Assembly: GCF_964204865.1 (NCBI RefSeq)
Contig: NC_135261.1
Location: 8,680,001-8,744,000 of the forward strand
Reading direction: 5' to 3'
Source of the DNA: Styela clava
Lineage: Eukaryota
DNA: 64,000 nt
Position numbers and translations under genes: made by a program. The notes below the pieces were generated by a model, which did no database searches, had not been told where the DNA came from, and saw only the letters and a program-made list of their open reading frames with translations. Shown piece by piece: positions 1 through 64,000 of the stretch. How positions within the stretch are numbered: the first letter of the stretch is position 1; the number at the start of each line of letters is the position of its first letter.

Positions 1-91
1 GTTTGAAAATTTAAATTATTTTCGTTTTTATTACTGAAATATTATTTACTACCTTTATTTTAATTGAAAAATTAATTCAATCAATTTATAC

Positions 92-884
92 CATCATCCT
101 TTGCCAATCTGTAGATACCTTCTCTCTTCTTTGTATAGTGGCCTGTAAAAGTTAGTGGAGGAGAACTAAAATACAAAGTTAGCAGTATATCATAATTACC
201 GTAGTTACATTCAGTCAACTTGTTTAATATTATTGTTATAACTGTATATTAAATATCATGAAATCCAATTTGAAATTTTGCTCATTTGAAGAAATGTTTT
301 ACTTCTCATGCGGTTCTGTAATCATCACACTCGCTCCTGTTCTTGTTTCGGTAAAATTCTGTTGTTTTGCACCACCTACATCCTTTCCCATCACTGCGTC
401 GTTAGTATTTAGAACCTGATTCCAGTCACCAGAAAACTGTCATTCGAAAAATACAATTACAACTAAACTACTTATATCACCAATCTGATAATATTCCTGG
501 CTTAAGGTGAGCTTCTAACGATTACTGATTCAACCAAGTTGTGGCTGGAAAACAACAGGATTCTATTTAAAGTCTGAATGTTTTCCCTAATGATATGTTA
601 AATTTATGTACAGTGATAAAGACATTGTCTTGTGAAAAAACAATGTTTTTTACACATGGAAGAAATATAGGCTTTCATTTATTTTTATCCTGCACTCAAA
701 TGAGTTCAAAACTTTTGAATAACTGGAATTCAGAAGTTTTTATTGACTAGAATAATGTACCAACTTTATCCCAGTCAATATCTTCATTATCTTCTGGAAT
801 CTTGCAGTGTTTAGTCTGAATGAATTCGAAACTTTGAATCAACAACAATAGCAAAGTAAACCTGCCTCTTTTCAGGATGAACAT
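92..884 (-). CDS. Lipocalin-like secreted protein, copy A (class I); coding exons 1-3, remainder beyond the left edge
   Basis: Exons 884-765 (MFILKRGRFTLLLLLIQSFEFIQTKHCKIPEDNEDIDWDK), 436-303 (FSGDWNQVLNTNDAVMGKDVGGAKQQNFTETRTGASVMITEPHE), 165-92 (NSPPLTFTGHYTKKREGIYRLAKDD). All GT-AG, phases 0,2,1. The window starts at the sequence that abuts the exon-4 acceptor in paralogs. Confidence 0.88.
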
Positions 885-1243
885 CTTCTTTCTATCCTAG
901 TTGAATGTATTTCAAAGAAGAACACTGGAATAAGAATTAATTGTTGCCAATTATCATCACAGCAGTTTCTAGTATTTCTGAGAATAATTTGAAGATTTCT
1001 ATTGAATATCATGTGGTTTCATCTACATTCACATGTTTCTGAAACTAATAGAATTGAAAAATTATTCTATTCTGTTGACATTGCAGCTAGCACTCAAGTG
1101 TGACAAACTTAGTGTATATGAGTGTATATAAATACACAAATGAAATTATGCCTGTTAGTGGTTACTTGGTAGCATAAAAACATCAACCTGTATCCCACGC
1201 AATCTGCTTTAAACTGTTTGTGACAAGTCTTTGCTTCTGACAG

Positions 1244-1303
1244 TTTTATAGGCTTCGATAATCAATGTCTTGAAACAATCTTAATCCTAAATACATGACA
1301 TCA
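1244..1303 (-). promoter_or_regulatory. Conserved class I core promoter: TATAAAA plus an upstream CRE/AP-1-like TGA-C-[AG]-TCA site (copy A instance)
   Basis: Minus-strand TATAAAA at the homologous position upstream of A (1244-1250), B (8210-8216), E (20586-20592), F (29745-29751), H (36275-36281), I (41712-41718), J (49914-49920) and K (59123-59129). TGACATCA or TGACGTCA lies about 45 nt further upstream in most copies. Confidence 0.55.
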
Positions 1304-2789
1304 GCTTTTTTCTGAGAATACATTGTACAATAAAAACAACTGAGGTAGCTTACAAAGTGTGATAACAGCAGTCTTTCCCAACTTATGGTCCCCCAAAAAT
1401 TTCTTTGGGTCACTAGTTTTTTTCTAAAATACCTTAAAAGTTAGAGACTTTATTCTATGGTAAATTTCGTTGTTTGTTTTGCATTGAATTGTTACTCAAT
1501 TGTATATGTGATAAGTATCACAGAGTTAAAATTTGGTAGCATCAATTTTGCATAAGTAAAGCCACGATTTGATTTGAAAAGTCACGGTGGCAAACAAATA
1601 TGGCTTTCTCACTTTGAAGTGATTTCTGGTAAATTTGATGTAATGTTAAAATTATAAAAAATATTCTTTAATTTTGCTTGTCTCAATATTTTACAAAGTT
1701 AATTTTGTTTTAAATTTGAGTCACTTGATAAAAAGGTTGGGAATTAAACGGGAACTTTTCATATTTTCCTCTACGGGTACTGAAAACCTGACAGTCAAAT
1801 TCTATCGCAAAATATGATTTCAAAATTCTAGACAGTAGTAAACTCTGATAAAACTTTCAGTAGATAAATATTAGTATAAATCGATTTTTGTTATACGTTA
1901 ACTTAATTTTACCTATTCTGTCATTAACTGTATTGTTGTAAGCATTAAATTTTGAGAATAGTCTTGAATTGTTATCATAAAACCCATTTTTACTGACCAT
2001 GAAAATCAATATACATACATACTTTGCACGTTTGTCTGCCTAGCAAATATGATTGCGATTTTTTGTAGCATTGTATTCTGGGTATATGTTATCCTTATGA
2101 GCCTTGCTGAATTTTAGTGTTGAAAGCTTGTTGGAGGAAATATGATCCTTTTTGTTCATTATACTGTCAAAATATGTCACAAACTTACTATGACATAGTG
2201 GCATGATTATCATGAATCAGAGCTTTGAAGCAATCAATCACTTTGAGAATCCCTTACTTGCAGTGGGTATTATAATAACATTGGAGATCTTGTGTATATG
2301 TTTGAACCTGTCTTCTGCTCATGATAACTGCTTTAAATTTTCTATTAGTTTTGAACCATCTGATGTGAATTTTTTCTATACTCACCCTGACATTTTTGTT
2401 AGTTTAAAAACTCAAAATTATGAATAACTTTTTTATTTTTCTTTAGGTCGACTACTCGACTTATTGTTTCATATGAATAGAGTGTTGTATACCCACATAT
2501 TTTCTTGTTAATTAAAGGAATTGTCCTCAACACTTGAAATACTGATACTAATTTAGCCTGCTTTTAACTAAAATTGAACTGATTTTTAAGGAAAGTAAAA
2601 GTCTGAACTGCTTGCACTTATTTTTTTCTTCCAAAAACAATTCAAAAATTAAATTATAATGTCACTATGTAATTGTCAAATGAGGTATTTTTTATAGTAG
2701 TTTTGCAAGAATCTTATAAACATTCCACAGCTATTATGGCATTGGAGCAGATTTGTTTATTCCAAGATGAATATGGTAATTTTATTCCA

Positions 2790-3270
2790 TTAGCTTCATG
2801 GTGATTCCTTTCTCAATGAACTGGGTTACAGTGGTGGAGCTAAATCAATTGTCTTGAGCCTCTTCAGAAGCTTATAACATAGTTTGTCACACCTTTGATC
2901 CTTCTGCTCGATTCATTTTTTTAGGTGACCGTACATTTGAACCCACGTGCATTTGAACCCATGCGTATATCCACGGGTTCAATCTATATGCGGGTGCTAA
3001 AACCCATGGGTTAGGGTGAGTATGGGTTTAACTATCCGTGAAACAAAAAAAAATCCATAGGTGCAATAGCATACAGGTGCAATTGTCATGGGTTCAAATG
3101 TACGTGGGTTCAAATGTAATGGAACCATTTTTTTAGTATATCTTGTCAGTTTCTTACCATTAAAGTTATTCTTAATTTTTACCATCAATGTTGTTGGCCA
3201 TCACTCCCAGACATACCCAAGTTCTTCTGGAGTCCCTCAGGGCTCAATTTTTTGACCTACATTGCTTCAT
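2790..3270 (+). mobile_element. Decayed LINE reverse-transcriptase fragment, interrupted by a MITE
   Basis: SSGVPQGSIF*PTLL near 3222-3267 (RT GVPQGS-x-LGP motif) and a D-x-S-x-AF-x-x-V-x-H-like remnant near 2830-2892. Confidence 0.6.
2924..3126. mobile_element. MULE-like MITE, 203 bp
   Basis: TIRs of about 40 bp built from catttgaaccca repeats. Exact 9-bp TSD attttttta on both sides. Confidence 0.8.
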
Positions 3271-4768
3271 GTTGCTAAACTCGGACGAAACTAATTTTGA
3301 AGCAGAGCTTTGAATTATCAATAAATTTGAGGAGCCTTTAATTTAATTTAATTAGGAATTTGTTTCCCACTATCTTTCCATCATGATAATTGAGTTTAAT
3401 TATTTTTTGGTTTGGGACCTGTCAGTTTTATGTACCTGATTTATTTTTATTTTGGCTTTTTTATATTTCTTTATTCAACTTCTGTACTATTGTTTTACAT
3501 GGATCAGAATGCTGTGTGGTGGCTTGAATAAATCATTTCTCACCATTTAAAAGACAATGTGGGCCCGTTTTTAACCAAAATTGCCAACTCACAATATGAG
3601 TCTTTTTTAAAGTAAATACAATCATGGTTCAGAACCATTTCAGAATGCTTCCCTCTTCCCAACAACCCTAAAATGATATACGGTAGGTCATCTTAACTTT
3701 AATTACTTCCAACCTAGTAGCATAGATATGAACCTGCTCATTGATTGCAGCTTCCTCTACTATCCAAGTCTGGTTACCTATATCCTTTCCATCTTAAGTA
3801 ATCTAGATGGTAGCTCAAGGAAACCTCTTATTTTAGAAATTATGAAAAAATATGTCCACCATAATTTTTTATGGACACTTTTGCAACATTCGTAATCAAA
3901 ATTAGTCAACCTTAGGGCTGAACTGTTACAGTTCTCTAGTGAATTTGAAATTAGATTCTAACAATAATAAATTGTTAGTAATAATATCATTTGGTAGCAA
4001 ATTTATTACCAGTTCTAGTATTTCTCACAGAATAATAATTTCATAAACAAATTCATTATATTTGTGGACTGCGTCGTGAAACAATTTTTATTGATAAAAG
4101 ATTTATTACTCTTTCATACCTTCTTGCTTCTATATTGTCCATCCTGGATCTTTCCCTTTATCATTTCAAATAAAGCATTCCAAATGGAACTTGGATATTA
4201 CTGTAATACCTTTATTTGCCATTCTACATAGAATATACATCATTAAATTATTAACATCAGGTAATATAATATTCCAACGCAGATTAGAAGTTTTGTAAAT
4301 CTTAATTCCTTATACTTTTATCTATAATGTACTCTTTGAAAAGTCGAAATATAACCCTGGGTGTACATTTATCCCAGATTGGGAACCCCTGACCTAGGGA
4401 AACTAAGTTTCCAAACGTAACTGTAAAAAAATTATTGGGCATGTCTTCTATTTCTGTTTTTATGCACTCTTGGATTTGTGTATGCTGATGTGACAAATAT
4501 ACAGGAATCATACAATAAAAAGCAAAAGCACAAAAAATCATATTTCATTCCAAACGAAGGAAAGTTTTAGATTAAGTTAACTGCTTATGTTTAATAAGTT
4601 GGGATCTTTATATGTTTGAAGGAGGTTGATCAAAACATAAAAAACAAAAAAAAACCTTCTTGTGTTTGAGCGTTATAATTTATAAATTTACTTTTGAGTA
4701 ATCCCTTCATTCAAAATTTTAGTATAACAGTTTCAGTTCAAGTTTTTCAGTTTCAAGTCTGTCACAAA

Positions 4769-7700
4769 CTATGGGTGTCCAACAGTTTCATAAGGATAAA
4801 GTTGAACAATGATTCTTTTCTCAATGAGCTTGTTCCACATCAAACTTATTTGTTGGATTGTAGGATTCAATGTTGGAAATGTTGCCCAGACCACCCATTC
4901 ATCTGAAATGTATTGAACCAGCGATTAATCTGGAGTTTGCGAGTATGAGGAGATGAATCTTAGGCTTCAAAATCATGCTTGTGCTTGCTATGGCTTGGTG
5001 GTTACCTTTATCTATGGTTGTTATTAAGTATGGTTTCAATAACTATGTTGCCAGGGGTGTTCAACATTTTTTGTCGGTTGGCCATATACAGTAACCAAAT
5101 TGAGATATTTAGCTGGATCACACGAAAATTTATTGTTTCCATGTACACAACGTATTGAAATATTCTCACAATGCAAAACTTCATTTATTTAACATTTTAA
5201 CAGGACACTGGACTGGTCATACAATACTGTATGTATTTTGCTCACATGAGCGCTTTTTCAAATAATCTGTTGTATCAGGATTTATACGCTTGATGGGTGA
5301 AAATCTGACTGTTGACAAGGGTCACACTTGGCTTGGCGGGCAGGTTTTGCCCGGCCCTGTTGCACACCCCTAATCTAAACAAAGAACTCATGGATATTTA
5401 TTTAGAGCAGGGCTGTGCAACCTGCAGCCCGTGGCCCACAATGAAAAATTGGATAGGTTAGGGCTAGGGTGACATTACAACAGCAAAGCGATTTACAAAG
5501 CTTTCACTTGCTGAGCAGCGAAAATATCATATTCAGAATTGTAGTTTTAAATACCTTCAAGGCTACAAAATGCATGAATCATGTAGTTCTTCTCATCGCT
5601 TAGTATCAATATATCACCACTAAATAGTGCTTCGTCTGAATAAAAATTGAGCAATGCTCAAATATATATTGATAGAACGAATAGCCCTCCAACAGCAAAA
5701 ATGTCTGCTAAATGTTGTACATAGTTATGTTTCAAATACCATATGTGTTTCCATGAATTTGGGAATGCAAGATTTGAGTGGATATAAGATTGAACGCAAG
5801 ATTTGAGTGGATATCATCCTTTGAATGGACCTGGGAAATTTGTTGATATAAAATAGTAAATGTGATATTATTGTGATTGTCTCAGTCTTATGTACTGAAC
5901 AACAGCTGAAATTGAGTGAAACGATCTATAGGTCCACCTCGTGCCCAAAAATTAGACATATTATACCATTTAGCCTATTAGCCTTTGCAATTCAAGAGTC
6001 CTGCTGCACCAAAAGTTTACGTTGTAAACTGCTTTCTGAGAAGTCTGATTTTGGTCAGACGAATTGTGACAGAAATACATTTGTGTTAGTGTGCAGCAGG
6101 ACTCTTGAATTGCATAGTATGGTATGTTTATTCATGCCAAAGCATCCTTGCATAATATGCATACGGATCCACTAGCGCAACGGCATTGAGGAAGGAATGG
6201 GATTTCTCTACTGATAGGTATGTTCCCCTATTAGAACTGAGAGTTTTGTCAGATCTTACCTATTTTCATAGCTTTCTCATTTATGCTGCCATCTGGTTTC
6301 AATGCTTCTAGAACCAACACAGCCGCTTCTGTACCAAATAATAAAAATCCTCATATCATGAGTTAGTTTTACCCAATTTAATTTCGATTTACCAGTAGTA
6401 ATGAAAATGATGTACCTTCACTCTTTTCTGGTCTATAAACACCAGCTCGTTGTTTGGTCATATGGAGTGATGTCGTTCGTGCAGGAGAACTGAGAAACAA
6501 ATTTTGGGAAAACAAATATCTAAGTGAATATTAATATATGTGTGAAGTTTGTAATTATCATTTGATGAGCTCCCATTCTACTGAAGTTTTATCGAGGTCA
6601 AAAATGTGATATACCGGTAATGTTCACTCACTTTTTGTTCAATTCTGTGATCACATATTGCACTCCTGTGCTTGTTTTAGTGAAATTCTCTAGCTTTCCC
6701 CCCAAGAAATCTGTCGTCATCCCTGCGTCATCTGTAAGTCCATCATACCAGTCATCATGAAGCTGTCAAAAATAGTATTATTAACTCATGAAAAACATTT
6801 GCTTGTCTGATTCGGTTGTCGATAATGTTCAAGGAAAAAAAAGGATGTGAGTTCACATCATCCAAGTAACACTTTGTGGAATTTGCATCATTTTATTGTG
6901 AAGCTTTGCTACTAATATTGTATATGTATGTATATTGAAGTTGCTGTAAAATATTTGCCAGATAGAAAAAAGAAAAAGTACACATGCTAGTGTTATTTAT
7001 CTGATAATATTACCGCAATATGTTTATTTTCAACACATAAACATTGGGTTGATAATTCTAATTCAAACAAATGTTGACAGACAACAACATGCTTCCACTT
7101 GGCGTCTAATTATTTTCTATGTTATATATACCATATATCCTCACATATAAGCCAACCTCCCAAAAGACTTTGAAATAGTAAATTTATAAAAATTCGCATG
7201 TAAGCAGACTCTACAATTCGTATCACGGCATACACACCTATTACATTCAATGATATTCAATTCGAATTAAATATTCGAATATGGCTATTCGCTACCTTCT
7301 AGTATAATTGACTGTGGTTATATTACCGTATACCCTCGCATAGAAGCCAAACCCGCATATAAGCCAACCCCCTAAGAACGAATTTATAAATATTCGCATA
7401 TATAAGCGGACCCTAAAAATTGTAACACTTATTAATAACAGCACACATACTTTTTGACACAGCTAATTTTTATTATATATTCCAATTGTCTATTGTCAGC
7501 GCCAATGTCATTTAGTTCATCGACATCGTTAAGCTAAACGCCACAAGACCGAAAATCTCGTTTTATTTTTCAATTCATTGTTTTTGCTCATAAATTAATA
7601 CTGCCGAATTGAATGATGTTGTCATCAACGTAGCTGGGATAACGATAAAATCCGCGATACTAAACAATATTCAGGTGCTCCCGTATAAATATTCAATCTG

Positions 7701-7877
7701 GAGTTACAAATCAAATTAATTAAAAGTTTGAAACTTAAAGAATGTGCCAACCTTATCCCAGTCAATATCTTCATTATCTTCTGGAATGTTGCATTGTTTA
7801 GCCTGAATGAATTCAAAACTTTGAACCAACATCAGTAGAAAAATGTATCTGCTGTATCTGCTGTTGAAGATGAACAT
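4769..7877 (-). CDS. Lipocalin-like secreted protein, copy B (204 aa, chimeric class I/II, slightly early stop)
   Basis: Exons 7877-7752, 6762-6632 (LHDDWYDGLTDDAGMTTDFLGGKLENFTKT...), 6489-6416, 6328-6260, 5635-5555 (DEALFSGDILILSDEKNYMIHAFCSLE), 4902-4769 (DEWVVWATFPTLNPTIQQISLMWNKLIEKRIIVQLYPYETVGHP*). Frame open throughout, GT-AG junctions. Confidence 0.87.
5052..5372. mobile_element. hAT-like MITE in intron 5 of copy B
   Basis: Ends caggggtgttcaac ... gttgcacaccccta form imperfect TIRs. TSD not clear. Confidence 0.55.
7129..7420. mobile_element. pogo/Tc1-like terminal fragments (two tandem left ends) in intron 1 of copy B
   Basis: taccatatatcctcacatataagccaacc and taccgtataccctcgcatagaagccaaacccgcatataagccaacc resemble TA-CCGTA...TATAAGCC termini of pogo-type elements. 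Confidence 0.5.
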
Positions 7878-9521
7878 AATTTTTTATCCTATTTGATTTT
7901 TTCAATGCTAGATGAATGATGGAATAGAGAAAGAATAATCAATTATCATCCAAACAGTTTTCAGTATTTATTGTTGAACTTAGAATAGTTTAAAAGATTT
8001 TATGGAATATCATGTAGTTTCAGCATCTAATGAATTTGAAAAATTGCTGCTGTTAGCATTTCAGCTAACTTTCAGTGTGACAACAACTTGTCCGTAATAC
8101 AAAAACGAGATTATGTCGGTTACTTGATCGGAAGCATAAAAAAGTCTGAATGAATCCTACCCACTCTAGCCTAAAACTGTTTTGTGAAGTCTTGCTTCTG
8201 ACTGTATAATTTTATAGGCTACGAAAAATAATGTCTCTAAACAATTGTAATCTAAAATACATTGGCATCAACTTTTCATGAAAATACATTATGTAATAGA
8301 TACAACTAAGGTCGCTTGCAAAGTGCATTGATATTGAAAACCTCTAAGACAGTCGAATAACATTGCGCAATATCATTGTAGACTGTGGTTTCACTAGATA
8401 AATATACATGAGTTTTTCATCTACATCTACTTAATTCTCACCTATTCTGTCAATTAATTAATGGAACTAATACTGGAATCCTGGAATTGTAAAAGGAATG
8501 ACCCATATTCTTACCATACAACATATTCTCTTGCTTATCATGAAATAAACTTTGCGCATTTGCAATTATTGTAGCATTGCAGTTTCGGCATATGTTGTTA
8601 TCTTTATATAATTTATAATTTTAGCAACAAATGTTTAGAGTAGGAAATAAGGCAAAACATTTTGGCGTGAAGATCAGGAAGCTTCCAATAATCAATAACT
8701 TTGATCAATCCCTTAGTTGCAGATATAATTTGGGTTTTGAAATCACTTCAATACAGATCTTTTTTTTTTTTGAATGAATTTTTTGAGTTTTTGAGTGAAT
8801 TTTTTTTTATATTTTCTGATTTTGGTTATAGCGTTTGGTTCTTCTTTCTTTTTTTTTCTTAAGTTGGAGAGTATACCAAACTTGTTATCAGTTTCAGTTA
8901 CTCTGACAATAGAAGGTTTCTATAAACGAGTTTTTCATATTTTATAGACAGCATGAGAAAACAATTTTTTTGATGTAAAATAGTCATCTTCCAAACCAGC
9001 TCTATTTGCTCCATTATTGATTCTAAAACTTCAAAATTTCCATTTACCGTAGAAATTTATTATTTCAAATAAAACATTCCAAATAATATTTGTTGATCTA
9101 CAGTATTTCTGTTACTTTCAGTTGCTGTTCCGCATGGCCTACCATAGGTACATTCGATTCATTTAATTTGTGTAATATAATTGAGTTTCAGTAATATATG
9201 TGAATTCAAAAAGTGCAGGAAGTGCAACAATTAAAGCATGAACAATTGTATCAAAAAAATGTTATTTAATCTTATTCATCTAACATTATGCAAGTTGATG
9301 GTTTAACATTTTGTTTACAAATATATTTTTGTTACTTGAGATATAATGTCCATCTAAGACTTATGTTTTCAGTAAAAATCATGCCGTATGCAATTAAACA
9401 AGGATTATTGAATGTTTATGGTTATTTTGATATGTTAATACAAAGAATTTGTAAATAATTCAATAGAACGATCGATGCATGGTGAACATCTCAATCTGAA
9501 TTTGAAATATCTGCAGATTTT

Positions 9522-11177
9522 TCACGATTTAAAACCCATGAAATTCTCTGGATGTTCAACTGCTTCTGCAAGATGAAGTTGTACATTGATTCCTTTTTCC
9601 ATGAGTTCGTTCCACATCATGGTGACTTGAGGAATTGTTGGATTCATAGTTGGAAAGCCAGCCCAGACAACCCATTCATCTGAAATATATTTCAAATTGG
9701 ATTTAATAAATGATGCAGAGGTTAAGTGCTGAGACTAAGATGCTGATATACTGTACTTTTTGTGTTTAATAGGCAATACAACCAGAATCAAATTGAGATA
9801 TTCTAAAATAATTTTGAGTGACAGCGCTTTTTGTTTAACACAAACAGACTTTTATGAAAAGACATTTTACATGCTGTAAGTTCAAACATATTCATGGTGC
9901 GTGTTGAGCTTTATTACACTACATTTGCTGAAACAGCTCAAATACTCCGACATTCACTGTAGTTTTATAATTACCGTAATTTTGAATACCCAACTTTGAT
10001 TTATCATTGTTTGTAAATATTGGCAACACAGTGGTAGAGTGAGGTTTTTCATTTATTGTTAATAGGAACATAGAGGGATTGTGACAATATATTGCAATGT
10101 GATGGCCTGTAATTCCAAGCATTTTTATATATGTGTATACCTGAAAGACTGCAAAATACATTTATCAAGTAATTCTTCTCATCACTTAAAATCAAAACAT
10201 CACCATTGAACATTGCATAATCTAAATATAAAAAATAAAGTTGCGAAGATTTAGGCAATAGCATTTCACATCTATAGGTAATAGTAATTTTACCGATTTT
10301 TGCTGCATCTTCACTTCTTCCACCCTTGGGTGTTAAGGTGTGTGACGTTAGAACAGCCGATTCTATTTGAAAATTGAAATTATACTTTTTTACTGATATA
10401 TTATGCAAATTTTCAATAGAAATTCACTAATTTATATAAAATATATACCATCACTCTTTTTGGGCTCATAGACACCTGCTCTCTTTGTTATCAAATGAAC
10501 TGTCATAGTTTGAGGATGAGAACTAAAATATAAAGGTTGCATTGAATCATAGTTAGCTCCATTTTTAGTCTAATATTTTTTTCTATTTAATATTCATTTA
10601 AAGTTTAACTAGGTCACCATTACTTGAACTTGAATAGGAATTTTGGTCTTTTGAATAAAATATCTAACTTCTGATGTAGTTCTGTGATCATCATGCTCAC
10701 TCCTGTTCTTGTTCTGGTAAAATTCCTGAGTTTTACGCCACCTACATCTTTTCCCATCACTGGATCATTGGTATGTAGAACCTCATACCAGGCATCAGGA
10801 AACTGCCAAAGGAGAGGCATAGTAAATGCACATGAATATAACTGATCTGATATTATTTTTGGGTTATGGCGATCTCAGCTTCTACAGATTATGATGATAA
10901 TACTGTTTCAAACAAATGTTGATTGATTTTACTTGATGTCTGATTTATTTGTGCTCATGCTAAACACAGCGTGTTGTAATATGTGATATTTCATCACACA
11001 TAAAATAAATATGATGGTTTATGTATTTTTAATCTAGAGTTACAAATCATATGAATTCAAAAGTTTTAATCCATTCCCACCTTGTCCCAGTCAATATCTT
11101 CATTATCCTCTTGAATCTTGCATTGTCTGAACCAACATCAATAATACAATAAACTTGCTCGTCATTAAGATGAACAT
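9522..11177 (-). pseudogene. Lipocalin-like copy C, frameshifted in exon 1
   Basis: Exon 1 11177-11081 is 97 nt (23 nt shorter than paralogs) and reads MFILMTSKFIVLLMLVQTMQDSRG*. Exons 10802-10669, 10522-10449, 10362-10294, 10221-10141 and 9679-9522 are intact with normal sizes and splice sites. Confidence 0.82.
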
Positions 11178-11830
11178 TTCTTTTCAACCTGCTCTATGTA
11201 TTTTAATGCTATACTAATGTTGGAATGAAGAATAAATTCAATTTTCCCTATTTACGGAAAAGTAGGTCGAACCTAAAATAATTTGAGAAACATCCTGTCT
11301 TTTGAAACAACTAAAATAGGTGCTCAAGAGCAATTAAAGGATCCTTTCATGTCCTTATAGAAATACGGAAAACCTGTAAGACAGCTGATCATATTGTGAT
11401 TTATGGCCTACGTTCATTCATCAGTTCTAAAGGTATTAAAAAGTGCAAGCATCATATGTTTCTAAGTAATAATAGTCTTCAAAACCATCTTAGACAATGG
11501 TAAATTCTGATAAAACTTTCAGAAGATAATAAAGGATACCTGTTTTTTTTTTGTAAATTTGCTCAATTTTCCCCATATTTTCTCAATGGATGGATTGTTG
11601 GAACTTGGAAGTATTAAGTTGACAAAGAATAGCTTTTATTTCAATTCATATACCACATTCTTTTGCTATCCAGGAAAAACAATATTCAACTCCTAAGATA
11701 CATTCATTTCAAAAGGAGTATCTTCTTACTTTTGTCTTTGTCAAAATATTTTTAAAAGTGTAATGAGAAAATAAGTGGTGTTTTATCATTATGGAAATCG
11801 GAAGTTTTTTTTTTTGGAGTATATACATGC

Positions 11831-11910
11831 CTTATCCCAGTCAATTTCTCCAATGTTCTCTGAAATTTTGCATTGTTCTGCCTGGTTAATCTCGAAGCTC
11901 ATAGCAAACG
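11831..11910 (-). pseudogene. Orphan class II exon-1 remnant
   Basis: Translates FAMSFEINQAEQCKISENIGEIDWDK, then a GC donor (gcatgt). The signal-peptide N-terminus is deleted. Class II upstream sequence follows at about 11930-12230. Confidence 0.7.
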
Positions 11911-12704
11911 AAAAAAAATTTTTCTGATCTGCTAAATCTTAATTTTAAAAACTACATAAAATCTTTATCATAACCCCGAAAACTCTTCAAGTTTGTTTGT
12001 TTGTGCTCCATATATCTATTCGAGGGAGAACAATTAACATCCTTACTTATATGAGCAACAGTGCAGACTGTTTCTTGCAAAACTTGCATTCTGCTCATAT
12101 CTTTGTGCACATTATGTTATATTTTCAATGTGACAGAATGTGATACATATGATTTTTGTTTATTCTGTCTGGCTATGTGCAACATGCCTTGCTTCATGGC
12201 AGAGAGGGCTGAAAAAGTGATCAATATATTTTTAAAAGATATGGTGTTGGTGTACAATGTTCAAACCAGCTAATGGAATTGTTTGAAGTAAAAATCTTTG
12301 GGGAGTATAAGCTGATATATTTATTTTCAAGTTTGTCAATGAAGAAGGAAATGGTACTCCTTTGTGTAAAATGCGGTAACCATTCTAGTTTTCAAACCAG
12401 ATGCATCTTGTAACGAGAAAAGTTCCTGCTGCACAACAATCTTGTTGATTTCGAAGAGATATTTTTTAGAAATCAAAAAGAACACAAGTTATCCATTTTT
12501 TATTTAATAAATTGTTCTACATCCAAAATATGCAAATTTATGTTAAAATCAATATTTTATTAATAAACAATATCTTTGTTATTTGAGAAGTAATGTCATT
12601 TCAGTTGTATGTTTTCAGTAAAACAAAATTCCATTGTATGTATTTGGATAAAGAACGGAATACATGGATACATGAGACACCCAAATCTGAAATCCACTGC
12701 TTTT

Positions 12705-12796
12705 GCATGGTGAAGTTGTACATTGTTTCTTTTTTCCATTAGTTCGTTCCACATCAGGGACTTGATTAATTGTTGGATTCATAGTTGGAAAAAACA
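12705..12796 (-). pseudogene. Orphan exon-6 fragment with J-like 3' flank
   Basis: FFPTMNPTINQV..MWNELMEK..NVQLH with an indel and no acceptor. Flank 12450-12690 closely matches 46700-46945 downstream of copy J. Confidence 0.75.
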
Positions 12797-13506
12797 ATAA
12801 TTTTTGTGAAGATCATTTTTGTTTACACTGAGAATTAGCGGCAAAATACTGTAGCATTTGATAGCATAATCTCTGTCACTGTCACTCTGATTTTTGATGG
12901 TAAAATAAGAAATAAATTCTTGTCATTCCTGATGAAATTACTAATGTAACTCTAATATATTCCAAACAACTCCATCATATGATTAAACTGTATTGATATC
13001 ATAACCATAATCATTTGCTCAGGAATTTATATCGATTGGAGCCTAGAACGCATCAAAGCTTTTCTTGAAGCTTCACGCTTTACTGTCCAAAGACTACTTT
13101 CATTAAAACTTCTCAAAGTCATTATTGAAAATGATATAATTAGTCTGGATGAAGCAATTATTTCTATAGTTGTTCTTAAATGATGCATGGTGATTATAAA
13201 GTATGATGTGGTTTCAAATACTTGTGATTTAATAAGTTTATTTCAAATGTGTGTTTCAATGCAACCCAAAAATTTTTTTTTATCCAAGAATAAGCTTTTT
13301 AAATTTATACACCAATTCCAAGTTATTAGCCACTGTCCAAGCAACGCCTGTTACATTTCTTTTTTCATCAAAAGTTTCTGCAACTTGAAACAGTGCTGTA
13401 TATAACATTTTATTTCTGGTTAATATGTGGAGTAATATAAATCTGTATTATAATGTAGTTGGTGGTTGATTCAGGCTTTTATCTGCAATATCAATCATTT
13501 TCATCA

Positions 13507-16500
13507 TCATAAGTCTTCCATCAACTCTGGATGTACAACTGTTTTAGTAAAGTATAGTTGTACATGTATTCCCTTTTCCGTTAGTTTATTCCTCATTAGG
13601 TTGACTTGATAAATTGTAGGAGTTATGGCTGGAAACATTGCCCAGACAATCCATTCACCTGAGATATGTTAAGAATGCATATTAGGGGGATGAGATTTTG
13701 CAAATCATAACTGAAGTATATCTTTGAAGTAAATAGACTATAAAAGCTTAAAACAGGCAAGGAAATTCATCATTTACAACAGTATATCCTCTATAATTAG
13801 CTCTGTTTGTTCTAGCTTCTTTCAGATATGTTATTGTTCCAAAACAGTTGATGGTTCTCCAATTTGATGTTTGAATTATACATTGATTTTTAAAATAATT
13901 CATTTCAACAAGTGTTCACTAAAGAATACTTCAGTAAAGTCCATTATTCACTAGTCAGAATTGAAATGAAATATGAAAATATATCAATAATCAAGTGAAT
14001 TCAATATGTATGGAATCTATTTTATTTTCATTCACTGTAATTGTATTCGAACATTTTTCATATACAGGATTACCCCCAAAAAACGGAACTTATAAATTTT
14101 CTAGTAACTTTCATAAAAATGGAGTAATTCAATTGATTTTGTTTACACTTGAACCTCATGTTTGTGTATTCTGTTACCTGAAAATTTCTAGGACGTTCTG
14201 TACAAAAGTTATGTTCTCTCTAGAAAAACCCCTTAGGCATAGAAGATAGACTTGTAAATTGTCAATCCCCAACTCAGTTTTGTGCTAAATTTCACTTTTT
14301 CCTGTCTGCGTATGTCAATGGCAAAAATATTGATTGCCTGGGTACGACATCTCCGAAAAACGTTACACTCAATATAGTGTACAGCATGGAAAAATGGAAA
14401 GCCATTTCCAAACATTGTGTAGCTGGTTCATTGACTTGATGGCAAAAATGAAGTAGTGAATATTGAACATGTAGCGGTGCTGAGATAGTGCAGGGCATCA
14501 TTTGGGCAAAGTAGAGCGATTGATGGAGTTGATTATTGGTTTTAGCAAGACCCTCGGTTGCCCTCACCTCATCAAATCTTTGACTGTATAAGAAAGCGAT
14601 TTCAGAAAGGGTTGATCAGCAGGAAGTTTGGTGTCTGGGGAATATGATGGACAGTGTGTATCATAACATTCCCCAAACAATTGGTGGACTCAAAACTGCA
14701 ATTGCAACAAAAACTACAAAAATCCCCATAGCAGAGTGTGTGTGTAAGTGATTTGTCGACTTTGCGCAACATGTGCAAATATTCTAAATTGAACATAACT
14801 TTTGTGAAAGCGTCCTAAATTCCTGAAACTTCCAGGTACGATCATCCACAAACAGGAATTGAAGCATGAATAAAATCTAATGAATTTTTTCATTTCTGTT
14901 ATAGTTATTAACAAATTTACAGGTATGTGTTTTGTTTTTTGGGCACCCCGTACCAGTTTAATTTTAAGGTTTTATAACATAGACAATAATGTACCTGAAA
15001 GACTGCAGACTGCACGAATCAAATAGTTCTCTTCGTCACTTAGAACCAACATGTCATTATTGAATATGGCATCATCTGAATATAAAATATTCAATCTGTT
15101 GTTACTTAGAATAAGCAATTGAAATGTTCAATATCAACTTGATAATGGTTCTAAGTTCCTATAAATGCTGACAATTGCAATGCTAACTAACCTTCACACT
15201 CAATAGAAATATTACATTTTTGAGGCCTACTGACCTCCTATTTGGAGGCTTCACATAGCCACTGATCAGTTACAAATATTCAACATTTTAACTATCAGAC
15301 CTGATGAGATGCTGTGGACTGTGGTTCATTATATGATCAAGTCATTTCATTAGCATTTATTTTTTTTTGGATAGATATGCAAGTTCTCTGTCATTTTATT
15401 GAAAAAGGTTGGAAAAGGTTATTGAAAGGTTGGATCCACTTGAATGTGCCTTACCTACTTTTACTGCATCTTTATTCAAACTTCCATCTGCTAATAGGGC
15501 ATTTATAGACAGAGCCTCTGACTCTATACCAGAATGAGAATCAGCTTTTGGGTAAAGTGTTAAGTAACTTTTCTAAATGTTGATTATATGAAATTCATAC
15601 CTTGGCTCTTATTCGCTCCACAAACACCTGATCTTAGTTTGATACAATAAGCCTCCATTGTTTTGGGGGGAGAACTGAAAAATGAGATGTACCGTAAATG
15701 ATACAATAGAATATTATATTTAATTAACCAACATATTTGAGTAGATTCTGTAACTATGTATAATACAAATTTTCCCTGAAATAAGGCACATTCCCCAAAC
15801 ATAACATTCAGTTTCTCTGTTTATGTTCGTAACAGCGAGCAATAAGTCAACAATGATGATCAATTGAAACTTGTAGTACAGAATTTGTACAGCCGCTCCG
15901 ACGCTTGCTTCGTTCAGACAGATATTCAAGCATGGTGGTGAACATTCCCTCTTTTTCGCAGTTCAGCGTGTTATTTGTCAGTTTTCAGTTTGGTTTCAAA
16001 AATTAGTTGTGAATCAAATAACTTAATTGTATTTCGATGAGTTTCACTTTAGTTGCTATAATCAAAAATTAGTTCAGAAAATGGTGCCTTATTGCCATAA
16101 AAGCCTAAAAAAAATGTGGTTGAATATTTTTGCTTATTAAAATGCTGGTTCTGAACATATCAACCAGTTCATAAGCGCCAACTCTCCAAAGCGCTCACAA
16201 AATAAACATCAGAAATTTTGCAATAGCAAAGTACAGAAAAAAGTTTTTTGGGGTCAAGGGTTGGTCAAATATTCATAGACCTTGAAAACATCACTTTTTC
16301 AAACTTTAACTATGCAATAAACTAATATTCACTCACCTTTCGTAGAAACTTGTGATTAAAAATTTACTTCCAATCTTTGTTTTTGTGATATTCCAGATTT
16401 TTGAACCTATAACATCTGTTGTCGACAATGCGTATGTAGTCCTAGATACCAATCATTCGCAAACTGTCATTATGAAAATTAAATAAGATATATAAATCTT

Positions 16501-16934
16501 TTCAGTATTCACTTCAGTTTCCATCTATTATTGTGGGAAACTATACAAAAATTTAGCTTCACTAAAAAAATTGTAAAAATTTCATTTACCGTAACTAAAA
16601 CAGTGAATTTGACGAATTTCCTTCTGATTTTTATTTGAATTAAATTCTACATTATTCACTACTCTTCAAGATAAATGCAAGTTCTTCAATGTTTCGTTAT
16701 AAATGTAAACTCGTGAAAATAATATTTAAGAAAACTGAGAGAAGAGGCAAATGTTTTTTTTAATATCTGAAATACTTGAATTCAAGAAATTCATTGAAAG
16801 TAATTACCGGTACATACCTCATCCAAGTCGATGTCTTCATTGTTCTCTGGAATTATACATTCCTTTGCCTGGTTAATCTTGATGCTTATAACAAGCATCA
16901 AAAGTGATATACACATGTTTTTTAAGGTCTGCAT
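13507..16934 (-). pseudogene. Lipocalin-like copy D (class II), frameshifted in exon 2
   Basis: Exons 16934-16818 (MQTLKNMCISLLMLVISIKINQAKECIIPENNEDIDLDE), 16463-16337 (127 nt; about 7 nt missing after FANDWYLGLH, giving an early TAG), 15674-15601, 15523-15455, 15075-14995, 13658-13507 (GEWIVWAMFPAITPTIYQVNLMRNKLTEKGIHVQLYFTKTVVHPELMEDL*). Confidence 0.8.
14065..14950 (+). mobile_element. Decayed Tc1/mariner element with transposase C-terminal remnant, in intron 5 of copy D
   Basis: TA-flanked imperfect TIRs (caggattacccccaaaaaac / gttttttgggcaccccg). Frameshifted remnant GLISRK...WG.MMDSVYHNIPQTIGGLKTAI...IPIAECV at about 14610-14780. Confidence 0.72.
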
Positions 16935-18209
16935 TTTGTTTTAAAACTGCTTAATCTTAGTTTTATCTTATTTAAACTACAAAATTAGGTCTTTCATAAC
17001 CCTGAAAACTTTTAAGAGTTATCCAAAATTACATCAATTTATGACATTTCAGAATTATGTGATGAATAGCTGCAACGAAAAGTCTGTAGATGCTGTTGCA
17101 ATAATATTTCAATCGGAAGAGCGCAATTGACATCCTCACTTATCCAAGTCATAGTACATACAGTTCTTTACAAGCTTTGCATTCTGTACTTATATTTGTG
17201 CGCTTGATGATGCTATATATTCTAAACAAGGCAGTGTGAAATTAGGAATTCTTTTTGTTTATACTGTCTGGCTTTGTGGAACATGCATTGTTCCGTTAAA
17301 GAGGAGACAGAAAGGGATCAGTAGATTCACATTTCCATGAACATGTTCATTTAAATAAGAGCTTCACCCAATCTTTTTTTCTATACAAATATGTAAATTC
17401 TACCATATCCTAGTTTCTTCTGTTTTATCATTCTTCTCCCATTTTTCCGCCAGCCCTATTCAATTAACGGTCTGGACATCATAGGCACATCATTATAAAT
17501 CTCTTATAAACTGTTTATTCTGAATCAGTGGATTATCCTTATGTTGCATATTTATTTGAGACTACAAAAGGTAGTTTGATATTTGAATTGTGATCGTTAT
17601 TGGGATTATTGAATAGTTGTTTCAGTATCAATTTTTTTTGCGACGCTGTAGTGGCGGACCCTCAATATTGTTTGGATATAGCCTACTCACCTGACAATCG
17701 AAGTTGGGGAAAAACATATGACTAAAAGAATCTAAGCAATTAGGAGTTTGCCAATGTTTCTTATATCAGGACTGAGACACGGATTCGTGTGCACTTGAAT
17801 AGTAATAATTTTCAACCTAATTATAGTTTTATTTTGAAAGGGAATTTTTTATGCTACACCTTATCAACAAATATTGCAGACTTTACATGCTTCCGAAAGC
17901 AATGTCTTGCACCAACTGTATCATAAAATGACGTCATCACCTTTCTGTGTGTGCAGATGTACATGGGTAGAAATATACTGGGTGCAAATGTAAATGTAGG
18001 AAAATGTCATTATTTGATGTTTCTCTGAAATGATTTCATCTCACATCCACAATTTGTATTGATGAAGTAGATTGGCAAATATATATGGATAAAATGGACA
18101 TAACTTTGCTGATTATATGAGATAATTTAGTAGATACATGATGCATTAGGTAGTTGATGATGAATATATAATATTTTTAATAAGATCTGCAGTTTTCATA
18201 GAATTTTCC

Positions 18210-20269
18210 TCATTCAAAACCCATGAAATTCTCCGGATGTTTAACTGATTCTAAAAGATGAAGTTGTACATTGATTCCCTTTTCCATGAGTTTGTTCCAC
18301 ATCAAGGTGAGTTGGTTGATTGTTGGATTCATAGTTGGGAAAACTACCCTGACAACCCATTCATCTGAAATATATTTGGACAACTAATAAACAGTGTGAA
18401 GGAGATTTTCTGGCATGACTTTTATTGGGAAATACGCTAGTAATATTACTACAATAAATTCATAGAATATATCAATTTATCATACCTTGCCCTTCTCTTT
18501 TCCAAGCATTCCATTTTTCAGGGCATATACGGTATATTTATAACGAATAAGCCGAATAGATCACAGTAACAGTGGGCCGCCTTTATTTTGAGATTGATTC
18601 ATTCAAGTCATGTTTGTTTGTAAACAATCTCCTCATGGCAAGTTTTGACATTTGTGTGAAGCAGTGAAGGATAGTAACAATATATTGCAATTAGGTATAG
18701 TTGCAGTATTAGTATAGTATTTATATATACCTGAATTAATGCAGAATACATTTATTTGGTAATTCTTCTCATCACTTAATATCAAGACATCGCTGTTGAG
18801 CAGTGCATCATCTGAATATCAAAAAATGAAGATATAATATAGCATTCTAACTTGAAAAGGTCCAAAAATTTTACCGAATTTTATTGTATCTTCACTTGTT
18901 CTACCTTCCGGTGTTAAAGATTGTGAGGCGATCATAGCTGGTTCTGTTTGAAAATTCAAATAACTTTTATTATTCAGCAGGAATGTTATACATATTTTAC
19001 TCCAAGGATATTACTAAATATACCATCACTCTTTTCCAATCTGTAGATACCTGCTTTCTTCTTGTTATAGTGGACTGGAAAAGTTCGTGGAGGTGAACTA
19101 AAATATTAAGTTAGCATTATATCATGAATAGTTACAGTCAATTTATTAATATAAGACTGGATTGTCCAACCTTTTTGGCCAAATGGCCACATTCAGTTTA
19201 CGAATGATTGTGCTGGCCATTTGACATGGTTGTTATGTTCTAGTTTTCACTACACCGACTACAGATTAATGAATAAACAACCAAAACCTTCGCAAAAATT
19301 ATGAAAACAATGAAAATACGAAGATACTGGTAAATCAAAAGTTTTTGCCACATATAGATATTTTAATGTCAAGTATGACACTGCTTTTATCCAATAAGTT
19401 CGTCAATATTCGGTGCGATGGAAGATGTAGCAATGCGGGGGCAATGTAACAATCGGAAACCTTCGTCGGGCCACAGGTTGGACGACCCTGATATTGAGAC
19501 CTAATTTGACTGATTCAGAATTGTGTAAACTGTCTCTCATGTGAAAAATATCCTACCCCTTATGTAGTTCTGTGACCGTTTTGACCATTCCTGTGCTTGT
19601 TTTGGTGAAGTTCTGTAGTTTTGCACCAAATACACTTTTATCCATTACCGGGTCATCAGTGTGGAGAACCAGATACCAATCATCAGGAAACTGTCAATAG
19701 AGAAGTACATGAACATAACTGATCTCTTTATATTCTGTGATTGATGTATCTTCTGAAGATAGGGCGATAATTTCAATTCCAACAAAGAAAACAAATACTG
19801 ATTGATGCAATATATATATGCTTATGCTAATCACACAGATTTGTATAATACTAATGTTTTGTTGCAGAGAGATATATCATATTTTGAGGCACACTATATA
19901 TCCCCCTTTTTCTGCAAAAATATATTGTGCTTCTTATAAGCCAGTGTGCCGAATGTATGGTTCGGGTAGTACTTTATGCTATATTGTCTATACTCAAAAC
20001 CAGTACCAATTGTGTCTTATTATAGCATGTGTGAGCTTATGTATGGACGAAAACCCAAACTAAATAATTATTGTTTATTCACCTTAATAAGGTCTGTAAA
20101 ATATGGAAATGTATTTTTGGTCGGCATTTACAGGAAAGAATGTACTCACATTATTCCAGTCAATGTCTTCATCATCCTCTGGAATGTTACATTGTTTAGC
20201 CTGAATGAATTCAAAACTTCGAACAAACATCAATAGCAAAATATACCTGTTGTTTTCCATGATGAGCAT
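18210..20269 (-). CDS. Lipocalin-like secreted protein, copy E (class I, 210 aa)
   Basis: Exons 20269-20150, 19690-19557 (FPDDWYLVLHTDDPVMDKSVFGAKLQNFTKT...), 19097-19024, 18943-18875, 18811-18731, 18364-18210. Open frame, GT-AG. Confidence 0.9.
19157..19490. mobile_element. hAT-like MITE in intron 2 of copy E
   Basis: TIRs ctggattgtccaacct / aggttggacgaccctg and a degenerate atataaga TSD. Absent from the homologous intron of F, I and K. Confidence 0.72.
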
Positions 20270-21435
20270 CTTCTTAATCCTAGTCAAATATTTCAATGCT
20301 AGATGAATATGGAAATAATTGGTCAACTCGAATAGTTTAAAAATTTTTATGAAATGTATCCTGGTTCCATCATCATTATGCATCTATTTACTAATAGATT
20401 TTGAAAGTTACTGTATGCTGTTGACATTGCTACTAGTTTTCAGTGTGACAAAATTTTAGACACATCTTTCCTGGTTACTTGTTACATCGCAAAAGAACAT
20501 CAACCTGAATGAATCCCTGTCAAGTCTCTTCATTCTGACTTGAACTGTTTGTGGCATCTGAGAAGTCTTGCTTCTGACAGCACGATTTTATAGGCTTTGA
20601 TAAGAAATGTCTTGAAATAACTGTCGTACAAATGCATGACATCACTTAAAGTTTATAATATAAACAACTAATAAAAGCTCGCTATTAGGGGAGCGTGTCA
20701 TAGTGAACTTCCAAGACATTTCAATACCATTGCTCAATACAAGTTTTTATGTACATTTACCTAATTTTCACCTATTCTGTCAAATAATGGTAGTAATATT
20801 GGAAGCATTGAAATATTGAAAAATGGTCTGGCAATATTATCTTGCACAATAATGAAAATATAAAAAAATCATTATTGTTTATACTGTCAAAATATGTGAC
20901 AGAATCATTCAACACAGGGCCATGAAAATCATGAGCACAGTTTTAAAGTAATCAATATGTTTTAAAGTAATCAATCAATATTTGGGTTGCTGAAGTATCT
21001 TTAATACAGATCTTGTAGATTTTTTTTTTGCTTTTTTTTTTGCCCTTTGTTTTGAATCATTAAGTATAAATTTTTTCCTGTGCTTATCCTGACATTTTAT
21101 TAGTTTGAGAATGTGAAATTATGAATGTCTATTAACTTGTTAGTTTTACTTCAGATCAACTTACTTTTTTGTTTTATATATGAATTCGAATGCTGTGTGG
21201 TGGCTTGAATAATGTTTTAGAAAAAGTTGTCATCAACACTCGAAAAACAAAGGTTCAAAGAAGACCACCAATAAAATACTCCATGATCCAAAATATGACT
21301 CAACATTTACTGTGGTATAGACTCATGAATATTTTGCTGAATATATTTGTCGTAGTTTTTTTTTTCAAATTTACTCTAATTCAGATTTCATAAACCAATT
21401 TGTCGTTAAGACAATATAACCTGAACATTCTGTAC

Positions 21436-21502
21436 CTGAAAGGCTGCAGAATGTATGAATCAAATAGTTTTCTTCATCACTTAGAACCAACATGTCATTA
21501 AT
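21436..21502 (-). pseudogene. Orphan D-like exon-5 fragment
   Basis: NDMLVLSDEENYLIHTFCSLS followed by a GT donor. The first codons and the acceptor are missing. Confidence 0.72.
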
Positions 21503-21619
21503 ATTCATACCTATAAACTGTAACTCCAAGTAGACTAGCTTCGCTCCATCCATTTTGATAATAAATCTTTCATAAAAGATATTGGTCATAAATTTTCAGG
21601 ACAATATTAACAAGTCAGT

Positions 21620-22313
21620 GACTTTGTGTGCATGGACTTTGATGGTAAAGGGAAGAGTAGCCAGTGTAACAAAGTAACTAGTAGCAGGGCTATTAAGAAA
21701 TTACCTTCCACACTTACTTTATTTACACCGTTCCGGGGTTGAAAAGATGAATGTTGATGAAAGATTGTTATTGGGAAGTGGAAAGCAATCTGAAATGGAC
21801 CCAGTTTGTCTTTAAGCTATCTTGCCTCTCATTCAACACTGCTTGCTGTTCATCAACTCTAGATGCTCAACTTTTTCCATCACAAATGACTTATTTCACA
21901 ATGAGTTTAAATGTGAGTGGTGAAACTAAATCAATTGACTTAGATATCTCTGAAGATTTTGATAAATTTTGGCATGCTGGGATCTGTACAATTCGATCTT
22001 GGGGTATATCTGAACATTTTTTGCCATATATCTTTTTTCTCGGATTGCCAAATCAAAGTTGTTATTGGTGTTCAATCCTACCAAACATTATCAATTTTAT
22101 CTGGATGTCGTTCGGGATCAATCCTTGCATCCTACATTGCTCCTACATTGTTTTTAATATTCATCAAAGACATTCCATATAACCTCTTTCCAATTAATTC
22201 ATTGGACGACGATTTTTATTCTTGTTCTGATGTGAAGTCTGGTAAACATACTAAGTCTTGGAACTTGCTAAGTTTAACGTTTTGTCAAGTAGTCGGTATA
22301 TTAATCTTTATAA
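21620..22313 (+). mobile_element. Decayed LINE reverse-transcriptase fragment
   Basis: GETKSIDLDISEDFDKFWHAGI, then after a frameshift GSIL...PTLFLIFIKDIP...SLDDD, matching RT motifs D-x-S-x-AFD-x-V-x-H, GS-x-LGP-x-LF-x-x-x-INDL and FADD. Confidence 0.75.
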
Positions 22314-24125
22314 CAGCGTTTCCCAACCTTTTTTGGTCGCGGACTATTTTTTCACTGGCGAAAACCTTTGTGGACTCAAGGTGCCTTTACTGGAACCGTA
22401 CTCTGTGTGAAAAAGCATTACAACCAAACACAACAGAATTTTAACGAATTTCAGCATGGGTCTTTTCTGTTGCATAATATTCAGTTCATGACAACGACGA
22501 GAATTTAAAATGTATTTCTATTTTAATTTAATTGTGTTCATGGTAATCCGCGGTTGCGTCGAATTACGACAAGATGAAAGCAATAATTCTCTAAAATACC
22601 ATGGCAATTTGTGAACATAATAATGTGAAAATATATTGCCCGATTATCTTTAGTTTTGATACATATTTTCTTGCGATCTTGCGAATTTGTTATCGTCGTT
22701 AGAAAAATCCTATCTGCTATAAATTTTTAGAAAGTACAACTTCATTTAGTACTTATTAAAAATATATTTAACGTACATTTAGTAACTCAAAAATGCATAT
22801 TCATCGCCATGATTCATCATTAATTTTATTGTGATCATTTTAATCTGCGGTTGTGTTGACGAAATGAAAGCAATACTACTCAGAAAATATGATGACAATC
22901 CGTGAACACAAAAATGCGTGGTGAAGTGCCTGATTATATTTTGTTTTAATTCGTGAATTTATGTGAATTCGTCAAATCTGAGCAGTTCGAACAACACCTA
23001 CGGGCTACGACAGTACTGTACGTACCAATGTGGAGGCAGTAAAGCAAAGAATTCTAGGGGAAAATGCCCTGGTACGGTAGCATCCAAAATTTTGCGATAT
23101 GCAATGTCTAAAAAGCGTTTTTAACCCTTTCCGTGCGGTGGGCACGTATACGTACCAACGACAAAAGTCGCTAGATTGCGGCGGGTACGTTGATGTACTC
23201 CACTGTTTAATTTGGCAATCGGTCGCAAACTGTTGGTCTAGTTTTTCTGGGTATTAGTTTATTGATAAGAAGTTTTCTTCGAGATTAACATAAGCGTCGG
23301 TAAATCTCGCTTTCGTTTACGGCGGGAATTTTATTTGCGACGGAACGAGGGAGTGTTTTTGAAATTTATGCAAATTTCGGTGTTTTTTGGGTGGTAATAG
23401 AAAACATATTATCCCTTCCATCTACCAAAGTATTTTGAGTTAGATCACGAAATTGCTACAGCAATATTATGCTATTGTTTGCCAACCACGAAGCGGTAAC
23501 AGTAAAGGATTTAGCGAATATTTCTATTTTTTATCACGGTTTGAAGTTTCAACTCCCAAGAAAAAAAAATGCCTTTTTTCTATCCGGTTTGGGACTCAGA
23601 CCACCACTTTTTGAAAAACCTTTTTTTTAATCGCTAATTGCAAGCTCTTTAAATAAGCTTTCCAACGAGCCTTCAGTGGGCAGCAGAGGATCATTAGTTT
23701 TTCGTTAGTCGATCGATTAGTTGTGGGGGTACAAATGCATAAAATCGGCGTAGCATATACGATTATTTATTCCTCGTTGTTCGAACTCGCGAGAAACACC
23801 ACTTAGGTATCTATCGAAGCTTGTGCAGACTCTTGTCACTTGGGTATCTATCGAAGCTTGTGCAGACTCTTGTTTTCGTCGGAAATCCGCAAGTGAGTTG
23901 TGAAATCCAATCGACTGATTAAGCGCAAGTGACCTAACCCCTCATTTTTTACCAAATTTTCGAATATTAAATTGCTATTCTAATAGTTGAATATTCGAAT
24001 ATATGCTTGCTTTTTATGTAAATTCTAACGTAAATCGTAATGTAGCTGATAGTGAATTTCTGGCTCGTTGCCGACTCATTCAAACGCTCCGCGGACTCAT
24101 AATATAATGGGGTTGGAAAACACTG
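22314..24125. mobile_element. Non-autonomous hAT element (about 1.8 kb) containing a truncated piggyBac-like MITE
   Basis: TIRs cagcgtttcccaacc / ggttggaaaacactg and TSD ctttataa/cttcataa. Empty site near 37632 in the duplicated segment. A second copy lies inverted at 44406-45906. Confidence 0.85.
23125..23769. mobile_element. piggyBac-like MITE, one end deleted
   Basis: Begins ttaa-ccctttccgtgcg. Reverse-complement match to 52386-53057, lacking the far TIR. Confidence 0.8.
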
Positions 24126-25202
24126 CTTCATAATATCAATGTCAGTGGAAAGATGAACAATGAACGAACAGACGAACTTGGACGAATCCTAACAATTTAT
24201 TTTGCACAAATCACTGGGCTGGTGCTCGTTTGATAGTAATAAACCTGCTAGAAAGTATTCATAATGATAAAAGTATCAAAAATGTTGTGCTGCTAGGCTT
24301 ATTTATTATAGATATTGTCACAGATAATATAATGGGCTGTGTTCTTTTGAACTTTCAAAACTTGGCCCCAAAAGTTTTTAGCTGTCAAACATTATTAGCT
24401 ATGAGTTCTCTACTTCTCACCCATTGATTATTATCAATCTACTGTCAAAACCAAAATTTATTAAGTAATTTTTATGGAGAAGTTCTGAGTTATGTGAAGT
24501 CACTTCGTCATAGCTGTTTTCTGACTGTATTGTCATAAAGTATAGAAACTTTTTTCAGAGATTAATTCTCTTTGTTTTTGAGTGAGTGCGGGTGACTTCC
24601 ATTTGAGTGAATTTTAGCTAAAAAACTGTGGAGGTTAGGTTTAGATATACCACTCATCTGAAAATGTTAAGGAATTGCTAGTACTTGTATTTACGAACGA
24701 AGGGGTGTAAAAATGAGAATCAGCTAGACATACTTCTAGTATTGATTTAAGCTTTTGTGTTTAATGTATCATGATAATTTAAAGTCTTGCATCAGATTAG
24801 TTGATTAACAATAATTTATAAATTCTTCGGAAATCTTTGCACTTTAATAGCTATTTACAACACATTCCCATGAGCCAGGACTAGATTTTACTTACTATTT
24901 TATGACTTTATTCCTGTCCACTTTGATGAAATCATTAATCATGAAAAGAATGCGAGGCAATGTAGTTTTTTTATTTCAATTTTTACCATCAATAAATTAA
25001 TTGTTAATGAACAGTAGTTGATTTTTGAATTTACTGTGGATGATTGTCTGAAATGAATTTGTTTTACATAAACAATTTGTATTGATGAATTAACAGGCAA
25101 TTATATAGGGATAAAATTAACATAACATTGCTGATTATATAAGTTAATGTAGTAGATGAATACATGATACACATAATTATATCTGCAGTTTTTATAGGAT
25201 TT

Positions 25203-28200
25203 TCATCTATCAAAACCCATGAAATTCTCTGGATGTTCAACTGACTCGTAAAGGTGAAGTTGTACATTGATTTCGCTTTCCATGAGTTTGTTCCACATCA
25301 GAGTCAGTTGCTGAATTGTTGGATTCATAGATGGGAAAGCCACCCAGACAACCCATTCATCTGAAATACATTGTACAAGTTACAATGAACAGTGCAGAAG
25401 GAAAATTTTACATGCCATTTTGTGGTAAATATTCTTGCAATATTACTATAGAAAAATGATAGAATTGCCAATCATGACAGATTCAAAATAATGTTGTGTA
25501 CTTCAGTACAATACACAAGACAGAGAAGTACGGGATGACGATGTACAATAGTCGGTTCATGGCACATCCAGGTTTCGATGTGAAAATATGGGAGTAGGGT
25601 ATGAATCGTCAATTGAAATCTTTTTACAATAAATATTAGTACTTTTTTCTCACTTTGAAGCCGACATAAAACAAACAAACATAAAACAAATTCAACCTTG
25701 TTGTAAGCCGACATAAAACAAATTCAACCCTGTTGTGATGTGAGAAACACGCAACACTGGAATATATCAAACTGTGTTTCGCTGTTAATGACACACAATT
25801 TTAGCTCTTCGAATACCTCACAGTAGTGCGCATTCCATTTTTGGAGCATTGTTTCAATTCCAACATTCTACCCCTAAAAGATACTGGCTGCGCCCCCGAT
25901 TGCAGTTGGTTTAAAACAATCCTCATTATTATTGCTTTTACTGTAGTTTTGTTGCATAAGACTACGATATGTACATAGAACAATAGTATCATACTGGTTT
26001 TGAGTGAGACAATAAAGCCTAAATCATTACTTGATCCATACATTAGGTGCACAGGCCCATAAGTCACGCAATCGATTCTTGAGAAATAGGGATCTTAATT
26101 GTGCCTCATGATCAATAAATTACAGCAGCCTATATATTTATATACCTGAATAACTGCAGAATGCATAAATCATATAATTCTCCTCATCACTTGAAATCAA
26201 AAGATCACCATTTAACAGAGCATCATCTGAACATCAAGAAATAAAAATATAGAATAAAGATATCAAATAACATTTTCCCTTAAACAACTTTTTATACCAA
26301 TTTTACCTATTTTCGCTGCATCTTCACTTCTTCCACCCTCTGGAGTTAAAGTATGTGATGCTTCGAGAGCTAGTTCTGTTTTTTAAAAAAAAAATTTCTA
26401 ACTAGAATATTATGCCAAATTTGAATAAAATGTTAATTAAAAATATATACCATCATTCTGTGCCAATCTGTAGATACCTGCTTTCTTCTCTGTATAGTGA
26501 ACTGCATAAGTTTGTGGAGGAAAACTGAAATATGAAGTTAACATTATCTCATAATTAGTTACAGTTTGTCAATTTATTAATATAAGACCTAATTTGACTA
26601 TGGAGCATTGTGGTAAGCATTTCTCATTTGAAAAATATCCTACTTCTTGTGTAGTTCTGTGACAATCATGCTCATTCCTGTGCTTGTTTTAGTGAAATTG
26701 TGTAGTTTTGCACCAAATATATCTTTATCCATTACTGGGTCAAATGTGTGGAGAACTCCGTACCAGGCTCCAGAAAACTGTAATTTGAGAAGCATAGTAA
26801 ATGTACATAAATACAGGGTGTCCAAAAAGTTCCGCCCGATTTCATAGAATTACCAATCGCAAAATTGAATAAATTTGGTTGCATGATAAATGGGGACTAC
26901 AACATTTAACATCTATAACAGTGGTCGGCATCCTTTTTTCGGTGACGGACCAGTAAAGCCTGACCCAAATTTTGGCGGACCACCTTATATAGACTTACCA
27001 AGCTTATGTGATAAATTATATGTATTAGGAAAAATAGGTTGATATTGAATTCAAAAATAAAAGTGATGCTATTCAAGTAACATGTTTCTTACGTTTGGCC
27101 TACTATGATTTTGTAGTTTTCAATTTTGAAAACCCGACCTCACATAAAGGTAATAATGCCTCTTAAGCTTGTTTTGCTATGCCGGTGGTATTAATTTAGG
27201 AGTAGGGAAAAGTGGGGAAGGTTGGAATACTTTTTTTTTCTTTCACAACTTTTGAGCCTTTTATTTTGCAGAATCATTTCACTTTGCGCGACTAATGCAG
27301 AGAGGTAAATGTAGTTTGTGTTCAGCAACTAAGAAATCCTCTTGCGACACACATCTTACCACGATATTGCTTTAAAAAACGTTTGTCAAGTGTCCCATTG
27401 TGCCCCACGAGTGGGGCACATTCGGACAGGACCTGGGGCACAGTGGGCATGAAGTATGCCCTTGAAAATAAGCAATTAATCGGCATTACCTTCTTAAGAA
27501 CAGGGAGACTTCAAATTTGAAGATCCAGGATTTTTAAAATCGATGTTCAACCAAAATATTTTAGATATTTTTACACAAAATTCCGCAAACAAATTATTTC
27601 ATCTTATTTTCCAATTCCAAATCTGGAAATATTTTTGATTCTCGAATATATTTCATATCGGGTCATGGGTCGAAAGATACCATGATATTAAACAAAATAT
27701 AACGCATCTCTAGGCCTCTAAGCACTCATTGTATCAAACACTGTTGAATTGTGCTCAGTATAGGGCATGTCCCACTGAACCCCGGTTCATTGTTTAGGAA
27801 ACAAATATTTTCGAACAATCACACAGCGAAATTAGGAAGGCAAATCTACTCGCCAAAGTTATGAATATTTTACAGTGGAGTAAAGCTGAAAAATATCAGA
27901 CGGTGGTTTGTCATGTTGGAAAGGCTAAAGTAGAAAAAAGAAAAAACTGGAATGGTGAAATTTTAGTTTCCATCCCCTAAAATCAATTTCACCTCATAGC
28001 TTGCGTCGCTTTGCACGGCCGTTGTCCGTTTGCGGGGACGTTGTAACTCACCTATAGGCGGGGATCCCATCGATCTGGAACCCAAAATAAGGACGACTGG
28101 AAAATTTTCTGCATTGTGAGCAGAAATAGCTGGCTTCCCTATGGCCTCCAGGGTAATGTCACAATTACAGACGTCACAGTGTGCGAAGCACTCACCCTTC

Positions 28201-29428
28201 AAACTTTGTTTAGCTTTGAATTCTTTCCCGTACTCATCACGGAAAACTTTCTTACATTTGCTCATTTTTAAATTTAGGCTAGAATAACCACCACCATGAC
28301 AAAACCTCAGAATCGCCACACTATCAATGATTCATGCCTTCTGTGCCTTGCTTCTTTGTGTTCCGAATAAGATTGTGTTGCTTTTATGATGCCACAATAA
28401 AGCTTCGGCGATAAAACAAACAACACAAAGCTTCCTTTATCGAGTCAAAATATCACAAAATAAGGACACACAAGCCAAAAATAAGGACGCAAGCTAGCAA
28501 GCTAAAAATAAGTCAAAAATAAGGACAAATCTTAACAAAAAGGACGGTATGGTCTCCCTGCCTATAGGCGAACTCGAACATCAAACCACATACGTGATTC
28601 CGGATATAGTCTAAGTGTAAGAGCCGATTTTTCACTGTGCCCCATGTCCCACCGTGGCCCTATTGACTAAAAGACTGCCAAAGTACCCTATGAATGCAAA
28701 GACTCTTTCCAACTCATTATTGTTTAAAATTTCAATCCACTATTCCATACAGGACTATCTAGTCGCTGATAAAACAATCTCATTGTGCAAGGATGTTTGT
28801 GAGGCATCAGTTGGAAGCTTAGTATGACAAAGAATGCAAATCGGGCCAATTTTGATGCTCTCACTTACAGCCATACAATTATATTGCAAGTACAATTCAT
28901 TGTACTTTTTAGTCGTATGGTTGTGGTTGTTTGATTTTAAAGATGTTATTAGAACATTGTCCTTTTTGTGTCACGTTTCTGCGGACCGGTAGTATTCTTT
29001 CCTCGCGCCGGCAATGGGCCGTGGCCCGGTGGTTGCCGACCACTGATCTATAACATCCAATTAGATACAGGTTTACTATAAATCTTTTTTAATTAAATTT
29101 GAAAAAAAAAATAACATTTGATTATAAAAACTTTTTGGACACCCTGTATAAGTGATATTGTAATATTCTTTATTATGGTGGGCTTTTAAAGATTGGGCAA
29201 TAATCAATTAAAACAAAGAAAACACATCTCCTTGATTAGAAAATGTATATATGCTGATGCTAAACACAAATTTTTTTTCAAAGTTTGAAATTTAAAGAAT
29301 GTACTCACGTTATTCCAGTCAATATCTTCATTATCCTCTGGAATGTTGCATTGTTTAGTCTGTATGAATTCAAAACTTTGAACCAACATCAATAGCAAAA
29401 TGTGCCTGCTGTTTTTCAAAATGAACAT
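25203..29428 (-). CDS. Lipocalin-like secreted protein, copy F (class I, 211 aa)
   Basis: Exons 29428-29309, 26777-26644, 26524-26451, 26375-26307, 26226-26146, 25360-25203. Protein MFILKNSRHILLLMLVQSFEFIQTKQCNIPEDNEDIDWNNFSGAWYGVLHTFDPVMDKDIFGAKLHNFTKTSTGMSMIVTELHKNFPPQTYAVHYTEKKAGIYRLAQNDELALEASHTLTPEGGRSEDAAKIDDALLNGDLLISSDEENYMIYAFCSYSDEWVVWVAFPSMNPTIQQLTLMWNKLMESEINVQLHLYESVEHPENFMGFDR. Intron 1 is expanded by nested transposons. Confidence 0.9.
27205..28660. mobile_element. TA-flanked GGG...CCC element (pogo/Tc1-like), third layer
   Basis: Imperfect TIRs ta-gggaaaagtggggaagg and atgtcccaccgtggccc-ta, with subterminal ggggcaca/tgtgcccc repeats at 27400-27450. Confidence 0.55.
28059..28560 (-). 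mobile_element. Internally deleted hAT-type element with transposase N-terminal zinc-finger remnant, fourth layer
   Basis: Perfect 8-bp TSD cctatagg, imperfect TIRs cggggatcccat / atggtctccctg, aaataaggac subterminal repeats. Encodes MSKCKKVFRDEYGKEF...AHCDVCNCDITLEAIGKPAISAH (C-x2-C...H). Confidence 0.78.
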
Positions 29429-30950
29429 CTTCTTTTTATCCTATTTAAATATTTCAATGCAGATGAATAATGAAATAAAGGAAGAATTCTTATCAAATAT
29501 TCTCTAGTTATATCTACTGTAGTTTCGTCATCATTCATTCGTATGTAGGTATGTATAAACTAATAGATTTGAAAAATTGCTGTCTGCAGTGTGACAAAAT
29601 TTTTTATTAGTGTATATAATACACAAACAAAATTTTACTGTTTACTCTGTCAATAGCATAAAAACATCAACCTGAATAAATCCCGCCAAGTCTCTCCATT
29701 CTGACTGGAACTGTTTGTAGCAAGTCTTGCTTCTTACAGCACAGTTTTATAGGTTTTGGGTAGGAAATAGCTATATAATGAAATGCATGACATCAGTTTG
29801 TTTATATCATGTATAATAAAAACAACTAATGAAAAATTGCAATTAGGATAGCGTTCCATATTAAAAACATCTAAGACAGTTGAATCCCATTGTTATGTAC
29901 ATGACTCAATTTTCATCTATTCTGTCAAATAATTAATGGAAGTAATATTGGAAGCATTGAAATAATATAAAATGATGTGACGCTACTATCCTGATTTATC
30001 ATGAAAATCAATATATATAAGGATCTGTCAAATACTGTCAAAATATGGGACACACTCATTTGACATAGTGTCATGGAGATTGTTAGCACAGCTTTGAAGT
30101 AATCAATATATTTTAATAGCCCTCAGACTCAACTTATTTGGGGTGTTGAAATATCTTTGATAAAGATCTGGTGAATTTTTTTTTTGCTATTCTCTGCTGC
30201 CTCTACTTTTTGCGCATGTTTTCCCTTGTTTTGGACTCAAAGTATAATCATCAAATCAAAAAAATTTTCCTATGCTCAACCTGACATTTTTATTAGTTTG
30301 TTTTAGTAAGTTTAGTGTTTAGTAAGTTTTACTTCAGATCAACTTTCTTTCTTGTTTTATATGAATTCGAATGCTGTGTGGTGGCTTGAATGATTTATTG
30401 AAAAAGTTGTCTTGAACACTCTAAAAACAAGGCGGGTTCGCTTTTCTCCAGAATTGGTACTTTTTGCTGTTCACAATAACTTCTGGTCCTTTCTCACGAA
30501 AAAAGTATATGTGTATTAGCTTATCTTAGCTTTGTACAGTAGGGGAATATGTTTAGGGTATTGTAGTAAAGTGCCTTTCTGGAACCGTGTATGGAGCGAA
30601 ATTTCAAGCATATATTAAGGCAATGTCTCATTTTCTCAAATATTTCATTGTCATATATTTATTATATTGTTCTCATGACTCAGAAAACCTCACAACAAGA
30701 GCGACAACTGTTATCAGTATTTTGTGCCAAGTTCATCATATCATTCATTTTTGGGAATCAATGAAAACAAAGATACATTAATGATGAAATGAATTCTTCT
30801 TTCAAATCATAAAATTATAAAGAGAAAGGATATTTGTTTTCCATTTTTTTATTGGCCATCTTCTTTCTAAGATTTAAATTAAATGCTGTGTTATAGTTTC
30901 TGATTAACCGGACTAGTATTCAAGGCTGTAACTATTGCACCGAGAGCTTG

Positions 30951-32687
30951 TTACTTTAAATCTTTCATCAACTCCGGATGTTCAACAGTTTTAGAAGGGT
31001 AAAGTTGCACAATGATTCCTTTCTCGATGAGCTTGTTCCACATCAAACTAATTTGGCGAATAGTTGGATTTAAAGTTGGAAATGTCACCCACACAATCCA
31101 TTCATCTGAAAAATTGTGAGAACTAATATCATTTGTATGTAGAGTCAATATTTAAAAAGATTCGATGTAAAATAAATATGTCTTATCTATAGTTTAGGTA
31201 TTATTGCACTTGTAGTCAGTTGCTATTTCCTCAAATTTAACACAAATTTTCCCTTACATATAATGTTGTATTACTTCTAATAGTGAGCTGGCGTTCCTTA
31301 TGAACCTCCTTGGCTGATTTTTAAGGACAATAAAATTTATGGTTTGCTTTTAACATACCGGTACTTGATTCACAAACCTTCACTATCAGGATGTAACTTT
31401 CCTGTTTTTTTTTAGAAAATCATGATAATTTTTTACCTTATTGCATATATGGTGGCTGTTCATTATGATTGAGTTATTTTTATTACTCATAAAAACTATT
31501 TACTCGTGAGTGAGTCCACTTTATTACTAATTCTATCAATATTTCTAAGAGTAAATTATTGTAGAAAACATAAATATCAACTCGAATGAACTACGGTAAT
31601 ATCAAAATACCCACAATACCTGAAAAACTGCAGAATGCATGGACCATATAATTCTTTTCATCACATAGAATCAGACTGTCGTCATTGAATAAGGCATCAT
31701 CTGAATATTAAAAGATGTAATTTTAATATCGGCAATATGTTTACAATAATCGATTGTGATCTGTAAATTCAATTATAAATTACCTATTCTTTTAGCATTT
31801 TCATTTGTTCCTCCGTCTGGTGTTAGAGTGTGTGAAGCTAAAACAGCTGGTTCTGTAACAAAATATACAATTTCCTATCTAATATATATTTCAATTTCAC
31901 TATGTACTTATGTTCAAAATTGATACTTCTGCTCATTTCCTCTCTATAAACGCCTGCTCTTTGTTTGATCCAGTTCCTTGTAAATGTTTGAGGAGGAGAA
32001 CTGAAATAAAGTAGAACTTATAGTTAAATATCTTCAATTACTGAATCCATTGCTGATTTAGTCAAGCGTTGCATAATTTGATTCCAAAGAAAATTTTGTT
32101 CATTTGTATATGTGGAATTTCAAAATCTCTTTTTTTTTCTATTTTTAATCTTTGAAATCATGTTATCTTGATTTTTTTTGACTAATAAATTGAAAACTTA
32201 CTTTTTATGTAAATCTGTGATTAACAGTTGGATTTCTTCATTTGTGTTTGTGAAATTCCATAGCTTTGCACCTATAACATTTTTTTTCATGACCTCATCG
32301 TTGGTGTGCAGCACCAGATACCATTCATTCTCAACCTACACACAACAATATGGTTTGCAGTTGCTTTTGGGTTATTGTACATGCAGTCAAAGTTTTGCTT
32401 AAACTCAATTTTAATATCGGCTATGTCGCTTGTCGGAATTTGCAGTTTAGTAGAATGTGGAAATCCTCAGACACATTCATTGTGAAAAAATGTATTTGCT
32501 TAGTTCCAATGTTTTCTTTTAAAAATGTTTTGGAAAAACTTCACTCCTGAGATAGATACATACATACCTTATCCCAGTCAATGTCTTCATTGTTCTCTGG
32601 TATTTTGCATTCGTTTGCATGGTTAATCTTGAAGCTTATAACAAACATTAAAAGTGGAATACACATTTTCTTTTTCAAAATTAGCAT
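30951..32687 (-). CDS. Lipocalin-like secreted protein, copy G (class II, 210 aa)
   Basis: Exons 32687-32568 (MLILKKKMCIPLLMFVISFKINHANECKIPENNEDIDWDK), 32335-32202 (VENEWYLVLHTNDEVMKKNVIGAKLWNFT...), 32000-31927, 31852-31784, 31700-31620, 31105-30951. Open frame, GT-AG. Confidence 0.9.
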
Positions 32688-33584
32688 TTTGTATTCTATG
32701 CTGCTAAATCTTAGTTCTAAATACTGCAATATAAAATCTTATCATAACCTGTAAATAAATTTGTGGTTATTTATTCAAATATTCAGTAGTTTGTATAATA
32801 TTTTAGAAATATTTCATCAATAGCTATGTGCAACTTCAATTGTTATAATGAAAAATGAATAATAAAGTGTCCACATTTGACATACGGTACTTACCTCACC
32901 CCCTCAAAATGCAGACTGTTTATTGCAAGCCTTGCATTTTGCACATATACTTGTGTACATGATGATTTCCTTTATTTCCTAGCTGTGTGAAATACGAGAT
33001 TTTTTTGTTTGTTTATGCTGTCTGACAATTTAGAACATGCATGCAGAATAATAGTTGCTGTACATATTTTTATATCCAAGTCTTTCCACCCAATCTATTT
33101 TTCGTCACATGAAGTTCTTCTATATTTTAACCTACCGTAATCTCTTTTTTTTATCATCCATATATATTTACTACATATTTATTCATCATATATTCTGGTG
33201 ATCGTGCATTTGAATGAAAGGCTCCAATATATCCACAACGTGATATATCTTTTCATACTTTCTATTCAGATAAGTTGTTCATAGGTTGTATATTTATTTT
33301 GGGGTACTTTGGGTAGTTTGATGTTTGAATGGGAGGCATTGTGACTTGTGAGTATATTTCCTTACATGGTAAATCATGAAAATCTGTATCATTTTCGTAC
33401 TGCATGGTGGCATATGATAGGTATTTCAGTATCTATATTTGTAGTTCTTAAACACATATTGGTTATGAATATTAAAAATGATCATATTTATTAAACTTGT
33501 TACAATAGCGCTGCCCCTTTTTAAAATCAAGACCAATAGATAAGAATGCAGGAGGAGTATGTAAAAGCTAGTTTTATATATGCA

Positions 33585-33895
33585 TGACTTCATGACCTCA
33601 CCAGATACGAGTCATTCTCAACTCACATACAACAATATGCTTTGCAATTTTTACTGGATATTAAGTGCAATCAGAGCAATCAGAGTTGCTCAAACTCATT
33701 TTCATTAATAGCTGTGATTTGCAGTTTAGTGGAATGCGGAAATCCTCAGACACATTTGTTGCGAAAAAGAATGAATTTGCTTAGTCTCTATATTTGCTTC
33801 GACAATGAAATTTCACACCTTAAGTAGATACATACCTTATCCCAGTCAACGTCTTCATTGTTTTCTTGAAATATACATTCTTTTGCCTGGTTATA
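33585..33895 (-). pseudogene. Decayed G-like fragment (partial exons 1 and 2 with intron 1)
   Basis: About 33893-33836 reads NQAKECIFQENNEDVDWDK with a GT donor. The intron matches G intron 1. An internally deleted exon-2 remnant lies near 33590-33622. Confidence 0.72.
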
Positions 33896-34157
33896 ACGAA
33901 CAGCAAAAGTGCAAACAGCAAAATATTTTAGAATTATTTTATCAATAGCTATGTGCAACTCCAAAACAATGATTCTTTGTGCTATAGCTATAATGATCAA
34001 ATTGCAAAGTGTCCACATTCGACATACTTACCTCTCTCGATCAAACTGCAGCCTTTCATTCTGTACATATATTTGTGTACATGATGATGCTTTGTTTTCC
34101 AAACAAAGCGGGATAAAATGCGTATTTTTTTTGTTTATGCTGTCTGACAATATAGAA

Positions 34158-35181
34158 CAGGGGTGTCAAACTCGTGGGTTTTCAAGGGCCGCATTGCATT
34201 TTGGAAGTTGTGCAAAGGGCCGCAAACAGTTTTTGATATATTTTGATAATGTATACTTAAAGCATATTTTTAGATATGTGTAGTTTGTGACATATATTGT
34301 GATGCAATCAAATAGCCGAATAAAGTTTTGTTATTTTCTGAAATTTCAAAATTACATTTACATAATAATATATTGTGATGCAATCAAATAGCCGAATAAA
34401 GTTTTGTTATTTTCTGAAATTTCAAAATTACATTTACATAATAATATATTGTGATGCAATCAAATAGCCGAATAAAGTTTTATTTTCTGAAATTTCAAAA
34501 TTACATTTACATAATAATTTCTTGGTGTTTCACTATTAGTGCAATTTACTGTATTTATTACAAATATCAAATTTTTTTACAACTGTCCAAATCACTTTTG
34601 AACAAAGATTTGATGCGGAAAGAATAATACATAAACTAAAAATGACTTAATCTAATATATACCCCTAAAATTTACAAAAATACTACCGAATAAACTCAAT
34701 GTTTTTTTTTATTACATATGTCATGACGTTTGGCATCTCTTTTGAGCCACTAGCTTACTAATATCAGACTGAATTGATTTTACAGTACCAACTCTGATTA
34801 ACGAGGTCACATGATCATCGGTTATACTGGATCATTGAGAATGTTTTAATGCAAAAATATTACATTCATCATTTCATGTGTAGATCAGTAAACAAAAGTA
34901 ATGACTGACTTTTCGGACCATACATTTCTCGCCACATTTTCTACCATTGGCACCAAGTGGCATATGACGGTTGTAAAATACCATTAATACTTTTTAGAGT
35001 TATAATAGCGATAACGCTTACAAAGGGACATAAATAAGCTTTCAAGAGCTGGGTGGTGCTTCTCGTGCGTTTGAATGACGAGGAATAATTTTTTCATAGA
35101 TTTATGAAAGACATTGGGATTCGAATAATACCGAGGGGGCCACTTGAAAACCTTTGTCGGGCCACAGGTTGGACGACCCTG
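34158..35181. mobile_element. Hybrid hAT element with ends from two different insertions
   Basis: The left end caggggtgtcaaactc sits in class II upstream sequence. The last ~33 bp match the right end of the E intron-2 MITE and are followed by E-like intron 2. Confidence 0.68.
34292..34517. repeat. 76-bp tandem repeat x3
   Basis: Unit atatattgtgatgcaatcaaatagccgaataaagttttg...cataata starts at 34292, 34368 and 34444. Confidence 0.92.
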
Positions 35182-35246
35182 GTATAAGACCTAATGTGAC
35201 TGATGCAGAATTGTGTAAACTGTCTCTCATGTGAAAAATATCCTAC

Positions 35247-35955
35247 CCCTTATGTAGTTCTGTGACCGTTTTGACCATTCCTGTGCTTGTTTTGATGAAG
35301 TTCTGTAGTTTTGCACCAAATACACTTTTATCCATTACCGGGTCATCAGTGTGGAGAACCAGATACCAATCATTAGGAAACTGTCAATAGAGAAGTACAT
35401 GAACATAACTGATCTCTTTATATTCTGTGATTGATGTATCTTCTGAAGATAGGGCGATAATTTCAATTCCAACAAAGAAAACAAATACTGATTGATGCAA
35501 TATATATATGCTTATGCTAATCACACAGATTTGTATAATACTGATGTTTTGTTGCAGAGAGATATATCATATTTTGAGGCACACTACAAATCCCCCTTTT
35601 TCTGCAAAAATATATTGTGCTTCTTATGAGCCAGTGTGCCGAATGTATGGTTCGGGTAGTACTTTATGCTATATTGTCTATACTCAAAACCAGTACCAAT
35701 TGTGTCTTATTATAGCATGTATGAGCTTATGTATGGACGAAAACCCAAACTAAATAATTATTGTTTATTCACCTTAAGGTCTGTAAAATATGGTATTGTA
35801 TTTTCGTTTGCATTTACAAGGAAGAATGTTCTCACATTATTCCAGTCAATATCTTCATTATCTTCTGGAATGTTACATTGTTTAGCCTGAATAAATTCAA
35901 AACTTTGAACAAACATCATCAGCAAAATATACCTGCTGTTTTTCATGATGAACAT
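35247..35955 (-). pseudogene. Lipocalin-like copy H, E-like, exons 1-2 only
   Basis: Exons 35955-35836 and 35380-35247 are near-identical to copy E, including intron 1. Exons 3-6 are absent beyond a transposon junction near 35150. The NFT sequon is changed to NFI. Confidence 0.82.
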
Positions 35956-36944
35956 CTTCTTTTAATCCTAGTCAAATATTTTAATGCTAGATGAATAATG
36001 AAATAATTAATCAACTCAGAATAGGTTAAAGATTTTTATGAAATATATTCTGGTTCCATCATCATTATGTATCTATAAACTGAAAGTTCTGGAAAATGAC
36101 TGTATGCTGTTGACATTTCCACTAGTTTTCAGTGTGACAAAAGTTTAGACAAATCTTTCCTGGTTATTTGGTACATGACATAAAAACATCAACCTGAATG
36201 AATACGTGTCAAGTCTCTTCATTCTGACTGGAACAGTTTGTGCCATCTGAGAAGTCTTGCTTCTGACAGCACGATTTTATAGACTTTGATAAGAAATGTC
36301 TTGAAAAAACTGTCATACAAACGCATGATACCTCTTTGTTTACGATATTAACAACTAATAAAAGCTTGCCATTAGGGGAGGGAACGTGCCATAGTGAACT
36401 TTTAAGACATTTCAATACCATTGCTCAATACAAGCTTTTTTGTACATGTACCTAATATTCACCTATTCTGTCAAATAATGGTAGTAATATTGGAAGCATT
36501 GAAATATTAAAAAATGGTCTGGCAATATTATCTTGCACAATAATGAAAATATATCAAGATCATTATTGTTTATACTGTCAAAATATGTGACAGAATCATA
36601 TAACATAGTGCCATGAAAATCGAGAGCACAGTTTTAAAGTAATCAATATGTTTCAGTAACTCCTTCTCTTAGACATATTTGGGTTGCTGAGGTATCTTCA
36701 ATACAGATCTTTTGGATTTGTTCTTTGCTATTCTTTTCTCATGGTTTTTCCACATGGTTTTCTTTTTGTTTTGGAATCATAAAGTATAAATTTATTTTTA
36801 TGCTCATCCTGACATTTTATTAGTTTGAGAATGTGAAATTATGAATGTCTATTAACTTGTTAGTTTTACTTCAGATCAACTTACTTTCTTGCTTTATATG
36901 GATTCGAATGCTGTGTGGTGGTTTGAATAATGTTTTCAAAAATG

Positions 36945-37640
36945 ACTTCATGTGCATGAACTTTGATGGTAAAAGAAAGAGTAGCCAGTGTAACAAAGTA
37001 ATTAGCAACAGGGCTATTGGGAAATTACCTTCCTTAGTCCTTACTTACTTTATTTACACCATTCTGGGGTTGAAAAGATGAATGTTGTTGAAAGATTGTT
37101 ATTGGGAAGTAGAAAGCAATCTGAAATGAACCCAATTTGTCTTTAAACAATCTTGCCTCTCATTCAACACTGCTTGCTGTTCATCAACCCTGGATCTTCA
37201 TCAACTTTTTCCATCACAAATGACTCATTTCACAATGAGTTTAGATGTGAGTGGTGAAACTAAATCAATTGACTTAGATATCTCCGAAGCTTTTAATAAA
37301 TTTTGGCATGCTGGAATCTGTACAATTCGATCTTGTGTTATATCTGAACATTTTTTGCCATATATCTTTTTTCTCAGATTGCCAATTCAAAGTTGTTATT
37401 GAGGTTCAATCCTACCAAACATTCTCAATTTTATCTAGATGTTCTTCGTAATCGAATCAATCCTTTGACCTACATTGTTTTTAATATTCATCAAAGACAC
37501 TCCACATAACCTCATTTTCAATTTATCCTTTGGACTTCGATTTTTATTCTTGTTTTGATGTGAAATCTGGTAAACATCGTAGTTTGGAACTTGCTAAGTT
37601 TAACGTTTTGTCAAGTAATTGGTATGTTAATCCTTATAAT
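36945..37640 (+). mobile_element. Decayed LINE RT fragment, duplicate of 21620-22313
   Basis: GETKSIDLDISEAFNKFWHAGI and PTLFLIFIKD motifs. Confidence 0.75.
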
Positions 37641-38700
37641 ATCAATGTCGGTGAAAAGAAGAACAATGAACAAACAGACAAGCTTGGACTGATCTTAATT
37701 TAATTTGCACAAATCACTGGACTAGTGCCCATGTGATAGTAATAAACCTGCTAGAAAGTATTCATGAAAGTATCAAAAATGCTGTGCTGCTAGGCTTATT
37801 TGTTATAGATATTGTTGCAGATAATATAATGAGCTGTGTTCTTTTATACTTCCAAAACTTGGCCCTAAAAACTTTTAGCTGTCAAACTTTATTAGCTATG
37901 AGCTCTCACCCATTGACCATCAATCTACCGTCCAAACCAAAAAAATTAATAAATCTTTATGGAAAACTTTCGAGTTGTGTGAAGTCACTTCGTCATAGCT
38001 GTTTTCTGACTGTATTGTCATAAAGTATGAAAAACTTTTTTCAGAGAATGATTCTCTTTGTGTTTGAGAGAGTGCATGTGACTTTCCTTTGAGTGAATTT
38101 TAACTATTAAACTCTTAGAGTTCAGGTTTATACATACCACTTATCTAAATCGTTGAAGAATTGCTAGTACTTGTATTTAGGAACAAAAAAGGGAGTTAAA
38201 ATACTGATCACAGCTAGACAATGCTTCTAGTATTGATTTTAACTCCTTTGCTCAATGTATCATGATAATTTAAAGTGTTGCATCAGATGAATTGATCGAC
38301 AGTTGAAAATAATTTATAAATACATCAGATATCTTTGCACTTTGACAGCTAGGGTACTTACGATATTACCCCTGAGTGACTTGACTTACTATTTTGTGAC
38401 TTTAGTCCTGTCTACTTTGATGAAAGCATTAATCATGAAAAGAATGCGAGGCAATATAGTTTTTTTATTTCAATTTTTACCATCAATAAATTAATTGTTA
38501 ATGAACAGTAGTTGATTTTTAAATATTCTTTTCTCGATGATTGTATGAAATGAATTCTTTTTTACGTCCACAATTCATTTTGGTGACTTATCAGACAAAT
38601 ATATAGGGATATAATGGACATAACATTGCTGATTATATGAGTTGATGTAGTGGATGAAAACATGATACACATAATTCTATCTCCAGTTTTTATAGGATTT

Positions 38701-40822
38701 TCATCTATTGAAACCCATGAAATTCTCTGAATGTTTAACTGATTCTGAAAGGTAAAGTTGTACATTTATTCCCTTTTCCATGAGTTTGTTCCACATCAGG
38801 GTGAGTTGCTGAATTGTTGGATTCATAGATGGGAAAAACACCCAGACGACCCATTCATCTGAAATACATTGGTACAGGTTACAATCAACAATGCAGTGGG
38901 AAAATTTTACATGTCATTTTATGGTATAAATGCTGGCGACATTACTATAATAACTTTATGGACAATATCATCAGTAGCCATATAAAGTTGTAAACCACTG
39001 ATTTATCAGAATTGCCGATTGAGGAAGATCCGAAATAAAATTTGGTGTAAAATTATATCACACAAAGATATTTCTTCTTTGATTGAAAAAAACCTCAATA
39101 ACGATTGTGGAATCAGTGAAAAATATGAAGCTGCAACTGTTGATTGTAATCCAGCAAGAGTATGTGTATACTTCTCATACTGTTTATTTGTCTCGAAAAT
39201 GTAACAGCATCTGAATAATAATTATCAGAAAGACATATTCAAGACCTTACTTTCCCGAACACAGCTGTGCGACATGTACCCTTCACATGCGTAACAACAA
39301 GTTAAGGACTGCTGCATTTTACTAGGACAAAATACATGAGATAAAATAAATATACAATGAAAACTTAAGTGTGATACACAAGACAGAAAGGAACAGATTG
39401 ACAACTTACAGCGGTCTGTTAATTGCACGGTCATGTCCCAGGTTCAGATGTGAAAAGATGAGAGTAGGGTATGAATCGTTCATTCATTTTTTTTACAATC
39501 AATATTACGAATGACTTGAAAATTTGTTCTGGACATGTACCAATAAGGGAAGGCATATTCTCTTTTCTCACTTTGAATCAATCATAAAACAAATTCAACA
39601 CTGTTGTGAGATGATATACGAGCCACAATGCAATTTATTAAACGACATTTTGCTGTTAACGACACACAATGTTTAGTTTTTCAAATGCCTTACGGTGTTG
39701 TGCATTGCACAATTGGAGCGATGTTTCAATTCCAGCATATCACACCTTAAAAGATACTACCTGCACTCTTGATCACAGTTGCTTTAGTTTAGAACAATGC
39801 TCATTACTAATGCTCCTACCATAGTTTCGTTGCATAAGATGGCGATACAGTATTTATTTATATACCTGCATAGCTGCAGAATGCATAAATTATATAATTC
39901 TCCTCATCACTTGAAATCAGAAGATCACCACTGAACAGAGCATCATCTGAATATCAAGAAATAGAAATATAGAATGAAGATCAAATAACATTCTACCTTA
40001 AACAACTTTCAATATCAATTTTACCTATTTTTGCTGCATTTCCACTTCTTCCACCCTCTGGAGTTAAAGTTTGTGATGCTTCGAGAGCTGGTTCTGTTTT
40101 CGAAAAAATTTCATTTTTCTGACTAGAATATTATGCCAAATTTAATTAAAAAGATAATTCAAAATATATACCATCATTCTGTGCCAATCTGTAGATACCT
40201 GCTTTCTTCCGTGTATCGTGAACTACAAAAGTTTGTGGAGGAAAACTAAAATATAAAGTTAGCATTATATCATCATTAGTTATAGTTAGTCGATTTATTA
40301 ATATAAGACTTAATTTGACTAATGGAGCATTGTGTTAAGCATTTCTCATTTGAAAAATATCCTACTTCTTGTGTAGTTCTGTGACAATCAAGTTCACTCC
40401 TGTGCTTGTTTTAGTAAAATTGTGTACTTTTGCACCAAATACATCTTTATCCATTACTGGATCAAATGTGTGGAGAACTTCGTACCAGGCTTCAGGAAAC
40501 TGTTATTTGAGAAGCATAGTAAATATACATAAATATAAGTGATCTGATAATATTCTTTATTATGGTGAGCTTTTAAAGATTGGGCAACAATCAATTAAAA
40601 CAAAGAAAACACATCTGATTGCTTAGCAAATGTATACATGCTAATGCTAAGTACAAAAATTTTTTAGAAAGTTTGAAATTTATAGAATTTACCGGTACTC
40701 ACATTATCCCAGTCAATATCTTCGTTATCTTCTGGAATGTTACATTGTTTAGTCTGTATGAATTCAAAACTTTGAACCAACATCAATAACAAAATGTACC
40801 TGCCCCTTTTTAAGATAAACAT
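38701..40822 (-). CDS. Lipocalin-like secreted protein, copy I (class I, 211 aa)
   Basis: Exons 40822-40703, 40499-40366 (FPEAWYEVLHTFDPVMDKDVFGAKVHNFT...), 40245-40172, 40093-40025, 39946-39866, 38858-38701. Open frame, GT-AG. Confidence 0.9.
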
Positions 40823-41115
40823 CTTCTTTTTATTCAATTTAGATTTTAAATTCTAGATGAATAATGAAATGAAGGAAGAATTGTTTTCAATTATCATCAC
40901 AGTTTTCAGTATTTTATTGATTCTCTTAAATATTAATTTGGAGATTTTAATGTAATGTAGTTTTATTTTTAAACTAATAGATTTGAAAGTTACTGTACAC
41001 TGTTGATATCACAGCTAGCTCTATGAGTGTAAAAAAATCTTGTTTTAGAGTATATAATACACAAACAAATATAAGTCTGTTACTTTGTGTAAAGCATAAA
41101 ACCATCAGTCTAAAT

Positions 41116-41635
41116 CAGGGGTGTGCAAAGTGCGGCCCGCGGAGAATGCTAACTTTGAATGGTGTCCAGCCAGTGGAATGAGTTTTTAATTTATTTTAAT
41201 CTGGTTCCCTTTGCGTGGCAAAGCTTATATCTGAGTCCAATTTATTATCTATGCTTATGGCGTTACAATTTTGGCTCAACATATTTTTTCAAAAGTGGGC
41301 CTTATAAAACCGCCTGAAAAAAAAAGACTTGGAAATGGATATCGAATTACTAGCACTTACATTAAAGCAAATTTGTATAAAGGTAGTCGGGAAAATAATC
41401 CAGCAGCTAGTTTCTCACTCAATTTGTTTAAATTTGAATGAAAGTTATCAAACACCTTTGCGTTTCAACTCATCATTTCTGCAAGGACCTCCAGTAATGC
41501 CATAAGATCAATAACATTAAGACACTACTTTGTGTCTGCAACTAATAGAAAGCCTATGTTAAATGAAGGTGCGCCCCGTGGTTTTACCCAGTTATCGATA
41601 TCTGGCCCTCCTACAAAAAAGGTTGCACACCCCTG
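41116..41635. mobile_element. hAT MITE upstream of copy I
   Basis: TIRs caggggtgtgcaa / ttgcacacccctg and perfect TSD gtctaaat. Confidence 0.88.
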
Positions 41636-43793
41636 GTCTAAATGAATCCTTGCCAAGACTCCTCATTCTGTCTGGAACTTTATAAGACAAGCCTTTCCTC
41701 CGGCGGTACAGTTTTATAGGCCTATATGAGCAATGTCTGAAAAAACTGTGATCAAAGATTCATGACGTCAATTTGTTTATTCAAATTCAATGTGAAGGTA
41801 AACATTAAGATAGCTTTGCAAAGTGCAAGAAGCATTTCATATTGAAAACCTCTGATGAATTTGAATCCCATTATGCAACACGAGTTTTTACATTCACCGT
41901 ATTTTTCGGCTATTATGACGCTTTTCTGAACCCAAGTTTTTTCATCTAATTATTGGTGGGCTATGCTTATTTTTTATTATCGCAAAATCTTCTTAAGCAT
42001 GATTTGTGTTAATTTTATATTTGGTTTAATATATATGTATTCGACATCACACGGCCTGCCAGTCAGGATTACTGGTATATATTTGACTTTATACTACCAG
42101 CTACCATTCGTCATATTCTTTTTAAAAATTTAATAGCAATCATCACTAATGCGATAAGGCACTCCCTATTTATACCCGAATCGGTGCTTCAAAAAGAAAA
42201 AGGCAATCACAAGATAAACCATTCGGTTTTTTCAACAATACCAGGCTGGACAGCACAGTTGTTACCTAAACCATGGATGTACAGTGAAGTACTTATTTCA
42301 CCATATCCACAGGTTATTTTAACATATCAAATTTATTCTGTCAATGAATTGATGTATTATTGGAAGTATTAAAATGTTAAAGGATGGCCTGGCATTATCA
42401 TCTTGCTTAATCATGAAAATTGAAATGCATGAACTTTGCCATTTGTTGGCTAATGACTATGTTTGTGATTTTTGCAGCATTGGGCCTGCTTTCTACCATA
42501 ATTGGCATATTTGCCAACACACAACAACATTAAATATGGCCATTCATAAAATGAAGTCATTGACCTGTTGCCTGTGTCCTAAAAATATTATGCTCAACAT
42601 CATTTTTTATGGAAGAATCATTGTCAAAATGAATTTTAACTTGAAAAACGTAAAGCATTGTTCGCATGCACTCGTGGTTGACTAGAACCAGGTCATGTCT
42701 GATTCCATTTAAAAAATAAAATTATCAGCGAGCTTTGGTGCTTCAACTGGTGAACAAGGATTAATTTTTTTTCTCGACCTGTTTGGTAGTAGTATGGAAA
42801 ATCCAGATATTCAATGCTAAAATTTGGCGTGGTTTTATTTGTGGGGTAAACTTATAAGCCGGGAAATACTGTATTCATATTAGGTTATTCCACTGCATGT
42901 GAGTGAAAGAATCCATCATCATGTATCTGCTTATACCGTCTATTTAGAAGCAATGAGTTATTCATATGTTTCATATTTAATTTAGGATACTTGGTTTAGG
43001 TCGATGTTTAAATGTGAAGAATTATCCTTAACATCAAATCTTTCAATAAACATTGTGCAATCCCTACTTACCGGTATCCATTTTTCTTTATACTGTCGAT
43101 TTATGTGACAAATTTGTCATGACATAGTGGCATGAAAATCGTGAGGTTGAGCTTTGCAATAATCAGTATCATTGAGAATCTCCTATTGCAGATGTTTTGG
43201 ATTTTAAAATAACTTCAATACACATCTTGTGAATTCTTTTCTCTCCATTTTATGCTTTCGATTATTGCATTTGGTTACCAGTATACATTTTTTCCTATTT
43301 TAAACCTGAAATTTTCAAGAGTTTGAGAGTTAAAATTCTGAATATCTTTTGACTTAATTTGAGTTAATTTTTTTTCAGATTAGCTTACTTTCACGTTTTC
43401 TGTGAATCAAAATGCTGTGTGGCGGTGGCCCAAATAAGTGTTCATAAAATTTTTTCATCATGACCCACTTTATACCTTTGATTAAACCTTGCATATTTTC
43501 ACACATAAGATAGAATCTTGGCTGTATTTCAGATGGTGGGTCCCAGTACTGAATTTGAATTTTTGAAATTTAATCTAATCGGAACCCTTGGTTTGAGGTG
43601 CCCTGGCCTAAATAATATATATTTCTCACCATTCAAAGACAAGGTCGCCTACTTTTCACCAAAATTGCCTAATCTAATTATGAATTCAAACCATTTCAGA
43701 TTGTTCTTCATTTCCCAACAACCTCAATTTAATATGGGTAATTTATATTAAATTCAACTTCCAACTTCAGGAGTGTAAATATAAACTATATGA

Positions 43794-43963
43794 ACTCGCT
43801 CATTGGTTGCCTCTTTCCTTACCATGCCAGACCATTCGCACGTAGAGATTAATGGGTTAAATACCTTCACACCCATCTACTCGCTCATTGGTTGCCTCTT
43901 TCCTTACCATGCCAGACCATTCGCACGTAGAGATTAATGGGTTAAATACCTTCACACCCATCT
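43794..43963. repeat. Perfect 85-bp tandem duplication
   Basis: actcgctcattggttgcc...cacacccatct occurs twice, starting at 43794 and 43879. Confidence 0.92.
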
Positions 43964-44405
43964 TGAAATGGTTTGATAGGGATAATGATTGGGCTGTATT
44001 GTTGTCCCTGGGATCAAATTAGAAATCCCATCAAGACTGTTTCAATTATATTTTATGACAGCATAAGGAAACAAACTTTTCGATGTAACATTGTCATCTT
44101 CCAAACCAACTTGCTGCTGCATTTGCTCCATTGTCAATTCTAAAACTTCAAAATTTCCATTTAATAATTTATTAATTAATTTATTATTAGTATTTTATTA
44201 TAATTTAATATATTATTTATTATTAAGCATTTCAAATAATATTTGTTGATCTACGATATTTCTGATACTTTCAGTTGCTATTCCGCATGGCATACAATCG
44301 ATGCATTCAATTCGTGTAATATAATTGAGTCAACAAATAGTCAAACATAACAAATAGTCAGAATCCTTGTGGAACTTGTTTTGTTCATGTAACAATTGTC
44401 TATAC

Positions 44406-45906
44406 CAGTGTTTCCCAACCCAAGTCCGCGGTCTCAAATGAGTCTGTGGAGCGTTTAAATGAGTCCGCAACAAGCCAGAAATTTGCTGCAGGTCGCAAAT
44501 GTTTTTGCGAAACCTAACCAAAAGCCAAGTTACGATTTATGTTAGAATTTATATAAAACATAAAAAGCAAGTTTATTGGTCGCAAATGTTTTTGCGAAAC
44601 CTAACCAAAAGCCAAGTTACGATTTATGTTAGAATTTATATAAAACATAAAAAGCAAGTTTATTCACATAACTTCAATCGAGTCAATAATTACTGGAAAC
44701 TGAGTAGGGCTAGGCATATATTCGAATATTCAACTTTTAGAATAGCAATTTACTATTCGAAAATATGGTAGCAGGTGGCGCGACAAGTCACTTGCGCGTC
44801 GCTTAATCAAACGATTGGATTTCACAACTCACTTGCGGATTTCCGCCAAAAACACGAGTCGGCAAATGCGTAGATAGATACTTGGTGTGGTGTTTCTCGT
44901 GAGCTCGAACATTGAGGAATAATATTTTTTCTGGTAGGTGTAAATGGTGGCACCCTAAATATTCTAAATTGAAAAGCGGCAATACAAAATACTAAAAATA
45001 AAACGGAGAACACCATAAGTTTTGCTTTATGGTGGTCTGCAACCGATTAAAAACGGATTTTAGAGATTGCAAATCGCAAAATTTCGGGTGCTGCCGTAGT
45101 ATACGAATCAGGGCATTTTTCCTTAAGATTCTTTGCTTTAATGCCTCTACATTGGTACGTACAGTAGCCTACTGGAGCGTCGTAAGTGTTGTACGGACAG
45201 CTCAGATTTGTCGAATTCACAAAAATACGAATCAAAACAAAATATAGTCGGGCATTTTACCACGCATTTTGTGTCCGCGGATTGTCATGGTATTTTATGA
45301 GAAGTATTGCATTTATTTCGTCAACACAATCGTAGATTTAAACGATCTCAATTAAATTAATTAAGAAGGCGATGAATATTTTTTTTTTTGATTAACTAAT
45401 ATACTTTATTTATATTTTCAATAAGTACAAAATCAAGTTGTACTTTCTGGAAATTTATAGCAGATAGTAGGATTTTTCTAACAGCGATAACAAATTCGCA
45501 AGTTTGCAAAAAATATGTATCAATCAAACTAAATCTAATTGGGCAATATATTTTCACATTAATATGTTCACAGATTGCCGTGGAATTTTAAAGAAGTTAT
45601 GCTTTCATCTTGTCATAAGTCGACACATCCGTGAGTGACCATGAACACAGCTAAATTAAAATAGAAAGACATTTTGAATTCTCGTAGTTGTCAGAGATTG
45701 AATATTGTGCGACAGAAAAGGCCATTTCTACATTAACAAACGCGTAATTGCAGCGAATTTCCGATTTCGAAATTCGTTAATATTCTGTTGTGTTTGGTGT
45801 TATTACTTCTTCACGCAGAGTACGGTTGCAATAAACGCACGTCGAGTCCGCAAAGGTTTTCGCCGGTGAGAAAATAGTCCGCGACCAAAAAAGGTTGAAA
45901 ATGCTG
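44406..45906. mobile_element. Non-autonomous hAT element, inverted copy of the 22314-24125 family
   Basis: TIRs cagtgtttcccaacc / ggttgaaaatgctg and TSD gtctatac/gtccatac. Contains an 87-bp tandem duplication at 44491-44664. Confidence 0.87.
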
Positions 45907-46964
45907 GTCCATACAAACCACTTATGATGTAATAATGTTAGTGCTAAAATTCCATTTTTTTAGAAGTGCAAAGTTTTCCAGTCATGGATTAGACTTCTAG
46001 CGAGAAGTTAGTTTAGTTAACACATTATTTCATAGTCTGAATCTGTTGAAATCTTTCATTTTCAACATCTTATTTATTGGAAAAAGGTTTTCTCTGCAAC
46101 TTACAGTGGGTGAGGTATTTGTAAGTTTGGGAATCACTGATTTAGGCCGCAATACTGGCATCATAAGATTACTGCATTTCCAAAATTTTATGGCATTTAA
46201 AATGGAGTATTGAAGAACTATAAAAATCATCTCGAAGAAAACTTAAACATTTCTAACATCTTAGTAAAACAAACAATTATTCAATGATATTTGTATCAAC
46301 ATTCAAATTTTCCGTTTTGTTAAATTTGCATGTTTGCCGTAAAGCAGTGGTTCACAAACTGGGGTCCACGTACCCCTTACAGGTCCAAGAGGGAATATCA
46401 GGGTGGCCGCAACAGCCTTTAGTTTTTGCATCATAGGCTCATGTTGTTTTTGGCATTATCATGTCAGTTTTTTGAATTTCACTTTAATTATTGGACACAA
46501 AGTGGGCCTATGGATCGTTTTTTCATTTTGTATTTTCTTCTTCTTAATGTGAAAAAATTGTTTTACCCTTCAAATACGGTAATAAATGGTAATGATAAAT
46601 TCTGAATAAATAACTCAGAAAACAATCCCAAGTTTGTTGGTTTGGGATCCATCTTTTCAGGAGATATATATTCGAGAGAGCACAATTAACATCTTGTTGA
46701 TTGGAAGAGATATTTTTTAGAAATCAAAAATAACACATGTTATCTGTTTTTTATTTAATAAATTGTTCTACATCCAAAATATGCAAATTTATGTTAAAGT
46801 CAATATTTTGTTTATGAACAATATCTTTGTTATTTGAGAGTTAATGTCATTTTAGTTGTAGGTTTTCGGTAAAACTAAATTTGATTGTATGCATTTGCAT
46901 AATGAACGAAATACATAGATACATTGAAACACCCAAATCTGAATTCAAAATATTAGCAGCATTG

Positions 46965-48633
46965 TCATTCAAAACGCTTGAAAATCTCTGGATGTTCCAC
47001 TGCTTCTGCAAGGTGAAGTTGTACATTGATTCCCTTTTCCATGAGTTTGTTCCACATCAGGGTGAGTTGCTTAATTGTTGGATTCATGGTTGGAAAAACC
47101 ACCCAGACAACCCATTCATCTGAAACATATTTCAAATTCGTTTTACGGAATGTTTCATAAGGGAAATGCGAAACATTCAATTCAATATTTGGTTAAAGAT
47201 TAGGTAATGAAGGCAACCAACATATACCGGTATATATATATATATATATGTGTCTGAGTGGTGCCCGAGCAGTAAAAAGCAACATTTTCTGCATCACATA
47301 TAATATTACTTCTTAAGTTTGTATTTCTTGCTACAGTAGTTTTCTATGCAGTTTTTTCACTGCAGAGTGATGAAGTAGGGTTTCACAAAATTATTCAAAT
47401 AATAAGTGTAGCTTAGAATGAGCATGCACTAAGATAATATATTGTAATGCAATATTATATAAGTCGAAATATGGCTAAGTACTGGTATGTCGCTACCTGA
47501 AGGACTGCAGAATGCGTATATTATGTAATTCTTCTCATCACTTAAAATCAAAATATCAGCATTGAACAGTGCAAGATCTAAATATCAATGAATAAAAGGT
47601 ATCGGATGAAGTTTAGGGAAATAGCATTTTACATGAATAAGTTAACACTCTTTACCTAATTTCATTGCATCCTCACTTGTTCCACCGTCTGGTGTTAAAG
47701 TTTGTGATGCTAGAGCAGCTTGTTCTGTTTGAAAATTCAAATAACTCTTTTTTACTGCACTGTTTTGCCCATTTTGATTTGCAATTGAAAAATTAATAAA
47801 ACAAATATACCACTACTCTTTGCCAATTTATAAACACCTGTTCCTTTCTTCCTCCAAAGGGCTGCGTAAGTTTGTGGAGAAGAACTAAAATATTAAGTTA
47901 TCAGCATATCATAATTACCGTAGTTATATATAGTAATTTATTATTGACATATTTTATTTAATTATTGATATATTAATTTACTCTTAAGTCAACTATTGTA
48001 CAATTTCGTTCATGAACTTTAATGTAAATTATTGTACATTCGAAAAAATCACTGACTTCTTGTGTAGTTCTGTGACCACTGCTCGCACTTCTGTGCTTGT
48101 TTTGGTAAAATTCCACAGCTTTGTACCATATACGTTATTTGTCATTACTGGATCATTGGTGTGTAGAACCTCATACCAGTCGTCGGTGACCTGACAGAAG
48201 AAAAACATAATAAATGTGCATGAATGAATGACTGATTCAATAATATTGCTGGATTATGGTGATCTTTTGAAGATTGCCATGATAATTCTGATTCAAACAA
48301 ATTTTACTTGACAACAACAGGATTCTACTCGATGGCTAAATGTTTTCCTGAATTAATTGTTCAATATATACATATAAGGATAAATATACGGTCTCATAGA
48401 ATACTAAAATTTCCTTACAAATGAAATTTATATGGAATATTTTGTGATTTTAATTTTAGAGTTACAAATGTGATGAATTCAGAAGTTTTAAATGTCTAGA
48501 AGTATGTACTGACCTGATCCCAGTCAATATCTTCATTATCCTCTGGAATGTTACATTGTTTAGTCTGAATGAATTCAAAACTTTGAACCAACATCAATAG
48601 CAAAATGTACCTGCCCCTATTTAAGATAAACAT
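46965..48633 (-). CDS. Lipocalin-like secreted protein, copy J (210 aa)
   Basis: Exons 48633-48514, 48190-48057 (VTDDWYEVLHTNDPVMTNNVYGTKLWNFT...), 47884-47811, 47724-47656, 47577-47497, 47119-46965. Open frame, GT-AG. Confidence 0.9.
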
Positions 48634-48925
48634 CTTCTTTTTATTCAATTTGGATATTTAAATTCTAGATGAATAATGAAATGAAGGAAGAGTTTTCAAT
48701 TATCATCACAGTTTTCAGTATTTTATTGTTTCTCTTAAATATTAATTTGAAGATTTTAATGTAATGTAGTTTTATTTTTAAACTAATAGATTTGGAAAGT
48801 CACTGTACACTGTTGTAATCACAGCTAGCTCTCTGAGTGTAAAAAAATCTTGTTTTAGTGTATATAATACACAAACAAATATAAGTCTGTTACTTTGTGT
48901 AAAGCATAAAACCATCAGTCCAGAG

Positions 48926-49837
48926 CAGTGGTTCTCAACCGTTTACAGACCGCGTACCACTTTACTGTTTTTTACTATGGCACCACCGACAAAGCCCTTT
49001 TTTGGCGTGAGGAAAAAGACACAAGAAATGTGCTATGGGAGTATTTTATAATGTGGCACTACATCCCTTGTGACAAAAACATGCCCATATCGCTTCATTT
49101 AAGGTGGGCAATAGCGGCGAGGGCGATCTCTAAAGTCGAGGACTGGTAGCGCACCAGCGCTATGGACGTTTCCTCGACCATTGACCCCGGAAAATTTATC
49201 CCTATACTTAACTATTGCAAACTTTATACTTATTCTGAGAGTGTTTTGATGTGTTGGCGCATATAAACTGGTTTACGTGTTTGAAACCATCATTTGTATT
49301 GATATTAATCAACCATGTGCCGTTTGCAGGTACTGATTTATATAGCTAAGTTTAGCCTTGTTTATCGCAGCCTTTGCGAGATTCTTTTGTAATTACTGCA
49401 ACTAAATTAAAGCTCCGCTGAAGACATAATGACAATTAAGTTGATTAATTCACAATTATTTTTTTGAAACACAACTGAAAACTGACAAATATCACTCAAA
49501 ACTACAAAAACGAGGCAATGTTTGCAACCATGCTTGAATATCTTGAATATCTTGAATATCTGGGCGACAAAAGTGTCTGAGCGGCTGGTTGCAGAAATTG
49601 CAATTGTTACCTGTTGCGTCAATATTGACCTATTGCTGATTGGTTATAGTTACGGAAATAAACAAGGAAACTGAAGCTTGGGAAAACATCCATAAACGCT
49701 CAGCGAATACATACAGTAGGGAAGATAAAGCGTTGCCGTCATATTTTACCCAACTGAAAGGCTAATTGTTGCAATAATTCAAATCTGCTCGCGTACCACT
49801 TGAAAAGCTTTCGCGTACCACAGGTTGAGAACCACTG
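48926..49837. mobile_element. hAT element upstream of copy J
   Basis: Perfect TIRs cagtggttctcaacc / ggttgagaaccactg and cgcgtaccac subterminal motifs. Flanks gtccagag / gtctaaat. Confidence 0.85.
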
Positions 49838-50098
49838 GTCTAAATGAATCCCTGTCGTGATTCTTCATTCTGTCTGGAACTTTATGTGACAAGCCTTTCC
49901 TCCGGCAGTACAGTTTTATAGGCCTATATGAGCAATGTCTGAAAAAACTGTGATCAAAGATTCATGACGTCAATTTGTTTATTTGAATTCAATATGAATG
50001 TAAACATTGAGATAGCTTTGCAAAGTGCAAGAAGCGCTTCATATTGAAAACCTCTGAGAAAGTTGAATCCCTTTATGCAACACAAGTTTTTACATTCA

Positions 50099-50808
50099 CC
50101 GTATTTTCCGGCTAATATGACGCTTTTCTGAACCCAAGTTTTTTCATCTAATTATTGCTGGGCTATGCTTATTTATTATTATCGCAAAATCTTTCCAAGC
50201 ATGATTTGTGGTAATTTTATATTTGGTTTAGTATATATGTATTCGACACCAAACGGTCTGCCAGTCACAATTACTGGTAGCCTATATATTTGACTTCATA
50301 CTACCGGCTACTATTTGTCATATTCTTTTTAAAAATTTTATAGCAATCATCACTAATGCAATAAGGCCTCCACCTATTTCATATCTGAATCGGTGCTTAA
50401 AAAAGAAAAAGGCAATCACAAGATAAACCCTTCGGTATTTTCAACAACACCAGGCTGGACAGCACAGTTGTTAACTAAACCATGGTTGTACAGTGAAGTA
50501 CTTATTTCACCATATCCACAGGTTATTTTACCATTCCAGTTAATAGGTTCTTCCAAAATGATTGTTGTTATCTTTTTATCGCTTAAGTACTGCTTTATAA
50601 TTAGGAGTAGCTATTTCTGTGAGTATGATTCTACTGCAACAGCAATGACCTGGTTCTAACCACATAAAATTATGAGCGCATATTGGTGCTCAGCAGAACA
50701 TCTTGTTCTACTGTCTTTATTTACCTTTATATGGAAAAAAACATTTCGGTGCTTAAAATAAACATAGTCTCATTTGCCGGGTATACTTATCTTAGTCGGG
50801 AAATGCTG
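50099..50808. mobile_element. pogo-like MITE (related copies begin at 41897 and about 59300)
   Basis: Ends ccgtattttccggcta / tagtcgggaaatgctg-ta. Further right-end copies end near 42871 and 51352. Confidence 0.62.
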
Positions 50809-52057
50809 TATTTAATATCCAATTTTTTCAGTCAATGAATTGATGTATTATTGGAAGTATTAAAAAGTTTAAGGATGGCCTGGCATTATTATCTTGCTTA
50901 ATCATGAAAATCGATATATGCTTGAACTTTGCCATTTGTCTGCTAATGAAGATGTTTGTGATTTTTTGCAGCATTGGCCTACTTTCCACCAAAATTGGTA
51001 TTTTGCCAACTCACAACAACATTAAATATGGCCATTCATAAAATGAAGTCATTGACCTGTTGCCTGTGTCCTAAAAATTTTATGCCCAACATCAGTTTTT
51101 ATGGAAAAATCATTGTCAAAATGAATTTTAACTTGAAAAAAATAACGCATGCACTCGTGGTTGACTAGAACCAGGTCATGTCTGATTCCAATTAAAATAA
51201 AATTATGAGCGAGCTTTGGTGCTTCAACTGGTGAACAAGAATTGATTTTTTTGCTTGACCAATTTGGTAGTAGTATGGAAAATCCAGATATTCAATGCTA
51301 AAAATTGGCTTTATCTTATTTGTGGGCTGAACTTATTAGCCGGGAAATACTGTATTTTTATTAGGTTATTCCACTGCATGTGAGTGAAAGAATCCATCAT
51401 CATGTATCTGCTTATACCGTCTATTTAGAAGTATTGAGTTATTAATATGATTCATATACATTTTAGGCTACTCGGTGTACGTCGATGTTTAAATGGAAAG
51501 CAATGTGAGGAATTATTCTTTACATCTAATCTTTTAATAAACATTGCACAGTTACCATCCTTACCTAACCAAGTCATAGAACAGACTATTCATTGCATGC
51601 CTTGCATTCTGTGCATGTACATGTGTGATGATGCTGACAAGACTGGATAAAATACGTAATTTTTTTGTTTATACTGTCTGGCTTTGAGGAACATGCATTG
51701 CTTCATGGAAGAAGAGGTCAAAAATGATCAATAGATTCACGAAATATATGGAAGACTGCTGTACAAGGTGGCTTTTAATAATACACACAATATAGAACCT
51801 TTCCAAATTTCAATGAGTATTTTAACATGCAACATACAAGTACCACACAGCAATTCCATAAATGTCATTCCATCAAATGACATTTCGCACATTCAAACAA
51901 TTTTACTATATCAAGCTCTTGGTGATTTGCTATTTTTAGAATGCCAATTGGTAGTAGTAACACAAAACAAGTGATGTCACTCTTGAATGCATAAAATGAC
52001 TGCAATATATCAACCAAATTTCGTATAAGCTTCATGACATATTAAATATAATAACTT

Positions 52058-55000
52058 GTCTCTGTATTCTAGAGATATCAATTTCTACATTTATGCAAAA
52101 TTTATTGTACAACAAGCATTTTTCAGGGGTCAGCCCAATTATACAGCCCAACTAGTCGCATGTCACACCGTGACATCACGGAGTGACAGAAATTCCTTAT
52201 CATTTAAATGGTATTAAGAAAGTTGAACAATTAGTTGTAAGTAGTCAAAATTGGTTATTTGTTTGAAATTACAAAACTTTTGAACAAAAAATTAGGAAAC
52301 ATGATATTTTTTGTCGTTCTGCTTGTGTCTCCCTCATATTAATATGCTAAACGATTGCACTAACTTTAATAATCTGTATAGTTAACCCTTTCCATGCGAT
52401 TTTTATTTTTTATTAAATAATCGTATTTGCTACGCCGACTTTATGCATTTGTACCCCCACAACTAATCGATCGACTAACGAAAAAGTAATGATCCTCTGC
52501 TGCCCACTGACGGCTCGTTGGAAAGCTTATTTAAAGAGCTTGCAATTGGCGATTGAAATTTTTTTTTTTTTTCAGAAGGGGTGGTCTGAGTCACAAACAG
52601 GATAGAAAAAAGACATTTTTTTTCTTGGGTGTTGAAACTTCAAGCCGTGATAAAAAATAGAAATATTCGCTAAATCCTTTACTGTTACCGCTTCTTGGTT
52701 GGCAAACAATAGCATAATATTACTGTAGCAATTTCGTTATCTAACTCAAAATACTTTGGTAGATGGAAGGGATAATATGTCTTCTATTACCACCCAAAAA
52801 ACACCGAAATTTGCATAAATCAAAAACACTCCCTCGTTCCGCCGCAAATAAAACTCCCATGGTAAACGAAAGCGAGATTTACCGTCGCTTATGTTAATCT
52901 CGAAGAAGGCTTCTTATCAATAAACTAAAACCCGGAAAAACTAGACCAACAGTTTGCGACCGATTGCTAAATAAAACAGTGGAGTACATCAACGTACCCG
53001 CCGCAAACTAGCGAGTTTTGTCGTGGGTACGTATACGTGCCCACCGCACGGAAAGGGTTAAGTAAAAAGCCATGTTGCACAGCCATCATGAAACAGACAT
53101 AACTATTCCACTCCTATATATTTGGAATCTTATTGCAGTGACATGACTAAGTATGGGCAATTCAAAATATAGAATCTGGAGGATTCATTAATGCAATTCA
53201 ATTTAAGCATCTTCGCACCATTCGACGATTTTTGTAATTTAGAGGTCTAATTATTAACCATAGAAAACCTTTTTCTCTTGCGTTGAAGTCTCTCTTGTTA
53301 GGTAGTACTTGCGTCTGCTTGCAAAGCACACATAGCAGCAGTCGGCCCCAAACACAGTATTTTTAATCTGCATATTCAGAACAAGAAGACGGTGATAAAT
53401 ATGTCACTGCGAAAACTCGTTATCGCATCATTTTTGTGTTTTTCAGCTTTATGATATAGTTGGCACATTATTGGTGACAATGAATGATGCACTGGCGTTT
53501 TCTAATTTGAACAATCTTCAATTTTTGACACATCTTATTTCTTTTACATTTCATGATTTTTCGCATCCTATGAGTTAACCCGATGAATGAATATAAACCA
53601 AAATCCAGATACTGATGTTAAAACTTGAGATTTAATATTGTTTGAGCATTATAAAAATATCACATTATATTGTAAATCAATGCATTTTACCATATTTACT
53701 CTGCCATTCCAACAGATCACATATTTTTTCTAATTGTAGTCTACAATATGTTCGTTCATATTGTCCAAAACCGGCACATGTTAGGTCAAATATTTTGGTC
53801 ACTGACAGTTTTAAAAAAGTTGCCATTGCCATTTAATCATGTCTTCCAAGTTTCCTCCTTGTGGGTAAGATCCAAAGTAAGAAGAGGGCAAAGCGGAATA
53901 ATTTGCAGTTTAAACCCAATATTATAGTACTTCTGTCTTCGCGTACAGAATAATAATATTTTAAAAAAAATGGCATACTTTTGTCACTCCGTGACGTCAC
54001 GGAGTGACGAGATCTCTTGAAGTACTGCGAATAAACAACAAGCAACTATCAACTGCCAAATTGGTAAATTATTGGGCCCCGACCCCCAAAGTGACGTCTC
54101 AGTTTTTGAGGCAAATAGTTATTGAAATATATCAGATAATTAACGTCACAGAGGCAAATTTCCATCAACTCTGTTTAGCCCAGTGTTGCCAATAGTGCAC
54201 AGTGCAATATTTAGATTAAGCACAGATATCAGAAGTAAAACTTAATACATACTTTGGTTAAACAAATACATTTTAAGGTAACATAAATATCATGAGAGTT
54301 TATGTTACAAAACTGAAGAAAATTAGGCAGAAAACCATCAATTATTCCGCTGAAGAAAAAACAATTATTTTGAGCCCTATCTGTGCCTTCTCATGCGATT
54401 TTAAAAACTTCCAAGATATGTCCTACACTTTCTGCAGTTTAATATTCCAATTACGCAAGATATAATTTTTACCAAATTTTCAACTAATTTATGGAATTGC
54501 TGCACATGGACTTGTGACATAGAATAGATTACAAGTGAAATAAAGAAAGCATTTGTTATGGATTTTTGTATGATATAATGATATATCCTCATTCCAGTTC
54601 TCACTGAGTCACACAAAACTTGTAACGCTAAAAGTTCTGCTCACACACTCCATAGAGAATGAAAAAGCACAAAAAACACATTGTCTTGTAGTTACACTTA
54701 TTTAAACTTTATTATAATGGATACTACTTGCTACATTCTTTCAGCTATCTATATCAATTTTGCGGGAAGCGTTTTGCTTTGTTGAGAATAAAGTATTATC
54801 ATGAGGTTATCCAATGCCAATGATAGATGCGTGTTACTCTGAGAACATGGCTTAACTATGCTTGCGTTGTAGGTTAATATCGCTGGAGACTGGAGGTCAA
54901 ACGTTTTGTCAATCAATCGGTCTATTAATTCTAATAATATCACTGTCGATGGGAAGAATGAAAAAACAGACGAACTTGGACGGATCGTCACAATTTAATT

Positions 55001-57490
55001 TGCACAAATCACTGGGCTTGTGCTCATTTGATATAGTAATAAACCTGCTGAAAGTATTCATAAAAGTAGCAAATTTTTTGTGTCTTCGTGCTTATTTGAG
55101 ATGTGATCTTTTGAACTTTCAGAAATTGGCCCTTAATGTTTTTAGTCATCAAACTTCATTAGCTTTCAGTTGTCACCCAAAATCTATTAGCGTACATGCC
55201 AGACCAAAAAGTTGACAATTTTGCAGAGAATTTCCAAGTTATGTGAAATCACTTTGTCATAGCTGTTTTCTTACGGTATTGTCATAAAGTATATAAATTT
55301 TTTTCAGAGATTAAATCTCTTTGTTTTTGAGTGAGTGCGTGTGACTTCCCTTTGAGTGAATTTTAACTAAAAAACTGTTTGAGTTTAGGTTTATAGATAC
55401 CACTCATCTATACCGTTGAAAAATAGCTAGTACTTGTATTTAGGAACAACGGGGAGTAAGATTAATGATCACAGCTAGATATGCTTCTAGTATGGATTTA
55501 AAGATTCTTATTTGAAGTATCACGATAATTGAAAGTGTTGCATCAGATGAGTTGACAATAATTTACAAATACATCAGAAATCTTTGCACTTTGATGGCTA
55601 CTTACAATATTACCCCTGAGTGACTTCAACTTACTATTTTGTGACTTTTGAATTTTGTCAACCTTAATGAAAACATTAATCATGAAAAGAACGAGAGACT
55701 GGATAGATTTTTTGTTGCACGTTCTACCTTTAATAAATTAATTTAGGAACATTTTCAAGGCTTGTGACATATATGCAAAATTTTTTTCTCCGTGTTGTTG
55801 CTGCTCTATGTTAATAAACAGTAGTTGATTTATAAATTTACTTATTTTGATGACAATCTGAAATGAATTCTTCTCACATCCACAATTTTTATTGATGAAT
55901 TAACAGGCAAATATATAGGGATAAAATGGACATAACATTGCTGATTATATAAGTTGATGTAGAAGATGAATACATGATACACATAATAATAACTGCAGTT
56001 TTGTACTGATTTTCATCTATTAAAAACCCATGAAATTCTCTGGATGTTCAACTGATTCTGAAAGATGAAGTTGTACATTGATTCCTTTTTCCATGAGTTT
56101 GTTCCACATCAGGGTGAGTTGCTGAATTGTTGGATTCATAGATGGGAAAACCACCCAGACAACCCATTCATCTGAAATACATTGGTACAGTTTAGAATTG
56201 AGACTGCAGTGGGAAAATTTTACATGTCATTTTTTGGTAAAAATGCTGGCAACATTACTATAATACATTTATAGACTATATCATCAGTAGCCATAAAAGA
56301 TTGAAAACCACTGATTTATTATAATTGAGGAAGATTCAAAATAATGTGGTGTGAAATTATATCACAGAAAGATATTTCTTCTTCGAGTGACAAAAAATTA
56401 ATAACTTATCAGCAAAAAATATGAAGGTGCGATTGTTGATTGTAATCCAGCAAGAGTACTCGTATGTGTATACTTCTCATACTGTTTATTTGCCTCAAAA
56501 ATGTAACAGCATCTGGATAATAATACTCAGAAAGACATATTCAAGATCTTACTTTTCCGGACACAGTTGTGCGATATGTACCCTTCACATGCGTAACAAC
56601 AGTTTAGGACTGCTGCATTTTACTAGGACAATAGACATGAAATAAATATACAATGAAAACTTAGGTGTGATACACAAGACAGAAAGGTACATAATGACAG
56701 CGTACAAAAGTCTGTTAATTGCACATCCATGTCCCAGGTTCCGATGTTAATAAATGAGTGTAGGGTATGAATCGTCCATTGATTTTTTTTACAATTAATA
56801 TTACAAATCACATGAAAATTTGTTTCAGACATGTACCAATAAGAGAAGGTGTATCGTCTTTTCTCACTTTGAAGCGATCATAAAATAAATTCAACACCGG
56901 TGTGAGATGATATTCAAGCCACAATGCAATTTATTAAACGACATTTCGCTGTTAACGACACACAATATTTATTTCTTCAAATGCCTTACGATGTTGCGCA
57001 TTGCACAATTGAAGCAATGTTTTAATTCCAGCATATCACATCTCAAGAGATACTAGGTGCATTCTTGATCACAGTTGCTCTAGTTCAGAACAATGCTCAG
57101 ATACTAGGTGCAATCTTGATCACAGTTGCTCTAGTTCAGAACAATGCTCATTACTATTGCTCCTACCATAGTTTTGTTGCATAAGATGGCGATACAGTAA
57201 TATTTATATACCTGCATAGCTGCAGAATGCATAAATTATGTAATTCTCCTCATCACTTGAAATCAGAAGATCACCACTGAACAGAGCATCATCTGGATAT
57301 CAAGAAATAAAAATATAGAATGAAGATATCAAATTACATTCTACTTTTAATAACTTTCAATACCATTTTTACCTATTTTCGCTGCATCTTCACTTCTTCT
57401 ACCCTCTGGAGTTAAAGATTGTGATGCTTGGAACGATGGTTCTGTTTGAAAATTCGAATAAATCTCATTTTTCTTATTAGAATATTATTA
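52058..57490 (+). repeat. Segmental duplicate of about 59636-64000 (K versus L downstream regions and 3' exons)
   Basis: Near-identical colinear sequence and duplicated ORF-track entries, e.g. 53833/60746 and 54862/61819. Confidence 0.9.
52386..53057. mobile_element. piggyBac-like MITE, 672 bp
   Basis: TTAA TSD on both sides and TIRs ccctttccatgcg / cgcacggaaaggg. Empty TTAA site at 59961 in the duplicated block. Confidence 0.9.
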
Positions 57491-58223
57491 AAATAAAAGT
57501 TAGCTCAAAATATATACCATCATCCTTTGCCAATCTGTAGATACCTGCTTCCTTTTTTGTATAGTGGACTGTAAAAGTTTGTGAAGGAGAACTAAAATAT
57601 AAAGTTAACATTATATTGTAATTAGTTACAGTTAGTCAATTGATTAATATTAGACTTAATTTGACTTAGCAATATGTTAACTATCCCTCATGTAAAAAAT
57701 ATCCTACTTCTTGTGTAGTTCTGTGACCATCTTTTGCACTCCTGTGCTTGTTTTGGTAAAATTGTGTAGTTTTGCACCAAATACATCTTTATCCATTACT
57801 GGGTCAAAAGTATGTAGAACTTCGTACCAGGCATTAGGAAACTGTCAGTGGATGAGGCATAATGAATGTACATGAACATAACTGTTTTGATTATATTCTT
57901 CAATATAGTGAGTTTTCAAAGATGGGCGATAATTTTAATTTAAACAAAGAAAACAATTCTCATTGATAAACGAATTTATATATGCTTATGCTAAACACAT
58001 TGATTTATATAATACTAATGTTTTGTTACAGAGAGATAATACCATGTTTTTATTCTACTTCACAAAAGTCTTCAAAAGTTATGAATTTCAAGAATTTACT
58101 CACATTATCCCAATCAATATCTTCGTTATCTTCTGGAATGTTGCATTGTTTAGTCTGAATGAATTCAAAACTTTGAACCAACATCAATAGCAAAATGTAC
58201 CTGCCACTATTTAAGATAAACAT
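56020..58223 (-). CDS. Lipocalin-like secreted protein, copy K (class I, 209 aa)
   Basis: Exons 58223-58104, 57841-57708, 57591-57518, 57441-57373, 57292-57212, 56171-56020 (ends ...HPENFMGF*). Open frame, GT-AG. Confidence 0.9.
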
Positions 58224-58518
58224 CTTCTTTTTATTCAATTTGGATATTTAAATTCTAGATGAATAATGAAATGAAAGATGAATTGTTTTCAATTATCATC
58301 ACGGTTTTCAGTATTGTATTGTTTCTCTTAAATATTAATTTGAAGATTTTAATGTAATGTAGTTTTATTTTTAAACTAATAGATTGAAAAAGTTACTGTA
58401 CACTGTTGAAATCACAGCTATCTCTATGAGTGTAAAAAAATATTGTTTTAGTGTATATAATACACAAACAAATATTGGTCTGTTACTTCGTGTAAGACAT
58501 GAAACCATCAGTCTAAAT

Positions 58519-59046
58519 CAGGAGTGTGCAAAGTGCGGCCCGCGGGCCAAATGCGGCCCGCAAGAAAAAATTGTGCGGCCCGCGGAGAAGTGCTAACTTT
58601 AAATGGTGTCCAGCCAGTGGAATGAGTTTTTAATTTATTTCAATCCGGTTCCCTTTGCGTGGCAAAGCTTATATCCGAGTCCAAATTATTATCTATTCAT
58701 ATGGCGTTACAATTTCGGCTCAACATATTTTTTCTAAAGTGGGCCTCATAAAACCGCCTGAAAAAAAAAGACTTGGAAATAAATATCAAATTACTAGTAC
58801 TTACATTAAAGCAAATTTGGATAAAGGTAGTCAGGAAAATAATCCAGCAGCTAATTTCTCACTCAATTTGTTTAAATTTGAATGGGAGTTATCAAACACT
58901 TTTGCGTTTCAACCCATCATTTCTGCAAGGACCTCCAATAATGCCATGAGATCAATAACAAAAAGACACTATTCTGTGTCTGCGGCCCGCGGTTTTACCC
59001 AGGTATCGATATCTGGCTCCACTACAAAAAAGGTTGCACGCCCCTG
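58519..59046. mobile_element. hAT MITE upstream of copy K, same family and site as 41116-41635
   Basis: TIRs caggagtgtgcaa / ttgcacgcccctg and perfect TSD gtctaaat. Confidence 0.88.
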
Positions 59047-62000
59047 GTCTAAATGAATCCCTGCCAAGACTCTTCATTTTGTCTTGAACTTTATATGACA
59101 AGCCTTTCCTCCTGCGGTACAGTTTTATAGGCCTATATGAGCAATGTCTGAAAAAACTGTGATCAATGACTTCAATTTGTTTATTTAAATTCAATATGAA
59201 GGTAAACATTGAGATAGCTTTGCAAAGTGCAAGAAGCGCTTCATATTGAAAACCTCTTAGAAAGTTGAATCCCTTTATGCAACACAAGTTTTTACATTCA
59301 CCGTATTTTTCGTCTATTATGACGCTTTTCTGAACCCAAGTTTTTTCATCTAATTATTGGTGGGCTATGCTTATTTTTATTATCGCAAAATCTTCTCAAG
59401 CATGATTTGTGTTAATTTTATATTTGGTTTAATATATATGTATTCGACACAACACGGTCTGCCAGTCATGATTACTGGTATATATTTGACCTCATACTAC
59501 CAGCAATCATTTGTCATATTCTTTTTGAAAATTTAATAGCAATCATCACTAATGCGATAAGGCTTCTACCTATTTATATCCGAATCGGTGCTTCAAAAAG
59601 AAAAAGGCTATCACAAGATAAACCCTTCGGTATATTGTCTCTGTATTCTAGAGATATTAATTCCTACATTTGTGCCAAATTTATTGTACAACAAGCATTT
59701 TTCAGGAAGCAGCCCAATTATACAGCCCAACTAGTCGCATGTCACTCCGTGACGTCACGGAGTGACAAAAATTCCTTATCATTAAATGGTATTAAGAAAG
59801 TTGAACAATTAGTTGTGAGTAGTCAAAATTGGTTATTTGTTTGAAATTAGAAAAACTTTTGAACAAAAAATTAGGAGACATGATATTTTTTGTCGTTCTG
59901 CTTGTGTCTCCCTCATATTAATATGCTAAACGATTGCACTAACTTTAATAATCTGTATAGTTAAGTAAAAAGCCATGTTGCACAGCCAGCATGAAACAGA
60001 CATAACTATTCCACTCCTATGTATTTGGAATCTTATTGCAGTGACATGACTAAGTATGGGCAATTCAAAATATAGAATCTGGAGGATTCATTAATGCAAT
60101 TCAATTTAAGCATCTTCGCACCATTCAACGATTTTTGTAATTTAGAGGTCTAATTTATTAACCATAGAAACTTTTTCTCTTGCGTTGAAGTCTCTCTTGT
60201 TAGGTAGTACTTGCGTCTGCTTGCAAAGCACACATAGCAGCAGTAGGCCCCAAACACAGTATTTTTAATCTGCATATTCAGAACAAGAAGACAGTGATAA
60301 ATATGTCACTGCGAAAACTACCGTAGTTATTGCATCATTTTTGTGTTTTTCAGCTTTATGATATAGTTGGCACATGAAAAGAATTATTGGTGACAATGAG
60401 TGATGCACTGGCGTTTTCTAATTGGAACAATCTTCAATTTTTGACGAACACATCTTAATTCTTTTACATTTCATGATTTTTCGCATCCTATGAGTTAACC
60501 CGATGAATGAATATAAACCAAAATCCAGATACCGATGTTGAAACTTGAGATTTAATATTGTTTGTGAATTATAAAAATGTCAAATTATATTGTAAATCAA
60601 TGCATTTTGCCATAGTTATTCTGCCATTCCAACAGATCACATATTTTTGTAATTGCAGTCTACAATAAGTTCTTTCATATTGTCCAAAACCGGCACATAT
60701 TAGGTCAAATATTGTGGTCACTGACAGTTTTAAAAAAGTTGCCATTTAATCATGTCTTCCAAGTTTCCTTGTGGGTAAGATCGAAAGTAAGAAGAGGGCA
60801 AAGCGGAAGAATTTGCAGGTTAAACCCAATATTATAGTACTTCTGTCTTCGCGTACAGAATAATAATATTTTGAAAAAAATGGCATACTTTTGTCACTCC
60901 GTGACGTCACGGAGTGACGAGATCTCTTGAAGTACTGCGAATAAACAACAAGCAACTATCAACTGCCAAATTGGTAAATTATTGGGCCCCGACCCCCAAA
61001 GTGACGTCTCAGTTTTTGAGGCAAATAGTTATTGAAATATATCAGATAATTAAAATAAAGTTGACAAATTGTCACGGAGTGACGCGTCACAGAGGCAAAT
61101 TTCCATCAACTCTGTTTAGCCCAGTGTTGCCAATAGTGCACAGTGCAATATTTAGATTAAGCACAGATATCAGAAGTAAAACTTAACACATACTTTGGTT
61201 AAACAAATACATTTTAAGGTAACATAAATATCATGAGAGTTTATGTTACAAAACTGAAGATAATTAGGCAGAAAACCATCAATTATTCCGCTGAAGAAAA
61301 AACAATTATTTTGAGCCCTATCTGTGCCTTCTCATGCGATTTTAAAAACTTCCAAGATATGTCCTACACTTTCTGCAGTTTAATATTTCAATTACGCAAG
61401 ATATAATTTTTACCAAATTTTCAACTACTTTATGGAATTGCTGCACATGGACTTGTGACATAGAATAGATTACAAGTGAATTAAAGAAAGCATTTGTTAT
61501 GGATTTTTGTTTTTTGTATGATATAATGATATATCCTCATTCCAGTTCTCACTGAGTCACACAAAACTTGTAACGCTAAAAGTTCTGCTCACACACTTCA
61601 TAGAGAATGAAAAAGCACAAAAAACACATTGTCTTGTAGTTACACTTATTTAAACTTTATTATAATGGATACTACTTGCTACATTCTTTCAGCTATCTAT
61701 ATCAATTTTGCGGGAAGCGTTTTGCTTTGTTGAGAATAAAGTATTATCATGAGGTTATCCAATGCCAATGATAGATGCAAATAATTTGTGTTACTCTGAA
61801 AACATGGCTTAACTATGCTTGCGTTGTAGGTTAATATCACTGGAGACTGGAGGTCAAGCGTTTTGTCAATCAATCGGTATATTAATTCTAATAATATCAC
61901 TGTCGATGGGAAGAATGAAAAAACAGACGAACTTGGACGGATCGTCACAATTTAATTTGCACAAATCACTGGGCTTGTGCGCATTTGATATAGTAATAAA

Positions 62001-62920
62001 CCTGCTAAAAGTATTCATAAAAGTAGCAAATTTTTTGTGTTTTTGTGCTTATTTGAGATGTGATCTTCTGAACTTTCAGAAATTGGTCCTAAATGTTTTT
62101 AGTCATCAAACTTCATTAGCTTTCAGTTGTAACCCAAAGTCTATTAGCGTACATGCCAGACCAAAAAGTTGACAATTTTGCAGAGAATTTTCAAGTTATG
62201 TGAAGTCACTTTGTCATAGCTGTTTTCTAACTGTATTGTCATGAAGTATATAAACTTTTCAGAGATTAATTCTCTTTGTTTTTGAGTGAGTGCATGTGAC
62301 TCTCCTTTGAGTAAATTTGAACTGAAAAACTGTTGAGTTTAGGTTCATAAATACCACTCATCTAAAAACGTTGAAGAATTGCTAGTACTTGTAGTTAGGA
62401 ACAAAGGGGTGTTAAAATAATATTCACAGCTAGATATGCTTCTAGTATTGATTCAGTGTACCATTATAATTGAAAGTGTTGCATCAGATGAGCTATTCAA
62501 CAGTTGAATAATTTATAAATTCATCAGAAATCTTTGCACTTTGATAGCTACTTACGACATTACTATTTTGTGGCTTTTGAATCTTGTCAACTTTGAAGAA
62601 AGCATTAATCATGGAAAGAACGAGAGACTAGATAGATTTTTTATTGCAATTATTACCGTTAATAAATAGATTCCGAAACATTTTCAAGGCTTATGACATA
62701 TATGCAAAATTTTACTTTGCATTGTTGTTGTTGCATTGTTGCATAGTTGATTTTTAAATAAATTTTTTTGAATATTGTCTGAAATAAATTCTTTTCACAT
62801 CCACAATTTTTATTGATGAATTAACAGGCAAATATATTGCAAACATTGCTGATTATATAAGTTGATGTAGTAGATAAATACATGATAGACATAATTATAT
62901 CTGCAATTTTCATAGAATTT

Positions 62921-63926
62921 TCATCTATTAAAACCCATGAAATTCTCTGGATGTTTAACTGATTCTGAAAGGTAAAGTTGTACATTGATTTGTTTTTCCA
63001 TGAGTTTGTTCCACATCAGAGTGAGTTGCTGAATTGTTGGATTCATAGATGGGAAAGCCACCCACACAACCCATTCATCTGAAATACATTGGTACAGGTT
63101 ACAATTAAGACTGCAGTGGGAAAATTTTACATGTCATATTTTGGTGAAAATGCTGGCAACATTACTATAATAAATTTATAGACCATATCATCAGTAGCCA
63201 TAAAAGGTTGAAAACCACTGATTTATTAGAATTGCCGATTGAGGAAGATCCAAAATAATGTGGTGTGAAATTATATCACACAAAGATATTTCTTCTTTGA
63301 CTGACAAAAACCTCAATAACGATTGTGGAATCACAATCAATATTAGGAATCACATGAAAATTTGTTCTAGACATGTATCGATAAAAGAAGGCGTATTCAC
63401 TTTTCTCACTTTGAAGCAATCATAAAGCAAAATTATCACTGTTGTGAGATGATATACAAGCCACAATGCAATTTATTAAACAACATTTTGCTGTTAACGA
63501 CACATAATTTTTGGTTCTTCAAATGCCTTACGATGTTGCGCATTGCACAATTGAATCGACGTTTTAATTCCAGCATATCACATCACACCTCAAAAGATAC
63601 TACCTGCACTCTTGATCACAGTTGCTTTAGTTTAGAACAATGCTCATTACTATTGCTCTTACCATAGTTTCGTTGCATAAGATGGTGATACAGTATTTAT
63701 TTATATACCTGCATAGCTGCAGAATGCATTAATCATATAATTCTCCTCATCACTTAAAATCAGAAAATCACCACTGAACAGAGCATCATCTGAATATCAA
63801 GAAATAAAAATATAGAATGAAGATCAAATAACATTCTACTTTTAATAACAATTTTACCTATTTTCGCTGCATCTTCACTTCTTCCACCCTCCGGAGTTAA
63901 AGATTGTGATGCTTTGATAGCTGGTT
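62921..63926 (-). CDS. Lipocalin-like copy L; coding exons 4-6, 5' exons beyond the right edge
   Basis: Exons 63926-63858 (EPAIKASQSLTPEGGRSEDAAKI), 63789-63709, 63078-62921. Open frame. Confidence 0.86.
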
Positions 63927-64000
63927 CTGTTTTCAAAAAAAAAATTCATTTTTCTGACTAGAATATTATGCCAATTTTGATAAAAAAGTTTATTCAAAAT

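Follow-up and report, generated by a model that had tools for sequence, protein, structure and literature searches.

The stretch of Styela clava DNA analysed here (64 kb, hereafter the window) holds a run of related genes, and the question that it raises is whether the copies have been driven apart to bind different ligands, as a preliminary description had proposed, or whether they are dosage-amplified duplicates that drift. The window carries 12 tandem six-exon genes on the minus strand, of which 8 are intact and 4 broken. All six exons are coding, including the 69-nt exon 4 (exon lengths 120/134/74/69/81/~155 nt; intron phases 0,2,1,1,1), and exon joints were seen in contigs. Array copies are ~50-90% identical to one another and fall below 30% identity with the wider family. 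No transposase-length ORF was found in the window (8 ORFs of at least 120 aa, the longest 166 aa). We read the array, with its intact genes, pseudogenes and conversion tracts, as a birth-and-death cluster of predicted secreted lipocalin genes.

Read from right to left, with every feature on the minus strand, the array begins with copy L, which is intact and extends past the right window edge (exons 4-6 at 63926-63858, 63789-63709 and 63078-62921, spanning 62921..63926; exons 1-3 lie beyond the edge). Copy K (56020..58223), also intact, has exons 1-3 at 58223-58104, 57841-57708 and 57591-57518 and exons 4-6 at 57441-57373, 57292-57212 and 56171-56020. In intact copy J (46965..48633), conversion has turned the 5' flank and exon 1 into the I/K/L type, and exon 6 is shared with copy M; intact copy I (38701..40822) encodes P0005, the protein used as the fold query. 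Copy H (35247..35955) is a partial duplicate of E with exons 1-2 only; an exon-1 relic follows (33839..33955). Then come copy G (30951..32687), intact and the most divergent; copy F (25203..29428), intact, with an intron 1 of 2531 nt; an isolated exon-5 relic (21436..21517); intact copy E (18210..20269); and copy D (13507..16934), a pseudogene that has lost 7 nt of exon 2 and the whole of exon 4. A frameshifted exon-6 relic (12692..12818) comes next, and an exon-1 relic without a signal peptide (11831..11950) lies upstream of copy C (9522..11177), whose reading frame is broken by the loss of 23 nt from exon 1 and which has an intact duplicate, Cb, at G000:C16:15.82 Mb. Copy B (4769..7877) keeps an open frame, with exon 2 one codon short, a short C-terminus and exon 1 converted to the L/J type. 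Copy A (exons 1-3 at 92..884, exons 4-5 left of the window) is likely a pseudogene, since it lacks an exon 6 ahead of the next copy, M.

Spliced contigs show expression in the array. They were found for copies G (972 nt), F (splice joints seen) and K (one contig splices 57591 to 57708) in runs from three studies, none of them recorded as RNA and with contig depths that give neither gene ranking nor tissue.

What fold do these genes encode? AlphaFold predicts a lipocalin barrel with two additional helices (pLDDT 88.6); DSSP places the eight strands of the model at 44-50, 60-70, 74-83, 89-99, 102-105, 141-145, 151-156 and 162-168 and a helix at 175-187, so that the predicted fold has the eight-stranded barrel and alpha-helix of lipocalins. 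A hydrophobic N-terminal helix spans residues 3-18, and every intact copy has such an N-terminus. The best Foldseek matches were lipocalins throughout, and the model matches ApoD at Z 14.7 (149 residues, rmsd 3.0). Lipocalin-like leads, though no more than leads, also came from the ESM Atlas (0.89-0.92). The family profile matched DigA16, crustacyanin, BBP and ApoD at E 8e-9 to 1e-6, and the N-terminal Cys, D-W...W-Y and TD..NY motifs line up. Pfam misses these genes: PF00061 matched none of 10 close proteins at E up to 10, single exons and full proteins gave no lipocalin match, and 8 of 35 wider relatives had weak PF00061 matches with one over the gathering cut-off (a 544-aa protein). A search by phmmer with one protein against the PDB returned nothing better than E 0.2. 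An outlier lipocalin, by the definition reportedly given by Flower in 1996, keeps at minimum the first conserved region, with the Trp that opens strand A. That Trp is present here: W45-Y46 is invariant in 15/15 close copies (W in 29/33 distant relatives) and aligns with the W-W/W-Y of BBP and ApoD, the preceding Gly being mostly substituted. The second conserved region, T-D-Y-x-x-Y, is a degenerate S-D-E-x-N-Y in the array and TDY.NY in many distant relatives. From the third, the Arg after strand H is absent; the BBP/ApoD Arg aligns with Pro, and the array reads W-x-x-F-P. Lipocalins of the ApoD clade carry two disulfides, from the N-terminus to strand G and from strand B to the C-terminus. 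The array clade retains C27 and C156, and has no C-terminal Cys; the strand-B Cys (position 62), present in 33/33 distant relatives, is Gly in 15/15 close copies. C19 and C5 copies have both the position-62 and the C-terminal Cys, as do distant relatives. The protein is predicted to be a lipocalin of the outlier type.

The proposal of ligand divergence had rested on hypervariable segments at the start of exon 3 and the end of exon 2. All 10 exon-3 and 8 exon-2-end motifs were located on the minus strand in the copies named, ASVMI (334) being the leftmost and QTFTVHY (57581) the rightmost, although 3 of the 10 exon-3 motifs belong to broken copies (A, C and D). The segments do sit in predicted strands, namely C (74-83) and D (89-99): in copy K, VQKMV (codons 75-79; 57725..57739) has 75, 77 and 79 probably facing inward and 76 and 78 outward, and QTFTVHY (codons 89-95; 57561..57581) has 91, 93 and 95 probably inward. 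Codon 105 (57531..57533 in K), in predicted strand E and also probably inward, is the second-strongest selected site and was absent from the preliminary description. The conserved scaffold motifs are present as well; exons 1 and 6 owe part of their conservation to gene conversion, which has homogenised them among some copies, silent sites included.

Inward and outward calls were made from hydrophobic alternation in 33 distant relatives (positions 63, 65, 68, 75, 77, 79, 91, 93, 95, 103 and 105) and from homology, not from coordinates, with what we take to be the BBP pocket residues mapped onto family positions. The inward set comprises 20 strand positions in exons 2-5 and the outward set 29, with some circularity in the former since it was defined after the first site results were seen. 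We infer that residues 47, 77, 91, 93, 95 and 105 and their neighbours line the cavity.

Inward positions evolved faster than outward ones, with omega 0.77 vs 0.33 in 10 copies (shared synonymous rate, LRT p=5e-6) and 0.96 vs 0.44 in 15 copies (p=5e-7); ranking the sites one by one gave a borderline result (p=0.06 and 0.05). The excess alternates along strands C and D, with omega 1.83-1.95 at inward positions 75, 77, 79, 91, 93 and 95 and 0.84 at positions 76, 78, 89, 90, 92 and 94, while strands F-H are conserved at their inward positions (0.44-0.47). The 12 codons singled out in the preliminary description gave omega 1.24-1.32 overall and 2.15-2.36 among young copies, but are not counted as evidence because they were chosen for variability. 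Close pairs are indeed rich in replacements, as had been claimed: pairs among I/F/L/K have a pN of 0.10-0.31 at those codons, with introns 2-4 differing by 0.07-0.18. Copies I and F differ at 8/20 inward positions vs 12/100 others (Fisher p=0.005), and 5 codons carry silent changes alone. Such inward enrichment reached p<0.05 in 7 of 11 close pairs and was absent in I-K, F-K, F-L and b1-n3. Codon 95 has 9 different residues among 15 copies, and the swaps at cavity positions (D/R/W/F at 95, K/Y/M at 77, R/E/L at 105) include charged ones, which suggests changes in ligand chemistry.

Rates also depended on branch age. The inward set had omega 2.34 in the young clade I/F/L/K and 2.24 in five copies from two other clusters (each one-sided p<0.01 vs 1), and 2.28 in both young clades jointly (p=0.0004). 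The joint value was 2.10 under multi-nucleotide mutations (p=0.003), 2.30 with a mechanical hydrophobicity rule (p=0.001) and 1.78 without sites 95 and 105 (p=0.02), the last becoming p=0.051 when multi-nucleotide mutations were also allowed. On old branches the inward omega was 0.54, or 0.34 with multi-nucleotide mutations. The case for diversifying selection is weaker than had been claimed: omega above 1 holds in the young clades, but on old branches the inward positions are under purifying selection. Selection looks episodic, with omega ~2 on young branches and ~0.5 on old ones. Omega at the remaining positions was 0.46 vs 0.29, meaning that young copies are relaxed overall.

Random-site tests, of the kind that had been suggested for the intact copies, gave a divided answer. 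With five added paralogs (15 copies) the signal was strong (M1a/M2a p=2e-6; M8a/M8 p=5e-6) and survived per-exon trees (p=0.012-0.018), multi-nucleotide mutations (p=0.011-0.018) and the latter on exons 2-5 (p=0.002-0.005); a 17-copy run gave M8a/M8 p=1e-4. The 10-copy array set, in contrast, lost significance once each exon had its own tree (p=0.58, 0.30) and once multi-nucleotide mutations were allowed (p=0.98, 0.43; range 0.4-1.0). Null simulations reached the 10-copy statistic in 0/22 single-tree and 0/22 per-exon-tree replicates, and the 15-copy statistic in 0/11. The codon models were run in our own code with empirical-Bayes posteriors, not in codeml, and p values are nominal across many tests. 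Excluded were broken copies, two copies protein-identical to b1, b4 (near-identical to b3), and four copies whose exon 1 is uncertain (three C5, one C19); a further two from C19 entered the 17-copy run only.

The loss of the array-only signal is what would be expected if the family were dosage-amplified or partly redundant, with a tolerant cavity, drifting duplicates, and an omega inflated by multi-nucleotide mutations and conversion. Other observations fit this relaxed constraint too: inward omega across all branches never exceeds 1, 4 of 12 copies are broken, another cluster holds near-identical copies, and PHI was significant over all sites (p=0.004-0.035), though it detected no recombination at third positions. 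We nevertheless consider it rather unlikely, since two independent young clades show omega above 1 robustly to multi-nucleotide mutations, the per-exon recombination simulations fell short of the observed statistic, and inward sites evolve faster than solvent-facing ones, the opposite of the usual burial rule.

Inward positions hold most of the excess in strands C and D, but sites 66 and 76 are strongly selected too (posteriors 0.84-0.99 in 15-copy models) and are presumably cross-strand neighbours on the outer face. These two sites could mark a protein-contact surface on the outer strands B-C (66, 76, 92), selected by a receptor, a pathogen protein or a self/non-self partner, with the cavity secondary; SAL1 lipocalins are described in PMC3128046 as selected at both pheromone-binding and putative receptor-binding residues. 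We regard this as improbable, because the outward class is under purifying selection (0.33-0.74) and the strongest sites, 95 and 105, appear to face inward. Lipocalin-fold enzymes broadening their substrates, as in millipede hydroxynitrile lyase (Z 10.1) or violaxanthin de-epoxidase (Z 14.1), both among the fold matches, are very improbable despite near-invariant H50, D53, D140 and D146 in close copies, since H50 and D140 vary in the wider family (D146, a structural motif, and mostly D53 being the exceptions), binding proteins fit the fold equally well and no catalytic set was identified.

We therefore favour, as the probable explanation, that selection after duplication drove apart residues that appear to line the cavity, so that each copy would take up small molecules of its own. 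Where conversion covers exon 6, or exon 1 together with its promoter, it would keep expression, signal peptide and C-terminal helix alike, and may at the same time shuffle those parts relative to the pocket exons. Our best guess is that the proteins scavenge or carry lipophilic or amphipathic compounds, diet- or microbe-derived, extracellularly, and the array may be read as a recognition repertoire.

A profile search of the wider family retrieved 44 clusters at <50% identity, one a clear false match, and of 30 representatives checked, 27 are Styela clava proteins labelled 'uncharacterized'; the S. clava genome paper does not use the word 'lipocalin' anywhere in its main text. Annotation therefore seems to have overlooked a large family of secreted binding proteins. 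The literature covered on ascidian and tunicate lipocalins, which leaves out most subscription journals, holds no report of it. More tentatively, and less probably than not, this ascidian may have many dozens of lipocalins that Pfam does not see, each with a helical lid. Individuals would differ in which of these genes they carry and in how exons have been exchanged, and the hidden set would serve as a germline-encoded means of recognising small molecules, scavenging or sensing microbial, dietary or conspecific compounds. A recent family review (PMC8420045) gives Ciona a single lipocalin and places the expansion in vertebrates; the repertoire, if true, would overturn the view that tunicates had only one lipocalin before the family expanded in vertebrates. 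The overlooked family would sit in a close relative of vertebrates, could bear on how an invasive fouling species defends itself chemically or tolerates chemicals, and offers, in close paralogs differing at 6-8 presumed cavity residues, a natural testable series for lipocalin specificity shifts.

Among known proteins, the best fold matches are ApoD, Lazarillo, bilin-binding protein and crustacyanin (Z 14-14.7). Identity to this group is only 10-22%, and the array proteins differ from it by ~30 extra residues forming two predicted helices (107-138) between strands E and F, by the missing Arg after strand H, and by forming a multi-copy array where the group has one or few genes. Amphioxus has six lipocalins, and its Ambp/ApoM/Ptgds/Rbp4-like gene has six coding exons with phases 0,2,1,1,1 as here (PMC3184775); the likeness is limited to phases, intron 4 lying here in the inserted helix. 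The pattern itself is already known and the lineage is new. According to PMC3128046 and PMC2533699, mammalian SAL1/MUP lipocalin genes likewise stand in tandem, include pseudogenes, undergo gene conversion and show positive selection on the residues that bind ligands, but the Styela lineage is independent and its copies are far more diverse. Tick salivary lipocalins, too, are described in PMC5622192 as a divergent, secreted, lineage-specific expansion that scavenges different small molecules, whereas Styela lives free, feeds by filtering and has no host to manipulate.

A six-frame search recovered on the minus strand all ten exon-3 motifs and all eight exon-2 ends quoted in the preliminary description, with the conserved motifs alongside. 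Exon mapping showed the copies to be arranged head-to-tail, each following a model of six coding exons (120, 134, 74, 69, 81 and about 155 nt; phases 0, 2, 1, 1, 1), of which the 69-nt exon is supported by database proteins. Seven copies lie intact within the window (B, E, F, G, I, J and K), and L, also intact, spans its right edge. Copy A lacks exon 6, exon 1 of C is missing 23 nt, D has lost 7 nt of exon 2 and lacks exon 4, and H consists of exons 1-2 only; since A, C and D are broken, three of the ten exon-3 motifs, although present, do not come from intact genes. The C/D block (window 9400-17200) has an inverted duplicate about 7 Mb away (G000:C16:15.810-15.824 Mb, loci L009-L010; 86-95% identity), where C is intact and a stop codon disrupts D.

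Expression was read from splice joints in contigs of sequencing runs that have no RNA label on record; such contigs tell neither tissue nor level. Contigs of array genes skip the introns exactly: among the matches listed, G has four splice joints in runs X7 and X11 (and also a 972-nt spliced contig), and F has three in X8, one of them also in X10, while a contig in X2 skips intron 2 of K. In a 771-nt contig of X7, exon 6 is placed at base 526, in agreement with the six-exon model.

The homologues are labelled as "uncharacterized" Styela clava proteins, and Pfam detected a lipocalin domain in none of ten close proteins. An AlphaFold model (46-sequence alignment; pLDDT 88.6) has eight strands and a C-terminal helix, with two extra helices at residues 107-117 and 127-138; the helical insertion of the predicted barrel may serve as a lid. 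Fold searches return lipocalins, with ApoD on top (Foldseek E 8e-7; Z 14.7, rmsd 3.0, 149 residues), and the family profile picks up DigA16, crustacyanin, BBP and ApoD from sequence. Since it lacks both the Arg typical of the third conserved region and the second disulfide, the predicted protein is filed as an outlier lipocalin rather than as ApoD.

Strands B-E of 33 distant relatives show an alternation of large hydrophobic residues (63, 65, 68, 75, 77, 79, 91, 93, 95, 103 and 105) with polar ones (64, 66, 67, 76, 80, 90, 92, 94 and 104), and we infer that the former face inward. Inward positions on strands A and F-G came from alignment to BBP together with what we take to be its pocket positions, the whole inward set being defined only after the first site-model run. 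Site 95 is the most variable putative cavity site; there, database protein P0019 carries Trp for Arg relative to copy b1, with only four mature-protein differences in all.

Inward sites had an omega of 0.77-0.96 versus 0.33-0.44 for outward sites (p about 5e-6 and 5e-7; p = 0.05-0.06 in a per-site rank test). More telling than this overall contrast is the split by age. Inward omega was 2.34 in the young I/F/L/K clade and 2.24 in five young copies from other clusters, and jointly 2.28 (p = 0.0004), with outward sites at 0.74 and the rest at 0.46; in seven old copies it was 0.54, significantly below 1. The young value was 2.10 (p = 0.003) with multi-nucleotide mutations, 2.30 when sites were chosen by a mechanical hydrophobicity rule, 1.78 (p = 0.02) without sites 95 and 105, and 1.66 (p = 0.051) with both this removal and multi-nucleotide mutations. 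Intron and synonymous divergence are roughly equal in I/F/L/K and n2-n4 pairs (0.07-0.18 vs 0.09-0.19), and the silent clock has therefore not been slowed. Relaxed constraint, by which inward residues would simply drift, could sit with the overall inward omega, fits less well with the young values, and is a rather unlikely reading. On strands F-H inward positions are conserved (omega 0.44-0.47), and the model places the variation on the B-E sheet.

Random-site models were run with our own code (GY94/F3x4, branch lengths scaled from M0) on the mature protein of ten copies, namely nine array copies and the intact C duplicate. With an M0 omega of 0.33, these gave p = 0.005 (M1a/M2a) and 0.003 (M8a/M8), and significance was lost with per-exon trees (p = 0.58 and 0.30) and with multi-nucleotide mutations allowed (p = 0.98 and 0.43). 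For fifteen copies p was 2e-6 and 5e-6, 3-4% of sites having an omega of 3.4-4.1; these values became p = 0.018 and 0.012 with per-exon trees and 0.018 and 0.011 with multi-nucleotide mutations; exons 2-5 on their own behaved the same. Null simulations fell under the observed statistic in 22/22 and 22/22 cases (ten copies, single and per-exon trees) and 11/11 (fifteen copies), the fifteen-copy per-exon-tree null being one replicate only. Support for diversifying selection on the putative pocket comes from the young clades, but not from the old copies or from the ten-copy test with per-exon trees or multi-nucleotide mutations. Selected sites in the fifteen-copy models were 47, 66, 76, 77, 95 and 105; 66 and 76 are polar in the distant relatives, and 77, 95 and 105 are among the hydrophobic positions. 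Selection on a protein-contact surface at 66 and 76 is an improbable account.

Exons have also been exchanged. Over exon 1 and its 5' flank, J is only 3-6% different from I, K and L, but the figure is 16-37% for exons 2-5 together with introns 2-4. From M, the next copy past A, J differs by 3% in exon 6 versus 20-35% elsewhere. Silent sites differ at 4/27 in J-M exon 6 (vs pS 0.49; p = 0.0015), at 3/19 in B-L exon 1 (vs 0.58; p = 0.0015) and to a reduced extent in J-L exon 1 (p = 0.015); J-K and J-I were not significant in this test. Database protein P0002 agrees with K over exons 2-4, is nearer F in exon 5, and looks like a K/F mosaic. The scaffold motifs barely change, as described, but two of the four sit in converted exons 1 and 6, and homogenisation therefore accounts for part of their constancy. 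The contrast between NFT and residues 75-79 within exon 2 is not attributable to conversion.

The array thus shows copies that have been duplicated and lost, exons traded between copies, splicing, and one class of sites where replacements come faster. We consider it fairly probable that selection soon after duplication alters the putative cavity, such that copies would bind different small molecules, and that purifying selection afterwards would maintain the changed cavity. Enzyme diversification, another way to read a changing cavity in a predicted lipocalin barrel, seems very improbable. The observation of variable predicted pocket strands on a conserved scaffold is confirmed, and its interpretation as selection on ligand specificity is borne out in part only.

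Related clusters lie on C16 (at three places), C19, C9 and C5; many other contigs hold matches that are more distant and in part single-exon. On C1, C2, C4, C5, C6, C8 and C14 such matches fall inside single open frames of ~200-270 aa, several clustered, and these members are apparently intronless. Searching by profile yielded 44 clusters with <50% mutual identity, one of which (P0050, a bacterial Ig-like protein) was a false match. Of 30 representatives looked up, 27 were labelled S. clava; two of the other three had no close match in the searched genome, and the family may therefore extend beyond this species. The S. clava label is also on P0010, yet no close copy of it lies there (best exon-2 identity 65%), pointing to presence/absence variation or to a gap in the assembly; together with P0002, this makes it possible that array content differs between haplotypes. 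Three copies on C16 (G000:C16:15772985, 15780012 and 16083735) encode identical proteins, either because amplification was very recent or because the assembly holds a duplicate. P0035 (544 aa) is a long member with several matched stretches, one over the Pfam lipocalin cut-off, and is possibly a multi-domain lipocalin.

High-copy interspersed repeats at window 22900-23900, 41200-41700 and 52400-53050, with heavy contig coverage from several runs, are probably short mobile elements. Near-perfect short tandem duplications lie at 34292-34518 (76 x3), 43794-43963 (85 x2), 44491-44664 (87 x2) and 57048-57150 (51 x2).

One lipocalin has been reported in Ciona (PMC8420045) and six in amphioxus (PMC3184775). 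The main text of the S. clava genome paper (PMC7540406) does not contain the word "lipocalin", and we found no description of this family in the literature searched on lipocalins in Styela, ascidians or tunicates; the supplements of all three papers may list such families. The same pattern is already known in SAL1/MUP clusters (PMC3128046, PMC2533699) and in tick salivary lipocalins (PMC5622192; PMC3695081 on introns); the novelty here lies in the lineage, size and insertion, and in the escape from annotation.

Follow-up and report, generated by a model that had tools for sequence, protein, structure and literature searches.

Published lipocalin phylogenies recognise one lipocalin in tunicates and place the expansion of the family in vertebrates (PMC8420045). 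In Ciona a single lipocalin was detected, the outgroup sequence LCN_Cint (PMC8420045). Six coding exons with intron phases 0,2,1,1,1 have been described for the Ambp/ApoM/Ptgds/Rbp4-like gene of amphioxus and for vertebrate ApoM and Ptgds (PMC3184775). The family described below was not found in the literature on lipocalins in Styela or in tunicates. The DNA analysed here, a stretch of 64,000 nucleotides referred to as the window, comes from Styela clava, a tunicate and thus an invertebrate chordate, in agreement with a preliminary description that had tentatively placed the sequence in an invertebrate. The window contains most of one same-strand tandem array of 13 units, extending over approximately 68 kb (C16:8.676-8.745 Mb). 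Its anatomy, its splice logic and the homology of its products to lipocalins, in sequence and in predicted fold, are set out below, and we consider it very likely that this is a tandem array of lineage-specific tunicate lipocalin genes with the parts and workings proposed here.

Organization of the array

The exons were located using blastn, with the six exons of gene B (58223..56020) as the query. Gene B had been read directly, and its splice sites and translation were checked. Six small exon classes are repeated along the whole minus strand of the window (E-values 1e-5 to 1e-76), and the same six classes were recovered by stop-to-stop peptide clustering, which uses no model; both approaches agree with the recurrence of six minus-strand coding exons noted in the preliminary description. 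All introns are GT-AG, and projection of the exon boundaries placed an AG acceptor and a GT donor at each intron of each intact copy. Exon lengths of 120/134/74/69/81/149+stop nt are identical in nine genes, and the five introns between the six coding exons are in phases 0,2,1,1,1.

The window holds seven complete genes (B, C, D, F, G, I and L, the last with a stop approximately seven codons earlier than in its paralogues), two genes cut by its edges (A and M), three damaged copies (E, J and K) and four orphan exons, near 33.9 kb (E1), 21.5 kb (E5), 12.7 kb (E6) and 11.9 kb (E1) (Table 1). This count is identical to that of the preliminary description, which had listed seven complete genes, two edge-truncated genes, three pseudogenes and orphan exons, and whose outer coordinates were exact: exon 3 of the left edge gene has its 3' end at position 92, and exon 4 of the right edge gene has its 5' end at position 63926. 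The array had also been said to continue past both edges. It does so, but only barely, ending 0.7 kb beyond the right edge, where gene A is completed, and 3.6 kb beyond the left edge, where exons 4 and 5 of gene M (2-228 bases left of the window) and one further gene, N, are found; no related sequence was detected within the adjoining 10-20 kb on each side. No exon 6 belonging to gene M itself was detected. No second gene family was found inside the array, nine long intergenic ORFs tested on both strands matched no Pfam family, and no tRNA genes were found in the window. The tandem repeats in the window are all small.

Table 1. Units and orphan exons of the array, in window coordinates (E, exon)
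Feature	Position	Strand	Exons	Remarks
Gene A, 3' part	62921..64000	-	E4 63926..63858, E5 63789..63709, E6 63078..62921	edge-cut
Gene A, E1-E3	64704..64007 (window-equivalent)	-		just past right edge; complete gene intact, 211 aa
Gene B	56020..58223	-	58223..58104, 57841..57708, 57591..57518, 57441..57373, 57292..57212, 56171..56020	intact, 209 aa
Gene C	46965..48633	-	48633..48514, 48190..48057, 47884..47811, 47724..47656, 47577..47497, 47119..46965	intact, 210 aa
Gene D	38701..40822	-	40822..40703, 40499..40366, 40245..40172, 40093..40025, 39946..39866, 38858..38701	intact, 211 aa
Fragment E	35247..35955	-	E1 35955..35836, E2 35380..35247	E1 and E2 only, E3-E6 absent
Orphan exon 1	33836..33955	-		degenerate; lacks start codon and signal-peptide part
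Gene F	30951..32687	-	32687..32568, 32335..32202, 32000..31927, 31852..31784, 31700..31620, 31105..30951	intact, 210 aa; divergent lineage
Gene G	25203..29428	-	29428..29309, 26777..26644, 26524..26451, 26375..26307, 26226..26146, 25360..25203	intact, 211 aa
Orphan exon 5	21436..21516	-		lacks AG acceptor
Gene I	18210..20269	-	20269..20150, 19690..19557, 19097..19024, 18943..18875, 18811..18731, 18364..18210	intact, 210 aa
Pseudogene J	13507..16934	-	E1 16934..16818, E2 16463..16337, E3 and E4 within 15820..15399, E5 15075..14995, E6 13658..13507	
Orphan exon 6 fragment	12665..12814	-		frame broken
Degenerate exon 1	11831..11896	-		signal-peptide part destroyed
Gene K	9522..11176	-	E2 10802..10669, E3 10522..10449, E4 10362..10294, E5 10221..10141, E6 9679..9522	E2-E6 open
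Gene L	4769..7877	-	7877..7752, 6762..6632, 6489..6416, 6328..6260, 5635..5555, 4902..4769	open, 204 aa
Gene M, 5' part	92..884	-	E1 884..765, E2 436..303, E3 165..92	edge-cut

Several of the array genes have been modelled in RefSeq, where they are named only 'uncharacterized protein'. Gene C (P0006, LOC144430340, 'uncharacterized protein') and gene G (P0004, LOC120330064) are 100% identical to their database counterparts over the full length, and gene I is 100% identical over 210 aa to P0007 (LOC144430394), a 248-aa model whose longer N-terminus starts from an upstream ATG. Gene F corresponds to P0013, the exons of gene A match LOC120330065 (P0012/P0010), exon 1 of gene M is matched by LOC120330070 (P0017, 108 aa), and exon matches identify P0050 as the closest database protein to gene D. 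The array had previously been called hidden, which is correct for the ORF track only, since RefSeq models exist and three of them are 100% identical to the models obtained here. Intron 1 of gene G is 2.5 kb long; the peptides quoted in the preliminary description come from this gene.

The damaged copies differ in kind. Fragment E, which is 90.8% identical to the gene I region over 1.8 kb and 99% identical over 300 nt, arose by a recent duplication that took in only the 5' part of gene I. Pseudogene J retains recognisable versions of the six exon classes, with exon 2 frameshifted, 7 nt short and interrupted by stops. Gene K is 98% identical to P0001 (LOC120330436), a RefSeq model that takes the degenerate exon at 11831..11896 as its first exon; both candidate first exons are degenerate, and the gene K product probably lacks a signal peptide because its own E1 remnant (11176..11081) carries stops.

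Sequence and predicted fold

No match to the Pfam lipocalin models was obtained for any array member. A Pfam scan of the exon peptides and of whole array proteins returned no family, PF00061 and PF08212 at their curated cut-offs included, no NCBIfam model reaches the array members, and only two of 29 relatives, both of them distant paralogues, touch PF00061 (E ~0.01). One distant paralogue has a weak Triabin match (E 0.018). A six-frame scan of the genome using PF08212 gave no match, a result of little weight because exons were scored one by one. Single-sequence HMMER searches retrieved named relatives only in S. clava.

A profile built from 29 family members was compared with the PDB, giving 65 matches at E<=10, and all 60 of the matches listed were lipocalins. 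The best were DigA16/bilin-binding protein (2.5e-7), ApoD (4.3e-6) and crustacyanin (4.5e-6), so that the ApoD-like group (bilin-binding protein, ApoD, crustacyanin and Sandercyanin) scores best in this search; PGDS and ApoM were absent among the matches listed. In the HMM alignment, the N-terminal Cys, the strand-A W-Y, TDYENY...C and the C-terminal helix of ApoD with NIDV after it all find their counterparts in the family, which bears out the motif correspondences with ApoD proposed in the preliminary description.

Full-length searches and fold predictions were carried out on database proteins, of which P0004 and P0006 equal the models reported here over their full length and P0007 does so over 210 aa. 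The AF2 model of P0004, and hence of gene G (pLDDT 89.5, pTM 0.83; model m8f59dd0f0e08), has an eight-stranded beta-barrel (strands A-H), a C-terminal helix A1 and a strand I. A second AF2 model, of an intronless paralogue that is 27% identical (pLDDT 87.4), has the same order of strands and helices, including a helical hairpin between strands E and F, although the two models share most alignment rows and are not independent. The barrel and C-terminal helix were those expected of a lipocalin, and at E<=1e-3 Foldseek returned 335 matches in the PDB, with lipocalins taking all of the first 50 places; C8-gamma and amine-binding tick or bug lipocalins were among the structural matches. VIA-align gave Z scores of 15.0 for Sandercyanin, 14.6 for ApoD (154 of 166 residues aligned at an rmsd of 3.1) and 14.6 for crustacyanin, and all 50 matches listed were lipocalins. 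By ESM-Atlas features, almost all of the closest named clusters were lipocalin-type families.

Given that the Pfam lipocalin models fail and that one distant paralogue weakly matches Triabin, it could be argued that these proteins are members of a different calycin family (FABP, avidin, triabin/nitrophorin or metalloprotease inhibitor) or form an unrelated beta-barrel, the lipocalin match being due to fold convergence. We regard this as extremely unlikely. It is the sequence profile, and not the fold alone, that matches lipocalins exclusively among the matches listed; the matching falls into two collinear blocks, which take in the N-terminal Cys, W-Y, TDYxNY...C and the C-terminal helix. The gene structure also fits the lipocalin pattern, and VIA aligns 150-160 residues along entire lipocalin chains.

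Features of the predicted proteins

The array proteins are 204-211 aa in length and acidic, with a pI of 4.5-5.2. Before the first Cys lies a segment of low pLDDT containing a basic n-region and a hydrophobic core, I-L-L-L-M-L-V, and the proteins would be secreted. W45, D146 and C156 are invariant in 29 of 29 divergent relatives, C27 is present in at least 90% of the 29, and an N-F-T sequon is present in nearly all of them. In the SCR1 region, W45 is followed by a Tyr in at least 90% of the relatives, while Gly occurs in some copies only: S-G-x-W is found in genes G and M, and the Gly is absent from B, C, D, I and K. In the SCR2 region, which aligns with TDYENY of ApoD, D146 is accompanied by Y150 in at least 90% of the 29; the array reads S/C-D-E-E/K-N-Y, whereas distant Styela paralogues have T-D-Y-x-N-Y.

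Both array cysteines (C27 and C156) align with cysteines of ApoD and bilin-binding protein, at the positions of the ApoD C8-C114 pair. This is the correspondence that had been suggested earlier, and a disulfide between the N-terminal Cys (ApoD C8) and the strand-G Cys (C114) is predicted from the alignment. The second ApoD disulfide (C41-C165) is absent: in the array the strand-B position is occupied by Gly and a C-terminal Cys is lacking, though both cysteines of this bond persist in distant Styela paralogues. In the HMM alignments the SCR3 Arg of ApoD and bilin-binding protein falls on a Pro of a conserved F-P-x-x-x-P-T. As judged from the alignments, the array proteins are ApoD-like outlier lipocalins, because the SCR3 Arg pairs with Pro, and probably not ApoD orthologues. 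The earlier term 'ApoD-type' is thus apt in that the ApoD-like group provides the best profile and structure matches, but not in the sense of orthology, given the missing SCR3 Arg and second disulfide.

Each intact six-exon gene would specify, in order, a signal sequence, the first Cys, a strand-B N-F-T glycosylation sequon, the barrel, the C-terminal helix and strand I, and the secreted protein is likely to hold a small, probably hydrophobic, ligand in its barrel. The E-F loop is predicted to form a helix-loop-helix of approximately 30 residues at the open end of the barrel, mostly encoded by exon 4. In the models it takes the place of a short loop, and could serve as a lid or as an extended binding surface. 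Such a hairpin at the pocket entrance may be of interest for lipocalin scaffold engineering.

Evolution of the array and the wider family

Approximately 100 or more related loci are present genome-wide, about 31 of them intronless, and intronless tandem clusters of the family occur elsewhere in the genome. Within the array, duplicated units share 83-91% identity over exons, introns and spacers alike, and amino-acid identity between units ranges from 53 to 88%. In the tree, old lineages are interleaved within the array; gene F groups with loci on other chromosomes, and gene L is partnered by P0053. The array has grown by duplication of whole units and decays by truncation and frameshift, a course of birth-and-death that had been suggested before and that is corroborated by the interleaved old lineages, the pseudogenes and the partial duplicates.

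The array genes are under purifying selection. Pairwise dN/dS ranges from 0.11 to 0.51, with values of 0.11-0.26 in old pairs; in the youngest pairs omega is 0.34-0.41 overall and, for exons 3-4, approximately 1 or higher, a value based on very few substitutions. Exons 3-4 encode strands D-E and the helical hairpin, while exons 1, 5 and 6 encode the N-terminus, strands F-H and the C-terminal helix. Nonsynonymous density per site is 0.177 in E3+E4 versus 0.088 in E1+E5+E6, and synonymous densities are similar. Because replacement is about twofold denser in exons 3-4 than in exons 1, 5 and 6, paralogues appear to differ mainly around the modelled ligand entrance, on a constant scaffold. Positive selection on exons 3-4 was considered and dropped: with four independent pairs pooled, no significant difference in N:S ratio was seen between these exons and the constant ones (Fisher p = 0.42), and adaptive diversification cannot be claimed because of this.

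Visible damage affects roughly one unit in three (E, J, K and M, plus the four orphan exons), which raises the question of whether the array is mostly a decaying relic, made up of unexpressed pseudogenes whose frames are open only through young duplications. The omega values of the youngest pairs would be compatible with this. We nevertheless consider a relic very unlikely, as nine genes, at synonymous divergences that run from 0.18 to >1, have preserved open frames, exact exon lengths and all their splice sites, dN/dS is low in the old pairs, and W45, D146 and C156 are invariant, with C27 and N-F-T kept in nearly all 29 divergent paralogues.

Rapid divergence and birth-and-death turnover are typical of defence and other environment-facing families, and lipocalins that act in defence, as scavengers or as protein binders have models in the tick salivary lipocalins, NGAL and C8-gamma. 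The array products could likewise have a lipocalin fold and yet not be carriers of endogenous small ligands. They might sequester microbial siderophores or toxins, or they might bind macromolecules through the helical hairpin and the open-end loops. The size of the lineage-specific expansion, its rapid divergence and turnover, the concentration of replacements around the pocket entrance, and the presence of C8-gamma and of amine-binding tick or bug lipocalins among the structural matches all point in this direction. The best sequence relatives, however, are the pigment and lipid carriers ApoD, bilin-binding protein and crustacyanin, and the N:S test on exons 3-4 does not demonstrate positive selection. 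A role in defence or protein binding, in either of these modes, is therefore possible but stands as a minority reading beside that of secreted small-ligand carriers.

A wider reading, which takes in the whole family, is one that we think rather improbable: a Styela or styelid lipocalin superfamily of more than 100 genes, invisible to Pfam and consisting of six-exon genes and retroposed intronless tandem clusters, in which a conserved helical hairpin caps the calyx and which would provide a diversified repertoire for small-molecule recognition, some loci, such as M/N at the left edge, perhaps sharing a terminal exon between alternative five-exon cassettes. Chemical defence, scavenging of microbial metabolites or toxins, and the handling of pigments or metal ligands are examples of what such a repertoire might serve. 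If true, this would overturn the single-lipocalin view of tunicates and add a natural lidded lipocalin scaffold to those known.

The array of lineage-specific tunicate lipocalin genes belongs to an independent and very large ApoD-like expansion in a tunicate genome, missed by standard domain models and left unnamed in the genome annotation. Dozens of 'uncharacterized' Styela clava genes thereby gain names and a testable function, and lipocalin counts for invertebrate chordates are underestimated when they are based on Pfam or BLAST. The predicted hairpin variant may also be of interest for the chemical ecology, pigments and innate defence of ascidians.

Comparison with known systems

The closest described proteins are ApoD and its relatives (bilin-binding protein, insecticyanin, crustacyanin and Sandercyanin), which give the best matches by sequence profile and by structure. 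As in ApoD, the N-terminal Cys is followed after approximately 17 residues by W-Y on strand A, T/S-D-x-x-N-Y ... C occupies strands F-G at an equal distance from D to C, and the mature protein has approximately 170-190 residues and is predicted to be secreted and glycosylated. The C-terminal helix is followed by G-I-N-V in the array and by N-I-D-V in ApoD. Unlike ApoD, the array proteins have Pro in place of the SCR3 Arg, lack the C41-C165 disulfide and have the predicted E-F hairpin. They also escape the Pfam models and have dozens of paralogues, whereas members of the ApoD group occur as one or a few.

Human APOD has four coding exons, compared with six in the array genes. In number and phases of coding exons the array genes follow the chordate ApoM/Ptgds-type pattern, a likeness that concerns the pattern and not the homology of each intron. 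In sequence and structure, however, the ApoD group is closer to them than Ptgds or ApoM is, with PGDS ranking 50th by VIA with a Z score of 12.6.

In its organization the array resembles the rodent MUP cluster and the tick salivary lipocalin expansions, being composed of head-to-tail same-strand genes and pseudogenes that are lineage-specific and arise by unit duplication. The likeness to the MUP cluster had been drawn before, and it is upheld by the same-strand units, their 83-91% identity and the truncated and frameshifted copies. Unlike the MUP cluster, the array belongs to a different lipocalin clade and to the tunicate lineage, its amino-acid identity between units is much lower, and further members of its family form intronless tandem clusters at other places in the genome. 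Like LCN_Cint of Ciona, the array genes encode tunicate lipocalins, but where a single lipocalin is reported as detected in Ciona, Styela clava has approximately 100 or more loci of a divergent family, and the ApoD-like character of the array fits the published model of an ApoD-like early-chordate ancestor.

Organization of the array and gene models

The window lies at C16:8680001-8744000 of the assembly, has a G+C content of 32-34% and contains no N bases. Model-free clustering of all stop-to-stop translations sorted the recurrent peptides of the minus strand into six classes, and reading 58223..56020 base by base resolved a six-exon gene with a 209 aa product, intron phases of 0,2,1,1,1 and GT-AG boundaries at every intron. 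BLASTN analysis and boundary projection showed that the exons of this gene recur window-wide and that each intact copy retains its AG acceptors and GT donors. Exon lengths of 120, 134, 74, 69, 81 and 149 nt plus stop are shared by nine genes, and this recurrence of lengths and splice sites cannot be attributed to chance. The count in the preliminary description (seven complete genes, two cut by the edges, three pseudogenes, and orphan exons besides) was reproduced, and both ends it had given for the array, 92 and 63926, are exact exon ends.

Units and other features of the lipocalin-like array, listed from right to left where ordered (window positions unless a chromosome is named; E1-E6, exons 1-6)
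Feature	Position	State
A	right edge of window	edge-cut, E4-E6 inside
B, C, D	next leftward of A	intact
Fragment E	left of D	E1-E2 only
Orphan E1	left of fragment E	
F, G	left of orphan E1	intact
Orphan E5	left of G	
I	left of orphan E5	intact
J	left of I	six exons present; E2 frameshifted with stops
Orphan E6 fragment, degenerate E1	between J and K	
K	left of degenerate E1	E2-E6 open; both candidate first exons degenerate
L	left of K	open; stop ~7 codons early
M	left edge of window; 92-884 (rest of M and gene N in the left flank, window-equivalent -2..-3592)	edge-cut, E1-E3 inside
K, E4+E5 frame	10052-10423, minus strand	stop-free
K, nearer E1 remnant	11081-11176	stop codons
K, upstream E1	11831-11896	degenerate
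G intron 1	26778-29308	2.5 kb
ORF in G intron 1	27966-28319, minus strand	no Pfam match
Short tandem duplications	34292-34518, 43794-43963, 44491-44664, 57048-57150	near-perfect, 2-3 copies; periods 76, 85, 87, 51 nt
Duplicated intergenic blocks	53781-56405 and 60700-63320	90% identical overall
Further duplicated blocks	41147-43012, 49822-51493 and 58591-58890	
Intronless clusters	C1:7106080-7136757, C5:19618458-19734483, C4:7817763-7832456	tandem

These loci had been called hidden, which is true of the ORF track, where they are invisible, but not of gene prediction, which already models them; it is the family assignment that is absent. The frame spanning K exons 4 and 5 matches a Styela clava RefSeq protein, and searching with that protein retrieved a dozen entries, all of them S. 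clava "uncharacterized protein" and all lacking a Pfam domain. Genes C, G and I are 100% identical over the model length to RefSeq proteins P0006, P0004 and P0007, respectively, the last having a longer N-terminus than our model of gene I. RefSeq also contains models that correspond to A, F, K, M and N, and probably to D. The model of K (LOC120330436) begins at an internal Met of the upstream exon 1 and is without a signal peptide. Even with exons 2-6 open, K may be a pseudogene.

As the preliminary description had proposed, the array continues past both edges, though only barely, with no units beyond the first few kilobases. Gene A is complete within 0.7 kb of the right edge; on the left, exons 4 and 5 of M directly adjoin the window, and an intact gene, N, comes next, its end 3.6 kb from the window. 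No related sequence was detected in the next 10-20 kb on either side beyond A and N, and there were no exon-6 matches elsewhere on the same chromosome before 15.77 Mb. The array totals 13 units over ~68 kb. Exons 1-5 of M are intact, their splice sites are good and exon 5 is followed by a GT donor; W-N replaces W-Y in strand A of M. An exon 6 belonging to M was not found in the left flank; the next on the strand is that of gene N, 3.2 kb downstream, with intron phases compatible with splicing from M exon 5. Either truncation has made M a pseudogene, or the locus may have alternative cassettes and a common terminal exon; both readings are possible.

Evidence for a lipocalin identity

No Pfam family was found for the exon peptides or whole proteins, and no NCBIfam family for the proteins. 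When P0001, the RefSeq protein nearest to gene K, was run with HMMER against the full set of 1.84 billion representative proteins, only 26 relatives were obtained (E<=1e-3); all that carry a species label are S. clava "uncharacterized protein" entries, and of the five without one, three come from Logan assemblies, one from ENA and one from JGI/IMG. When a family profile made from an alignment of 29 members was searched against all PDB sequences, the matches listed were lipocalins only: DigA16/bilin-binding protein (E 2.5e-7), bilin-binding protein (E 1.9e-6), ApoD (E 4.3e-6), crustacyanin (E 4.5e-6) and Sandercyanin (E 7e-5), with weaker scores for beta-lactoglobulin, allergen lipocalins, MUPs and RBP. 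The motif correspondences with ApoD noted earlier were borne out by the HMM alignment, which pairs the Cys following the putative signal peptide with the first Cys of ApoD, likewise pairs the W-Y of strand A, TDYENY...C and the C-terminal helix, and sets the N-I-D-V that follows this helix in ApoD against G-I-N/S-V in the Styela family.

An AlphaFold2 model of P0004 (gene G), obtained with the 29-member alignment, had a pLDDT of 89.5 and a pTM of 0.83. Foldseek returned 335 PDB matches at E<=1e-3, the best 50 of which were all lipocalins. VIA-align gave Z scores of 15.0 for Sandercyanin, 14.6 for ApoD (154/166 residues aligned, rmsd 3.1), 14.6 for crustacyanin, 13.9 for bilin-binding protein and 13.6 for RBP4, and the nearest named clusters by ESM-Atlas features were nearly all lipocalin-type families. 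Gene structure independently supports this identity, six coding exons with phases 0,2,1,1,1 being also the arrangement reported in vertebrate ApoM and Ptgds and in an amphioxus lipocalin gene (PMC3184775). A lipocalin array is the best reading, and a highly probable one. That the proteins are calycins of a non-lipocalin kind is extremely improbable, as the matches to lipocalins hold at the sequence level.

Selection and duplication history

Pairwise dN/dS was 0.11-0.51 at synonymous divergences of 0.18 to >1, which shows purifying selection on the intact copies. A mostly dead array is very unlikely, given conserved frames and splice sites and omega <1. In a per-exon test pooling four independent pairs, exons 3+4 had a nonsynonymous density of 0.177/site, against 0.088 for exons 1+5+6, with similar synonymous densities, and pN/pS was 0.75 in exon 3, 0.57 in exon 4 and 0.31-0.33 in exons 1 and 6. 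Between the two exon groups, the difference in N:S was not significant (Fisher p = 0.42, four pooled pairs). These values indicate constraint that is relaxed or heterogeneous in the region of strands D-E and the predicted helical hairpin; diversifying selection is not proven.

Units were duplicated as whole blocks, B being 83-90% identical to A and D 77-84% to B, and fragment E duplicates the 5' 1.8 kb of unit I at 91% identity. Long intergenic blocks on both the upstream and the downstream side of genes were duplicated along with the units; they are 90% identical overall and 96-99% in some 300-nt stretches, compared with only ~83% for the B/A gene bodies. The tree contains two old lineages interleaved within the array and groups gene F with genes from other chromosomes more closely than with the adjacent copies, upholding birth-and-death rather than concerted evolution. 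Intron 1 of gene G is longer than that of its paralogues (0.2-1.0 kb), and only its first 160 bases resemble their introns, so an insertion is probable. The short tandem duplications occupy spacers as well as gene B intron 5.

Genome-wide family and comparison with known lipocalins

An assembly-wide profile search gave 154 matches, among them ~31 full-length single-open-frame matches representing intronless copies and ~68 separate matches of the exon-6 type, spread over at least 12 chromosomes (both hand counts from the listing). The family total of ~100 or more loci is approximate and probably understated, since 150 of 987 candidates were scored. The intronless copies are probably retrogene-derived lineages with the second ApoD-type disulfide retained, and many of them lie in tandem clusters of their own.

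The description of the proteins as ApoD-type stands insofar as they are lipocalins and ApoD-like; they are best read as "outlier" lipocalins and not as ApoD orthologues. In HMM alignments the SCR3 Arg of ApoD and bilin-binding protein pairs with a Pro of the conserved F-P-x-x-x-P-T of the Styela family, and the Gly of the lipocalin G-x-W is variable. Array proteins retain only the cysteines of the first disulfide pair of ApoD (C27, C156), whereas more distant Styela paralogues retain the second as well. Calculated pI values of the mature proteins are acidic (4.5-5.2), and an N-F-T sequon occurs at position 67 in all array proteins examined.

AlphaFold2 predicts two helices between the short strand E and strand F (residues ~107-117 and 127-138 in P0004). 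This helical segment appeared in both models made, of gene G and of a 27%-identical intronless paralogue (block pLDDT 85-96), with most alignment rows common to the two. Four loops surround the open end of the lipocalin calyx, the E-F loop among them (Flower 1996; anticalin literature), and from this position we infer that the predicted helices may serve as a lid or extend the binding surface. No more than 161 of ~188 modelled residues aligned with any solved lipocalin among the VIA-align matches listed, a ceiling that would fit an unmatched insertion of ~30 residues. Most likely, and with less confidence than attaches to the array itself, the products would be secreted, glycosylated, disulfide-clamped proteins binding small ligands, with paralogues differing chiefly around the pocket entrance. 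Use of the fold for defence, scavenging or protein binding overlaps with this reading and is a less likely, though appreciable, alternative.

We found no description of Styela lipocalins in the literature, and a recent survey of lipocalin evolution detected a single lipocalin in Ciona (PMC8420045). What is new here is a predicted structural peculiarity, together with an unexpectedly large tunicate-specific expansion of the known lipocalin family.
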